A stretch of 53,541 nt of DNA from an uncultured Methanosarcinales archaeon (GCA_964535955.1 CAZHVK010000001.1:62001-115541), one strand, 5' to 3'; positions 1 to 53,541 are shown, counted from the stretch's first letter. The notes: generated from the letters alone by a model not told the origin. Numbers and translations are program-made.

Positions 1-1
1 T

Positions 2-358
2 CTTTATGAGATAAAGGATTTGATCTATGAAAATACTGAAGAAGGTTCGTTAATCTATGGTTCTTATTTTGTGTCAATGTTTGTTGATGATGTGTTTGGT
101 GAAAGAGGATTTATTGCTGCTGGATATGATGATGCTAAAGATGAGCTTAGGTTGCCATTTGTTGAGAATTATATTGATAATTTTGATGTTAATGGAATTT
201 ATGTTGTGTTTATTAATCGTGAGTTACAAGGAATAGGGGAGAATGAAGTTTTTATTGAGAATCAAGGGGAAACATATATTACTGAAAACTATGATACCAA
301 GGTTGTTTATTTTACAGAAGAGCCACAGTATTTAAAGATTTATAAAGTTGTAGAATAA
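2..358 (+). CDS. C-terminal part of a gene entering from the left edge; function unknown, possibly the soluble tail of a membrane glycosyltransferase
   Basis: The frame is open from position 2 (LYEIKDLIYENTEEG...) to TAA at 356-358. The function is only guessed from context. Confidence 0.6.
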   Translation, partial: LYEIKDLIYENTEEGSLIYGSYFVSMFVDDVFGERGFIAAGYDDAKDELRLPFVENYIDNFDVNGIYVVFINRELQGIGENEVFIENQGETYITENYDTKVVYFTEEPQYLKIYKVVE

Positions 359-382
359 AATTATAAAATAAGATAAAGAATA

Positions 383-1435
383 TTATTTTCTGCAAAGTGC
401 CATGTTCCATAGCATCCAACAATTAATTATTTTGACTTTTTTGAAATGTTTTCTTAATAATTTCTTAAATTCTGATCTTGTCCAGTGCTGGATATGCCCT
501 GGAGAATTTCCTAAATATTTTAATCTGTAGCCTCTGGATATGTTTGCAATCCTCCACCAAGGTTCATTAGGTACTGTGAAAATACAATATTTTTTTGAAA
601 CCCTTTTGCATTCTTGGATTGCTTTGTCTGGTTTGTCAACATGTTCTAATGTTTCTGTGGCAATAACTAAGTCAAAAGAATTGTTCTTATGTTTGAGATT
701 TAGGATAGATCCTGTTCTGAAGTTTATGTTTTGGTGTGTTTTTGTTGCTAGTTTGATTGTGTCTTTGTCAAGGTCTTCGCCTGTTATCTGAAATTTGTAT
801 TTGTTTTTTAGTTTGCTTGTTATCATGCCTTCACCACAACCAATATCTAAGACTTTTTCTTTTTCAGCAAAATGTGTTAGATTGATTAATCTGTTTAGGT
901 GTAGGAGAAACTGTTTATCTGCAAACTGTATTAAAGGGTGTTTGCTTTTTTGTCTTTTGAATACATTGCCGCCTATGTTTTTGTATGTTGGTTTTATTGT
1001 TGTTTTTTGTTTTTTTGTTTTGTTTTTTGTTGCCTGTTCTTGTGTTTTTGATCTTTCTCTAAAGACAGCATTGCTATAAACAATGTATTTTGCTACAAAT
1101 AAAACAATTGTTACAAAGATTATTGAAGAGAGGTAATGATATCTTAAATAGCTTGTTAAAAATATAACTAATAAATAATCTGTGATCATAAACATAAATA
1201 ATGATGAAGTATATGTTATGAATTTTTTTGTTTTTTCTGTTTTGTTTTTGAATGTTATGTGGAAATTGTAATAAAAACTAAAGATAATTACTGAAATAAG
1301 TGCAATTATGTATGAATAATAATATTTCAGATTTATAAATTCTGTGAAAAAGAAAGTTATACCTGATTTAAGACTGTAGTTTATGACTCCTCCTATTGTG
1401 TAGAGTGCTATTTTCTTTATTTGGATGTTTTTCAT
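383..1435 (-). CDS. GtrA-like 4-TM domain fused to a class I SAM-dependent methyltransferase
   Basis: N-terminal ~125 aa hydrophobic GtrA-like region (SFYYNFHITF). C-terminal VLDIGCGEG and FDLVIATETLEHV motifs. Confidence 0.8.
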   Translation of the reverse strand: MKNIQIKKIALYTIGGVINYSLKSGITFFFTEFINLKYYYSYIIALISVIIFSFYYNFHITFKNKTEKTKKFITYTSSLFMFMITDYLLVIFLTSYLRYHYLSSIIFVTIVLFVAKYIVYSNAVFRERSKTQEQATKNKTKKQKTTIKPTYKNIGGNVFKRQKSKHPLIQFADKQFLLHLNRLINLTHFAEKEKVLDIGCGEGMITSKLKNKYKFQITGEDLDKDTIKLATKTHQNINFRTGSILNLKHKNNSFDLVIATETLEHVDKPDKAIQECKRVSKKYCIFTVPNEPWWRIANISRGYRLKYLGNSPGHIQHWTRSEFKKLLRKHFKKVKIINCWMLWNMALCRK

Positions 1436-2325
1436 TTTTTCAACATATCTGCTAAAAATCCAAACAAAACTATTTGGATTCCTGAAAATACAAGCAAAAG
1501 CATAAGAAATAATAAACCTAAATGACCTGTGATGCCTGTGGTAAGATGAAGGTATGTGAAGTAAAGACCTATCATAAATCCAATTGAAAACATGATTAAA
1601 CCGATTCTTCCAAAGAATTTTAAAGGATCATAGTCTCTGAAAATCCTGAATAAATTTATCCATGCTTTTATTGCATATTGGAATGAAGATTTGAATAATC
1701 TGCTGTCTCTTGTCTTTCTTCTGATTATAGATATTTCTTTTATTTTGAAATTTAGTCTTGATGCTTTTAGAATTTGTTCTTGTGTGTATGTAAATGTGTT
1801 TATGAATTCAATTGATTCAGCTACTTCTCTTGTAAAAGCACGAAAACCTGTTGTTGAATCTGTTATCTTTCTTTTTGTTAAGATTGTGAAAACAAAAGCA
1901 AATGCAAGATTGCCTAATTTTTTCATTAAAGGCATTTTTTCACCTTTTTTTCTGAATCTGCTGCCCAAGACCAAATCATAACCTATTTCTATTTTCCTAA
2001 TCATTTTTGGAATAAAGATTGCAGGATACTGACCGTCTGCATCTGTATGCACCATTATATTTGCATTTGAACTCAGAAAAACTTTAACTTCATCAATAAA
2101 TGTGTGTGCTAAACCTTTGTTTCTCTTATGAGAAACAACAATTGCGCCTGCTTTTTCTGCTACTTCTTTTGTATTGTCTTTGCTTCCATCATTTAAGACA
2201 GCAATTTTATAATGGTCTTTGTATTTAGTCATATCCATAACTTGTTTTATTTCAGTAATTACTTTTGTAATTGTTTTTTCTTCATTATATGCTGGAATTG
2301 AAATTAGTATTCTTGGATCTCTCAT
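1432..2325 (-). CDS. GT2 glycosyltransferase, polyprenol-phosphate (DPM synthase-like) type with 2 C-terminal TM helices
   Basis: IPAYNEE, NDGSKD, DADGQY, GSRF and ITDSTTGFRAF motifs. Confidence 0.9.
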   Translation of the reverse strand: MRDPRILISIPAYNEEKTITKVITEIKQVMDMTKYKDHYKIAVLNDGSKDNTKEVAEKAGAIVVSHKRNKGLAHTFIDEVKVFLSSNANIMVHTDADGQYPAIFIPKMIRKIEIGYDLVLGSRFRKKGEKMPLMKKLGNLAFAFVFTILTKRKITDSTTGFRAFTREVAESIEFINTFTYTQEQILKASRLNFKIKEISIIRRKTRDSRLFKSSFQYAIKAWINLFRIFRDYDPLKFFGRIGLIMFSIGFMIGLYFTYLHLTTGITGHLGLLFLMLLLVFSGIQIVLFGFLADMLKK

Positions 2326-2390
2326 TTTATAAGTAGGGCTTTTTTCCTATTTTTAAAGTTTATGGGGATAAATTAGCTATATTGGTGTTG

Positions 2391-3314
2391 TTAGAAAAAG
2401 GAAGGACCTTGTTCAAAAAACCATTGCCAAGTCTTATGCATACCTTGTTCTAAAGAAATCTGTGGTTTATAATCAAAAAGATTCATTGCTTTTGTTCCAT
2501 CTATTACCAAGCTAAAAGGTTTTTTATCTGAAAATGTTTTTTGTATCTCTTTTTGAGTGATGTTTTCAGTAATTGATGCTAATTCATTTACTGAAGCAGG
2601 TTGATTATTTGAAAAATTGATTATTTCAAAATCTTGTTCTTGATTGTAATCAATAACTAGGTTTATGTAATGTATTATGTCTTCAATAAATACATAGTTT
2701 CTTAATTGTGTGCCTTGACCATGAATTGTTAAAATTGAATTATTCTTTGCTGCTGAAAAAAGATAATACAATATTCCACTCTTGATTCCTGGACCATAGA
2801 CTGTGGGAAATCTAAGCACAGTGATTTGCATGTTAGAGTTTTTAGAGTAATATTGTAAAACATCCTCTGCCATCATTTTTGCTAAACCATACATTGTTGT
2901 AGGATTTCTTGGATATGTCTCTTTGCATTGATTATTTTTGTCTGTATTATTTCCATAAACAGCATATGAAGATGAAAAAATAAATCTTTTTACATTTACT
3001 TGTTTACATGCTTCAATTAATTTTAAGGTTGTGAATGTGTTTGTGTTGAATGAATCTTCTGGATTGTCTGTAAATTTTCCTGCAAGATGAATTACTATGT
3101 CTGAGCCTGAGATAAAATCTTTTAGTGTATTAATATTGACTGTTGTAAGGTCTGTAACTAAAGTTTGATGTTTGTTTTCGACTTGTTCTTGTTTTGATCC
3201 TGGAATTGGTTCTTCTTTTGAATTCCTGTCTATTAATCTAAGTTCATGATTCTTCAATTTTTGTATCAGGTGTGTTCCAATAAAACCTGTTGAACCTGTT
3301 ATTGTGATTTTCAT
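2391..3314 (-). CDS. NAD-dependent NDP-sugar epimerase/dehydratase
   Basis: TGSTGFIG, SSYAVYG, YGLAK and VYGPG motifs. The ATG at 3314 overlaps the upstream TGA (ATGA). Confidence 0.9.
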   Translation of the reverse strand: MKITITGSTGFIGTHLIQKLKNHELRLIDRNSKEEPIPGSKQEQVENKHQTLVTDLTTVNINTLKDFISGSDIVIHLAGKFTDNPEDSFNTNTFTTLKLIEACKQVNVKRFIFSSSYAVYGNNTDKNNQCKETYPRNPTTMYGLAKMMAEDVLQYYSKNSNMQITVLRFPTVYGPGIKSGILYYLFSAAKNNSILTIHGQGTQLRNYVFIEDIIHYINLVIDYNQEQDFEIINFSNNQPASVNELASITENITQKEIQKTFSDKKPFSLVIDGTKAMNLFDYKPQISLEQGMHKTWQWFFEQGPSFF

Positions 3315-4243
3315 TGTTTCATCAACCATTGTTTGGTCTTTTCAATACCCTGTTCAAGTGAAACTTTTGGATACCAACCTAATAATTGGTTTGCTTTTAT
3401 TGAGTTGCATAATAATTTTGGTATCTCTGCATTTGGATGGATATGAGGTACATGTTTGATCATTTCAGTGTTTTGTTCAATTGATTTTGCAAGTTCATTT
3501 ATACTAATATCTCTACCTGTACCTGCATTTATAATGTGTCCAACTGCGCCTTCATTTGTTGCTGCTTGATAAATAAAATCTGCGCAATCTTCTACATATA
3601 ATAAATCTCTTGTCTGAATTCCATCACCATAAATATTTAATGTTTGTTTTTTAAGATGCTGATTTATAAAAATACTTACAACACCACCTTCCATGTTTGT
3701 CTTTTGAAAAGGGCCATAAGTGTTGAATGGTCTAACAATAACAACTGGAAGTTTGTAAGCATAATAAAATGATTCTGCAATATTTTCTGCTGCTAATTTA
3801 GATGCTGCATATGGTGATAATGGTTTAACAGGATGTTCTTCATTAATTGGTTCATTTGTTGACAAGTCATAGACCATGCATGTTCCCATTAAAACTATTT
3901 TGGATTTTTGTTTTAATGCATGTTTTAATACTTTATATGTTCCCACTATGTTGCTGTTAAAAGCTTTGTTTGGATTATCAAGTGATTCTTGTACACTAAT
4001 CTGTGCTGCGAGGTGCAAAATAATATCAAATTTTATTTTAAATAATTCAACTAATGCTTGGCTGTCTGTGACACTTGCAATCATTACTTGTTTAAGATTT
4101 TCACGATCTTTAAAATCAGCAATGTTTTCTTCAGAACTATTTTCAAGATTATCAATTATCCAAACATTGTGTTCTTTGTCAAGAAATTTTTTGACAACCC
4201 ATCTTCCTATAAACCCTGTTCCTCCTGTAACTAAAATGTTCAT
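3311..4243 (-). CDS. NAD-dependent NDP-sugar epimerase/dehydratase (4,6-dehydratase-like)
   Basis: MNILVTGGTGFIG, HLAAQ, YAASK, RPFNTYGP and QTRDLLYVED motifs. Confidence 0.9.
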   Translation of the reverse strand: MNILVTGGTGFIGRWVVKKFLDKEHNVWIIDNLENSSEENIADFKDRENLKQVMIASVTDSQALVELFKIKFDIILHLAAQISVQESLDNPNKAFNSNIVGTYKVLKHALKQKSKIVLMGTCMVYDLSTNEPINEEHPVKPLSPYAASKLAAENIAESFYYAYKLPVVIVRPFNTYGPFQKTNMEGGVVSIFINQHLKKQTLNIYGDGIQTRDLLYVEDCADFIYQAATNEGAVGHIINAGTGRDISINELAKSIEQNTEMIKHVPHIHPNAEIPKLLCNSIKANQLLGWYPKVSLEQGIEKTKQWLMKQ

Positions 4244-4254
4244 TAAAAATTCAC

Positions 4255-5331
4255 CTATTTTATCTTTAAAGCAATTTTGTACCATTCAATTGTTCTTTTA
4301 AGACCATCAACCAAAGAAAATTGAGGTGACCAGCCTGTTTTTTTTGTGATAGCTGAAAAATCAGCATGAAGATGTCGAACATCTGCTGGTCTTGCACCTT
4401 TAAATATTATCTTGGACTTGCTTTCTGTTAATTCTATTATTTTTTTTGCTAGATCTAAAATTGTTGTCTGAATACCAGTTCCAATATTGAAAATTTCTCC
4501 AACAATGTCTGGTTTACCAAGAACCAAAGAATATGCTTTAACAGCATCTTTTACATATTGGAAATCTCTTGTCTGCTGCCCGTCGTCATTTATGATCAGA
4601 TCTTCTCCTTTTAGAGCAGCTGAAATAAAATTAGAAACAACTGCAGCATCGTCCCAAAGATTTTGATTTTCACCAAATGTGTTAAAATTTCTTATGATTA
4701 TTACTGGATATTTATGCCATTTGTACATTGCTCTACAATGTTTTTCAGCTGCTAGTTTTGTTACAGCATAGGTACTTCTTGGTTTCATAGGATGTTTTTC
4801 ATCCATAGGAATGTATTCAGGATTTCCATAAACTTCAGGAGATGATGCATAGATAATAACTGGTTTTGTTTTTGTTTGAACCAAGGTGTGCATTAAATTA
4901 AATGTTCCAAACTCATTATTTTCAAAATATTTATGATTGTCAATCATTGATTCTGGAATAGAGATAGAAGCTGCTAAATGGATGATAGCATCAACATTCA
5001 TCTCATCAATTTCCTCTTTTGTCAGACTTTGATAATCTCTAACCATTAATTTAAATTTTTTATGAAATTCTGGACTTTTTATAAATGGGTCAACAACTAC
5101 AAAGTTTGCATCAAAATCAACTTTATCAATAACTGTATTAGAATGTTTATAATAGCCTTTGATTACTCTGAATTTATCTTCTTGTATCTTATGTACAAAT
5201 TTTTCTGCGAATAAATAATTTCTTGAAAAATTATCCAATCCAATTACTTTTGAAACATCTGCTCTTTTAACTAGTTCATCAACCAAATGTATACCATATA
5301 GTCCTGCTGCTCCTGTAACAAGTATTTTCAT
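4255..5331 (-). CDS. NAD-dependent NDP-sugar epimerase/dehydratase
   Basis: MKILVTGAAGLYG, SSPEVYG, YAVTK and QTRDFQYV motifs. AGGTGA RBS before the ATG at 5331. Confidence 0.9.
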   Translation of the reverse strand: MKILVTGAAGLYGIHLVDELVKRADVSKVIGLDNFSRNYLFAEKFVHKIQEDKFRVIKGYYKHSNTVIDKVDFDANFVVVDPFIKSPEFHKKFKLMVRDYQSLTKEEIDEMNVDAIIHLAASISIPESMIDNHKYFENNEFGTFNLMHTLVQTKTKPVIIYASSPEVYGNPEYIPMDEKHPMKPRSTYAVTKLAAEKHCRAMYKWHKYPVIIIRNFNTFGENQNLWDDAAVVSNFISAALKGEDLIINDDGQQTRDFQYVKDAVKAYSLVLGKPDIVGEIFNIGTGIQTTILDLAKKIIELTESKSKIIFKGARPADVRHLHADFSAITKKTGWSPQFSLVDGLKRTIEWYKIALKIK

Positions 5332-5365
5332 ATCAATCACCTAAATTATGGAATTTTTATTTTAA

Positions 5366-5379
5366 TTATAAAGCTTTCG
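5366..5379 (-). promoter_or_regulatory. Archaeal-type BRE + TATA promoter of the epimerase operon
   Basis: Minus strand reads CGAAAGCTTTATAA about 35 nt upstream of the start codon. Confidence 0.6.
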
Positions 5380-5430
5380 TTAATATAAACTTTATATTAT
5401 ATTTATATTATACAAAATTTATAAGTACCT

Positions 5431-6495
5431 TTACTTACCAGTACCTTCCCTAGCCCATGGGCCTAATTTCTTTGTTATTGTTAAAGGTAAAGTTTTCCAA
5501 ACATTTGTTAATAATTTGAATTTAGGATTGCTTGGATCTTCACTTGGTAAGTGGTCTATGTTGTATAAATCATAAAAATGATCAAGATCTTTTAATTCAC
5601 ATCCATATTTTTTTTTGTATGAAAATTGGCCGCTATCAGGCCTTACCCTGCCAAAATCCATTATCTTGTAATTGTGTGTGATTGCGTATCTGATAAACTG
5701 CCAATGAACAGCATCATTACATCTTGACCAAAGATAATTCTGGTCTGAAACAGCTATGATCAAATGGATTGTTTGTTTATGTGTTAAACCTATTAATAAT
5801 GAGACTAGTTTTTTGTTATAATATGCACCAAATGCTTTTCCAAGTCCTAGATTGAAAAAGTTCTCAAAATAAAATTTTGGAAAACATGGACTGCCGAATT
5901 GTTTCATATTTTTTGCATAGATATGGTACATCTCATCAAGGTTTTGATTATTTATTTCTTTTACAATTATGCCTTCTTTTTGTGCTTTTTTTATTGCTTT
6001 TCTTTTTTCTTTTTGAATAAGTCTCCAATTAGTTTCTATGTCAATAAGTTTTAATTCAAATCTTTTGTATTCTGTTTTTTTTATTAATTTTTTTTCAAGT
6101 AATTTATTGAAATTTGCCAATCCTTGCCTAATCTCTAAATAATTATAACCTTTTGAATAGTTTAGATGAATGTGATTGAGAATTTCATCAACATAAACTT
6201 GGTTTTCTTCACCTGCAAATGAGCCATATTCTAAAAATGCTGAAGATACTATCTTTTTGTCAAGAAGTATGTTACTTATAAAGTCTGAATGAGAAATCAT
6301 ACTAATCGGTAGTATAATCTTTATTTCATCATCTATGATTACTGCTAAATATTGGATTTGTGTTTTTTTAAATGTTTTTTCAAGAAATTCTTTATATTTT
6401 GGTGTGTGTATGATCAAATGAGGATGATTATCTAAGAAATTTTCCCACAGATCAAGTATTGTTTCATTGTTTTGGTCTAGATTTATTATTTGCAT
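5431..6495 (-). CDS. FemAB-like / GNAT-fold acyl- or aminoacyltransferase
   Basis: YLEIR, KRKAIKKAQKEG, NMKQFGSP and MDFGR...QFSYKKKYG motifs typical of FemAB-related proteins. Confidence 0.85.
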   Translation of the reverse strand: MQIINLDQNNETILDLWENFLDNHPHLIIHTPKYKEFLEKTFKKTQIQYLAVIIDDEIKIILPISMISHSDFISNILLDKKIVSSAFLEYGSFAGEENQVYVDEILNHIHLNYSKGYNYLEIRQGLANFNKLLEKKLIKKTEYKRFELKLIDIETNWRLIQKEKRKAIKKAQKEGIIVKEINNQNLDEMYHIYAKNMKQFGSPCFPKFYFENFFNLGLGKAFGAYYNKKLVSLLIGLTHKQTIHLIIAVSDQNYLWSRCNDAVHWQFIRYAITHNYKIMDFGRVRPDSGQFSYKKKYGCELKDLDHFYDLYNIDHLPSEDPSNPKFKLLTNVWKTLPLTITKKLGPWAREGTGK

Positions 6496-6523
6496 GTTTT
6501 TAAGTATAAAATATTTAATTATA

Positions 6524-6642
6524 TGTCAAGAATTCCAAAGAATTCTTGGTCATGATCAGGAATACCTTGATTATTTAAAAATATTATCAATTTTGAGGAC
6601 CTTCCTTAAATCTTCCTTAATAGACAAAAGGTATTCCTGACA
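6524..6642. repeat. Double-hairpin (dumbbell) element, stand-alone copy A
   Basis: TGTC-AAGAATTC caaa GAATTCTT-GGTCATGATC-AGGAATACCTT...AAGGTATTCCT-GACA. Same architecture as 14878-14933 and 33002-33064. Confidence 0.75.
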
Positions 6643-6865
6643 TATAAAAATCATTATATTTAGTAATATGTTTTATGTAATGTGATTTATGTAATCTATT
6701 TAATATAATATGTTTAATGTAAAATGCATTAACTGTTATAGACGTTATTAAATGAATTTTAAAAGTATTAAAGAACAACAATGTCCTGGTTTTGATGATT
6801 TTTTTACAATGAGGGGTTGGGTTTTTATTTTGAGAGATATACTTAAAAATAAGGTCATCCTTTGT

Positions 6866-7561
6866 TCAGAAGCTTGTTTTTTTGTTCTTAACAGTGTAAA
6901 TAATGATTGGAGCAAAAGTTTTTATAGGCGAGAAAATGGATTTTGTTTTGATTATTTTGTAACCTATATCTTTTAAGATTTGGGTATACTGGTATGGTGT
7001 TCTTGTAAGCATTAAGTGGCCTGTATTTTTAAAAGTTTTATTTGTGTGATGTTTATATGTTAGGTTTATGATAGGATTTAGTTTATTTTTTAAATCAATT
7101 ATTAGGATTCCATTAGGTTTGAGAACTTTATGTATTTCCTGGAATGTTTTTTTTAGTTCTTTGTTTGACAAATGGTGTAATACCTCAATACAAATGATTA
7201 AGTCGAATGAATTTTTTTTGAATTTTAAGTTTGTTGCTTCACCTACTTTAAAATTTAAGTTTTGAAGTTTGAATTGTTTCTTTTTTTTGTTTGCAAAATC
7301 AATAGCTTTTTTTGATATATCAATGCCTATTGTATTAAAACCTAGTTTTGATAGTGCAAAACAATATCTTCCTGATGAACAACCTATGTCAAGGGTTGAT
7401 AATTTTGTCCCTCTATGCAAGGCTATATTTTTTATAGTGTCCATTACAATTTTATATTCTTTATTTAATATTTTTGAAACAATTGACCTTTTTCCAGGTG
7501 AATAAAATAACTTGATCTCACCTTCATTAGAATATATCTGCTTTGTTTTTTCATTTACCAT
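6866..7561 (-). CDS. Class I SAM-dependent methyltransferase
   Basis: LDIGCSSG, FDLIICIEVLHH and VLKPNG motifs. Confidence 0.9.
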   Translation of the reverse strand: MVNEKTKQIYSNEGEIKLFYSPGKRSIVSKILNKEYKIVMDTIKNIALHRGTKLSTLDIGCSSGRYCFALSKLGFNTIGIDISKKAIDFANKKKKQFKLQNLNFKVGEATNLKFKKNSFDLIICIEVLHHLSNKELKKTFQEIHKVLKPNGILIIDLKNKLNPIINLTYKHHTNKTFKNTGHLMLTRTPYQYTQILKDIGYKIIKTKSIFSPIKTFAPIIIYTVKNKKTSF

Positions 7562-8696
7562 GTTGGATTATGATCTTGTTAACTAATTTTGCTATCTTTT
7601 TTCGTTTTCGTTTTGTTAGTTTTTGATGAACAGGAATATTGATTATTTGTTCAGACAAAACTTCACTATTAGGACACATTCCTTTAGGTGCTATAAAAAA
7701 ATCATACAATGCACCCAACCTCACCCCTTTTTTTAGAAACTGTTTCATGATTTTTTCTCTATTCTTTACTAATAGATTGTATCTGAAATGAGTTGGTTCT
7801 GATAAATAATGTGTTTTAATAAGTTTTTGTTTTAGTTTTGTAGTTTTAAACATAGAATTATAATATTCTGCATTTAATTTTCTTTTTTTGATAATTTTGT
7901 CTAATTTTTTAAATTGTTTATATATTAAACTAACTGTATAGTTTGAAGGTTTTAGACTGCTTGGTGTAAATATTTCTTGGTTTCCTTTTACATAAGGTTT
8001 GACTAATATTTTTGTGAACATGTTTCTAATGAATAAAGGCATTGATTCAATGAATTTCATCCCAGAGAATACACAGCTGTTTTCAATAAAAGCTCTAAAT
8101 GAATCCTCTTTATGAATATTTTTTGTTAAGCTTTGGTTTATTGGTCTTTTGCTTAACAAGATACCACCTTTAAAAGTTGTAAGATCTTTTGAATAACCAA
8201 AACTAAAAGTTGTGTAGTCTGCAAATGAACCAACATATTTTTCATTGAATCCTGCTTTCATTGCTTGAGCACAGTCTTCGATTATCTTTAATTTATGTTT
8301 TTTGGCTAATTTTGTTATTATGTTCATATCCATTGGATTGCCATATGAATGAACAATTATGATTGCTTTTGTTTTTTTTGTTATTGCTTTTTTTAATTTG
8401 TTTAAATCCATGTTAAGTGTTTTTAGGTCAATGTCTACAAAGATAGGTGTTGAAACTGCTTTAACAGCTTCTCTAACAATTGAGCAAGTATAGCCTGGCA
8501 AAATAACTTGGTCTTGTTTTTTTATGTTTGTGTCTTTTAGTGCTATGTAAATCGCATCTCTGCCTTTGTAAGTCATAACCATATGTTGTTTGTCTGTCAT
8601 TGTCGTTAGAATGAATTTAATTCTATTGTAATGTTTTTTTCTAGGTATTGTCAACAGTTCATACAATCTTAGTGATTGCGCAATTGGTTGTATCAT
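7551..8696 (-). CDS. DegT/DnrJ/EryC1/StrS PLP-dependent sugar aminotransferase
   Basis: AIIIVHSYG, IIEDCAQA and FSFGYSKDLTTFKGG (catalytic Lys present). Confidence 0.9.
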   Translation of the reverse strand: MIQPIAQSLRLYELLTIPRKKHYNRIKFILTTMTDKQHMVMTYKGRDAIYIALKDTNIKKQDQVILPGYTCSIVREAVKAVSTPIFVDIDLKTLNMDLNKLKKAITKKTKAIIIVHSYGNPMDMNIITKLAKKHKLKIIEDCAQAMKAGFNEKYVGSFADYTTFSFGYSKDLTTFKGGILLSKRPINQSLTKNIHKEDSFRAFIENSCVFSGMKFIESMPLFIRNMFTKILVKPYVKGNQEIFTPSSLKPSNYTVSLIYKQFKKLDKIIKKRKLNAEYYNSMFKTTKLKQKLIKTHYLSEPTHFRYNLLVKNREKIMKQFLKKGVRLGALYDFFIAPKGMCPNSEVLSEQIINIPVHQKLTKRKRKKIAKLVNKIIIQHGK

Positions 8697-8726
8697 TTTG
8701 TTTATTCTTTTATTTATTTTCTTTTC

Positions 8727-9842
8727 TTACTTTTTTATCCTCTTGTAAATAGGAAGCACAATTGGTGAGATTATTTTTTGGAATATAAAAAGTTTTTTTG
8801 GTGAGATTGTTTTGTTTGTGTACATGAACTTTTCTATCAAGTCTCCACCAAATTGGCTCTTGAAAAAATTCATCCCTTTTTCAAAATCATTGCTGGGTTT
8901 TGGAAAAACACCATAAATGTCTAAATTATCATAATTATGAAGATGGCCGTATTCCATCATGTACCAAATCAAAACTGAGTTTGCATGATAATCTTTATAT
9001 TTGATATCCGAACCATTTGCTAGGTATATTATTTTTTTGTTGAACAAAAGAAATAATCCTGCTGCAAGAGGGATGTCTTTATCTTTTATGTTATTTTTGT
9101 TATTTTTGTTATTTTTGTTTTCTTTGTTATTTTTGTTATTTTTGTTTTCTTTGTTTCCTTTCTTCATTACAATCAAGAATTTTGCATTTTGTTTAAAATT
9201 ATTATGTATTGCTAAAAATAAGTCATATGGAATAGGAACCCAACCTCTAACTGATGCTGCAAAGTTTTGGTAGAGATGGTTGAATGTCTTTAGATCTTCT
9301 ATTGATTCAACTTGTTTGATGAAAAGATTGTTCTTTTTTGCTCTTTTTATTTTTTTCTTTTGAGTCTTGCTTATTTTTTTCCACAAATCTTCTTTTGGTA
9401 AACCAAGGTTATTGACATAAGACATTGTTGGTGGATTTTCTGAAACAGTGAAATTATTGTTGTTGAAAATTTGTTTATCAACTATAAATTCAGTTCTTAG
9501 TGGAATTGTTATTACTTTTTCTCTTTTTGCAATTTCTGTAATCTTGTTTAAAAAAAGTTTGATAATCGCAGGATCATTATTTAGGATTATTGGTCCTGAC
9601 ACTATTCTTAGTTGGTTGAAGAATTTGTTTAGTTTTGGCAATGGAATCATATAATAACATCCACCTATTATCTTGTTTGTTTGGTTCTCTCTAATAAGAA
9701 CTAAGTTGACTTTCATTCCTGATTCTTTATATGCTATTGCAAACTCTTTACTTTGAAAAATATTGCCAAACATGGAATTGAAATTATTCCATTCATCCCA
9801 TTCTGATTCAGATGCTATGTAAATTTTGCATTTGTTGTTCAT
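8727..9842 (-). CDS. FemAB/FemX-like GNAT protein
   Basis: KKIKRAKK, YLANGS, ANSVLIWYMM and GMNFFKSQFGG motifs. Contains an internal N/K repeat insertion. Confidence 0.85.
   Translation of the reverse strand: MNNKCKIYIASESEWDEWNNFNSMFGNIFQSKEFAIAYKESGMKVNLVLIRENQTNKIIGGCYYMIPLPKLNKFFNQLRIVSGPIILNNDPAIIKLFLNKITEIAKREKVITIPLRTEFIVDKQIFNNNNFTVSENPPTMSYVNNLGLPKEDLWKKISKTQKKKIKRAKKNNLFIKQVESIEDLKTFNHLYQNFAASVRGWVPIPYDLFLAIHNNFKQNAKFLIVMKKGNKENKNNKNNKENKNNKNNKNNIKDKDIPLAAGLFLLFNKKIIYLANGSDIKYKDYHANSVLIWYMMEYGHLHNYDNLDIYGVFPKPSNDFEKGMNFFKSQFGGDLIEKFMYTNKTISPKKLFIFQKIISPIVLPIYKRIKK
9088..9157 (-). repeat. In-frame 9-bp tandem repeat encoding (NKE/NKN)n
   Basis: Plus-strand units tgttatttt / tgttttctt. 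Protein reads KGNKENKNNKNNKENKNNKNNKNN. Confidence 0.85.
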
Positions 9843-9859
9843 TTTATATTTATTGTTGA

Positions 9860-11125
9860 TTATTTATGATCTTCAACAACCCCTTTTAATACATCAAGAT
9901 ATTGTTCTGCAATGTGTTTCCATTGATATTTGTTTTTTATTATTTTGTATGCTTTGTCTGCTATTGATTTTGATAATTTAGGATTTTTTAATAATCTTAT
10001 TGCATTTTCTGCCATATCATGTGCATTATATGGTTTGACAATCATTCCTATTTTTTCTTTTTCAAAGATTTCACTTATTCCTGCTCCACTTGTTACTATT
10101 ACTGGTGTTTTCATTGCAAATGATTCAAGTGCAACAATTCCAAAACTTTCCATGATTGTTGGGCTTGGTAAAACAAAAATATCTGCATCATTATAATACT
10201 TTGGCCTGGTTTTATCTAATACAAAGCCTTGGAATTGTATGAAATCTTTTACTCCTAATCTTTTGGCTAAATCTTTTAGTTTTTTTAATTCAGGACCTGT
10301 ACCAGCAATGATTAATCTTGTGTTGGGGACTTGTTTTATTATTCTTGGCATTGCTTTGACCAAAATGTCGAGTCTTTTATAGTCTCTGAGTACACCTAGA
10401 TAAAGGATTGTGTTGTTAGTATGAGTTATGATATTTTTTTTTCTTGTCTTAAATTCTTCTAGATTTATGCCGTGAGGAATAGTAATTGTCTTTTTTTTAT
10501 ATTTTTCCTTCTTCAAAATCTTTGACTGATCCTTTATCTTGTTTACACAGATAAAGATCTTTTCTGCACCTGATAAAACATATTTTAAAAAGATTGCATT
10601 ATATATTGATGTTAATATTTTTCTCCAGCCAGGCAATATTAATTCTTTTCCGTGCATATGTATACAATAAGGAATCTTGTTTTTTTTACAAGCATATGCT
10701 GCGGTAAATAAAAGAAATGCATGAGGGTGATGGATTAAAGCAATATCAAATTTGTTCTTTTTGTTGATTTGCCTTACTTTTTTTGATAATAATGGGATAA
10801 TTACATCTCTCATTAAAGTAAATGATTTAAGGTAATGAATCTTTGTTCCATTAAGATAACCATATGATTTTGTTGAGCCTTGGTTTGATGTGATGACTGT
10901 AACATTGTGCTGTTGGGTTGTGTTAGTTTTGTTGGTTTTGTTAGTTTTGTTGATTTTGTTGGTCTTGTTAGTTGTGTTAGTTGTGTTGGTTTTGTTAGTT
11001 GTGTTAGTCTTATTCTTTTTTTGAGTCCATAAACTACTAAGGTTTCTAATAACTTCTTCAATCCCACCTTTGTTTGGGTAAAAGTATGCACTTAGTTCTA
11101 GTATGTTCATATGAATAAACCCCAA
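9860..11125 (-). CDS. GT4 glycosyltransferase
   Basis: YFYPNKGGIE and DIFVLPS...ESFGIVALESFAMKTPVI motifs. Confidence 0.9.
   Translation of the reverse strand: MGFIHMNILELSAYFYPNKGGIEEVIRNLSSLWTQKKNKTNTTNKTNTTNTTNKTNKINKTNKTNKTNTTQQHNVTVITSNQGSTKSYGYLNGTKIHYLKSFTLMRDVIIPLLSKKVRQINKKNKFDIALIHHPHAFLLFTAAYACKKNKIPYCIHMHGKELILPGWRKILTSIYNAIFLKYVLSGAEKIFICVNKIKDQSKILKKEKYKKKTITIPHGINLEEFKTRKKNIITHTNNTILYLGVLRDYKRLDILVKAMPRIIKQVPNTRLIIAGTGPELKKLKDLAKRLGVKDFIQFQGFVLDKTRPKYYNDADIFVLPSPTIMESFGIVALESFAMKTPVIVTSGAGISEIFEKEKIGMIVKPYNAHDMAENAIRLLKNPKLSKSIADKAYKIIKNKYQWKHIAEQYLDVLKGVVEDHK
10918..11010 (-). repeat. In-frame 9-bp tandem repeat encoding (KTN/TTN)n
   Basis: Units gttagtttt / gttagttgt / gttggtttt. 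Protein reads NKTNTTNKTNTTNTTNKTNKINKTNKTNKTNTT. Confidence 0.85.
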
Positions 11126-11245
11126 ATATATACCTATTATATTTCTATTATATATCTATTAAAACTCTTTTTTGAATAACGCAATACATAAATGTTTATA
11201 AAGTTAATTATTATCCAAAATAATCATAGAGATTAGGAGGATAAT

Positions 11246-12523
11246 ATGAAAATAGCAATGATTTGTCCTTACTTTGCTGAATCAGTAGGTGGAGGAGATG
11301 TTTCAACAAAAGTATTTATTGATGAATTAAATAAAAGATATTCTAATAATATTAAAGTTTTTGTTTTGTCAAATAAAGTTAATAAAGAATATTCTAAATA
11401 TAATCTTGTTGAAACTAAGTTTTTTAATTTTCTTAGTTCTGGGTGGCGTGCTTTTTTATTGAATACTAATCTGTTTGATTATTATTTGAGTTTGAAATTA
11501 GTTATGTTATTTAAGAAGATCAAACCAAATATTGTGCATGTTCAAGAGGTTTTATGGCTGCCTGCTGTTGTAAAGGCTGCAAATCGTTTAGGTATAAAAG
11601 TTATTAATACTATAAGAGATGATAGATTTGTATGTAATTTAGCAACATGCAGAGAAGATGCACAACTGTTTTTTGGATGTTCTAATAAACAGTATATGAA
11701 ATGTTTGAAAAAGACTTCAAAACAAACTTTTGGATTTGGATTCGTGGGTTATTTTTTATATTGGTTTTTGAGGTTTAGATCACAAGTTTTATTGGAAAGT
11801 TTGAAAAAGTGTGATAAACTTGTAAGTGTGAGTGATTATGTAAAAAGTAATTTAGTTAAGATGGGTGTTAGTAATGATAAGATTATGACTGCTTATAATC
11901 TTATTCCTGATTGGAAAGTTAATAATATTGAAGTTAGGAAAATAAGACAAAACTATGGTAAAGAGAAATTTATCATATTTTCGTCAGGCAGAATTGTGAA
12001 AAATAAAGGTTTTCAAGTTTTGATTAAATCTGTTGCTGAGGTTGTTAATGTTGATCATGTTAATAAACAGAAAGATATTTTAGTTTTGATTGCAGGTGAT
12101 GGTGGTTACAGACAAGAGCTTGAGAAACTTGTTAGTGAGTTAAAAGTTAGTGATTATGTTAAATTTATTGGAAAAGTGTCACATGATGAAATAAAAAATT
12201 ATTATGCAATAAGTGATTTAGTTGTTGTTCCATCTCTTATAAAGGAATCCTTATCAAGAGTTATCTATGATTCAGTTGGTGCTAAGAAACCTGTTATTGC
12301 TGCTGATGTTGGTGGTAATAAAGAATTATTTGTGAATAATTTTGGAGCAAAGTATAAATTAATATTTAAACATTCATCTGGTCTGGATATGAAAAAAATG
12401 ATAAAAGAATTACACAGACAAAAGAAATTTTATAATGATTATTGGAAAAAGTTTAAGGATTTTAATCAAATAAATGTTAATGCTTATTTTGACTTATATG
12501 AGAAATTATATAGAAAACTATAA
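11246..12523 (+). CDS. GT4 glycosyltransferase
   Basis: SGRIVKNKG and DLVVVPS...ESLSRV...KPVIAADVGG motifs. GGAGG RBS. Confidence 0.9.
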   Translation: MKIAMICPYFAESVGGGDVSTKVFIDELNKRYSNNIKVFVLSNKVNKEYSKYNLVETKFFNFLSSGWRAFLLNTNLFDYYLSLKLVMLFKKIKPNIVHVQEVLWLPAVVKAANRLGIKVINTIRDDRFVCNLATCREDAQLFFGCSNKQYMKCLKKTSKQTFGFGFVGYFLYWFLRFRSQVLLESLKKCDKLVSVSDYVKSNLVKMGVSNDKIMTAYNLIPDWKVNNIEVRKIRQNYGKEKFIIFSSGRIVKNKGFQVLIKSVAEVVNVDHVNKQKDILVLIAGDGGYRQELEKLVSELKVSDYVKFIGKVSHDEIKNYYAISDLVVVPSLIKESLSRVIYDSVGAKKPVIAADVGGNKELFVNNFGAKYKLIFKHSSGLDMKKMIKELHRQKKFYNDYWKKFKDFNQINVNAYFDLYEKLYRKL

Positions 12524-12571
12524 AAATAGATTAAAAATACACCAAGATTGTGATATAAGGAGGGATTTAAA

Positions 12572-13252
12572 ATGAATATATTGGTTATTGTTGCTCATCC
12601 TGATGATGAAGTTTTAGGATGTGGTGCTACTATTGCAAAACACACTGCAAAAGGAGATAAAGTAGATGTTTTAATAATCGGTGATGGAGTGACTGCAAGG
12701 TATGAAGAACATGAGTTAAAGAATCCTGAAGTTATTGAGAAATCTACAAAAGTTAATCAAGATGCTTATACAGCGTCAACAGTTTTAGATATAAATTCTA
12801 TACAGATAATTGGTAAATATGGATGCAGGTTTGATAAATATCCTATGATTGATATTGCAAAAATAATTGAGAAAAAAATACAAACATTTCAACCAGAAGT
12901 CATCTATACGCATAGTCCTTATGATGTTAATAATGACCATACTGTAGTTTTTAAAGCTGTTTTAGCAGCTACCAGGCCGTTTCCAAATCATTGTGTGAAA
13001 AAGATTTTTCTTATGGAAGTTTTATCCAGCACAGAATGGAATTTTTTAGGAAAATTTAGGCCAAATGTTTATGTTGATGTTAATGGTGTTATAGATAAAA
13101 AAATAAAGGCTATAGAATGTTATAAAAGTGAGATAAGAGATTTTCCAAATCCAAGGTCTGGTGAAGCAATAATCACTTTAGCAAAAAAAAGAGGAAGTGA
13201 AGTAGGACTTTATTATGCTGAAGCATTTATGTTACTGAGGTCTATAGAATGA
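12572..13252 (+). CDS. PIG-L/LmbE family N-deacetylase
   Basis: AHPDDEVLGCG and THSPYDVNNDH motifs. Confidence 0.9.
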   Translation: MNILVIVAHPDDEVLGCGATIAKHTAKGDKVDVLIIGDGVTARYEEHELKNPEVIEKSTKVNQDAYTASTVLDINSIQIIGKYGCRFDKYPMIDIAKIIEKKIQTFQPEVIYTHSPYDVNNDHTVVFKAVLAATRPFPNHCVKKIFLMEVLSSTEWNFLGKFRPNVYVDVNGVIDKKIKAIECYKSEIRDFPNPRSGEAIITLAKKRGSEVGLYYAEAFMLLRSIE

Positions 13253-13274
13253 AAACAATGAGGATCATAAAGAA

Positions 13275-14753
13275 ATGAAAAAAAAAATGAAATGTCTTTT
13301 TGTAATGCCTCCTTGGACTTTTAAGGATACACATATCAAAGAATTACAAAGTGATGTTGCTGGTGTTAGTGCACCAACTGGAATACTTTATCTTGCATCA
13401 ATGGTAAAGGAAAAAGGACATGAAGCTTTTGTCATAGATGGTGCTTTTTATTCACATGATGAAATAATTGAAAGATTTAAAAAAATTAATCCTGACATTG
13501 TAGGAATTTCTATTGTTACAATGCTTTGGGAAAATTCAAAACTGCTTATGAAAGATCTTAAAAAAAATAATCCTAATGTTTTTATTATAATTGGAGGGCC
13601 TCATCCTAATGTGATGATGGAAAAATTGTTTTCTGAAAGTAAAGATTTTGATGCGTTAGCATTTGGAGATGGAGAATATACTATTCAAGAATTGGTTGAA
13701 GTATTGTCTAAGAAAAACAAAAGTTGGAAAAAAAATAGTGGAAAGACAAATAATAAAAAGATAAATAATAGAAAGATAAACAATCTTGATTTAAGTGGAA
13801 TAAAAGGTATTGTCTATAGAAAAGGAAAAAGTTTTAAAAAAAATAAACCAAGAGAAATGATAAAAAATATTGATGAATTACCATATCCTGCTTTTGATCT
13901 TATTGATTTGCATAAATACAGACCCTCAATTGGACATTATCAAAAACTGCCGTCAGGGGAGATTGTGACAGGAAGAGGGTGCCCTTTTAATTGTCTTTAT
14001 TGTTCAAAAATCCATGGAAGTAAAACACAAGACAGAGACCCTATCAAAGTTGTTGATGAGTTAGAATATTATATTAAAAAGTTTGGAATCAAAGAAGTAA
14101 AAGTGTGGAATGAACTGTTTACAATAAATAAAAAGTTTGTAATGACATTTTGTGATGAAGTTTTACGTAGAAAATTGGATATAATGTGGTCTGCAACTGC
14201 TCGCGTTGATACTGTTGATATGGAAATGTTGAGAAAAATGAAAAAAGCTGGCTGCTGGTGTTTGCATTTTGGAATTGAATCTGGTTTACAAAAAAACCTT
14301 ATTACATTACGGAAAGGTACTAAAGTTACAACAATAAAAAAAGCAGTCAGGATGACACAAAAAGCAGGAATTAAATGTTTTGCATCATACATACTAGGTA
14401 TACCTGGCGAGACTTATGAAGATGCATTAAAAACAATAGAGTTTGCATGCAAGCTTAATACATATTATGCTGAATTTTTTCCATTAACACCATTTCCTGG
14501 AACAGATCTTTACAAAGATCTTAACAGGTATGGGAAATTGTTAGTAGATATAACAAAACTTACAATGCATCATGTTTGTTTTACACCTCATTCTATGACA
14601 AAAAAAGAATTAGAAAAAGTAAGAAATTATGCTTTTAAAAGGTATTATACAAGGCCTAGATTTATTCTTATGCGTTTGTTGAGTATCAGAACATGGCAGG
14701 ATATTAAGATTGGTTGGCATGGGTTTAGGGCACTGTTGAAGATTATTAGTTGA
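13275..14753 (+). CDS. B12-binding domain radical SAM protein
   Basis: PTGILYLAS, GGPH, GRGCPFNCLYC (CxxxCxxC) and GIESG motifs. Confidence 0.9.
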   Translation: MKKKMKCLFVMPPWTFKDTHIKELQSDVAGVSAPTGILYLASMVKEKGHEAFVIDGAFYSHDEIIERFKKINPDIVGISIVTMLWENSKLLMKDLKKNNPNVFIIIGGPHPNVMMEKLFSESKDFDALAFGDGEYTIQELVEVLSKKNKSWKKNSGKTNNKKINNRKINNLDLSGIKGIVYRKGKSFKKNKPREMIKNIDELPYPAFDLIDLHKYRPSIGHYQKLPSGEIVTGRGCPFNCLYCSKIHGSKTQDRDPIKVVDELEYYIKKFGIKEVKVWNELFTINKKFVMTFCDEVLRRKLDIMWSATARVDTVDMEMLRKMKKAGCWCLHFGIESGLQKNLITLRKGTKVTTIKKAVRMTQKAGIKCFASYILGIPGETYEDALKTIEFACKLNTYYAEFFPLTPFPGTDLYKDLNRYGKLLVDITKLTMHHVCFTPHSMTKKELEKVRNYAFKRYYTRPRFILMRLLSIRTWQDIKIGWHGFRALLKIIS

Positions 14754-14786
14754 AGATGCAAGGATTATAACCCTTTTATTTTAGCC

Positions 14787-14959
14787 TTGGTGAAACCCCC
14801 TCGTTCACCTACTCTAATTACTATAATCACTAATAGAGCACCTACTATAATCTAATGAGGATTAATAGTGGTTCACTTGTCAGAAATTTGGAAAATTTCT
14901 GATCATGCTCATAAATGCTTTGCATTTATGACAGGCCTAACAGGCGGAGGTTTCACCAA
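14787..14959 (-). repeat. Structured intergenic multi-stem element, copy B (contains a nested dumbbell)
   Basis: Terminal inverted repeat TTGGTGAAACC / GGTTTCACCAA. Internal TCGTTCA and GTTCACT^GGCCTAACAGGC motifs shared with 32901, 43683 and 50178. Confidence 0.85.
14878..14933. repeat. Double-hairpin (dumbbell) element nested in copy B
   Basis: TGTCAGAAATTT gga AAATTTCTGA TCATGC TCATAAATGC ttt GCATTTATGACA. Confidence 0.85.
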
Positions 14960-14962
14960 TAT

Positions 14963-15976
14963 TTACTTAAACAAATAACCTAATGTAAAACCACAGCCAT
15001 AACTAAATTGTGTTAAGAATATGCATATCCATGTTGCTGGAATCTCGAAGAATTTTGAGTTTCTGATTGCACTTAATAAGATTATTAAAAAATAAAATGC
15101 GAGTATTAATATATAGGCTGCTTCTATAAATGGATGTAAAAAAGATGCAATAAATCCGTAAACCACAAATAAAAAAAATTCACTAGGAATTACATAATAT
15201 AAATTAAGAGTCTGTTTTCTTTTGTATAATTTGCCTTTGTAGAGTCCATAGTAAAAGAATTGTTTCATGAATGGTATGAATATCTTTCTTCTGTGATGGT
15301 AAACAATTACTTTTGGTGAATAAATTATCTTTAGGTCTTGGTTTATAATGTCTGCACAGAGTTTTGCATCTTCTCCTGTGACAAGGTTTTCATCAAATCT
15401 TATTTTTTTGAATAATGAATTTTTTACAATAAGATTGCATGTTGGTAATTCATTGATGAATTGCTGAGAACAGATTCTAGTACGAACATATGCTTTGCCC
15501 ATGGCAAGCTTGCTTTTCATAACATTTCCTGCTATTCTTTGGATATATGGATCTTTAGGAGGTGTTAGGTTTGGACCCCCAACTGCACCAATCTTTTTTT
15601 TTGAAAAAAAAGGTATTGCATTCTTTAGCCAATCTGTTTTTGGAAATGCATCATCATCAATAAAAGCAATGAATTCTGCTGTTCTTGATGCACTTTTGAC
15701 ACCTATGTTTCTTTTTATAGGAATGTTAAAATTGCCTGTAGGTATAATTTTTATTTTTATTGTTTTTCTTTTTTTTTGTTTTCTTATGTGTTTGTTTAAC
15801 TTATTTATCTGTGTTTGAAATGTATGTGAAATACCTGTATCAGGCAAAAGTACAATCTCGAAATTATTATAATCTAGTTTAAAACAATTAGTTATAGATT
15901 CTAATAAATAAGGATTTTCTTGTTTAAATACAATAACAATTGAAATCAATGGTTGTCTTACAGGATACTGTTTCAT
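14963..15976 (-). CDS. GT2 glycosyltransferase with C-terminal TM helices
   Basis: KRNIGV, FIAFIDDDAFP, VGGPNL and TGEDAKL motifs. Confidence 0.9.
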   Translation of the reverse strand: MKQYPVRQPLISIVIVFKQENPYLLESITNCFKLDYNNFEIVLLPDTGISHTFQTQINKLNKHIRKQKKRKTIKIKIIPTGNFNIPIKRNIGVKSASRTAEFIAFIDDDAFPKTDWLKNAIPFFSKKKIGAVGGPNLTPPKDPYIQRIAGNVMKSKLAMGKAYVRTRICSQQFINELPTCNLIVKNSLFKKIRFDENLVTGEDAKLCADIINQDLKIIYSPKVIVYHHRRKIFIPFMKQFFYYGLYKGKLYKRKQTLNLYYVIPSEFFLFVVYGFIASFLHPFIEAAYILILAFYFLIILLSAIRNSKFFEIPATWICIFLTQFSYGCGFTLGYLFK

Positions 15977-17508
15977 CTTTTGCCAACCCCCTTAACAAAA
16001 TAAATATTTACATTTCCTTTGCTATATACTTTTCTGAATTTTGAAAAATTATACTTAAGTTTGTCTAGTGACTTGTTGCTGTCATTGTATGTCAATATTG
16101 TGTTTATCTTGTCTTCTTTTATGAATTTTTTTAGATTAGGAAATGGGTATTTAGTAAAATAATGTCTCCAAATCTTTTTATTAAAATAAGGAGGTCTTGG
16201 ATAAGAATGAAAATCAAATGCAATGTGATGTGTAAAATAAGCAATCTCAGCACCAAGATTGAATGGTATAGAGAGAACCTTTAATTGTTTTTTTTGTTTT
16301 GATAGCCAAGTTATTCCATCAGATATATCTTTATGGTACTTGTCTGTTGTGATTACAATGTAATAATATAATATTATTAATGCTAGTTCAAATAAGAAGA
16401 TTATTATAATGGAAATGACAATTGATTTGTTTAATGAGTTTGATATCATGAATGCAAGTATGATTGAAAATGGGACAAGTGCATGATTAACATATCTTTC
16501 TGCTTGGCCTAAGAAAAGCAATGGTTTTAGTGATGTTAATAAAAATAAAATTAATGTTGATACAAACCAGATTAATAGTAAGAATAAGATTTGTGATTTA
16601 AATATAATGATATTTTTATTTATTAACCAAAAAAATAAAATAATTGTAGGCATATGTGTTAATAAGATCAAGTATGAATTGTTTGATAAAAATGTGTGTG
16701 CTGCTTTTTTAGGATCTTTTATCAAATCAATTGGTAGTATGAGGACATCTTTAAGTTTGTTTCTTTTTCCTAAATAATCTTTTGCCAAGACTTTGTAAAA
16801 AAAATATGAGTTTAAGATGTATGCTTTGATTAATGTGATTATTCTTGCTTCTGAAATTGCAATAGCTACTAAAAATGATAATATCAATAATAATAAAAAC
16901 CAGATCTTTAGTGTCATGATTGAAATTATGATTGAAGTAAATACTAGGACTTGTAATGCAAATCTTGCTGTTATAAAGATTAATGAAGCAAATAATATAG
17001 AGATAAAGAAAAATGAATAATTTTTAGAAGATATAAAAATGACCATACAAAGGTAGGAGATATTAAAAAATAAACGTGCAACAGGTCTTTGGCTAATATT
17101 AAAAATTCCTTCACCTTGCATAAGCAAAAGTGGTGTTGTTGAATAAATAAGAGATGCTAACAAAGCTGTTGTTGGGTTATTCATATAGTAATATGTGAAT
17201 ACAAAAATAAGAAGACTGTTTAATGAAAAGAAAAATGGACTGATATAGTCACCAATCTTTCTAAGAGATTTTTTTGGTAAATATGAAAGAATGTAATACA
17301 TAAGGTATGGATATTCAAATTTGCCAGGGCAGATTGTTTGCTTGTATTTTTTTGGTATTTTGTGTTTGTTTTTTTTGAATTCTTTAATACCAAGATAATG
17401 TCCCATTGGATCGCTTTCTCTTGTGCCTGGGCTTATCCATCTAGGAATAATAGCTAATAAAAATGGAACAAAAAATGAGATTAATCCAAATATTATTATT
17501 GAATTCAT
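15973..17508 (-). CDS. Polytopic membrane protein, GT-C-like
   Basis: About 10-11 hydrophobic segments, an N-terminal loop (ESDPMGHY...YPYLMYYILS), an ERY motif and a soluble C-terminal domain. Confidence 0.6.
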   Translation of the reverse strand: MNSIIIFGLISFFVPFLLAIIPRWISPGTRESDPMGHYLGIKEFKKNKHKIPKKYKQTICPGKFEYPYLMYYILSYLPKKSLRKIGDYISPFFFSLNSLLIFVFTYYYMNNPTTALLASLIYSTTPLLLMQGEGIFNISQRPVARLFFNISYLCMVIFISSKNYSFFFISILFASLIFITARFALQVLVFTSIIISIMTLKIWFLLLLILSFLVAIAISEARIITLIKAYILNSYFFYKVLAKDYLGKRNKLKDVLILPIDLIKDPKKAAHTFLSNNSYLILLTHMPTIILFFWLINKNIIIFKSQILFLLLIWFVSTLILFLLTSLKPLLFLGQAERYVNHALVPFSIILAFMISNSLNKSIVISIIIIFLFELALIILYYYIVITTDKYHKDISDGITWLSKQKKQLKVLSIPFNLGAEIAYFTHHIAFDFHSYPRPPYFNKKIWRHYFTKYPFPNLKKFIKEDKINTILTYNDSNKSLDKLKYNFSKFRKVYSKGNVNIYFVKGVGKR

Positions 17509-17564
17509 AAAAATTTGAATAAATAATGGGTATATAAATTTAATTAAACTCTAGAACAATATAG

Positions 17565-17733
17565 AGAAATATAGAAATACATAGAAATATAGAAATGCAT
17601 AGAAATATAGAAATACATAGAAATATAGAAATACATAGAAATATAGAAATACATAGAAATATAGAAATGTAGAAATATAGAAATACATAGAAATATAGAA
17701 ATACATAGAAATATAGAAATGTAGAAATATAGA
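17565..17733. repeat. Intergenic tandem repeat of AGAAAT cores (about 19) with alternating AT and ACAT/GCAT/GT linkers (about 18-bp higher-order period)
   Basis: Directly visible: agaaat-at-agaaat-acat-agaaat-at-agaaat-gcat... Confidence 0.95.
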
Positions 17734-17856
17734 CACCATACACATACACACTAATAATAACAATAAAATTTATATATAAACAAATTCTATATCATATTTA
17801 CAATCAAATCAAAAAAAGCTCATAAAAGGAGAATCAAATTAAAGTTTTCTATTAGT

Positions 17857-18996
17857 GTGTTTGTTATTATAATCATAATTGTGTTTTTGTTAGGTGCAAT
17901 GGTTTATAGAAATAAAGAAAGTGTTCCTGGGATTGATTATGTCAGATCTGTATTTGGATTTGATAAATTAGGACCAAATACTGAACAAATATGTGACCAT
18001 AGTGTTCCTGAAAATCATAAAACAGATGCTATTGATGTTTTGAATAATGGTAATGATAATGATAAAGGTGTTGATGATAGTAATAGAGATGATGCTGATA
18101 TAAAATACCCTTATACTTTTATTGTGTTTGGTGATACTTCAGAACCAGCTGGTATTGAAAAAGATATGATTATTGATAAGATTGTGGATGAAGCACCTCT
18201 ATTTGTTATACATACAGGTGATATGGTTAAGAATGGTGATGCACATCAATGGAAAATATTTGATCTGTCTGAAGGACAGATATTAGATAATGATATTGAC
18301 CTTTACCCTGTTCTTGGTAATCATGATTATTGTACTACATATGATGAAGAACCATTATCATATTATTTTGACAGGTTTGATTTTTTAGAAGAAAGAAGAT
18401 GGTATTACTTTACATATGGAAATAGTATGTTTATTATGCTTGACAGTAATTTAGATTATTCTGAAGGAAGTGAACAGTATAATTGGTTGGTTGATGTCTT
18501 GGCAAAAGAATCTTATGAATCTGATGATTCTCTTAATCCTGATGCATCTCCTCTTCCTAAGCATGTATTCCTAAGTCTTCATCACCCTGTTTATTCAAAA
18601 GGGTGGCATGATGTTCGTGAATATGAAAAAGATTTAGGTGTTTTGTTAGAAAGTTATACTGAAAATAATCAAATAAAACCTAATATTGTTTTCTCAGGGC
18701 ATAATCATAATTATGAAAGATATGTTTCTAATGATATTAATTATATTGTGACTGGTGGTGGTGGTGGACAGCAATATAAAGTTGATAGAGATGTTGATGA
18801 TCTCTATAATAAGCCTGGTGATATTTATCATTATTCTAAGGTTACTGTGTTTGAAGACAAGGTTGAATTTGAAATGGTTAAAATAAATAAAGATGGAGAT
18901 TTAGAAGAAAATGAAAACTCTGATGATTGGAATTGGGTAGTTGATGATAATTTTGTTATTTCTGGTGGTGTTGTTTATTTTATTCGATTATTATAA
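17857..18996 (+). CDS. Membrane-anchored calcineurin-like metallophosphoesterase (purple acid phosphatase-like)
   Basis: N-terminal TM segment. FGD, HTGD, GNHD, HHP and SGHNH motifs. The true start may lie further upstream. Confidence 0.9.
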   Translation: MFVIIIIIVFLLGAMVYRNKESVPGIDYVRSVFGFDKLGPNTEQICDHSVPENHKTDAIDVLNNGNDNDKGVDDSNRDDADIKYPYTFIVFGDTSEPAGIEKDMIIDKIVDEAPLFVIHTGDMVKNGDAHQWKIFDLSEGQILDNDIDLYPVLGNHDYCTTYDEEPLSYYFDRFDFLEERRWYYFTYGNSMFIMLDSNLDYSEGSEQYNWLVDVLAKESYESDDSLNPDASPLPKHVFLSLHHPVYSKGWHDVREYEKDLGVLLESYTENNQIKPNIVFSGHNHNYERYVSNDINYIVTGGGGGQQYKVDRDVDDLYNKPGDIYHYSKVTVFEDKVEFEMVKINKDGDLEENENSDDWNWVVDDNFVISGGVVYFIRLL

Positions 18997-19078
18997 AATA
19001 TAAATTTTAAATAAAAAAAGAAGAAAATGAAGAGTTAAATACAAAGTATTTTTTTAATAATTATGTAAATGTCTTTTA

Positions 19079-19744
19079 TCATTTTCCTTCTTTGTTGATT
19101 TCTTTTATTTGCACTGGAATCCTTCCTTTTTGTATCCAAATCAAATCATTTTTTCCCACAACTCTTGCAGGAGTTCCTACAACAATTTCATTAGGTAATA
19201 CTTCTTTTAAACAAATAGAATTAGCACCGATTACAGCGTTGTCACCAATTGTAATACCTCCCATAATCCTTGCTCCTGTATAAATTGTAACATTATCTTT
19301 AATTACAGGAAATTTACGGTCTAATCCTGTTTTAAGACCAAATAATACATCTTTAAAGACATGGCAATTCTTTCCTATTTTAGTATTTCCTCCTATAAGT
19401 AACCCCTGACAATGATGTATAAATATTCCTGGTTCAATGTCAGCGTACAATGATATTTCTGCTCCACCGTTAAGAATGAAATTTAATCTAAAACATAAAC
19501 ATTCTAATAATTTATAGTATTTTAATTTTAATTTACTTGAATTGTTAAAAGATTTTTTTAGATAATATTGACTTAATCTAAAAAGTACTGTACAAGAATA
19601 TGTGGATGATAATAATGCATCTTTTAAATACCCTATCTTAAATTTACCTCTATGTCCTTGGTATTCATCTATTGTAAAAGCATGGGTAAATGTTTTGCAT
19701 ATATTTGTTGGACAGTCCCAATCTTTATCTTCTTGTTTTTTCAT
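19079..19744 (-). CDS. Hexapeptide-repeat O-acetyltransferase (CysE/WcaB-like)
   Basis: AEISLYADIEPGIFIHH and PVIKDNVTIYTGARIMGGITIGDNAVIGANS...VVGTPAR motifs. Confidence 0.88.
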   Translation of the reverse strand: MKKQEDKDWDCPTNICKTFTHAFTIDEYQGHRGKFKIGYLKDALLSSTYSCTVLFRLSQYYLKKSFNNSSKLKLKYYKLLECLCFRLNFILNGGAEISLYADIEPGIFIHHCQGLLIGGNTKIGKNCHVFKDVLFGLKTGLDRKFPVIKDNVTIYTGARIMGGITIGDNAVIGANSICLKEVLPNEIVVGTPARVVGKNDLIWIQKGRIPVQIKEINKEGK

Positions 19745-20310
19745 TTTTCAATTACCCAATCTATGAATGTTATATAATTAGGTATAAAATGTCCTATCCA
19801 TTTACATTTTATAGGTGCAAACCTCGAATAATGTATTTTCTTGTATACTATTTTAAATGGCTCTATTTTAAGTGTCACCATAAAATCTAATATCCCTTCT
19901 ATAATATCATAACTAAAATAATGTATATGTGTCATATCAGAATACCCTCTTGGATGATTATAAAAAGGAACCTGTATTTCTATTTTTCCACCTTTCTTTA
20001 ATATCCTATGAAACTCCATAAGCAAATCAAAAGGTTGAACAATATGTTCTAACACGTTCAAACACTTAATTTCATCTACTGAATCAGATTTAAAAGGTAA
20101 TGGTAACTCGTCTAAATCAACTTTCATGTCTGTTTCATCTAAATCATATTTATCAATATTTAACCAGTTTCCTACATGTCTTTCTTGTCCACCACACTTA
20201 ATCCTTACTTTATTATCATTTTTCCATTCTTTGGTTTTAATTCTATTGTTTCTGTTAAATTCTTTAATCTTTGCATATCTCTTGTATGCTTGGTCATTGT
20301 TATGTATCAT
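19741..20310 (-). CDS. Class I methyltransferase domain protein (degenerate motif I)
   Basis: WLNID, LPFKSDSVDEI, NVLEHI, RILKKGG and DMTH motifs. GGAGGTG RBS. Confidence 0.8.
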   Translation of the reverse strand: MIHNNDQAYKRYAKIKEFNRNNRIKTKEWKNDNKVRIKCGGQERHVGNWLNIDKYDLDETDMKVDLDELPLPFKSDSVDEIKCLNVLEHIVQPFDLLMEFHRILKKGGKIEIQVPFYNHPRGYSDMTHIHYFSYDIIEGILDFMVTLKIEPFKIVYKKIHYSRFAPIKCKWIGHFIPNYITFIDWVIEK

Positions 20311-20466
20311 TTTTCACCTCCTTTGTCTTGTTCTTTTTTGTAACACATATCAGAACAATATCCATTATCTGTTTCTATTACTTTCACTGTACAACAATAG
20401 ATACAATTTTTTTTATTGAGGTATGTAAATTTATGTATATCTTCTTTATATATGTTTCTATTTAAA

Positions 20467-20966
20467 GTAATTATTTAGTATCCTGAAGGATTATTTAGGA
20501 TACTATGCATTCCTTTGAGCACATTCTGTTTATTAAGCCTTAATGTTTGAATTACTGATAGCAACATTGCTGTTGCATTTGCTCCCATTGTACTTCTAGA
20601 ACCATTGCTTATCTTTCTTATAATTACTAATGCTCTTAATTCTCTTTCACTTATATTATTTGTGGGGTCAATATTAGGGTTAGTTACAAACCTAAACAAA
20701 TTCTCAACATCACAATTGTACAAATTTTTAACAAATTTCCAGACTGTCAAATGTTTATAATGCATTTGAGTAAGCTGAAATATTTCTCATTTAATCTGCT
20801 CAACCATCTCAGGATTTCCTTTATGCTCCAACACTTTGGCAAGAGCATATATCTCCTTAAGTTTTCTATGAACATATTTTCCATTAGCTCCGTAATTCTC
20901 AGCAAGCTCTTTTGAATTTTGGGGTATATGCGACCAGCACAGTTGAAGTAGGAATCCTGCATTATA
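20467..20966 (-). mobile_element. IS66-family remnant: right end plus a truncated transposase
   Basis: Transposase motifs QLCWSH and PTNNISERELR...RKISNGSRS. Candidate terminal repeat GTAATTATTTAG at 20467-20478. No left end was found. Confidence 0.75.
20475..20966 (-). pseudogene. IS66 transposase pseudogene, 5' truncated with one in-frame TGA
   Basis: The frame reads NAGFLLQLCWSHIPQNSKELAE...MVEQIK*EIFQLTQMHYKH..., with TGA at 20789-20787 in frame with ORF 20475..20765. Confidence 0.85.
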
Positions 20967-20997
20967 TCACTCAGATTTTATATTGTGCCAAAGTAAA

Positions 20998-21012
20998 GAA
21001 ATGTTTATATAC
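20998..21012 (+). promoter_or_regulatory. Archaeal BRE/TATA promoter of the SGNH gene
   Basis: GAAATGTTTATATAC about 30 nt before the ATG at 21040. Confidence 0.5.
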
Positions 21013-21039
21013 TCTACTTAGTTTCGAAGTCTGAAAATA

Positions 21040-22440
21040 ATGAAAAGAGATAATAGACAAAACAAGTATAAGAAATATAATAGGCAAAATACACAAAAGC
21101 CTAGGATGATTGTTGATGTTAAATTAAAAGATTCTATTAAAAGATATCATGCCTTAATAGGAAGTCTCATTAGTGGTATCTTGTTCTACTTATTATTGGT
21201 AGTATTATATTCTAATCTTGGTGGAGGGCATTTTGAAATCAAAATTAAATTCCTAATATATTTATTTATTTTATTTATAATAATACATCAATTGTTTATT
21301 ATATTTGTTTTAAGAAGAATTAAGGATATAAAAAACTTTTATAAAAATATATGCTTAACAATAATAATTTTTATTGTGTGCGTAATAATAATGATAATTA
21401 GCCTACAGTTTATTCTCCCAGATTCTATGGTTTTTACACATAGACAATGTGATAAATTATTTCACCACTCTTTTATTCCAAACTCAAAAGGAGTTGAATT
21501 TAATTCTGCTGAGGAATTTGAAACAAATTATGTAATTAATAGTATGGGTTTTAGAGATAAAGAGTATAACTTTAAAAAATGTAAACATTGTTTTAGGATA
21601 TTAATGGTTGGAGATTCATTTACAGAAGGAGGTGGGGTACAGGAAAACGAAAGTTTTTCTAATTTAATTGAAGTGGAATTAAATAAGTTATATAATACAG
21701 AAATAGAAGTCATAAATACTGGAATTAGTTCAAATAGTGTAGTTTTAGAATATTTAATGCTAAAATATAAATTAATTAATCTAGAACCAGATATGGTCGT
21801 ATTAAATATAGATATAAGTGATATAATGCAGGATTCTGCTTATCTTAAGGAAGCTACTTTTTCAAGTAATATGGAATTAATGGCTATTAATGGTTGTGGT
21901 GTAACAGAAAAAGATTATAAAATCGAAAATATTTTTAATGTGAAATTCTTTAAATTATTAAATAATATTGCAGATAAAATAATTATTAAATTAGGTATCA
22001 AAATGAAAACAGTAACAAGATATCCTAAAAAAGATATTATGATCACAAATAATAATTATTTAGTCTCTAACATCAAAGAAGTAAATGAATATTGGGATAC
22101 AACTTTTATATATTTAGAACAAATTGTAAATATTACCAAGACTAATAATGTAGATTTAATAATAGTAACTTATCCTTGGGGGCACCAAATTAGCAAAGAT
22201 GAGTGGTCAGAAGGTAGAAAAGCATTTGGTTTCGAAGAAAATAAAATTTATTCACTTAATCCACAAAGAAGAATAATGAGTTTTTGCAAAAAAAAAGATT
22301 TAACCTATTTAGATATAAGTGAGAAATTTATTGAGAGTAAACAAAAGAATTATTATACTTATGATATGCATTGGAATAAAAGAGGACATGTTATTGCTTC
22401 AGAAGCTATGGTTCCAGTAATAATAGAAAATATAGAATGA
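21040..22440 (+). CDS. Membrane-anchored SGNH/GDSL hydrolase (AlgX/AlgJ-like)
   Basis: 3 N-terminal TM segments. INSMGFRD, GDSFTEG, EVINTG and DMHWNKRGH motifs. Confidence 0.88.
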   Translation: MKRDNRQNKYKKYNRQNTQKPRMIVDVKLKDSIKRYHALIGSLISGILFYLLLVVLYSNLGGGHFEIKIKFLIYLFILFIIIHQLFIIFVLRRIKDIKNFYKNICLTIIIFIVCVIIMIISLQFILPDSMVFTHRQCDKLFHHSFIPNSKGVEFNSAEEFETNYVINSMGFRDKEYNFKKCKHCFRILMVGDSFTEGGGVQENESFSNLIEVELNKLYNTEIEVINTGISSNSVVLEYLMLKYKLINLEPDMVVLNIDISDIMQDSAYLKEATFSSNMELMAINGCGVTEKDYKIENIFNVKFFKLLNNIADKIIIKLGIKMKTVTRYPKKDIMITNNNYLVSNIKEVNEYWDTTFIYLEQIVNITKTNNVDLIIVTYPWGHQISKDEWSEGRKAFGFEENKIYSLNPQRRIMSFCKKKDLTYLDISEKFIESKQKNYYTYDMHWNKRGHVIASEAMVPVIIENIE

Positions 22441-23495
22441 TACCTCATAATAAACTTACAATTGATGAAGAAGAAATAAGTGCTGTATCTGAGACTCTTA
22501 GATCTGGGTGGATTATTAGAGGAGAAAAGACTCAACAGTTTGAAAAACAAATCTCTAGTTATATAGGTAAAAAATATGGATTTGGTACAAATAGTGGTAC
22601 GTCTGCTTTGCATCTTTCATTAAAAGCTTTAGGTATTGGTGAAGGAGATGAAGTGATTATTCCTACATATGTGTGTACTGCTTTGCTTGATGCTGCTAGT
22701 TATGTGAAAGCTAAAATCAAGATTGTTGATGTTTCACCTTGTTCAGGAAATATGGATTTTGAGAATATTAAAAAAGCTGTGACTGGTAATACAAAGGCAA
22801 TTATTGTCCCACATATGTTTGGTCTGCCTGCTGATGTTGATAAGATTGTTGAAGTTTGTGCTGATAATAATATTCCAATTATAGAAGATTGTGCTCAAGC
22901 AATTGGTGCTGAATTAAATGGGAGAAAAGTTGGTTCATTTGGTGATTTGAGTGTGTTTTCTTTTTATGCTTCAAAATTAATGACAACTGTACAAGGAGGC
23001 ATGATATTATCTGATAATAGAGAAATTATTGACAATTTTAAAGATATGACTTCATATGATAAACAAGATTATAAGCCAAGACATAATTATCAGATGAATG
23101 ATGTACAAGCTGCTATGGGTTTGAGTCAGTTTGCTAAGTTAAATGAATTTATCACAAAAAGAAGAAGTATTGCACAAACATATAATAATGCTTTATATGA
23201 TCTTTGCCAGAAGAATAAAATTAAAGTTCCTGTTTGTGGTAAAAATAAAAAACATATTTATTATAGATATATTATACAGCATAAAGATCCTGATGTGATA
23301 ATCAATTGTTTGGCTAAGGAAGGAATCAGGGCAATAAAGCCTGTGTTTAAACCATTGCATAAGTATTTTAATCTGTCTGGTTTTGAAAATGCTGAGAACT
23401 TGCATAAAACTTCTGTTTCTATACCTATTTATCCTTTGCTTAAAGATGAAGAAGCAGACCATATTATAAAGAGTTTGGTTGGTTTGGTTAATTAA
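22437..23495 (+). CDS. DegT/DnrJ/EryC1/StrS sugar aminotransferase
   Basis: NSGTSALH, IIEDCAQA and FSFYASKLMTTVQGG motifs. Confidence 0.92.
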   Translation: MIPHNKLTIDEEEISAVSETLRSGWIIRGEKTQQFEKQISSYIGKKYGFGTNSGTSALHLSLKALGIGEGDEVIIPTYVCTALLDAASYVKAKIKIVDVSPCSGNMDFENIKKAVTGNTKAIIVPHMFGLPADVDKIVEVCADNNIPIIEDCAQAIGAELNGRKVGSFGDLSVFSFYASKLMTTVQGGMILSDNREIIDNFKDMTSYDKQDYKPRHNYQMNDVQAAMGLSQFAKLNEFITKRRSIAQTYNNALYDLCQKNKIKVPVCGKNKKHIYYRYIIQHKDPDVIINCLAKEGIRAIKPVFKPLHKYFNLSGFENAENLHKTSVSIPIYPLLKDEEADHIIKSLVGLVN

Positions 23496-23539
23496 GATGG
23501 ATAATGAAAATAAACAAAAGAATAAAAAATAGAAATAAT

Positions 23540-24275
23540 ATGAACAATAATAAAAATAAAATAATAAAGGAATTAAATAGAAAAGAAATCATAAATTTTA
23601 ATGCTTTTTCATCAAAACAGGCTGTTAATAGTTTTAGTAATAGGTGTTATCTGAATCTTGCTGAGAAAAAAAATATTTAATAATTATTTTGTTAAAGAAA
23701 AAGCCAAGTGTTTAGATCTTGGTTGTGGTACAGGAAGAACAACTTATTTTCTTAAAAAAAAAGGATTAAATGTTCTTGGTACTGATATTGTGCCTGCAAT
23801 GATCAAAGCTGCAAAAAAATTATACCCTGGAATCAAGTTTAAGGTTGTGAATGCAGTTAATTTATCTGAGTTTAAAGATGAATCTTTTGATTATGTCTTG
23901 TTTTCTTGCATTGGTTTGGATTATATATTCCCCGAATCAAAGAGGAGGAGATGTTTAAAAGAAGTATATCGTGTATTGAAAAAAGGTGGTGTGTTTGCTT
24001 TTAGCACGAGTAATTCGTTTTGTCTGCCTTATTATAGTGAAATGATTAAAATGAAACTTTATAATTTATCAAAATTAAACATATTTTCCACATATAAATG
24101 GGCTTTTGAAGGAAAGAGCAGATCATATGTGCATTATATTAATCCTTTTAAGCAAAGAAAAGTTCTAAAGAAAATAGGTTTTAGAAATGTCAGGTTGTTT
24201 GGAAGAAATTCTAAAGGAGGTTTGGTAGGAAGTATATTTTTTGATAATGCTCCTTATTATGTTTGTGTTAAATAA
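23540..24275 (+). pseudogene. Class I SAM methyltransferase split by a +1 frameshift in an A8 tract (23666-23673)
   Basis: The ATG 23540 frame reads ...CYLNLAEKKNI*. Removing one A gives LAEKKIFNNYF and joins the LDLGCGTG domain. Confidence 0.75.
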
Positions 24276-24285
24276 TGTTTTGTGT

Positions 24286-25035
24286 TTATTGTTGATTCTG
24301 TTTTTCTGGTTGTTGTTCTTGTTTACTTTTTAAATTGTCTTTATTATCTTTATTAAAAGTAAGTAATAATTCTTTACTCTTATCACCATGGTTAAACATT
24401 AAGTCCATAAAAGACAAATAAGGAATAAATGGTTTAAATCTCTGTCTATATGGCAATGGTTCAAAATCTGAAAACATGTGATTAAGGTTTGCATTTTTGA
24501 AAAGTTGTTCATCAACATAATCTCTTGCTTGACTTCCTGATAAATAAGTGTCTGCACCTGTTGCTTTGCACATCTCGATCAAGAGTTGGTTTTTTCCTTT
24601 TTGGAAGTTGAAATCAGAACTTAGAAGGATCTCTGTGTCTATGTTGACTAATTTTAACATTTTTTTTAGTAGATAATTATCAAGTTCTGATAAAAGACTC
24701 CATTTTTGTTCGTATGTATCTTTGAAAAAATCAGCATATTTGTCAAAAAAGGGTGTGTTTTTATATGAGAAATAGATTGCTTTCCAATGCTTTTTTTGCC
24801 AAGGTATCTGGTTATTGATCTCTACTTGATTCATTTTCTGATGGAATCTGCCTTTTGTGATAACTGGAACTGTAAGCCACATCCAACCTTGTGCTGTTCT
24901 TATCTTATTTCTATTATGAAATTCTTTTTTTTCATACTGCACATGGTCAACTATTATAAACTTATCACATTTGAGAATCTTATAAAATTGTCCTACAAAT
25001 GGCAAATACCTTGGTTGTTGTCCTGCTAGTATCAT
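24286..25035 (-). CDS. wbqC: WbqC-like protein (putative glycyltransferase)
   Basis: QQPRYLPF, DHVQY...NRNKI, WLTVPV, YLSG and LSFMDLMFNHG motifs. Confidence 0.88.
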   Translation of the reverse strand: MILAGQQPRYLPFVGQFYKILKCDKFIIVDHVQYEKKEFHNRNKIRTAQGWMWLTVPVITKGRFHQKMNQVEINNQIPWQKKHWKAIYFSYKNTPFFDKYADFFKDTYEQKWSLLSELDNYLLKKMLKLVNIDTEILLSSDFNFQKGKNQLLIEMCKATGADTYLSGSQARDYVDEQLFKNANLNHMFSDFEPLPYRQRFKPFIPYLSFMDLMFNHGDKSKELLLTFNKDNKDNLKSKQEQQPEKQNQQ

Positions 25036-25061
25036 TTTTAATAGATTCTGGAACAAAGGAA

Positions 25062-25078
25062 TCTTTATAAAGTTTGCG
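25062..25078 (-). promoter_or_regulatory. BRE/TATA promoter of wbqC (probably a leaderless transcript)
   Basis: Minus strand CGCAAACTTTATAAAGA about 30 nt before the ATG at 25035. Confidence 0.5.
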
Positions 25079-25122
25079 AAATTTCATTTGTGAGGAATAT
25101 GATGAGAAGTAATGTGTATATG

Positions 25123-25166
25123 TAATTAATTAATTAATTAATTAATTAATTAATAAATAAATAAAT
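25123..25166 (+). repeat. (TAAT)8(AAAT)3 microsatellite running into a start codon
   Basis: Directly visible upstream of the ATG at 25165. Confidence 0.85.
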
Positions 25167-26301
25167 GGTAATAAATAAAAGATACAAAAATGATGGAGAA
25201 AGTGTACTTAAATTAAATAGTCTTCAGAAGTCTATGGTTAGACTGGTTAATAAAAAGATTGGTAGTGGTGAATATGTTTTTGAAAAGATAAGATGTAATT
25301 ATTGTAAGGGGAATGATTTCAGATGTTTGTCTGAAAAAGATAGATATGGGTTAAATGTTTCAATTGTTGTGTGTAAGAATTGCGGCTTAGTGCAAATAAA
25401 TCCTAGAATGAATCAAAAGAGTTATAATGATTTTTATGATAAAATATATAGAAAATTATATCTTGGTACTGATAAACCTAGAAAAGATTTTTTTAAAGAA
25501 CAATATCTTCATGGTAAAAGGATATATAATCATCTAAGTTCTGTATTACATGGAGAAATAAAAAATAAATTCATTATTGAAGTCGGAACAGGTGCAGGAG
25601 GAATACTTAAATATTTTAAAAATAAAGGTAATAAGGTTTTTGGAATTGATCTTGATTCTGAATATGCTGAGTATGGTAGGAAAAAAGGAATTGATATACA
25701 GATAGGTACTATAAAAACATTAGGTAATGTTATTAAGGATCAGATAAAGGTTGTGGGAAAAAAACCTTGCATTGTAATATATTCAGATGTTCTTGAACAT
25801 ACTCTTGACCCATTAAAAGAAATGAAAGAATTGAAAAAGTATTTGGATCGTGAGAGTTTAGTGTTTATTGCTGTTCCTGGTATTAAAAATCTATATAATA
25901 GTTATAATATGGATTTTTTGAGCTCATTACAAAATGCACATACATATTATTTTTCTCTTAAGACATTGACAAATATATTGAATAAAGCTGAGTATGAATT
26001 AGTAAAAGGTGATGAAACAATAGAAGCTGTGTTTAGATTGAAGAATGTTAGTAAGTTTGGCAAGTTTAGTAAGATTGGCAAGATTAGTAAAGATGATATG
26101 GTTGGTGGAAAGAAACTTGAAAATGATTATGAAGATTGTATAAGATATTTGAAAAGGATTGAAAAGGAAAAATCAAAATTATTAAATTTTCATTTGATAA
26201 GATTTAAATTAACAAAATCATTTATGAAGTTCTTAAAAAAGATCCATGTTTTTAAAATAATTCAAGAAATTTATTATCTATTGAAAAAAATAAGGAGTTA
26301 G
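25165..26301 (+). CDS. Class I methyltransferase with an N-terminal Zn-binding CxxC...CxxC domain
   Basis: CNYC, CKNCGLVQINPR, IEVGTGAG, DVLEH and AHTYYFS motifs. Confidence 0.88.
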   Translation: MVINKRYKNDGESVLKLNSLQKSMVRLVNKKIGSGEYVFEKIRCNYCKGNDFRCLSEKDRYGLNVSIVVCKNCGLVQINPRMNQKSYNDFYDKIYRKLYLGTDKPRKDFFKEQYLHGKRIYNHLSSVLHGEIKNKFIIEVGTGAGGILKYFKNKGNKVFGIDLDSEYAEYGRKKGIDIQIGTIKTLGNVIKDQIKVVGKKPCIVIYSDVLEHTLDPLKEMKELKKYLDRESLVFIAVPGIKNLYNSYNMDFLSSLQNAHTYYFSLKTLTNILNKAEYELVKGDETIEAVFRLKNVSKFGKFSKIGKISKDDMVGGKKLENDYEDCIRYLKRIEKEKSKLLNFHLIRFKLTKSFMKFLKKIHVFKIIQEIYYLLKKIRS

Positions 26302-26355
26302 TTGTAGTTGCAAATTTTAAGAAATGCTAACAATTTATAATCATTATTTGTTGTT

Positions 26356-26449
26356 TGTACCGTACCTCTCTCTGTTTTAGGTTAAAAAAAAGAAAAATTT
26401 ATATATTAGTTCTTGTACCCATACTGTACCAGAATTTTGTTGATAGTAC
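26356..26449 (+). promoter_or_regulatory. neuB operon promoter (BRE/TATA) flanked by GTACC boxes (candidate operator)
   Basis: GAAAAATTTATATA at 26392-26405. GTACC at 26357, 26362, 26415 and 26426; GTAC at 26446. Confidence 0.55.
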
Positions 26450-26523
26450 AAAAAAGAGGACAAAAATATTAAAAATATATGAAAAATATTTTTAAAAAAT
26501 ATAAAAATAGTGGGGTGGTGTAA

Positions 26524-27561
26524 ATGCCAAAAGAGGGATATGAGTCAATAACAATACCAAAAGAAGTGTATGATAAAGTAAGTGGATTTGTTGAGGAGAG
26601 TGATGGAATTGTTTCTACAAGAACGCAAGCTTTTTCTCAAGCATGGGAATTATATGAACATTTTTTTCTTAAAGAGAAAAATCCAGCACCTGTAAAAATA
26701 GGAAATAAAATGATAGGACATAATCAGCCTGTTTTTGTAATAGCTGAACTTGGAATCAACCATAATGGAGATATGAAACTCTGTAAAAAAATGATTGATG
26801 TTGCAGTTGAAGCAGGGTGTGATGCTATAAAGCTTCAAAAAAGATCATTAGATGTTGTGTATACTAAAGATTTTTTAGATGGACCAAGACAAACACCATG
26901 GGGAAAAACAAATAGAGATGAAAGAATACAATTAGAATTTGGTGAAGTAGAATATAAAGAAATTGATAGATATTGTAAAGAAAAAGGAATAATATGGTTT
27001 GCATCTCCATGGGATATAGCAAGTGTGGATTTTCTAGAAAAATTTAATGTTCCATGTTATAAGATTGCATCAGCTAGTTTAACTGATAAAGATCTATTGC
27101 TAAGAATCAAACAAACTGGAAAACCAATTATATTGTCTAATGGAATGAGTACACTTAAACAAACAAGTGCTGCTATTAAGATTCTTGGTGAAAAGAACTT
27201 GGTATTATTGCAATGTACATCAACTTATCCATCAAAAGATGAAGAATTGAATCTCAACAATATCCATACATTGAGGAAATATTATAATTGCCCAATTGGT
27301 TATAGTGGACATGAACCAGGAATCTGGGGATCAATTGTTGCTGTTGCTTTAGGTGCTTGTGTAGTTGAAAGACATTTTACAATGGATAGATCTATGTTTG
27401 GATGGGATCATGCTGCAAGTATAGATTATAATAATCTAGGAGTACTTACTAGAACTGTTAAAAGAATTCCAACAATGCGAGGATCACATAAAAAGAGAAT
27501 ATTAGAGTCAGAAATACCAGTACTTAAAGACCTTAGAAGAGTAGACAATTTATTTGATTAA
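26524..27561 (+). CDS. neuB: NeuB-family nonulosonic acid synthase with an N-terminal ribbon-helix-helix-like domain and no C-terminal SAF domain
   Basis: IAELGINHNGD, KLQKR, KIASAS, CTSTYP, GYSGHE and VERHFT motifs. N-terminus SITIPKEVYDKV. Confidence 0.9.
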   Translation: MPKEGYESITIPKEVYDKVSGFVEESDGIVSTRTQAFSQAWELYEHFFLKEKNPAPVKIGNKMIGHNQPVFVIAELGINHNGDMKLCKKMIDVAVEAGCDAIKLQKRSLDVVYTKDFLDGPRQTPWGKTNRDERIQLEFGEVEYKEIDRYCKEKGIIWFASPWDIASVDFLEKFNVPCYKIASASLTDKDLLLRIKQTGKPIILSNGMSTLKQTSAAIKILGEKNLVLLQCTSTYPSKDEELNLNNIHTLRKYYNCPIGYSGHEPGIWGSIVAVALGACVVERHFTMDRSMFGWDHAASIDYNNLGVLTRTVKRIPTMRGSHKKRILESEIPVLKDLRRVDNLFD

Positions 27562-27619
27562 TGTTTTGGTTTTTTATTTTTTTATTTATTAATCAATATT
27601 AAAATAGGTGATAGGGAAA

Positions 27620-28459
27620 ATGAATATCAAATATGCTGTTTTTGATCTGGATGGAGTATTAAGCAAAGGTAAACAGTTTTCCAAAGATTTTAGTACAGAC
27701 ATATTGTGCGGTGAAAGAGAAAATCTTGACCAATGTAGAATTTTTTTAGATCAAAAAGGAGTTATCCCTATTGTAGTGACAGGAAGATCATTAAAGATAA
27801 CTGAGCCAATAATAGATTATTGTATGAATGGGCACTCTGTGTGTGAACATGGAACAATGATTGTTGATAAAGAAGAAGGCAGAACATACCATCTTATTGA
27901 CAGGGAACAAAAGTTTAAAGATTTGATAAAAGCAAAGGAGCATTTAGAAAAATTTATATCATGTGCTAACAAATTTGATGAAATATTAAGACAAAGGTTT
28001 CCAAAAGAAAAAATAGATAGAAAACAAGATAATCTACATATCTTAACTTATGAGTTTAAAAGTCCAAAAGGTAAAAAGTTTGCAAAAGAACTTTATCAAT
28101 ACATACATGATAAGTTTTTTCCTAAACAAATCAAAGAAGATTTGAAGAAAAAACATTTATTATTAAAAACATGTGATATGGCATTTGATATAATGCCTGG
28201 AGTCAGTAAAAAAGAGGGTCTTAGGCATATTCTGACTAAGTTAGGAATCAATCCAGAACATGTAATTATTGCAGGTGATTCATTTCATTCTGATGGAGAA
28301 ATGATGCAGGCAGTGGAAAATGGTGTTTGGATTTGTCCTGCTAATTCTGACAGCAGGATGAAGTTAACAATTGAAGCTAGGGGAGAAAAAGGATATGTTT
28401 CAACAAAACCATATTTTGAAGGTACAATGGAAGGGTTGAAGTATTTTTTAGGAAATTGA
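27620..28459 (+). CDS. HAD-superfamily (IIB/Cof-like) phosphatase
   Basis: FDLDGVL, VTGRS, EHG, SKKEG and GDSFHSD motifs. Confidence 0.85.
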   Translation: MNIKYAVFDLDGVLSKGKQFSKDFSTDILCGERENLDQCRIFLDQKGVIPIVVTGRSLKITEPIIDYCMNGHSVCEHGTMIVDKEEGRTYHLIDREQKFKDLIKAKEHLEKFISCANKFDEILRQRFPKEKIDRKQDNLHILTYEFKSPKGKKFAKELYQYIHDKFFPKQIKEDLKKKHLLLKTCDMAFDIMPGVSKKEGLRHILTKLGINPEHVIIAGDSFHSDGEMMQAVENGVWICPANSDSRMKLTIEARGEKGYVSTKPYFEGTMEGLKYFLGN

Positions 28460-28547
28460 TTGTTTTTAGTTTAATTGTATGTTTGGTGTTTTGTTATTTG
28501 CCTTTTGATATCTTTTTGAAAAAAAGAGGTTCTCAATGTGATGAAAA

Positions 28548-29333
28548 ATGGAAAAAAAACTGAAAATAATTGCATTAATACCTGCAAGGGGTGGATCTAA
28601 GTCTATACCTAAAAAGAATATTGTAAATCTTGGTGGATACCCTCTTATAGCTTATACTATTGCTGCTGCTAAATTATCAAAATATATTGACAGAGTGATT
28701 GTCACAACAGATGATGAAGAAATTGCTAGTATTGCTAAAGAATATGGAGCAGAGGTTCCTTTTCTAAGGCCTAAGGAAATATCACAAGACAATTCTTTAG
28801 ATATTGATTTCTTTGTTCATGCTTTAGATTTTCTTGAGAAAAAACAAGGATATGTACCTGATTTAATAATACATTTAAGACCAACAACTCCTTTAAGAGA
28901 TTATAAAATTATGGATAAAGCAATTGGAGAGATTATCAATGATAAAAAAGCTACTTCTTTAAGAAGTGCTCATGTTTCAGAACAGACAGGATACAAATTG
29001 TTTAGAATGAATAATGGTTTTTGTAACTTTTTTGGAGAATCTGATCATGAGATTATAGAATATTATAATATGCCCAGACAAGCATTACAAAAAACATATA
29101 ATCCTAATGGGTATGTAGACATAATAATCCCAAAAACATTGAAAGAAACAGGTTTACTACATGGAAAATTTATCAAAGCATTTATTACAGAAAAAATTGC
29201 AGATATTGATGTTTATAGTGATTTTGATTTTGCTAAAACAATTGTAAAAAAAGAGGAATTCAGAGAATTAATCAAAAAGTTAGAGGGAATTAAAAATGGG
29301 AAACTACTTGGAGACAATTTACTTTACAAATGA
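28548..29333 (+). CDS. neuA: Acylneuraminate cytidylyltransferase
   Basis: IPARGGSKSIPKKN, PFLRP, HLRPTTPLR and DID motifs. Confidence 0.92.
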   Translation: MEKKLKIIALIPARGGSKSIPKKNIVNLGGYPLIAYTIAAAKLSKYIDRVIVTTDDEEIASIAKEYGAEVPFLRPKEISQDNSLDIDFFVHALDFLEKKQGYVPDLIIHLRPTTPLRDYKIMDKAIGEIINDKKATSLRSAHVSEQTGYKLFRMNNGFCNFFGESDHEIIEYYNMPRQALQKTYNPNGYVDIIIPKTLKETGLLHGKFIKAFITEKIADIDVYSDFDFAKTIVKKEEFRELIKKLEGIKNGKLLGDNLLYK

Positions 29334-30060
29334 ATATGGTAAAAAAGAATATCCTCAAAAATTGTGCAATTATATATATAGGAGATTCTTTAGAAGATAT
29401 ATAATTAGGAATGCCATTAAAAATGATTTAAATGGAAATGGAAATTCTAAAAGTTCTGCAGGATTTAAATTATTAGATATTGGAAGCGGCAAAGGAAACC
29501 ATTTGGTTGGTTTTTCAAGACGAGGAATTGAGACATATGGGATAGACAAAAGAGATGAATGTGTAAATGTTCTAAAAGATTTTGATATAAGAGATTGTGA
29601 TATTGAAAAAGATAAGTTTCCTTTTAAGGATAATTATTTTGATTTTGTGTTTTCTAAATCTGTGTTAGAGCATGTTAATAATACGGATAATTTTCTGAGT
29701 GAAACATTAAGAGTGTTAAAGCCTGGAGGAATAGCTGTTATGATGACTCCTGACTGGAAAAGTCAGATGAATTTTTTCTGGGATGATTATACACATGTGA
29801 AAGCATTCACAAGAAAAAGTCTGCAAAATGCGTTTAAGATGAATAATTTTTCAAATGTAATTTGTGAATATTTTTTGCAGCTGCCTGTTTTGTGGAAGCA
29901 TGGCTGGTTAAAGCCATTTATTTTTATTATTTCATTTCTTCCTGATTGTCTTAAATGGGGGGATAAAGAAGAGAGTAATCCAAGAAAATTGATAAGATTT
30001 TCAAAAGAAAAAATGCTGCTTGTAGCAGGTGTTAAAGGTGTTAAAAATGGGAATAGATGA
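29296..30060 (+). CDS. Class I SAM methyltransferase
   Basis: LLDIGSGKG, KSVLEHV, RVLKPGG and DDYTH motifs. Confidence 0.9.
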   Translation: MGNYLETIYFTNEYGKKEYPQKLCNYIYRRFFRRYIIRNAIKNDLNGNGNSKSSAGFKLLDIGSGKGNHLVGFSRRGIETYGIDKRDECVNVLKDFDIRDCDIEKDKFPFKDNYFDFVFSKSVLEHVNNTDNFLSETLRVLKPGGIAVMMTPDWKSQMNFFWDDYTHVKAFTRKSLQNAFKMNNFSNVICEYFLQLPVLWKHGWLKPFIFIISFLPDCLKWGDKEESNPRKLIRFSKEKMLLVAGVKGVKNGNR

Positions 30061-31006
30061 TGCAATAGAAGATATAGTGAAAAAGCAAGAACTAAAAAAA
30101 GTTCTAAAATATAAGAAAAAGAGAGGAAATCCAAAGGATAAAATCAATATGGAAAATAAAAAGCATGTACTAGAATACAAAATAGGTATAATGCAGGGAA
30201 GAGTTCTTCCTGTGTCTGTTGACAGACTGCAAGTATTTCCTGATGAATGGAGTAATGAACTATTAGCAATAAAAAAGATTGGTTTTGATTATGTGGAATT
30301 ATTAGATGATAAAAAGTGTGAGTTTAGAAAACTGCTGATCAAAGATAAGAATAAATTGTTCAATGAAATCAATGAGTCAGGAGTTGGATGTGTTTCAGTA
30401 TGCATGGACAGGTTGTGTGATTTTTCTTTATTAAATGATGAATATAATTTTCTGAATGAACTAAAATGGCTTGTTGAAAATATGTTTGATAAAAAGGTTA
30501 AGTTTGTTATTCCTTTTTTTGATAATAATAAGATCAAGAATGAATTTGAACTGTATTCTTGTTTAGTAAAGCTGGCAAGGTATGATAAGTTTTTATTTGA
30601 CAAAGGACTTTATTTTTCACTAGAGATTGACCTTCCAGCAGAGATTGTGTATCAAGCATTAAGAGGATTTTCTTTTAGAAATATTGGTTTTTGTTATGAT
30701 CTTGGGAATAATATTGGACATGGTCGTGATCTTTATGCTGAGATCAAGTTATTAGGCAAGTATATTAATCATGTGCATATAAAAGACAAGGTTGAGGGTG
30801 TAAACTCAAGGATACGACAGAAGAATCCTATGATGCAATCTGCATTCAAAGCTTTGGATGAAATTTCTTATGAAGGTGCTATGATCATGGAAACTTGTAT
30901 CAAACCATACCCATTAAAAGAAGCAAGAAAGAATTTGGGAACTGTTAAGAAATATTTAAAAAACAATAGCGACAGTTTCATTGGTATTAAGGGGGATAAA
31001 AAATGA
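30047..31006 (+). CDS. Sugar-phosphate isomerase/epimerase (xylose isomerase-like TIM barrel)
   Basis: IGIMQGR, YDLGN, HVHIKDK and MET motifs. Confidence 0.8.
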   Translation: MGIDDAIEDIVKKQELKKVLKYKKKRGNPKDKINMENKKHVLEYKIGIMQGRVLPVSVDRLQVFPDEWSNELLAIKKIGFDYVELLDDKKCEFRKLLIKDKNKLFNEINESGVGCVSVCMDRLCDFSLLNDEYNFLNELKWLVENMFDKKVKFVIPFFDNNKIKNEFELYSCLVKLARYDKFLFDKGLYFSLEIDLPAEIVYQALRGFSFRNIGFCYDLGNNIGHGRDLYAEIKLLGKYINHVHIKDKVEGVNSRIRQKNPMMQSAFKALDEISYEGAMIMETCIKPYPLKEARKNLGTVKKYLKNNSDSFIGIKGDKK

Positions 31007-32049
31007 AATCATTATTTATTGGATTAGGATCAATAGGACAAAGACATCTACAGAATTTAAAAGAGATAGATGAGAGTATGGAATTGTATGCATTAAGGCA
31101 TGCTGGAAGCAGTAATAAAAATAATGTGATAAAAAATGGCAAGTGTACTGAAGTAAAGAGTTTGGCTGATTACTATGGAATAAAGGTTGTAGAAACTCTG
31201 GAAGATGCAAAAGACATAAAACCTGATATTGTATTTGTGACTAATCCTAGTTCGTGTCATGTGAAAAGTGCTATGGATTTTGCAAAGATAGGTAGTCATT
31301 TGTTTATAGAAAAACCATTATGTGATTCTTTAGAAGGTCTGGATGAACTAGAGAAAATGGTTTGTGATAAAAAACTTGTCACAATGGTTGGTTATCAAAC
31401 AAGATTTAATCCAATGATTGATAAGTTATTAAAAACAGTTGTCAAAAAAAACTTGGATAGTGTAATAAGTGCGAGTTTTGAATGGAATACTTTTTTACCA
31501 TCACACCATAAATATGAAAATTATTCAAAAGGTTATGCTGCTAGAAAAGATCTAGGTGGAGGTGTTGCTTTAGGATTGATACATGAAATTGATCTGATAT
31601 ATCATGTTTTTGGAATGCCTGACAAATTATTAGCAGTAGGTGGAAAACTTAGTGATCTTAAGATGAATGCTGATGATACTTTGATGTGTATAATGAAGTA
31701 TAAAGTTGATTGTGGGTTTTATGAAAAATCAGTGCCTGTATACCTTAACCTTTCATATGCACAGACAAAAGAGACTAGGAATTTTAGGATACAGTTTGTT
31801 GAAAATACTTTGTTAGTGGATATGGATAAAAATCATTATATCTTGTTTGGAAAAAATGATGAAGTTGTTTTTCAATACAAAGGTGATTTTGAAAGAAATG
31901 GGCTGTTTGTGAAAGAACTTACTTATTTTCTGGATTGTGTAAAAACTAAAAAAGATACATCAATAAATGTAAGTGAAGGAAGAAAAAGTCTTGAACTTGC
32001 ATTAAAAATAAAAGAGTCAATGAAAAATGAAAAATGGGTTGGGTGGTGA
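31003..32049 (+). CDS. Gfo/Idh/MocA oxidoreductase
   Basis: GLGSIGQRH, FIEKP, VGYQTRF and GGG...HEID motifs. Confidence 0.92.
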   Translation: MKSLFIGLGSIGQRHLQNLKEIDESMELYALRHAGSSNKNNVIKNGKCTEVKSLADYYGIKVVETLEDAKDIKPDIVFVTNPSSCHVKSAMDFAKIGSHLFIEKPLCDSLEGLDELEKMVCDKKLVTMVGYQTRFNPMIDKLLKTVVKKNLDSVISASFEWNTFLPSHHKYENYSKGYAARKDLGGGVALGLIHEIDLIYHVFGMPDKLLAVGGKLSDLKMNADDTLMCIMKYKVDCGFYEKSVPVYLNLSYAQTKETRNFRIQFVENTLLVDMDKNHYILFGKNDEVVFQYKGDFERNGLFVKELTYFLDCVKTKKDTSINVSEGRKSLELALKIKESMKNEKWVGW

Positions 32050-32052
32050 AAA

Positions 32053-32898
32053 ATGGAAAAAGATACTTTAGATTATTTTATGTTAGATGGAAAAGTTTGT
32101 GTTATAACAGGTGGTGCTGGATTTTTAGGAGTAAAACATGCAGAAGCTGTTCTTGATGGAAATGGAGTTGCTGTTCTTCTTGATCTTAATCAAAAAAGGA
32201 TTGATCAAGTTGTTTCTGATCTTAAGGAGAAATACAAAATAAAGCATGAGATTAAAGTAGAGGGGTATGAAGTTGATATAACAAATAAAAAAGCTTTAGA
32301 AGATGTTAGAGATAAAATATTAGACAATTATGGAAGCATTGATATCTTGATAAATAATGCTGCTAATAATCCTAAAGTCGAAGAAAAGGATGGAAAAAAT
32401 TGGGCTTATTTTGAAGATTTTCCTGAAAATATATGGGATGATGATCTAAATGTTGGAATCAAAGGTGCTTTTTTTTGCAGCCAAGTGTTTGGTGGAGTAA
32501 TGGCAAGTAAGAAAAAAGGAGTTATACTAAACATATCATCTGATCTTGGAATTATTGGTCCTGATCAAAGGATTTATAGAAAAGCTGGGTTGACTGAAGA
32601 AGAACAGAGTGTTAAACCTGTGACTTATTCTGTTGTTAAACATGCATTATTAGGTTTGACAAAGTATTTAGCAACTTATTGGGCAAAACATGGTATTAGG
32701 GTCAATGCTGTTTGTCCTGGTGGTGTTTATAATAATCAGGATGAAGAATTTTTAGGAAAATTAACTAATCTAATTCCATTAGGTAGGATGGCAAATCATG
32801 ATGAATATAAATCAGCTATCTTATTTCTTGTGTCAGATGCTTCATCTTATATGACTGGAAGTGTTGTTAGTATTGATGGTGGAAGGACGTGCTGGTGA
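32053..32898 (+). CDS. SDR oxidoreductase (PtmA-like)
   Basis: TGGAGFLG, INNAA, YSVVK, RVNAVCPGG and IDGG motifs. Confidence 0.92.
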   Translation: MEKDTLDYFMLDGKVCVITGGAGFLGVKHAEAVLDGNGVAVLLDLNQKRIDQVVSDLKEKYKIKHEIKVEGYEVDITNKKALEDVRDKILDNYGSIDILINNAANNPKVEEKDGKNWAYFEDFPENIWDDDLNVGIKGAFFCSQVFGGVMASKKKGVILNISSDLGIIGPDQRIYRKAGLTEEEQSVKPVTYSVVKHALLGLTKYLATYWAKHGIRVNAVCPGGVYNNQDEEFLGKLTNLIPLGRMANHDEYKSAILFLVSDASSYMTGSVVSIDGGRTCW

Positions 32899-32900
32899 AG

Positions 32901-33086
32901 TGGCACTGCTGAAACCCACCGTTCACCCACTCTATGTGATTATGATGAAAAATAGAGTGCTGTACTGTCTGACGAATTGAACCAGGGTTCACTGGCCAAT
33001 TTGTCAGAAATTTGTTGGTTCACAAATTTCTGATCATGATCATAAATGCCTTGCATTTATGACAGTCTAGGGTTTCACCAGAGCCA
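32901..33086 (-). repeat. Structured intergenic multi-stem element, copy C (contains a nested dumbbell)
   Basis: Terminal inverted repeat TGGCACTGCTGAAACCC / GGGTTTCACCAGAGCCA (2 mismatches). Internal CCGTTCA, CACTCTAT/ATAGAGTG stem and GTTCACTGGCC. Confidence 0.85.
33002..33064. repeat. Double-hairpin (dumbbell) element nested in copy C
   Basis: TGTCAGAAATTTGT tggttc ACAAATTTCTGA TCATGA TCATAAATGC ctt GCATTTATGACA. Confidence 0.85.
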
Positions 33087-33112
33087 GTAAAATAAACAAA
33101 GAGGTGGTTGAA

Positions 33113-33694
33113 ATGAAGGAAAAAATTAATTCTGCAATTAACCAGAGTATGGAATGTAAAAAATATGTTCAAGGAAATCTTGTTCCTGAAATTGAACAGG
33201 CAATTAATATATTGTTATATTGTTATAGAAATAATAAAAAGTTATTAATATGTGGTAATGGTGGTTCTGCTGCAGATGCACAGCATATGGTTGGTGAATT
33301 AGTTGGTAAGTTTAAGATGGAAAGAAAACCTCTTGCTTGTGTTGGATTGACTACAAATACTTCGATTTTGACTGCTTGGAGCAATGATTATAGTTATGAT
33401 ACTGTCTTTGAAAGACAAGTACAAGCATTAGGTCAAAAAGAAGATGTTTTGCTTGGTATAAGCACAAGTGGTAATTCTGAAAATGTGATAAAAGCAATTG
33501 AATCTGCAAAACAAATTGGTATGAAAACAATAACATTGCTTGGTAAAGATGGTGGCAGGATGAAAGATATGGGTGATCTAAATATCATAGTTGGATCAAA
33601 TGATACACCAAGAATACAAGAAGCACATATTATGATAATACATATAATCTGTGAGATTCTAGAATCAGAACTATTTGGTAGTGTATGTGAATAA
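33113..33694 (+). CDS. gmhA: Phosphoheptose (sedoheptulose-7-phosphate) isomerase, SIS domain
   Basis: CGNGGSAADAQH, TAWSND, ISTSGNS and RIQEAH motifs. GAGGTG RBS. Confidence 0.92.
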   Translation: MKEKINSAINQSMECKKYVQGNLVPEIEQAINILLYCYRNNKKLLICGNGGSAADAQHMVGELVGKFKMERKPLACVGLTTNTSILTAWSNDYSYDTVFERQVQALGQKEDVLLGISTSGNSENVIKAIESAKQIGMKTITLLGKDGGRMKDMGDLNIIVGSNDTPRIQEAHIMIIHIICEILESELFGSVCE

Positions 33695-33760
33695 AGTTTG
33701 AAACATTATAATTGAGAATATAAATCTATTTAATTGGAATAAGAATTTGCAGTATTAAAT

Positions 33761-35710
33761 ATGAAAAAGATTGTATATTTTATAGATACTTATAAACCAA
33801 AGATTCCTACTAGATATTCTTATTTTTATGACCAGTTCATGTCAAAATTAAATAAATCAAATCTTAAAAAACAGTTGAAACTTATCAAAAGATTACAAAG
33901 AAATAAAAAGTATGATGTGGTTGTGTATGGTCTTGATAATGAAGCTGAATGTTTTTTGTCTAAACATTTGAATGTAGCTGAGTTTAAAAAAGGGTCAGGT
34001 GTCTTAAAAAAGACTAAGTATTCTAGAAAAAAATCACTTGAATTAATAAGAAAGATGGTGATAAATGATAATGGGTTGAGTATATTATTGAATTACAAAT
34101 CATGTTCTTTATTAGATCTTAATGAACAAGATATATGGGATGGATATGCTGATGAAGTTGTGAAAAATATTGATGTTATTGATCTGGTTATTAAGAATGA
34201 AAAGCCTAATATTGTTTATTCATCATCAGAATGTATAATTTCTGAGATTATTCATGAGATCTGTAGTGTTAAAGATATCAGGTTTAGGAATAATGTTTCT
34301 TTTTTGCTAAAGAAGTGGAAAAATGTATTTAATATGGTTTTGCCTTTGGGATTGTGCCTGTCTAAGCCTCCTTTAAAGGTTGAAGTAAAGGATAAAAGTA
34401 GTAGAGGAAATAAAATCAATCCAAATAAAACCAACACTAATAAAACAAATAAAGTAGGCAAGAAAAAGTTAATATTATTTGCAGAAATATATTATGAAAG
34501 CCAAGTACAAGTGCTTCTTGACTTAGAATCAAAGCTTGATAAAGAGTTTGATCTACTTATAATTGGTTTAAATGATATAGGTGAGGAGATATTTAAGAAA
34601 TATGGGATTAAGTTCAGAAAAATATCAAACTATATATCGCCTACAATCTATAAAAAATATAAAAAAGCTGCTGGATGGAATAAAACAAAGCATGATTGGT
34701 TTAAGAAGTATGCTTTAGGTGGAAAAATAAAATATAAAGATGTAAATATTCTGAAAAATCTTTCTTATGTGTTTAAATATTTGTTTATGAAAAAGTTTCA
34801 AGAAACAATATTGTATATTGAGGTGATGAATAGAATTTTAGATATTGAAAAACCTAATGTTATATTATTGACAGAATATAATAAACGTTTTTGCAGGACA
34901 ATTGCAAGAGTTGCATCAAGATTGAATATTAGGTCTGTGACAATTCAACATGGTATGCTGGCTGATTTGCCACAATTATCACCTATTGTTACTGACAAAT
35001 TTCTTGTATATGGTGATAAATTTAAGAATGTTCTTGTGAAAAATTATGGTGATCCTAAAAAAGTTGTTTTGGTTGGAATGCCTAGGTCTGATGTTATTGT
35101 TTCTAAGAAATATGATAAGAAAAAGATCTTTTCTGATCTAGATATTAGTAATGGAAATAAAGAAGAGAAAAAGAATAAAGTTATATGTTTTCTGTCACAA
35201 CCATTTGACATAGAATATAAAACAAAGCTTCTGAAAATCATTTATAGTGGGTTGAAAAAAATTCGAGAAGAGGAATTAGAGAAAGAAAGTGATATAAATA
35301 TTATTGTAAAACTACATCCACAAGAAGATGGTAAGATCAATAAGAAAATTGCACATGATTGTGGTCTTAAGATTAAGATTGTTAAGGATTATGACTTGTT
35401 GAATATAATTCATTGCTCAGACATTGTGATTGCAATTGCATCAACAACTATATTTGATTCAGTGATTATGAACAAGCCGGTTATATCTGTTAATCCTTCT
35501 GATAAATATATTAAACTAGGATATGTGCCTACTGAAATCGTGCATAATGTGATAAATGAAAAAGAGTTAGTTGATACTATTAATAATATCTATACTGGAA
35601 AAACAAAAGCTAAGGATAAATTAGTTAAAAAGTATATAAAATCTAATTTCTATAAGTTAGATGGGAAAGTTAGTGATAGAATTGTTAAAAGTATTAGAAA
35701 GACAATGTGA
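33761..35710 (+). CDS. GT-B-fold protein (CDP-glycerol glycerophosphotransferase/capsule type); candidate nonulosonate transferase
   Basis: TIQHG, VGMPRSD, VKLHPQE and STTIFDS...NKPVI motifs. Last gene of the neu block. Confidence 0.65.
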   Translation: MKKIVYFIDTYKPKIPTRYSYFYDQFMSKLNKSNLKKQLKLIKRLQRNKKYDVVVYGLDNEAECFLSKHLNVAEFKKGSGVLKKTKYSRKKSLELIRKMVINDNGLSILLNYKSCSLLDLNEQDIWDGYADEVVKNIDVIDLVIKNEKPNIVYSSSECIISEIIHEICSVKDIRFRNNVSFLLKKWKNVFNMVLPLGLCLSKPPLKVEVKDKSSRGNKINPNKTNTNKTNKVGKKKLILFAEIYYESQVQVLLDLESKLDKEFDLLIIGLNDIGEEIFKKYGIKFRKISNYISPTIYKKYKKAAGWNKTKHDWFKKYALGGKIKYKDVNILKNLSYVFKYLFMKKFQETILYIEVMNRILDIEKPNVILLTEYNKRFCRTIARVASRLNIRSVTIQHGMLADLPQLSPIVTDKFLVYGDKFKNVLVKNYGDPKKVVLVGMPRSDVIVSKKYDKKKIFSDLDISNGNKEEKKNKVICFLSQPFDIEYKTKLLKIIYSGLKKIREEELEKESDINIIVKLHPQEDGKINKKIAHDCGLKIKIVKDYDLLNIIHCSDIVIAIASTTIFDSVIMNKPVISVNPSDKYIKLGYVPTEIVHNVINEKELVDTINNIYTGKTKAKDKLVKKYIKSNFYKLDGKVSDRIVKSIRKTM

Positions 35711-35727
35711 AAGAAAGACAATGTGAA
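35696..35727. repeat. Perfect 16-bp tandem duplication between convergent genes
   Basis: AGAAAGACAATGTGAA twice. Confidence 0.85.
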
Positions 35728-37179
35728 TTATCTCTTTTTATAAATACTCAAAAAAAATCTGATTTCTTGCCTGCTTATTGCTCTTAAAAGAATTAAAATA
35801 ATAAAATAAACTGCTGCACCTACCAATATCTGGCTTATTAAATAAAAAATGTTTATGCTTGTTGAGAAAAAGAAAAGTATGATTCCCATGATGATTGCTG
35901 CCACCATAAATTTTATGATTGAGGCTGGCATAAAGTCAAATTTGTATTCTTTATGTGTATAAACTAAGCTTAATATTGTGAACATTAGGAAAGTTATCAA
36001 AGTTGAGATTGCAGCTCCGATTATTCCAAAATAATAAACAAATATGATATTTAGAATAATATTTGTTATTGCTGATATTAAGGTTATGCGGTTTATGAAT
36101 CTGGTTTTTTTTAATAATAATAAGATTGTTTGTAATAATGATGCTATACTGTTGAAAATAGTGGCAATTGCAAGAATAATCAATAATAAAGAGGTTGACA
36201 AGAATTCTTTTGTTGAAATGTTTCTGATTATTCCTTCATATAATACAAAAAATCCAATAATGGATGGAATAAACAGCATCATGATATATTTGTAAGAAAA
36301 TTTTGTGAATTCTTTGACTTCTTTTATCTTATGCTCATCCCAAAGTCTTGTGATAGTCGGATATAAGACAAACATTATTATTGAAGTGAAGTTTAATAAA
36401 ATAAATGCTAATGAGTAATGTAATGAATAAACACCTATTTCTTTTGCACCATAAAAAAACCCTATTACATATTGGTCACTGACCCTTATAATCCAATGGT
36501 AAAAAGGAAGGAGTATTAATGGAAAACCATATGAGATGTATGGCTTGATCCTGTCTAAACTTGGTGAATGCCAGCCTACTTTTGTCTTTACAACAGACAA
36601 GCCAATAAACATTAATAATGCTTTTATAATAATGCTTATGATAAAGATCCATGTTAATCCAAAACTGTTTGAAAGCAAATACCAAAAAGAAAATAATTCG
36701 ATTCCTGCATATACAATATAAAGGTAAGCATATGTTTTAAACATTCTTAATGTTTTATAAAATACAACTAATATTGCATTCAATGTTTCAAGGATTATTA
36801 AAGAACATGCTATCTTGATGAATATTGAATAATCCAGGTTCTTTAGAATAAAGAATGCTATTGTGTCTGAAAGAAAAAAACATATAATTGAAAATAATAA
36901 GCTAGATAAAAAAAGTAGTGTAAAAATCATGAAAAAGTCTTTGCTGATCTTTTGTTTGTTTTTTTCAGATGATAAAAATCTTGTTATTGTCGGGCCCATG
37001 CCGAGTGTTGCAATTGCTGTCAATAATAAAACAGTATTGATTGTGTTTGCCCAGACTCCATAGTATTCTGGTCCTAGGTTTTTTGTTAATAAAGGTAATA
37101 ATAAGAACCTTTGGAGTCCTAAGATTATTGTAACAATCGCAATATATACTATGTTTTTCATGAATTTTTCTTTGTTCAT
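35728..37179 (-). CDS. Oligosaccharide flippase (Wzx/MOP family)
   Basis: About 12-14 TM segments. LGPEYYG, DQYVIGFF...IGVYS and GIIGAAIST motifs. Confidence 0.92.
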   Translation of the reverse strand: MNKEKFMKNIVYIAIVTIILGLQRFLLLPLLTKNLGPEYYGVWANTINTVLLLTAIATLGMGPTITRFLSSEKNKQKISKDFFMIFTLLFLSSLLFSIICFFLSDTIAFFILKNLDYSIFIKIACSLIILETLNAILVVFYKTLRMFKTYAYLYIVYAGIELFSFWYLLSNSFGLTWIFIISIIIKALLMFIGLSVVKTKVGWHSPSLDRIKPYISYGFPLILLPFYHWIIRVSDQYVIGFFYGAKEIGVYSLHYSLAFILLNFTSIIMFVLYPTITRLWDEHKIKEVKEFTKFSYKYIMMLFIPSIIGFFVLYEGIIRNISTKEFLSTSLLLIILAIATIFNSIASLLQTILLLLKKTRFINRITLISAITNIILNIIFVYYFGIIGAAISTLITFLMFTILSLVYTHKEYKFDFMPASIIKFMVAAIIMGIILFFFSTSINIFYLISQILVGAAVYFIILILLRAISRQEIRFFLSIYKKR

Positions 37180-37268
37180 TGTGTTTGTGGTTGTGTGTTC
37201 TGTTTATAAAGTTAATTGTGTTTATTACTATATAAAAAGTAAGGTTTTTAAAGAACATATAGGTTCCT

Positions 37269-38708
37269 ATGTACATGAATTCAATGAAAGAGAATATAAG
37301 AAAAGAACTTATTGAAAAAAGAAAGCAGCTAACAGATCAGTTTGTTAATAATATTTCTAAAATTATTATGGGTAAAGTATTAAAGAAATTAGAATCTTTG
37401 GAAATTGGTGGAAAAGAGAAGTGTGAAAACATTGGTTTGTATTTTGCAAAGGATAATGAAGTTTTGACTAAATATTTAATTTTAGAGATTTTAAATCTTG
37501 GTAAAAGAGTATTTTTACCAAAGATGTCTGAAGACCATATTGAGTTTAGAGAAATTAAGAGTTTAGATGACTTAGAAACAGGAAGTTTTGATATACTAGA
37601 GCCTAATATAGATTGTCGAATAATAAATCCTAATGAAATTGATTTGTTGATAATACCATGTGTTGGTGTTGATAAACATGGAAATAGGATTGGTAGAGGT
37701 AAGGGTTGTTATGATAAGTTTCTTTCAGATTTTGGAGGAATGGTTGTTTGTCTGGCTTATGATTTTCAAGTTGTTGATAGAATAAAAACTGATGAATTTG
37801 ATAAAAGTGTTGATTTTGTTGTTACAGAGAAGAGTGTGGTTAATTGTATTATGTCTAAGATTATAGATGGTAAAGGGATTGCAAATGAAATATTAGATGA
37901 ACTGAGGAAACAAGTAGAAGGTATGGGAATAAAAGCAAAGCTTTGTGTTATACTTGTTGGAAATAATCCTGGTTCTGAAGCTTATGTTAAGAATAAACAA
38001 AAAAAATGTAAATTTGTTGGTATTGATTTTGAATTGATAAGGTTTAGTGATAATGTGAGTGAAGATAATTTTGTTTCTAAGATAAAAGAATTAAATAATG
38101 ATTCATCTGTGACAGGAATATTAGTTCAATTACCTTTGCCAAAACATATTAATGTTGATAATCTTATTAATTCCATTGATCCTGATAAAGATGTTGATGG
38201 GTTGACAAAGGTTAATATGGAAAAACTTGCACAAGGTGATGAAACATTAGCATGTGCTACACCAAAAGGTATAATAAGATTATTGGATAAGAATGAAGTT
38301 AGTTTAGGTGATAAAAAAATAGTGGTTGTAGGATATGGAAGATTGGTTGGAAAACCTTTGACATTAATGCTTAAGAATAGAGGTTTTGAGTTTGAGGTTT
38401 GTGATGAGTTTACAAAAGATATTAAAGATAAGACAAAACAAGCACATGTATTGATAACCGGTACTGGTGTTCCTCATTTGATAAAAAAAGATTATCTGAA
38501 ACAGGGAGTTATTGTTATTGATGCAGGAATATCAAAGCTTGGTAATAAAATTGTTGGTGATGTTGATTTTGAGAATGTTAAACAAAAAGTAGAATTGATT
38601 ACACCTGTTCCTGGTGGTGTAGGGCCAATGACAGTTGCTATGCTTATTGAAAATGTTATAAATGCTGTGAGTAAAGATAGTAAAATAATTGGTGGAAAAA
38701 ATGGATAA
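37269..38708 (+). CDS. folD: Fusion of 5-formyl-THF cyclo-ligase and FolD (methylene-THF dehydrogenase/cyclohydrolase)
   Basis: N-terminal half has GNRIGRGKGCYD. C-terminal half has IIDGK, GILVQLPLP, KDVDG and TPVPGGVGPMT. Single ORF. Confidence 0.9.
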   Translation: MYMNSMKENIRKELIEKRKQLTDQFVNNISKIIMGKVLKKLESLEIGGKEKCENIGLYFAKDNEVLTKYLILEILNLGKRVFLPKMSEDHIEFREIKSLDDLETGSFDILEPNIDCRIINPNEIDLLIIPCVGVDKHGNRIGRGKGCYDKFLSDFGGMVVCLAYDFQVVDRIKTDEFDKSVDFVVTEKSVVNCIMSKIIDGKGIANEILDELRKQVEGMGIKAKLCVILVGNNPGSEAYVKNKQKKCKFVGIDFELIRFSDNVSEDNFVSKIKELNNDSSVTGILVQLPLPKHINVDNLINSIDPDKDVDGLTKVNMEKLAQGDETLACATPKGIIRLLDKNEVSLGDKKIVVVGYGRLVGKPLTLMLKNRGFEFEVCDEFTKDIKDKTKQAHVLITGTGVPHLIKKDYLKQGVIVIDAGISKLGNKIVGDVDFENVKQKVELITPVPGGVGPMTVAMLIENVINAVSKDSKIIGGKNG

Positions 38709-39954
38709 TCAAGAGAATAGTGATAAGATGAATAATAATATAAGTAATGAAAAAGTGTTCGAGCTTATAGAAAAAGAACAAAATAGATTGCAGACTGGAT
38801 TAGAACTGATTCCATCTGAGAATTATGTTAGTAAAGAAGTTTTAAAAGCATTGGGTTCTGTGCTGACAAATAAATATTCTGAAGGTTATCCTGGAAAAAG
38901 GTATTATGGTGGGAATGAATTTATTGATCAAATTGAAAATCTTGCTGTGCATCGTGCAAAGCAATTGTTTGGTGCAGAACATGTCAATGTTCAACCTTAT
39001 TCTGGTTCACCTGCAAATCTTGAAGTGTATTTTGCTTTTTTAGAAATTGGTGATAAGGTAATGGGTATGAAACTTGATCATGGAGGACATTTGACTCATG
39101 GGCATAAAGTTAGTTTTTCTGGGAAAAATTATGACTTTGTTCAATATGGTGTTAGGAAAGAAGATGAATTACTTGATTATGATGAAATAAGGCAACTTGC
39201 TATAAAAGAAAAGCCTAAATTAATTGTATCGGGATGTACTGCTTATCCTAGAATTATTGATTTTAAAAAGATTCAAGAGATTGCAGAGGAGGTAGGAGCG
39301 ATTCATATGGCTGATATTTCTCATATTTCTGGATTGATTGTTGGTGGTGTTCATAATTCTCCTTTTCCTTTTACAGATGTTGTAACAACTACTACACATA
39401 AAACTTTGCGAGGTCCAAGAGGGGCAATGATTATGTGTAAAGAAAAGTTTGCTAAACAGATTGATAGGGCTGTGTTTCCTGGTATGCAAGGAGGACCACA
39501 TAATCATGCAACAGCTGCAATTGCAGTTGCACTTGGTGAAGCTTTAAAACCTGATTTTAAGGTTTATGTAGAACAAATTGTAAAAAATGCAAAAGCATTG
39601 GCTAATGAATTAATTAATCAAGGACTGAGACTTGTTACAGGTGGAACAGATAATCATCTTATATTGATTGATTTGACTGGTGTTTGTACTGGTAAGCAGG
39701 CTGAAACTGCTCTTGATGAAGTAGGAATAACTGTTAATAAAAATACAATTCCTTTTGATAAAAGATCTCCTTTTGATCCTAGTGGTATAAGAATTGGAAC
39801 ACCTGCGATTAGTACTAGAGGTATGAAAGAAGAAGAGATGAAATTAATAGGTGGGATGATTGCAAAGGTTGTTAGAAATCATGAAGATTTAGTTATTAAG
39901 GAGAAAGTTAAACAAGATGTTCTTGATTTGTGTAAAAGGTTTCCATTGGGTTGA
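38701..39954 (+). CDS. glyA: Serine hydroxymethyltransferase
   Basis: LIPSENY, YSEGYPGKRYYGG, GGHLTHG and TTTHKTLRGPRG motifs. Confidence 0.97.
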   Translation: MDNQENSDKMNNNISNEKVFELIEKEQNRLQTGLELIPSENYVSKEVLKALGSVLTNKYSEGYPGKRYYGGNEFIDQIENLAVHRAKQLFGAEHVNVQPYSGSPANLEVYFAFLEIGDKVMGMKLDHGGHLTHGHKVSFSGKNYDFVQYGVRKEDELLDYDEIRQLAIKEKPKLIVSGCTAYPRIIDFKKIQEIAEEVGAIHMADISHISGLIVGGVHNSPFPFTDVVTTTTHKTLRGPRGAMIMCKEKFAKQIDRAVFPGMQGGPHNHATAAIAVALGEALKPDFKVYVEQIVKNAKALANELINQGLRLVTGGTDNHLILIDLTGVCTGKQAETALDEVGITVNKNTIPFDKRSPFDPSGIRIGTPAISTRGMKEEEMKLIGGMIAKVVRNHEDLVIKEKVKQDVLDLCKRFPLG

Positions 39955-39966
39955 GTTGGTAGAAAT

Positions 39967-41268
39967 ATGTTAATTAAGGAAAAACTTGAATGGCTGTATA
40001 ATCTTCAGGGAAAAGGTATTAAATTAGGTTTAGATAGAGTTAAAAAGTTGGCTCAAGTTTTTGAAAATCCACAAAATGATTTTCTTAGTATTCATATTGC
40101 AGGAACTAACGGAAAAGGAAGTGTTGCAAAGATTATCTATACTATTTTAAAAGAGCAAGGATATAATGTTGGTCTTTATACATCTCCACATTTGGTTAGG
40201 TTTAATGAGCGTATTGTTGTGGGAGGTAAAAAGATTAATGATGAAGATATTGTGAGATTGATTGATTTTATTAATAAAAAGATTATGGATAAAGGAATTG
40301 ATGCTAGTTTTTTTGAATTTACTACATTAATGGCTTATATTTATTTTATGGAAAAAAAGATAGATATTGCTGTTATTGAAACTGGAATGGGTGGAAGATT
40401 GGATGCAACTAATATTGTAAAACCAGTAGTAAGTGTTATAACAAACATAGGATTTGATCATGAAAAACATTTAGGTGATAGTGTTGAGAAAATTGCATTT
40501 GAAAAATGTGGGATTGTGAAAAAAGGAATTCCTGTGATAACTGGTTGTGTTGAAAAAGCATTAGATGTTATTAAAAAAGTTTGTTTAGAAAAAAAATCTA
40601 AACTATTAGTTGTTGAAGATGAAGCGAAAATTAAATTAATTAAAGAAAAATCAGAAGAAATTAGATCAGAAGGAACAAAATTGAAATTTCAACAAGCTGA
40701 AATAGTAACTAATAAAGATAAATATAATGTAAAAACAAGATTGCTTGGTGAGCATCAGCTCCAGAATATAGCAACTGCGATTGTTGCATGTGAAGTTATA
40801 AACCAGAGATTAGAAATAAATAAAGATTCTATTGAAAAAGGGATTGTTAATACTTATTGGCCTGGTAGAATTGAAGTTGTGGGTCAAAACCCTTTAATAA
40901 TTGTTGATGGAACCCATAATGTTCAAGGAATGATGTCCTTAAGAAAATTTTTAGAAGAGAATATTGTTAATAAATTTGATAAGTTGATTTTAGTTATTGG
41001 TATATCAGAAGATAAAAATAAAGAAAATATGATTAAATTAATAGCAGGAATATTTGATCAAATTATTGTGTGCCAAGCTGAATATAAAGGCAGTGATGTT
41101 GATGAGTTAAAGAAAATTGCAGAGAAACATAATACAAATACAATTATATGTATAAAAGATGTTAAATCTGCAGTTAGAAAAGCAATTGATATTGCTGATG
41201 AGAATGATGGTATTATTATAACTGGTTCTATTTATGTTGTCGGAGAAGCAAAGCAAGCTTTGAAGTGA
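39967..41268 (+). CDS. folC: Folylpolyglutamate synthase
   Basis: HIAGTNGKGS, YTSPHL, ETGMGGRLDATN and WPGR motifs. Confidence 0.95.
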   Translation: MLIKEKLEWLYNLQGKGIKLGLDRVKKLAQVFENPQNDFLSIHIAGTNGKGSVAKIIYTILKEQGYNVGLYTSPHLVRFNERIVVGGKKINDEDIVRLIDFINKKIMDKGIDASFFEFTTLMAYIYFMEKKIDIAVIETGMGGRLDATNIVKPVVSVITNIGFDHEKHLGDSVEKIAFEKCGIVKKGIPVITGCVEKALDVIKKVCLEKKSKLLVVEDEAKIKLIKEKSEEIRSEGTKLKFQQAEIVTNKDKYNVKTRLLGEHQLQNIATAIVACEVINQRLEINKDSIEKGIVNTYWPGRIEVVGQNPLIIVDGTHNVQGMMSLRKFLEENIVNKFDKLILVIGISEDKNKENMIKLIAGIFDQIIVCQAEYKGSDVDELKKIAEKHNTNTIICIKDVKSAVRKAIDIADENDGIIITGSIYVVGEAKQALK

Positions 41269-41273
41269 TGGAG

Positions 41274-41909
41274 TTAAGGTTTTCTTAGCCATTTAACACC
41301 TAAGTAACACAAAGGTGTATCGATCAATGCAAAGATTACCTTGAATAGCCAATAAGGAATTATTAAACTAATTATGAACATTGTGTTGAATTCTGGTGTT
41401 ATGTTATAAAATGCAATAAACATGAAAATTATTGTATCAATTAACTGACTTGCCATTGTTGAAACATTGTTTCTTAGCCATAAATATTTACCATGTGTTT
41501 TTTGTTTTAAAAAATGAAATACCCACACATCGTGAAATTGGCTAATTACAAAAGCAATTACACTAGCAATTGTCATTCTTAAGCTAGCCCCGAATACTGA
41601 TATAAAAGCTGCCTGATTGTTCCATATTTCGTTTACAGGAAGTTTTATTGCGACATATGTCATTAATAAAGTGAATAAAAGTGTAACTATAGAAATATAA
41701 ACAAAGAATTTTGCTTTTTTCTTACCATATACTTCATTAACAATATCTGTTATAAGAAATAAAAGAGGTATGAAGAAAATTCCAACAGAAATCCTTACAC
41801 CAAACAAATTTGTTATCTTTGTTCCTAATGTGTTTGCAAGAACCAATGAAACTACAAACAATCCTAATAGAATCAATACTTTGTTTTCATCATATTTTAA
41901 TTTCATCAT
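41274..41909 (-). CDS. yhhQ: Queuosine-precursor (preQ0/preQ1) transporter, YhhQ/Vut_1 family
   Basis: TDIVNEVYG, RMTIAS, LWLRNNVSTMASQLIDT and K...DTP motifs. Confidence 0.9.
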   Translation of the reverse strand: MMKLKYDENKVLILLGLFVVSLVLANTLGTKITNLFGVRISVGIFFIPLLFLITDIVNEVYGKKKAKFFVYISIVTLLFTLLMTYVAIKLPVNEIWNNQAAFISVFGASLRMTIASVIAFVISQFHDVWVFHFLKQKTHGKYLWLRNNVSTMASQLIDTIIFMFIAFYNITPEFNTMFIISLIIPYWLFKVIFALIDTPLCYLGVKWLRKP

Positions 41910-41920
41910 GCTTTACAACT

Positions 41921-42772
41921 CTAATATAAGATGTTCTTTAAAAATCTTTTCAATTTATTTCTAATTAATTTCATCACAAAAACAATTATTTGAACATTGT
42001 TAGGTGAATAATAGATAGGTGCGTTTGTAGTTGAAGGTTGATTATTTAAATAATCTGCTTTATTGTTTATAATATCCAAACACACTTCTGCTGGCCATTT
42101 AGCACATTCCACAAAACCCTTTTCTCTGTTTTTGTTATAAGAAAAATTAATTGTCTTAAAACAACCTCTTCTTAAAACAATTCCTCCATCAAGTCTTTCA
42201 GTAAGTCTTTGCAAAATGCATCCTGTAATAGGATCATCATAATAGATTTCCCAAAAAGCGGCAAGAATTCCTCTATATTTCCTTTCATCACCAAAATGAA
42301 ATGACCAAAGACCATAACGAGGTATTTTTAATATTTTTCCTCTAATTATACCAAAACTTAGTACAAGTATAAAATCAAGATCATATTTTTGTATTTCTTT
42401 TAAATCTTTCTTTTTGAAATATTGAGAATATTTTCCTTTTTTCACAACTTTACATCTTAATCTTGGAACGTCAGATAATAGTTTACTTAAACTTATTGTT
42501 TTAATTGAATGAGGTTTGAAGAAAAAATGCCAATAAAAAGTAGTGATCAAATTTTTAAATTTCGTATTTTTTATCACAATTAATATTCTCTCAAGAAGTG
42601 TTCTCCTTTTTTCCCTCTTCTCCTCATCAATAATTAATAATTTAACCTTTACATTTTCTAATTTTAAAAGGTTTGTAATACATTTTGCTTTCCACAATTG
42701 AAATCTTGTTCCACTGCACATAATACCACAATGCATGTTACTATTTTTCTTTTTTTTCTTGTTTTTTTTCAC
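41921..42772 (-). CDS. Formyltransferase-domain protein (formyl_trans_N-like)
   Basis: PRYGLWSFHFGDERKYRG...FWE...GCILQRLTERLDGG. Confidence 0.75.
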   Translation of the reverse strand: MKKNKKKKKNSNMHCGIMCSGTRFQLWKAKCITNLLKLENVKVKLLIIDEEKREKRRTLLERILIVIKNTKFKNLITTFYWHFFFKPHSIKTISLSKLLSDVPRLRCKVVKKGKYSQYFKKKDLKEIQKYDLDFILVLSFGIIRGKILKIPRYGLWSFHFGDERKYRGILAAFWEIYYDDPITGCILQRLTERLDGGIVLRRGCFKTINFSYNKNREKGFVECAKWPAEVCLDIINNKADYLNNQPSTTNAPIYYSPNNVQIIVFVMKLIRNKLKRFLKNILY

Positions 42773-43668
42773 TTTGTACTCTCAATTGGTTTCCATATAT
42801 CAAGTAATGTTTTTGTCTGATCTTTTTTTACTTCTTTTTTTATTTTATACCATAAGTAGAGTTTTGCAGGAAACAACATAAGTGTGTACCACATTTCTCT
42901 TATTGATCTTGGATATGACCAGACCCAAATACTTCCATACCATAATTCTTTCCAAAATGTTCGCATCCTAGGTGGGTGTTTAAAATAATGTTCTATTTGG
43001 ATATAGCCACCTGTTGATCTTCTTTTCTGAAGAATCCAATCTGCAAATGTTGTAGGATATTTTACAAATACTTTTGCTTTTGGTGCATAATCTATCTTAT
43101 AATCTTTTTGCCATACCATGTGAGCCATTACTGCGTCATCGCTTAATGCATCTTCTGGAATCTTTGTAAATAGTTTTTTCATTGCAAAAAGATAACCTGA
43201 TACTAGTATGAACTCCTTCTTCCTAGACCTAATCAAACGAGTTTTGTGAGCACCAATGTCTGTTAAAAGATGAGACCAATAACCGAGCATCTTTGTTTTT
43301 GGTGATACTGATACTGGTCTACCTGTGACTGCTCCTGTTTTTGGGTCTTTTAGTTTGTTTAGAAGTTCTTTTATTGCATTATTACTTACATAGACATCAC
43401 CATCGCTAAGAATAAATATATTACCTTTTGCTTTTTTGAATAAAATGTTTAGTGCAGTTGGTTTTCCTTTTCTTGGATCTTTGAATGTTCTGATGTTTTT
43501 GTGTTTTTTTGAGTATGATCTCATAACTGCTAATGTTTCTTTGTCAGGTGCTATCAATAATATTTCCCATTTTAAACCTTTTAACTGTGGAAGAAACGAA
43601 TCTACTGCTTTACCAATTGTTCTTGGTTCTTTGTATGCTGCTATTAAGATTGATATTGTTTGGTTCAT
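42769..43668 (-). CDS. GT2 glycosyltransferase
   Basis: IAAYKE, GKPTALN, SDGD, SDD and QKRR motifs. Confidence 0.9.
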   Translation of the reverse strand: MNQTISILIAAYKEPRTIGKAVDSFLPQLKGLKWEILLIAPDKETLAVMRSYSKKHKNIRTFKDPRKGKPTALNILFKKAKGNIFILSDGDVYVSNNAIKELLNKLKDPKTGAVTGRPVSVSPKTKMLGYWSHLLTDIGAHKTRLIRSRKKEFILVSGYLFAMKKLFTKIPEDALSDDAVMAHMVWQKDYKIDYAPKAKVFVKYPTTFADWILQKRRSTGGYIQIEHYFKHPPRMRTFWKELWYGSIWVWSYPRSIREMWYTLMLFPAKLYLWYKIKKEVKKDQTKTLLDIWKPIESTK

Positions 43669-43682
43669 TTTTTTTCATTTTC

Positions 43683-43797
43683 ATAATGAAACTGTCTCGC
43701 TCAAACTTTCAATGTTTTTGTTATGGAGTTTTGAAAGCCCTGATTGTTTCACAATCTGATATGTTTTCGCTGGCCTTACAGGCAACAGTTTCATTAT
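43683..43797 (-). repeat. Structured intergenic multi-stem element, copy D
   Basis: Perfect 13-bp terminal inverted repeat ATAATGAAACTGT / ACAGTTTCATTAT. Internal TCGCTCA and TTCGCTGGCCTTACAGGC. Confidence 0.85.
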
Positions 43798-43798
43798 C

Positions 43799-46438
43799 TT
43801 ATTCAATTATTGTTATACTTTTAATCACAATATCTTCAACAGGTTTGCTATTTCCATCAACTTCACTATTTGCAATCTTATCAACAATATCCATACCCTT
43901 AACTACTTTACCAAATACTGCATGTTTATTGTCTAACCAAGATGTTTCAATTACAGTGATAAAGAATTGTGAACCCCCTGTGTTTGGTCCAGAGTTTGCC
44001 ATTGAAATTACTCCTCTATCATGTTTAAGATCTGGATGAAATTCATCATCTATTGTATATCCTGGTCCTCCACTACCATCACCACTAGGATCTCCACCTT
44101 GAATCATAAAGTCTTTGATAACTCTATGGAAAATAAGGTTGTTGTAAAAATTCTTTTCTACCAAGTCAATAAAGTTTTTTGTTGTAATTGGTGCTTTATC
44201 TTGTGCTAGTTCAATCTTTATATTTCCTAATTTTGTTTCGATCAATGCTATTTTGTTTTTTGTTTCTTCTGGTTGTTTTGTTTCGAGTTTTGTTTCATCT
44301 TGCATAGTATCATCCTCTAGATTTAGTTCATTATCAACATTGTCTTGTTGTTCTGTATCTTCTTGTTTATCTTCTTGTTTGTCTTCTTGTTTGTCTTCTT
44401 GTTTGTCTTCTTGTTTTGTGTCCTGTTCTGTTCTCACTTTTTTAAAAATAATATTGATAGGAATATCTTCCATTAATTGAGATCCAATAACTTTGTTTTG
44501 ATTAATATCAAATACAGTAACTGGAGCTAGTCTTTTTATGACTTTTACTTCTTTAAAACCAAGGTTGATGATTTCCTGGTATTGTTGGAACTGTGTATAA
44601 TCTAACTGCTCAATTGCTTGATTTGTTTGTGGATTGATTAATATAGCAAATGGCCATGTTCTTAAATTAGCCCATTGCGGTTGACCAGGCTCCCAAAAAT
44701 CAGGGTTAAGATAAACAACTTCAAAGTCTTGTGAATCAATGTAGTCAGAGAATTCCTGGATTGTCTTATACTTGTTAAAACTAGAAACTCTTCTTATATC
44801 TGGTTTGTTTAAACCAACATTATAATTACAGCATGCAAAATAATTCTTAACAACTAAATCATTGACATAAGTATCTGAGTTGTATTTGTAGTCTTCTGCA
44901 CTATGGCCTGTGATATTATCACCTTGTGGTTTTACATTTTCATAAACCCAGTCCATTGCTTCTATGTAACCTGAGTATGTAAATCTTCTGTCTTCGACTA
45001 ACTTATTTCCAAACCTGTAATAGGAACTTTTTATTTTCTCCATTTTAATTTCATCAGTATCATTTTCTGAAATTGGGACTCCAAAAAGAATTAATAAAAT
45101 TAACAAGATTTGAACTGAAATCATAATAATCTTAGAAATCTTAATGTTCTTACTAGTTTTAAAAAATAATAAGGCAAAATCTTTGATTTCTTCTAATATG
45201 ATCATAGATAGTATTAAGGAAAATGGTAAGATGGACATCATATATCTTACTTCTGGAATGCCTCCACTTGCACCAGATATAGATGAAAAAAACAAAAATA
45301 AATGTCCACCAATCAATAAAACATAATACTCTATCTTATTATAGAAAAAAGCTAACAATGTCCCTATTAAAGATAAAGTTATGATTGTTCCTCCTAATAA
45401 ATTACCCATTGTTTTGTATGTTGGTATTATAAAACTATATTTGCCTTGCTTGATAAAAGTTATTGATAAAAAACCCATAGGACTTTTTAAGAATAAGTAT
45501 GTGATTACAATAAGACAAACTATTACTGTTAATAAAATAGTTTTATTTTTTAATTTTGTTATGATATAATTTCTTAATTTTTTGTTTAAAAAAATGTTAA
45601 TAACAAAGACTAAACCAGCCAATATCCAGACAAAAAAACCTGATAATTTTGATAATGTTGTAAATATACCAAAGATTATCAATAATAATAAGTGTTTGTT
45701 CTTTAGCATTGGTTCATTATTATTAATGCTTTTTATCCATTTAACCAGATAATAAGATGAAGCAATCATTAATGCTGCGACTGGTACATCTAGTAATCCT
45801 TTCATTGTCAAGAAATAATACCAATGATTAAAACCTAGTAATGCAGCTGCTGCTAATCCTGTAAAGTCATTTTTTATTTCTTTTCCAAGTAAGTATGTAA
45901 ACAAGATTCCTAATAGTCCAAATAGTAAACCCATTATTCTGCCTGCTTTAAAACTTGTTGTGAAAAAATTAAGTATTGCTGTTATTGTAACAGGAAATAT
46001 AGAACCCCAGTTGCTCATTTTAGTGATGTGTGAGATTCCTTGTTTCAATAGTTGAGCATCCCAATTATAAGCTGTCTCATCTAGCCAGATTGAATCTATG
46101 AATAGATTGTTCCAATAAATGAAAAAAAAGATTATTAGTAGAACTAAGAAGGCAATATTCCATGGATTCTTTAGCCAGGTTATTGTTGACTTTTTTAGTT
46201 TGTCTAAGTTTAGTTTTTGTTTTTTTGGTTTGTGTGTTTTGTGTTCTTCTGGTTTGTGTTCTGTTGTTTGTGGTTTTTCTTTGTGTTCTTTGTTTTCTGG
46301 TTTGTGTGTTTCTGACTTATCTTCCTTGTGCTCTTTTGGTTTGTCATCTGTCTCATGCAGTTTTTCTTGATGTTCTATATGTTCTTTTTTTTGTTCTTGT
46401 TCTGGTTCTTTTATTTGATTATTATTTTCTTCTTGAAT
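43799..46438 (-). CDS. ArnT/PMT-like (GT-C) membrane glycosyltransferase fused to a C-terminal cyclophilin-type peptidyl-prolyl isomerase
   Basis: The frame is open 130 codons upstream of the listed TTG and includes a TM segment and [10 protein letters not shown]. The C-terminus has [30 protein letters not shown] and [10 protein letters not shown]. The start codon is uncertain (ATT). Confidence 0.85.
44358..44417 (-). repeat. In-frame 12-bp tandem repeat (KQED x5) in the linker before the cyclophilin domain
   Basis: Plus-strand unit tcttcttgtttg. Confidence 0.85.
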
Positions 46439-46457
46439 TTTAATCCCCTCTTATTGT

Positions 46458-46578
46458 ACTTAATTCAAAAATCCTATTACGTTTTGCTCGCTTTGCTCAC
46501 AAAACTTCATCTGGCCATGCCATCAATAACTATGTTATTGCTGTCATTGACGGCACAGACGGATATTTTGAATTAAGT
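46458..46578 (-). repeat. Structured intergenic element F, probably a divergent relative of copies B-E
   Basis: Terminal inverted repeat ACTTAATTCAAAA(ATCC) / (GGAT)ATTTTGAATTAAGT. Internal stems GTTTTG/CAAAAC and TGCCATCAAT/ATTGACGGCA. TTCATCTGGCC motif. Confidence 0.65.
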
Positions 46579-46581
46579 TTT

Positions 46582-48006
46582 TTATAATTTTTTTAATAAT
46601 CTTTTCATACCTAATTTAGTTATCAATGATCTTAACTTTAGGTAAAATGGTATTTTTATAAAGGTTTTGTCAAATAAGTCTAAATATGCTCTTAATGGTC
46701 TTGTGTCTTTGTATACTTCAAATCCAAACCTATCTCTTATCTTTTTTAATTGTCTTATTGAGATTGTTGGAAGTTTTATATTTGTTGATTGAAAATAGGA
46801 TTCTGCTGCTATATCTTTTATTATCCAGTTATTTTTTTCACAGAGTTTGTATAATCCTGTTCCTTTGTATGCATTGAATATTGACACTCCTACAAAATCA
46901 GGTTTGCATTTTTTGTTCAGTTCAATTGTTGCTTTTATTGTTTTTTTTGTTTCATATGGTAAGCCAACCATGTTAAATGAATATGTTTGTAATCCTACTT
47001 CTCTTGCCCAAGTAAATGTGTCTATTATCTGTTTTTCTGTCTGGTTTCTTTTCATAATTGTATTTCTTATGAATTCATCACCTGATTCAATTCCAATAGA
47101 AACTCTGTAGCACCCAGCATTTTGTAAGTGGATGAAATCTTGTTTTGTTACAGAACCTGCTCTTACATTGATATTAAATGGTATGTTAATTTGTTTTTTG
47201 TATTTTGTGCTGAATTCTTTTATTAATTGTTTGTTTAATGTAAATGTATCGTCATAGAATTCTATTTCCTTTATCTTTTCACCAAATTTGTCTTTGACTT
47301 GCTTTATTTCTTTAATAATTGAATCTGCTGTTCTAAATCTTAAGTATTTACCTAATCCTTTGTATTTTTTGAGAAGGTAGTTGTTAATACAATATGCACA
47401 GCCAAAAGGGCATCCTTTGGATGCAATAAAAGTTGCAATTCCTTTGTTATAGTTTAAGTATGTTTGATAGTTGAAAAGGTTTCTATCTGGGAATGGAAGT
47501 TTGTCTAAGTTCTGTTGTAATGGTCTTAAAGAGTTTTTCTTTATTTTTATGTTTCCTTTCTTGTCTTTTGTTTTAAACCATATGTTTTTGATATTTGTGT
47601 TAACTTTTGTCCTATTAATACTCTCAGCAAGTTCCAGCATAGGATATTCACCTTCACCAATACACACAGCATCAAAGCAATCTTGTTTAATTATGTCTTC
47701 TGGAGCAATAGTTGCGTGATAACCACCGCAGATAATTTTTGTGTTTGGGGATATTTGTTTTATTTGTTTACATATATGAATTGCATAGTGTAAGTCATTA
47801 GTTGCAGCTGTTATTGCTACTAAATCTGGTTTAAATTCCTTTAGTTTGTGTTTTATCTCTTGTTTTGTTATTCTGTGAAATGTTGAATCTAATAATTGTA
47901 CTTTGTGTTTGTTTTTTTTAAGTAATGCTGAGATTGATGCCAAGCCTATAGAAATATCTTTAGGTGATTCTACAATATTTGGGTAGATAAGTAAGATCTT
48001 TGTCAT
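46582..48006 (-). CDS. B12-binding domain radical SAM protein
   Basis: GGYHAT, GEGE, SKGCPFGCAYC, DDTF and GIESG motifs. Confidence 0.92.
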   Translation of the reverse strand: MTKILLIYPNIVESPKDISIGLASISALLKKNKHKVQLLDSTFHRITKQEIKHKLKEFKPDLVAITAATNDLHYAIHICKQIKQISPNTKIICGGYHATIAPEDIIKQDCFDAVCIGEGEYPMLELAESINRTKVNTNIKNIWFKTKDKKGNIKIKKNSLRPLQQNLDKLPFPDRNLFNYQTYLNYNKGIATFIASKGCPFGCAYCINNYLLKKYKGLGKYLRFRTADSIIKEIKQVKDKFGEKIKEIEFYDDTFTLNKQLIKEFSTKYKKQINIPFNINVRAGSVTKQDFIHLQNAGCYRVSIGIESGDEFIRNTIMKRNQTEKQIIDTFTWAREVGLQTYSFNMVGLPYETKKTIKATIELNKKCKPDFVGVSIFNAYKGTGLYKLCEKNNWIIKDIAAESYFQSTNIKLPTISIRQLKKIRDRFGFEVYKDTRPLRAYLDLFDKTFIKIPFYLKLRSLITKLGMKRLLKKL

Positions 48007-48142
48007 ATATATAGCAGGCTTAGTCTAACATATTTAAAGATATATGTGGTTTTGTTAAATATTTTCTTAAACATATAATTGATAAGATAGATGTTGGAGT
48101 ATGGTAATATTTAATAGATTATTATATTTCCTATTTAAATAA

Positions 48143-48829
48143 ATGAAAACAATGCACATAACAAAACCAATTGGAGAGAGAACCAGGTTATGCACTAAAG
48201 AAGAAGCAAAGGCTATGTTAGAGAAGATTGAAGTTAAGAAAGAAGTTGTTGTTAAAGAGAAAAAAGAAGTTAAAGGAAAAGTTGGTGGAGTAGAATTTAC
48301 AGGTGATGAAAATTTTGAGGAATTATGTGAAAAGATTGAAGCAGAACATGGTGATGAAGCAACTGAAAGAAAGAAATTAAAAGAATTGTTAAAACACCAA
48401 GCTAAAGATAAGAATCAGTCATTTGACTTAAATAATCATACATTAGTATTTTCTGAATACATGGCATTGACAGACTTTGCATGGAGATATTTTCAACAAA
48501 GTGCTGAAGATTATTTTACTAATTTTAATGATAAAAAACGACCTGTATTTCTTGAAATTGAAAATAAACATGTTAAATATTTAAGATTAGATTCGATTTT
48601 AAAAATGGGAAGAATTAATAAAGATAAAATCCCAATACATCTTAATCTACTCACCAAGGTCAAAGAGATATATTTAGGTAATAATAATATATCTAAGATT
48701 GAAAACCTAGATAATAATCTTGAACTGACATATGTTCATCTTAGTGGGAATAATATTGATTATAATGATCCTGATAATAAAAAAGAATATGATAAATTAA
48801 TTTCAAGAAAAGTACAGGTGGAAAAATGA
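48143..48829 (+). CDS. Hypothetical protein with a conserved N-terminal leader and C-terminal leucine-rich repeats
   Basis: LTKVKEIYLGNNNISKIENLDNNLELTYVHLSGNNI (SDS22-like LRR). Confidence 0.8.
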   Translation: MKTMHITKPIGERTRLCTKEEAKAMLEKIEVKKEVVVKEKKEVKGKVGGVEFTGDENFEELCEKIEAEHGDEATERKKLKELLKHQAKDKNQSFDLNNHTLVFSEYMALTDFAWRYFQQSAEDYFTNFNDKKRPVFLEIENKHVKYLRLDSILKMGRINKDKIPIHLNLLTKVKEIYLGNNNISKIENLDNNLELTYVHLSGNNIDYNDPDNKKEYDKLISRKVQVEK

Positions 48830-49509
48830 CAAACATAACAAAACCTTTGGGAGAGAGAAACAGACTTGTGAGTAAACAAGAAGCAAAAGCTATGTTGGAG
48901 AGATTAGATGAAGAAGAAAAAAAGAGAAAACCTAAACAAGAAAAACAACAAGCTGATGATGAAAAGTATGAAGGAAAAGTTGTTGGATCTGATGATGAGA
49001 AATATGAAAAACAAGAAATGAGTGAAGATGAAAAAGCATTAGAAGAATTGTATAAAAAGAATAATGAACTGAATAAAGAATTAGAAACACAGAAACGTGA
49101 AATTGAAAAAGATATAATAGAGAAAAAAGTAAAGATTGGAAAAGATAAAGGGCAGGTTTTTGATTCTATTGAAGATTTGGTTTGTGAGGTTCATCCTGGT
49201 GCTAAATATGTAGTTGTTGGTGTGATACCTGGTTCTTCAGATTATTTATACATACACAAAAAAAAGATTGGAGATCTTAACAGATATAGATGTGAAGAGT
49301 GTCCTGAGATTGGACATAATTGGGAGCCTGATCATGATACTGGTGTCTTAAAAGATGTTAGACCAAGAAAAGCATATGAATGTCATACTTGTGGAATTGT
49401 AAAGGGAGTAGTTATAAACAAAGAAAAAGATGATGGTTTATATGCTGAATATCTTTGTAAGGTTTGTGGACAACAAGTAGGAGCAGGTAGTGAGATTTAT
49501 ATTGAATAA
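48826..49509 (+). CDS. Hypothetical protein with the same N-terminal leader, a charged coiled coil and three CxxC motifs
   Basis: CEEC, CHTC and CKVC. ATGA overlap with the upstream gene. Confidence 0.8.
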   Translation: MTNITKPLGERNRLVSKQEAKAMLERLDEEEKKRKPKQEKQQADDEKYEGKVVGSDDEKYEKQEMSEDEKALEELYKKNNELNKELETQKREIEKDIIEKKVKIGKDKGQVFDSIEDLVCEVHPGAKYVVVGVIPGSSDYLYIHKKKIGDLNRYRCEECPEIGHNWEPDHDTGVLKDVRPRKAYECHTCGIVKGVVINKEKDDGLYAEYLCKVCGQQVGAGSEIYIE

Positions 49510-49523
49510 AGAAATACAAAACT

Positions 49524-50171
49524 TCACTCTTTCTTAGCCAAAACAGCCAAACTAACCTGATATTTTGGAAAGAATTTTGCAAACTTGTTTGTTCCAATCG
49601 GCAGATTGTCGTGGAAACTTATGCCAAAATATGTTGGATAAAATCTGATGACTTTGAAGCCTGCTTTGTTTAGGTCTTTTGTTAATTCTTTTCGAGTATA
49701 CTCTCTGAGATGATAACCACCTGGTCCTGAATGAATATAATATGGGATCTTAAACTCCTTACCAATTAATCTTCTAATATAATTTGCAATTCTGTGTCTG
49801 TTTGGTGTTGTGAGCATTAGATAACCATGTTTTTTAAGAACATAATTAAATTGTTTTAACATTGCAATCGGGTCTTTGACATGTTCAATAACTTCTGTAT
49901 TGATAACTGCATCAAATTTCTTCTCACCGAATGGTAGTCTGCATCCATCTCCTCCTATTCTATGGAATATTGTTGCTTTTGTTTTTACTTTTCTTAATGC
50001 ATCCAAGTCAATGTCTATTCCAATTACTTTTTTTATGTGTCTGTAAAGTCTATCTTGTAGTCCTGCTCTGCAACCTACATCTAAGACAAAGTCTGGCTTT
50101 GTTTTTTTCAGCATCTTCTCAACTGCACTTATTCTTCCTTCGTATACTCCTTTTTTCATTCTTTTTTCCAC
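49524..50171 (-). CDS. Class I SAM methyltransferase
   Basis: VLDVGC, FDAVINTEVIEHV, LTTPN and HLREYT motifs. The ATG at 50159 is an alternative start. Confidence 0.9.
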   Translation of the reverse strand: MEKRMKKGVYEGRISAVEKMLKKTKPDFVLDVGCRAGLQDRLYRHIKKVIGIDIDLDALRKVKTKATIFHRIGGDGCRLPFGEKKFDAVINTEVIEHVKDPIAMLKQFNYVLKKHGYLMLTTPNRHRIANYIRRLIGKEFKIPYYIHSGPGGYHLREYTRKELTKDLNKAGFKVIRFYPTYFGISFHDNLPIGTNKFAKFFPKYQVSLAVLAKKE

Positions 50172-50177
50172 TCCTTT

Positions 50178-50295
50178 AAATTATTCAACTCTTTCGTTCG
50201 TACTTTCCATGTTCAGCAATGATTCTTGGAAAGTCCTGATAGTGTGACCATCTGCTAGGTACTCACTGGCCTTACAGGCAAGAGTTGAATAATTT
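50178..50295 (-). repeat. Structured intergenic multi-stem element, copy E
   Basis: Perfect 16-bp terminal inverted repeat AAATTATTCAACTCTT / AAGAGTTGAATAATTT. Internal TCGTTCG, ACTTTCCA/TGGAAAGT stem and CTCACTGGCCTTACAGGC. Confidence 0.85.
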
Positions 50296-50305
50296 TTATT
50301 TGGTT

Positions 50306-51478
50306 TTATTTTGTTAAAAGTTCTTCATATGCTTTTTGTAATTCTTTCTTAATATTATCAAATGTAAAGAGTTTTGCTCTTTTCAAAGCATTATTTGAAA
50401 ATTGTTTTTTAAGTTTTGTATTGTTAAGTATAAGCTTAAGCTTTTTTTCAAGATCTTTAAGGTTCTGGTTCTCAAATGTATAGCCACACTCTTTGATAAC
50501 CCATGGAACGCCACCAACGTTTGATGCTACAATTGGTTTTGATTGTGCCATTGCTTGTGCAAGTGCAATTCCAAATGCTTCATACTGTGTAGGTAGACAG
50601 AAAATGTCTGCTGATGCAAGTGTTTGTGATCTTTCTGTTTCTGATAAAAAACCTGTAAAGATTATCTTGTCTTGTACTTTAAGTTTACTAGCTAAGTTGA
50701 TGAGTCTTTGTTTGTCTCCTCCATCTGGACCTATGAATATAAATTTTGTCTTTGGAAACTTGTTTGATATTTTTATTAATTGGTCAAAACCTTTGCTTTT
50801 ATGGATTCTTCCCATTGAAACTATGATTTTGTGGTTCTTTTTGTTGTTAGTTATAAGGTTGTATTTTTTTAGGAAATGTTTGGGATTGTGTTTTATGAAT
50901 GCTTTTTTTGATATTCCTGGGGTGATTATCTTTATTTTTTCAAGTTTTATATTGAATTTTTTATTAAGCCATTGTTTTTCTGGTTCTGTGTCTGCAAATA
51001 TTAAGTCTGTGAACATAAATATGATTTTTCCAATTGTCTTGTCAAAGATTGGTATTATTTTTTGTATTATTCTGTTTCTAAGGTTCATAGGATATTCTGG
51101 CCAATGTGGTGTTAAGATTACTTTTTTTCTTCTTAATTTTGCTATTATTCCACAGAGATTGTGTTGGTGTCTGTATGAGTGCATGTGTAAGATGTCATAT
51201 TTTTCAAATGTTATTCTGAATAACACACCTGGCCAAATAGGTGCTAGTCTTGTTACATGAAACAATGAATTAAATCGTCTGACTTTTATTTTTTTGAATG
51301 TGTCTGTTTTTTTCTTGATCTTGCCTTTTCTTAGTTTGTTTGATGTAAATATTTGTACATCATAACCTAATGATTTTAACATTAATGAAGTGTCAAATAC
51401 ATGGTCTTCCATTCCACCTTTGACAGGGTAAAAGAATGGTGTCATTTGTATGATTTTTGTTTTATTTTGTGTTTTCAT
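50306..51478 (-). CDS. GT4 glycosyltransferase
   Basis: FYPVKGGME, GRIHKSKG and EAFGIALAQAMAQSKPIV motifs. Confidence 0.92.
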   Translation of the reverse strand: MKTQNKTKIIQMTPFFYPVKGGMEDHVFDTSLMLKSLGYDVQIFTSNKLRKGKIKKKTDTFKKIKVRRFNSLFHVTRLAPIWPGVLFRITFEKYDILHMHSYRHQHNLCGIIAKLRRKKVILTPHWPEYPMNLRNRIIQKIIPIFDKTIGKIIFMFTDLIFADTEPEKQWLNKKFNIKLEKIKIITPGISKKAFIKHNPKHFLKKYNLITNNKKNHKIIVSMGRIHKSKGFDQLIKISNKFPKTKFIFIGPDGGDKQRLINLASKLKVQDKIIFTGFLSETERSQTLASADIFCLPTQYEAFGIALAQAMAQSKPIVASNVGGVPWVIKECGYTFENQNLKDLEKKLKLILNNTKLKKQFSNNALKRAKLFTFDNIKKELQKAYEELLTK

Positions 51479-51520
51479 TTTGTATGAATTGATTTATGAT
51501 TTTGATTGTGTTTTACTTTA

Positions 51521-52708
51521 CTATGGGCGGGTGGTTGGGGGATGGTTTTTGGTGGGTTCTTTATAAAGTATAGAGTCATAAACTTGTTTATACTTTTTGA
51601 ATGCAATTTCCCATGTAAAGTTCTGTAGAACAAACTTTCTTCCGTTTATTGCAAACTTTTTTCTTAGTTTAGGATTTTTGTAAAGCTTTATGATTGCATC
51701 TGCTAATGGTTTTGATCTTCCTGGTGGAACCATGATTCCATTTTGTCTTACAACTTCTCTTATTGCTGGGTAATCACTTGCTATGACTGGTTTTTTACAA
51801 CAAAAAGCTTCTGCAGAAACCAAACCAAAACCTTCTGTCATCATTGTTGGAAATATGAAAACATCGCACTTATTATAATAATCAACAATGCTTGGTACAT
51901 TTGACAAAATCTTTACAGGAAGATCTTTTGACATTTTTTTTAATTGATTTAGATATTTTTTGTCTGATACAAAGCCAACTATGTATAAGACTATGTTCTG
52001 CATCTGTTCTTTAGGCAAGGTCTGTTTTAAATGTTTTACTGCATTTATTGCAATGTGTTGGCCTTTTTCCCTGCTTATTCTTGATAAGTATAGAATTATA
52101 AATTTGTTTTTTTCTTGTTTTGTTTTTGTGCATTTTGGTTTAAACTTATTTATGTCTATACCATTGTATATTACTTTGATCTTTTTTGGATTTATTCCTA
52201 ATTCTATTAGATCGTTTTTTGTCGAATGACTTACTGCTAATACTTTTTTGAATTGTTTGTATCTTTTTTTTAAGAATATCTTCTGAATCTTTGTCCTAAT
52301 TCTGCGAATAGGTGATTCTTTTATTCTTCCAAGCATATGGCCTAAGTGATGTGATGTTACTATTGTAGGGAATTTGAGTTTTGGCACTTCTATTGCATTG
52401 CTGTGTATCAAGTCTGGCTTTATCTTGTTTGCATACTTCTTTACTGCAAAATATAGTTTAAAGTATCTAACAAACCTGTTCTTAGATCTAAGATCTACTG
52501 CATATGTTCCTTGTGGAAGGAGTTTTGGATTGTTTACCCAGCCTGTAACTAATCTTACATCATAGTGTTGTCTAGCTCTTTTCCAGATGTTGTGGATAAC
52601 TGATTCTCCTCCTCCCTTGTAATCCTCTGGAAAGAAACGAGATATGATTAAAACTTTTGGTTTTGGTCTTTTTGTTCTTATTTTTGTGTTTTTTTTGTTT
52701 ATGTTCAT
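51521..52708 (-). CDS. GT4 glycosyltransferase
   Basis: GGGES, IYNGID, SRISREKGQ and EGFGLVSAEA motifs. Confidence 0.92.
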   Translation of the reverse strand: MNINKKNTKIRTKRPKPKVLIISRFFPEDYKGGGESVIHNIWKRARQHYDVRLVTGWVNNPKLLPQGTYAVDLRSKNRFVRYFKLYFAVKKYANKIKPDLIHSNAIEVPKLKFPTIVTSHHLGHMLGRIKESPIRRIRTKIQKIFLKKRYKQFKKVLAVSHSTKNDLIELGINPKKIKVIYNGIDINKFKPKCTKTKQEKNKFIILYLSRISREKGQHIAINAVKHLKQTLPKEQMQNIVLYIVGFVSDKKYLNQLKKMSKDLPVKILSNVPSIVDYYNKCDVFIFPTMMTEGFGLVSAEAFCCKKPVIASDYPAIREVVRQNGIMVPPGRSKPLADAIIKLYKNPKLRKKFAINGRKFVLQNFTWEIAFKKYKQVYDSILYKEPTKNHPPTTRP

Positions 52709-52848
52709 TTATATAGGGGAATACACATATGTTTAAAAATATTATCTGATTCCAGTATAATGATTACAAGAGTTATAGAGGAGGGACATAGATAATCAAA
52801 AGTATATATTGGAGTGAATGTTGGATTCAAGATTAAGAGGAAATGGAT

Positions 52849-53541
52849 ATGAAAAAAAAAATAAAACATCTTAAAAAACTTAAGATTCTTGTAGTTAAGA
52901 ATGGAAGAAAACCAAAAGGTAAGCTTGATATTTTAAGTAATTGGGAATATCTACCTATTTACTTTAAAAAATTAGGACATAAGGTTGAGATTGTTTATTT
53001 GAATACAATGTATGAATATGGTTTTAGATGTTTGTTTTTGAGACCTGATATTATCATTAGTATTGGTAAGACAGTGCCTTATATAACTGGACTACATAAA
53101 TTAGTAAGAGATATGTTTTTTATGAAAAAACCTGTAATTGTGTTTGATCTTACTGATCATCCTCAACTTTATAGGTCTGAGAAAAATATTTGGTTTTTTT
53201 GTAAGATTCATGATCATGTTACAACTTCTTCTTATCATAATTTTAAACAATATAGTGCAGATGATTATGTAATGCATGGAAATGATTTTAAACCAATAAA
53301 AACAAAGATTAAGTATGATGTATGTTATGTTGGACAACTTAACCCTATCTATGGTATGGACAAGGTTAAACAAGGGTGTGATAAAGAAAAAATTTCTTTA
53401 AAAGTTGTTACAGGTGTTCCAACTAATGAGGTCCCAAAGTTTATTGCAGAGTCAAGGATCTGTGTTTATCCTATTTCATGGGATTCTAGTCTTAAATTAT
53501 TTAATTATGCTGCAATGGGTAAACCTGTTGTTGCTATTAGT
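52849..53541 (+). CDS. GT4-like glycosyltransferase, truncated by the right edge (absent from the ORF track)
   Basis: Open frame MKKKIKHLKKLKILVV...CYVGQL...SSLKLFNYAAMGKPVVAIS to the window end. Confidence 0.85.
   Translation, partial: MKKKIKHLKKLKILVVKNGRKPKGKLDILSNWEYLPIYFKKLGHKVEIVYLNTMYEYGFRCLFLRPDIIISIGKTVPYITGLHKLVRDMFFMKKPVIVFDLTDHPQLYRSEKNIWFFCKIHDHVTTSSYHNFKQYSADDYVMHGNDFKPIKTKIKYDVCYVGQLNPIYGMDKVKQGCDKEKISLKVVTGVPTNEVPKFIAESRICVYPISWDSSLKLFNYAAMGKPVVAIS

Follow-up and report, generated by a model that had tools for sequence, protein, structure and literature searches.

A ~112-nt non-coding mobile repeat with a conserved fold in a small marine group of DPANN archaea

Hairpin-folding MITEs of prokaryotes include the Correia/NEMIS elements of Neisseria, the enterobacterial ERIC sequences and the SM-type elements of Sulfolobus. 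HUH single-strand transposition is not known to make target duplications or to involve terminal inverted repeats. Integron attC sites carry R''/R' boxes of the form RYYYAAC/GTTRRRY, and their R and L boxes are separated by a central spacer that stays unpaired and by extrahelical bases. A MITE census of 183,232 genomes reported one Woesearchaea genome with 105 MITEs/Mb (PMC11602168), and IS200/IS605 elements were reported to target the lagging-strand template (PMC5027513, PMC6006769). Integrons have been delimited by clustered attC sites (at least two, less than 4 kb apart) with short cassettes, and/or by an IntI with an extra domain, and the attC sites described include archaeal ones (PMC9668308).

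The window, i.e., the whole 53,541-nt stretch of DNA that was analysed, contains four copies (B, C, D and E) of a ~112-nt non-coding mobile repeat found in marine DPANN archaea of one small group (Table 1). A covariance model (R1) trained on 22 short copies and run on the window with filters off recovered exactly these four, the next-best match having an E-value of 0.52. Both the coordinates and the common layout given for the four intergenic copies in the first-pass annotation were verified. In the 1.49 Mb archaeal genome analysed (G000), the model yielded 56 matches at E ≤ 0.01, ~105–186 nt in length, none of them within a called ORF. Three sister species of the same genus carried 14, 21 and 18 matches, one genome from another family carried nine weaker ones, and the remaining 36 genomes of the order that were searched had zero. 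A broader model (R2), run on 151 genomes of the order, gave matches in 8, scattered patchily over seven families. No two copies were more than 88% identical (median best match 76%), so there has been no recent burst.

Table 1. Window copies of the element and their parts (positions counted from the first letter of the window).
Feature	Position	Strand	Description
Copy B	14787..14959	-	long form, 173 nt; R1 41.1 bits
B outer stem P1	14946-14959 paired with 14787-14800	-	
B mini-hairpin	14935-14945	-	GTT loop
B two-hairpin palindromic module	14878..14933	.	TGTCA..TGA-GCATGA-TCA..TGACA; between mini-hairpin and 5' core
B 5' core	14872-14877	-	AGTGAA
B hairpin P4	14812-14838	-	
B 3' core	14801-14807	-	TGAACGA
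Copy C	32901..33086	-	long, degenerate form, 186 nt; R1 46.9 bits; mini-hairpin disrupted
C outer stem P1	33070-33086 paired with 32901-32917	-	mismatched
C two-hairpin palindromic module	33002..33064	.	interrupts mini-hairpin
C 5' core	32988-32994	-	CAGTGAA
C hairpin P4	32930-32957	-	
C 3' core	32919-32925	-	TGAACGG
Copy D	43683..43797	-	complete short form, 115 nt; R1 107.4 bits
D outer stem P1	43784-43797 paired with 43683-43696	-	minus-strand reading
D mini-hairpin	43773-43783	-	GCCTGTAAGGC
D 5' core	43766-43772	-	CAGCGAA
D variable hairpin	43742-43756	-	
D hairpin P4	43706-43737	-	
D 3' core	43697-43703	-	TGAGCGA
Copy E	50178..50295	-	complete short form, 118 nt; R1 103.1 bits
E outer stem P1	50280-50295 paired with 50178-50193	-	
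E mini-hairpin	50269-50279	-	
E 5' core	50262-50268	-	CAGTGAG
E variable hairpin	50238-50252	-	
E hairpin P4	50203-50233	-	
E 3' core	50194-50200	-	CGAACGA

Rfam 15 produced no match to the window at family gathering thresholds, and relaxed searches with single copies gave chance-level matches only (E 0.5 to 10); as far as Rfam is concerned, the element is not a described family, as had been supposed. An AAC/GTT triplet, previously put forward as a constant of the outer stem, is present in all four window copies, but genome-wide it occurs in the arms of only 17 of the 51 copies with an arm delimitable by script. In a large subfamily, the outer stem ends in GTATGTGCATGG in place of AAC/GTT, and AAC is absent from the arms of a-type copies. 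Distant copies in genome G005 retain only the mini-hairpin, the complementarity of P1 and CCAGUGAG..CGAACGA, and different families within the order share the junction core.

Besides the outer stem, the fold comprises a GYCU-GUA-AGRC mini-hairpin, a tandem-G.A helix and two inner hairpins, arranged as a three-way junction with the mini-hairpin and the G.A helix (GUGAG/CGAAC), followed by a second junction with the two hairpins. Across 47 distinct sequences, 98.3% of cells were paired, compared to 72.7% in shuffles and 25–45% with slid partners, and 25 of 27 pairs varied on both sides, a result equalled by none of 500 shuffles. The outer stem, mostly 11–16 bp long, was 97.7% paired and forms a continuous helix. 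The tandem G.A columns were conserved in 48–49 of 49 sequences and flanked on both sides by covarying or conserved Watson–Crick pairs (columns 36–37 with 172–173; 40–42 with 167–169). Pairing is therefore maintained in all four helices despite two-sided changes, bearing out the earlier description of covarying stems with tandem G.A pairs. In line with the observation that plus-strand A-C mismatches become G-T pairs on the minus strand, 24 G.U against 4 A.C combinations were counted in the alignment for the strand that is minus in the window. G.U accounted for 1.9% of paired cells, and the minimum free energy was no better on the minus strand (D, -28.4 vs -28.8 kcal/mol; E, -36.4 vs -39.6 kcal/mol). 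The kink-turn, an L7Ae-binding motif in which three bulged nucleotides lie immediately 5' to the tandem G.A and a Watson–Crick C-stem on the opposite side, was rejected, as the element has no bulge and shows Watson–Crick pairs on both sides of the tandem G.A.

B and C are longer than D and E because a nested module of ~55–63 nt sits inside them, which also reduces the score of B. This module is a member of a separate small repeat family: G000 holds 26 modules, 11 of which lie within an element or no more than 80 nt from one and 15 elsewhere, and their position inside host elements varies.

The first-pass annotation had placed all copies on one strand. This is true of contig C1 (15 of 15), but genome-wide there is only a bias (41 of 56). 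Relative to GC skew, the window's subfamily (non-a copies) preferentially points one way: the C-rich strand is the one that folds in 27 of 33 copies (p = 3e-4), as it is in 17 of 18 at |skew| ≥ 0.1; polarity of the a-type subfamily was not significant (14 of 23). Because copies cluster on contigs, these counts are not independent. The sister species tended in the same direction, at 23 to 9 overall and at 14 to 3 where skew was strong, in counts based on flanks of only 3 kb and not fully independent, since some copies are orthologous to those of G000. Following common convention, we take the C-rich strand to be the leading-strand template and not the exposed lagging-strand template as for IS200/IS605.

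All copies are intergenic and spaced tens of kb apart (four in 53 kb of the window). In the 34 tandem-gene contexts, the median distance from the upstream stop codon to the copy was 8 nt, and 20 copies started within 13 nt; 23 copies were sense to both genes of a co-oriented pair and 11, including C, were antisense to both. Together, the covariation, the excess of G.U over A.C and an orientation that tracks GC skew more than genes support the proposal that constraint acts on one folded strand and depends little on local transcription.

Comparison of relatives demonstrated that the element is gained by insertion and lost, at the DNA level. The D and E sites are both empty in the colinear region of the sister species G002, and the D site is also empty in G003; six copies of G002, and another six of G003/G001, occupy sites that are empty in G000. 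Several filled/empty comparisons were not clean insertions. Flanking direct repeats scoring at least 6 were found at 13 of 56 copies, against 0.62 expected from mismatched flanks, and none at the other 43. Where present, the repeats measure 8–9 bp at copies ending in GTATGTGCATGG (e.g., TGTAAAAA, TTAATATA, TACTTTTT and GGTGAAAT) and 11–15 bp at others, a difference across subfamilies that is unlike one classical transposase. The G000 site is empty where one G003 copy is flanked by the duplication TTAATTTTC, and likewise where one G002 copy is flanked by a 15 bp repeat. Empty orthologous sites, flanking duplications and patchy distribution all agree with the REP/MITE-like behaviour initially suggested. 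An association of the copies with glycan-locus rearrangement, as had been suggested, was not supported: the 10 kb surrounding D and E are colinear with G002, which merely lacks both copies.

Copies at shared sites are mosaics, in which resident copies swap segments. At C1:4152, P1 and the flanks are identical in G000 and G002 and the interior types differ; at C1:9671, three species differ by at least six compensated pairs; at C8:42889, the flanks are near-identical and the element is ~65% identical. Host-level selection for an RNA function could likewise account for the compensated changes at such sites.

A mobilising enzyme was sought in G000, a genome whose marker genes indicate 100% completeness. 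Y1_Tnp (PF01797, HUH) had no match in this genome, although control genomes do match. The HUH/RAYT partner proposed in the first-pass annotation thus finds no counterpart there, and the 8–15 bp duplications of some copies also speak against it. Searches of G000 for TnpB, DDE_Tnp_1, Transposase_mut, ISL3 and rve, for a multicopy transposase-like protein family and for a longer element with the same ends returned nothing. The sole RVT_1 match was a Trm5b methyltransferase, and the search of G000 thus revealed no reverse transcriptase. Five tyrosine recombinases were identified, three of them XerA-like. None was identified as an integron integrase: they scored best as XerA or fell below the cut-off of the IntI model, matching it in two stretches with its middle skipped. 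The XerA-like copy number does not track the element, the element-rich genomes G005 and G094 having one match each.

In our opinion, B–E are probably non-autonomous, MITE-like mobile DNA: intergenic elements whose single-strand fold is under selection and whose ends are an 11–16 bp inverted repeat that doubles as the outer stem. Set against this reading are the missing enzyme in G000, the 43 copies with no duplication, the filled/empty comparisons that were not clean, the variable duplication length, the divergence of the copies, a folding strand on the presumed leading-strand template, the lack of significant polarity in the a-type subfamily and the non-independence of the orientation counts. 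The element would be processed in the form of one folded strand, most likely ssDNA exposed at the replication fork, and the conserved junction could be the handle for a structure-specific enzyme acting in trans. Stem pairing may be kept via selection on the fold or via replication template switching between the arms, and the orientation bias could be set at insertion or result from a greater loss of copies whose more stable strand occupies the exposed template. A copy inserted just past a stop codon would probably act at most as a passive hairpin in a read-through transcript.

A considerably less probable reading is that the element is chiefly a functional structured RNA that formerly spread and is now kept by host-level selection, acting either in cis in read-through mRNA, for instance by stabilising the 3' end in the manner of REP or by signalling processing just after stops, or as a small trans-acting RNA that is protein-bound at the tandem-G.A junction. 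The strand-specific pairing with its G.U excess, the invariant or nearly invariant tandem G.A, the proximity to upstream stop codons and the preponderance of sense copies would suit such an RNA, as would the junction core kept across families and the compensated changes by which copies shared by two or three species stay paired even where the neighbouring intergenic DNA of G003 is unalignable. However, the 11 antisense copies, C among them, count against this reading, GC skew predicts orientation better than gene direction does, and a patchy distribution with sites differing among sister species is unlike a core RNA gene. The junction also tolerates a nested insert (in B, C and others), the G.U share is low for RNA families, and no conserved flanking promoter could move with the element.

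We consider it unlikely that the copies are ssDNA recombination sites of a known system, whether REP/REPIN with RAYT, IS200/IS605 PATE or an attC-like site used by a tyrosine recombinase. Conserved structure with a variable outer-stem sequence, biased orientation relative to strand asymmetry and the presence of tyrosine recombinases are in line with this possibility, and so is the triplet of the window copies, the E arms fitting RYYYAAC/GTTRRRY by eye. Against it stand the lack of Y1_Tnp and TnpB in a marker-complete genome, the flanking duplications, the continuous outer stem devoid of an unpaired spacer and extrahelical bases, the scarcity of AAC genome-wide and the wide spacing of copies, as well as recombinases that fail the integron-integrase model and an XerA-like copy number unrelated to element presence. 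Least probable is a small catalytic or retro-mobile RNA, i.e., a ribozyme-like self-cleaving three-way junction returned to DNA in the manner of retrozymes or SINEs. Hammerhead ribozymes have CUGANGA and GAAA cores around three stems, with a uridine turn at CUGA. The element resembles the type III hammerhead in its three-helix junction, its closing outer stem and the tandem sheared G.A pairs (UGAG/CGAA) that lengthen one helix, as in extended stem II; its duplications, varying from 8 to 15 bp and sometimes with 1–3 extra bases at the 3' junction, recall target-primed reverse transcription, and some strongly diverged copies still have intact ones. Yet it lacks the CUGA uridine turn and cleavage-site context, and the hammerhead was ruled out by the core CCAGUGAG..CGAACGA, where CUGANGA would be required, and by the absence of an Rfam hammerhead match. 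No Rfam ribozyme matched even at E ≤ 5 to 10, reverse transcriptase was not found in G000, the copies carry neither poly-A nor another kind of 3' tail, and the fixed 8–9 bp duplication of the GTATGTGCATGG-ended subfamily is typical of a transposase.

Overall, the element shares with attC sites a folded single strand with covarying stems and a retained structure, but it differs in having flanking duplications and no R/L boxes with spacer and extrahelical bases, no cassette arrays and no IntI extra domain. Like REP/REPIN-RAYT and IS200/IS605-PATE, it is small and intergenic, is apparently recognised via the hairpin structure of one strand and has an orientation tied to replication asymmetry. Unlike these systems, it combines terminal inverted repeats with duplications, places its folding strand on the C-rich strand, forms a double three-way junction instead of simple hairpins and occurs in a genome (G000) with no Y1/HUH gene. 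Ordinary MITEs differ from it as well: its ends vary yet stay complementary, the internal junction is its most conserved part, pairing carries a one-strand signature, one subfamily is oriented by GC skew, duplication length depends on subfamily, and a parent insertion sequence was not found in G000. With MITEs it nevertheless has in common a short, non-coding, intergenic and multicopy nature, terminal inverted repeats, duplications in part of the copies, filled/empty polymorphism among relatives and an enzyme presumed to be supplied in trans.

The four stretches B to E, which the first-pass annotation had described as sharing one layout, lie where it placed them and carry that layout. Read on the minus strand, each copy opens with an outer stem (P1) of 11–16 bp and a directly abutting GYCU-GUA-AGRC mini-hairpin, followed by two junction bases (CA) and a helix, GUGAG-NNN/NNN-CGAAC, with two G.A pairs in its middle; on the 3' side of this helix, two further junction bases (GA) lead into the return arm of P1. 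The G.A helix encloses two hairpins: the first is variable, with a UYGUAAGAC-like loop, and the second reads CUUUCNA..UNGAAAG or GCUCNAU..AUNGAGC and stacks on the NNN pairs. An alternative pairing of the mini-hairpin with the similar GUAAGAC loop was rejected, as inspection by eye revealed no covariation for it in the copy alignment. The AAC/GTT triplet previously ascribed to the outer stem is present in B to E but is not general in the genome, where it occurs in 17 of the 51 copies with an arm that could be delimited by script. The a-type subfamily (23 copies) has the ends GTATGTGCATGG..CCATGCACATAC. Copies from the distant genome G005 retain only the pairing of P1, the mini-hairpin and CCAGUGAG..CGAACGA.

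Locations of the element copies and of other features (positions in the window, or contig and position in G000, the genome under study)
Feature	Location	Strand	Details
Element copy B	14787-14959	minus	R1 score 41.1 bits
Two-hairpin module in B	14878-14933
Element copy C	32901-33086	minus	R1 score 46.9 bits
Two-hairpin module in C	33002-33064
Element copy D	43683-43797	minus	R1 score 107.4 bits
Element copy E	50178-50295	minus	R1 score 103.1 bits
749-aa ORF	43799-46048	minus	PMT_2-like membrane glycosyltransferase region at the N-terminus (weak, E 6.6e-4); cyclophilin-type prolyl isomerase at the C-terminus (E 2e-55)
Another structured repeat	46463-46577		Inverted ends of ~17 bp, CTTAATTCAAAAATCC..GGATATTTTGAATTAAG; minus-strand fold -46.6 kcal/mol
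Solitary CCATACACATAC	17736-17747 (C1:79736)		a-type 3' end motif, remaining element absent
Solo or truncated ends like CCATACACATAC	C6:62046; C2:112105
GTTTCATAA-like sequences	near C5:140208, C17:15931, C5:46713, C4:116016		In element flanks
XerA-like recombinase paralogs	C7:2692-3519; C25:4171-4998		69% identical to each other
Element near one paralog	C7:1251-1363		Paralog 1.3 kb downstream
Segment missing from G002 and G003	C7:27885-40733		~12.8 kb

The extra length of copies B and C comes from a nearly palindromic two-hairpin module that sits inside them; in C, this insert destroys the mini-hairpin. The module follows the pattern TG-TCA..TGA-NCATGN-TCA..TGA-CA over ~50–60 nt and often sits in 112-nt elements, with no obvious duplication. 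Among the 26 modules listed in G000, 11 are located in an element or within 80 nt of one, at differing internal positions, and 15 elsewhere; those outside the window are on contigs C2, C5, C6, C8, C9, C15, C17, and C21. The shared site L101 contains the module in G000 but not in the sister species G002. The window also contains another structured repeat, for which blastn returned eight further matches in G000 (contigs C8, C9, C11, C15, and C17) and ~30 in the sister species G003, as well as a 749-aa ORF combining a glycosyltransferase-like region with a prolyl isomerase domain.

A motif search of the whole 1.49 Mb genome revealed ~30 copies beyond those of the window, which corresponds to C1:62001-115541 of G000. 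Alignment of 22 short copies with MAFFT, followed by RNAalifold, yielded 27 pairs, of which 23 vary at both positions. The covariance model built from these copies (R1) gave 56 genomic hits at E ≤ 0.01 and, with filters off, recovered exactly B, C, D, and E in the window, the next hit having an E-value of 0.52. The covariation proposed by the first-pass annotation held in a larger alignment of 49 model hits (47 distinct sequences) from G000, one sister species, and public contigs: 98.3% of cells were paired, compared with 72.7% in column shuffles and 25–45% when partners were slid by 1–3 columns, 25 of the 27 pairs carried changes on both sides, and none of 500 shuffles reached any of five measures. 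This alignment was fitted to the model and therefore favours structure; the independent MAFFT and RNAalifold result agrees with it.

At the tandem pairs, G and A are conserved in 48–49 of the 49 rows. On the minus strand, the pair cells comprise 1217 Watson–Crick, 24 G.U, 4 A.C, and 18 other combinations. Folding of the minus strand, as proposed, is favoured by the conserved tandem pairs and by the excess of G.U over A.C, but the free energies of D and E do not speak for it, and G.U pairs are rare enough (1.9%) that the two strands could adopt almost identical helices.

The host genome carries an archaeal 16S rRNA gene and has a G+C content of 29%. R1 detected 14, 21, and 18 copies in three congeneric species; a single genome from another family had nine weaker copies, and the remaining 36 genomes searched in the order had none. 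With a broader model (R2, built from 73 sequences), the family was found in 8 of 151 genomes of the order, across seven families; its per-genome copy numbers are lower bounds, because 24 candidates were scored per genome. Exact matches to an 18-nt core were absent from viral contigs, and copy D had no blastn match in phage and plasmid collections. Of 33 core matches in metagenome contigs, two were strong and two weak model hits, and of 22 in genome contigs, four were strong and one weaker; the rest were attributed to chance. A search of sequencing runs returned no RNA data set covering window 43300-50700, and no reads from four runs of the same studies aligned to it, an outcome that carries no information on expression. 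No Rfam family matches the element, which the first-pass annotation had not recognised as a described family, and literature searches on MITEs of Woesearchaeota and other archaea found no description of it. The element is a lineage-restricted, multicopy, non-coding sequence that both inserts and is lost.

Its gain and loss are evident from comparisons between sister species. The 10 kb around D and E are colinear with G002, in which the corresponding gaps measure 17 and 20 nt versus 124 and 158 nt in G000; D is also absent from G003. The suggestion that the copies mark or drive shuffling of the glycan locus therefore finds no support at D and E, as G002 merely lacks both. Conversely, six copies of G002 and six of G003 or G001 occupy sites that are empty in G000. 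Flanking direct repeats scoring at least 6 accompany 13 of the 56 copies, against 0.62 expected from combining the upstream flank of one copy with the downstream flank of another, and 43 have none. In the a-type, the repeat is 8–9 bp long and exactly abuts the inverted repeat: one such copy in G003 has TTAATTTTC on both sides, and the empty site in G000 has a single diverged copy of TTAATTTTC. In other subfamilies, the repeats span 11–15 bp and are sometimes offset by 1–3 bases; one G002 copy has a repeat of 15 bp, and the matching G000 site is empty. Several of the filled/empty pairs are not clean. Pairwise identity among the G000 copies reaches at most 88%, with a median best match of 76%, and there is no recent burst of copies; the intact duplications that surround such diverged copies would be consistent with old lineages moving by cut and paste.

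Solitary and truncated a-type ends in G000 may be remnants of excision or decay. Short GTTTCATAA-like sequences, which resemble the 3' end of the outer stem in the AAC-type (the subfamily that includes all four window copies), recur in element flanks, and one of them is itself a 12 bp flanking repeat; these may have been left by earlier copies or may mark a target preference. The C7 segment missing from G002 and G003 lies between otherwise colinear flanks; near the junction, G002 and G003 carry an element and G000 a small unrelated hairpin. Island integration at an element was rejected as an explanation, since the segment does not abut the element site.

At shared sites, the branched fold is kept by changes on both sides of its stems, and segments are exchanged among copies. 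At C1:4152, P1 and the flanks are identical in G000 and G002 and the interior types differ, while G003 has another P1. At C2:124115, two compensated pairs in the inner hairpin P4 separate G000 from the sister species G001, and G003 has the same P1 with another interior. At C1:9671, six or more compensated pairs, distributed over P1, the G.A helix, and P4, distinguish three species, and at C8:42889 the flanks are nearly identical and the element is ~65% identical with compensated changes. These site comparisons indicate that the elements change faster than their flanks yet stay paired. Conversion between copies can produce such rapid paired change, as can selection acting on the fold or template switching between arms during replication; template switching can fix several adjacent pairs per event (PMC8794818), and adjacent two-base compensations are present at L101.

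The constant polarity of the four window copies had been read as selection on a folded single strand, with GC skew proposed as a test of strand bias. Contig C1 has a strong GC skew of +0.158, and 49% of its genes are on the plus strand. When skew was taken from the surrounding 20 kb, leaving out the copy, 41 of 56 copies had their folding strand on the C-rich strand. Split by subfamily, the bias is significant in the non-a copies (27/33, binomial p = 3e-4; 17/18 at |skew| ≥ 0.1) and not significant in the a-type (14/23), so that one subfamily is orientation-biased relative to GC skew. The bias may arise at insertion or through differential loss of copies. Non-a copies of the sister species follow the same trend (23 versus 9 overall and 14 versus 3 at strong skew, with 3 kb flanks), although p-values for orientation overstate the case, because several sister copies are orthologous to those of G000 and copies cluster on contigs. 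The bias relative to genes is weaker: between co-oriented genes, 23 copies point in the direction of both neighbours and 11 oppose both, while the 15 copies between divergent and 4 between convergent genes are uninformative on orientation. The upstream stop codon lies at a median distance of 8 nt, and at ≤13 nt in 20 of 34 cases. Replication-relative orientation is known from several insertion-sequence families of differing mechanism (PMC3971601), so the bias alone does not prove single-strand transposition.

The HUH or RAYT-type partner postulated earlier did not materialise: searches of G000 found no Y1 HUH transposase, no TnpB, and no DDE_Tnp_1, Transposase_mut, ISL3, or rve match. A reverse transcriptase candidate was dismissed, as the single weak RVT_1 match is a Trm5b-type methyltransferase. 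No protein family of G000 is multicopy in a transposase-like way, and a search for an autonomous partner with three outer-stem types outside the known copies returned only solo or truncated ends and no longer element. Of the five tyrosine recombinases of G000, the best score as archaeal XerA; none reached the integron-integrase cut-off or matched the middle of that model, and the copy number of XerA-like recombinases did not correlate with element presence across 151 genomes (including the unpublished G134 and G114, on which no conclusion depends). The mobilising enzyme may be encoded outside this assembly. The two XerA-like paralogs listed in the table have close relatives at 69–71% identity in G003 and in G042, which belongs to another family, whereas identity is ≤51% in all other genomes searched; this pattern may reflect horizontally moving DNA.

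Taken together, these observations suggest that a folded single strand, most likely of DNA at the replication fork, is the form in which the element is handled, and that the invariant junction probably acts as a protein handle. A more far-reaching reading, which we regard as rather improbable, holds that the AAC-type represents a new kind of structure-guided mobile element, in which a folded single strand is inserted one way at the replication fork, the junction core serves as the enzyme handle, and resident copies are overwritten in modules. Either DNA or an RNA converted back to DNA would supply this strand, and the invariant double three-way-junction core would be recognised by an enzyme class not yet linked to transposition, as no HUH, IntI, DDE transposase, TnpB, or reverse transcriptase was found. 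Modular overwriting is proposed because, at a given site, sister species combine outer stems and interiors independently; such a family would be a self-renewing pool rather than a set of decaying relics.

The tiny genomes of DPANN archaea leave little room for selfish DNA, and this genus nevertheless carries 14–56 copies per genome. If the fold is a recognition handle, a structure-specific mobilising enzyme remains to be found; if it is kept by template switching, the family would be a natural example of stems maintained without function, and a cautionary case for RNA discovery based on covariation. In uncultivated archaea, the direction of replication could possibly be read from the orientation bias. 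For annotation, copies should be masked as repeats rather than recorded as RNA genes or markers of glycan-locus shuffling.

Among known systems, a REP/RAYT or IS200/IS605 derivative was rejected after its defining feature was looked for and not found. Stem architecture, copy spacing, and recombinase type rule out attC sites of integrons, the core sequence and Rfam rule out hammerhead and other ribozymes, and a kink-turn is excluded by the lack of a bulge adjoining the G.A pairs. The element works most like a hairpin-forming MITE, with which it shares size, inverted repeats, copy number, and filled/empty polymorphism. A census placed a Woesearchaea genome among the most MITE-dense archaea (PMC11602168). 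No longer parent element with the same ends was found in G000, and flanking duplications, 8–9 bp in the a-type and 11–15 bp in other subfamilies, accompany part of the copies. The usual MITE pattern is also reversed: here, the ends drift and the internal fold stays fixed.
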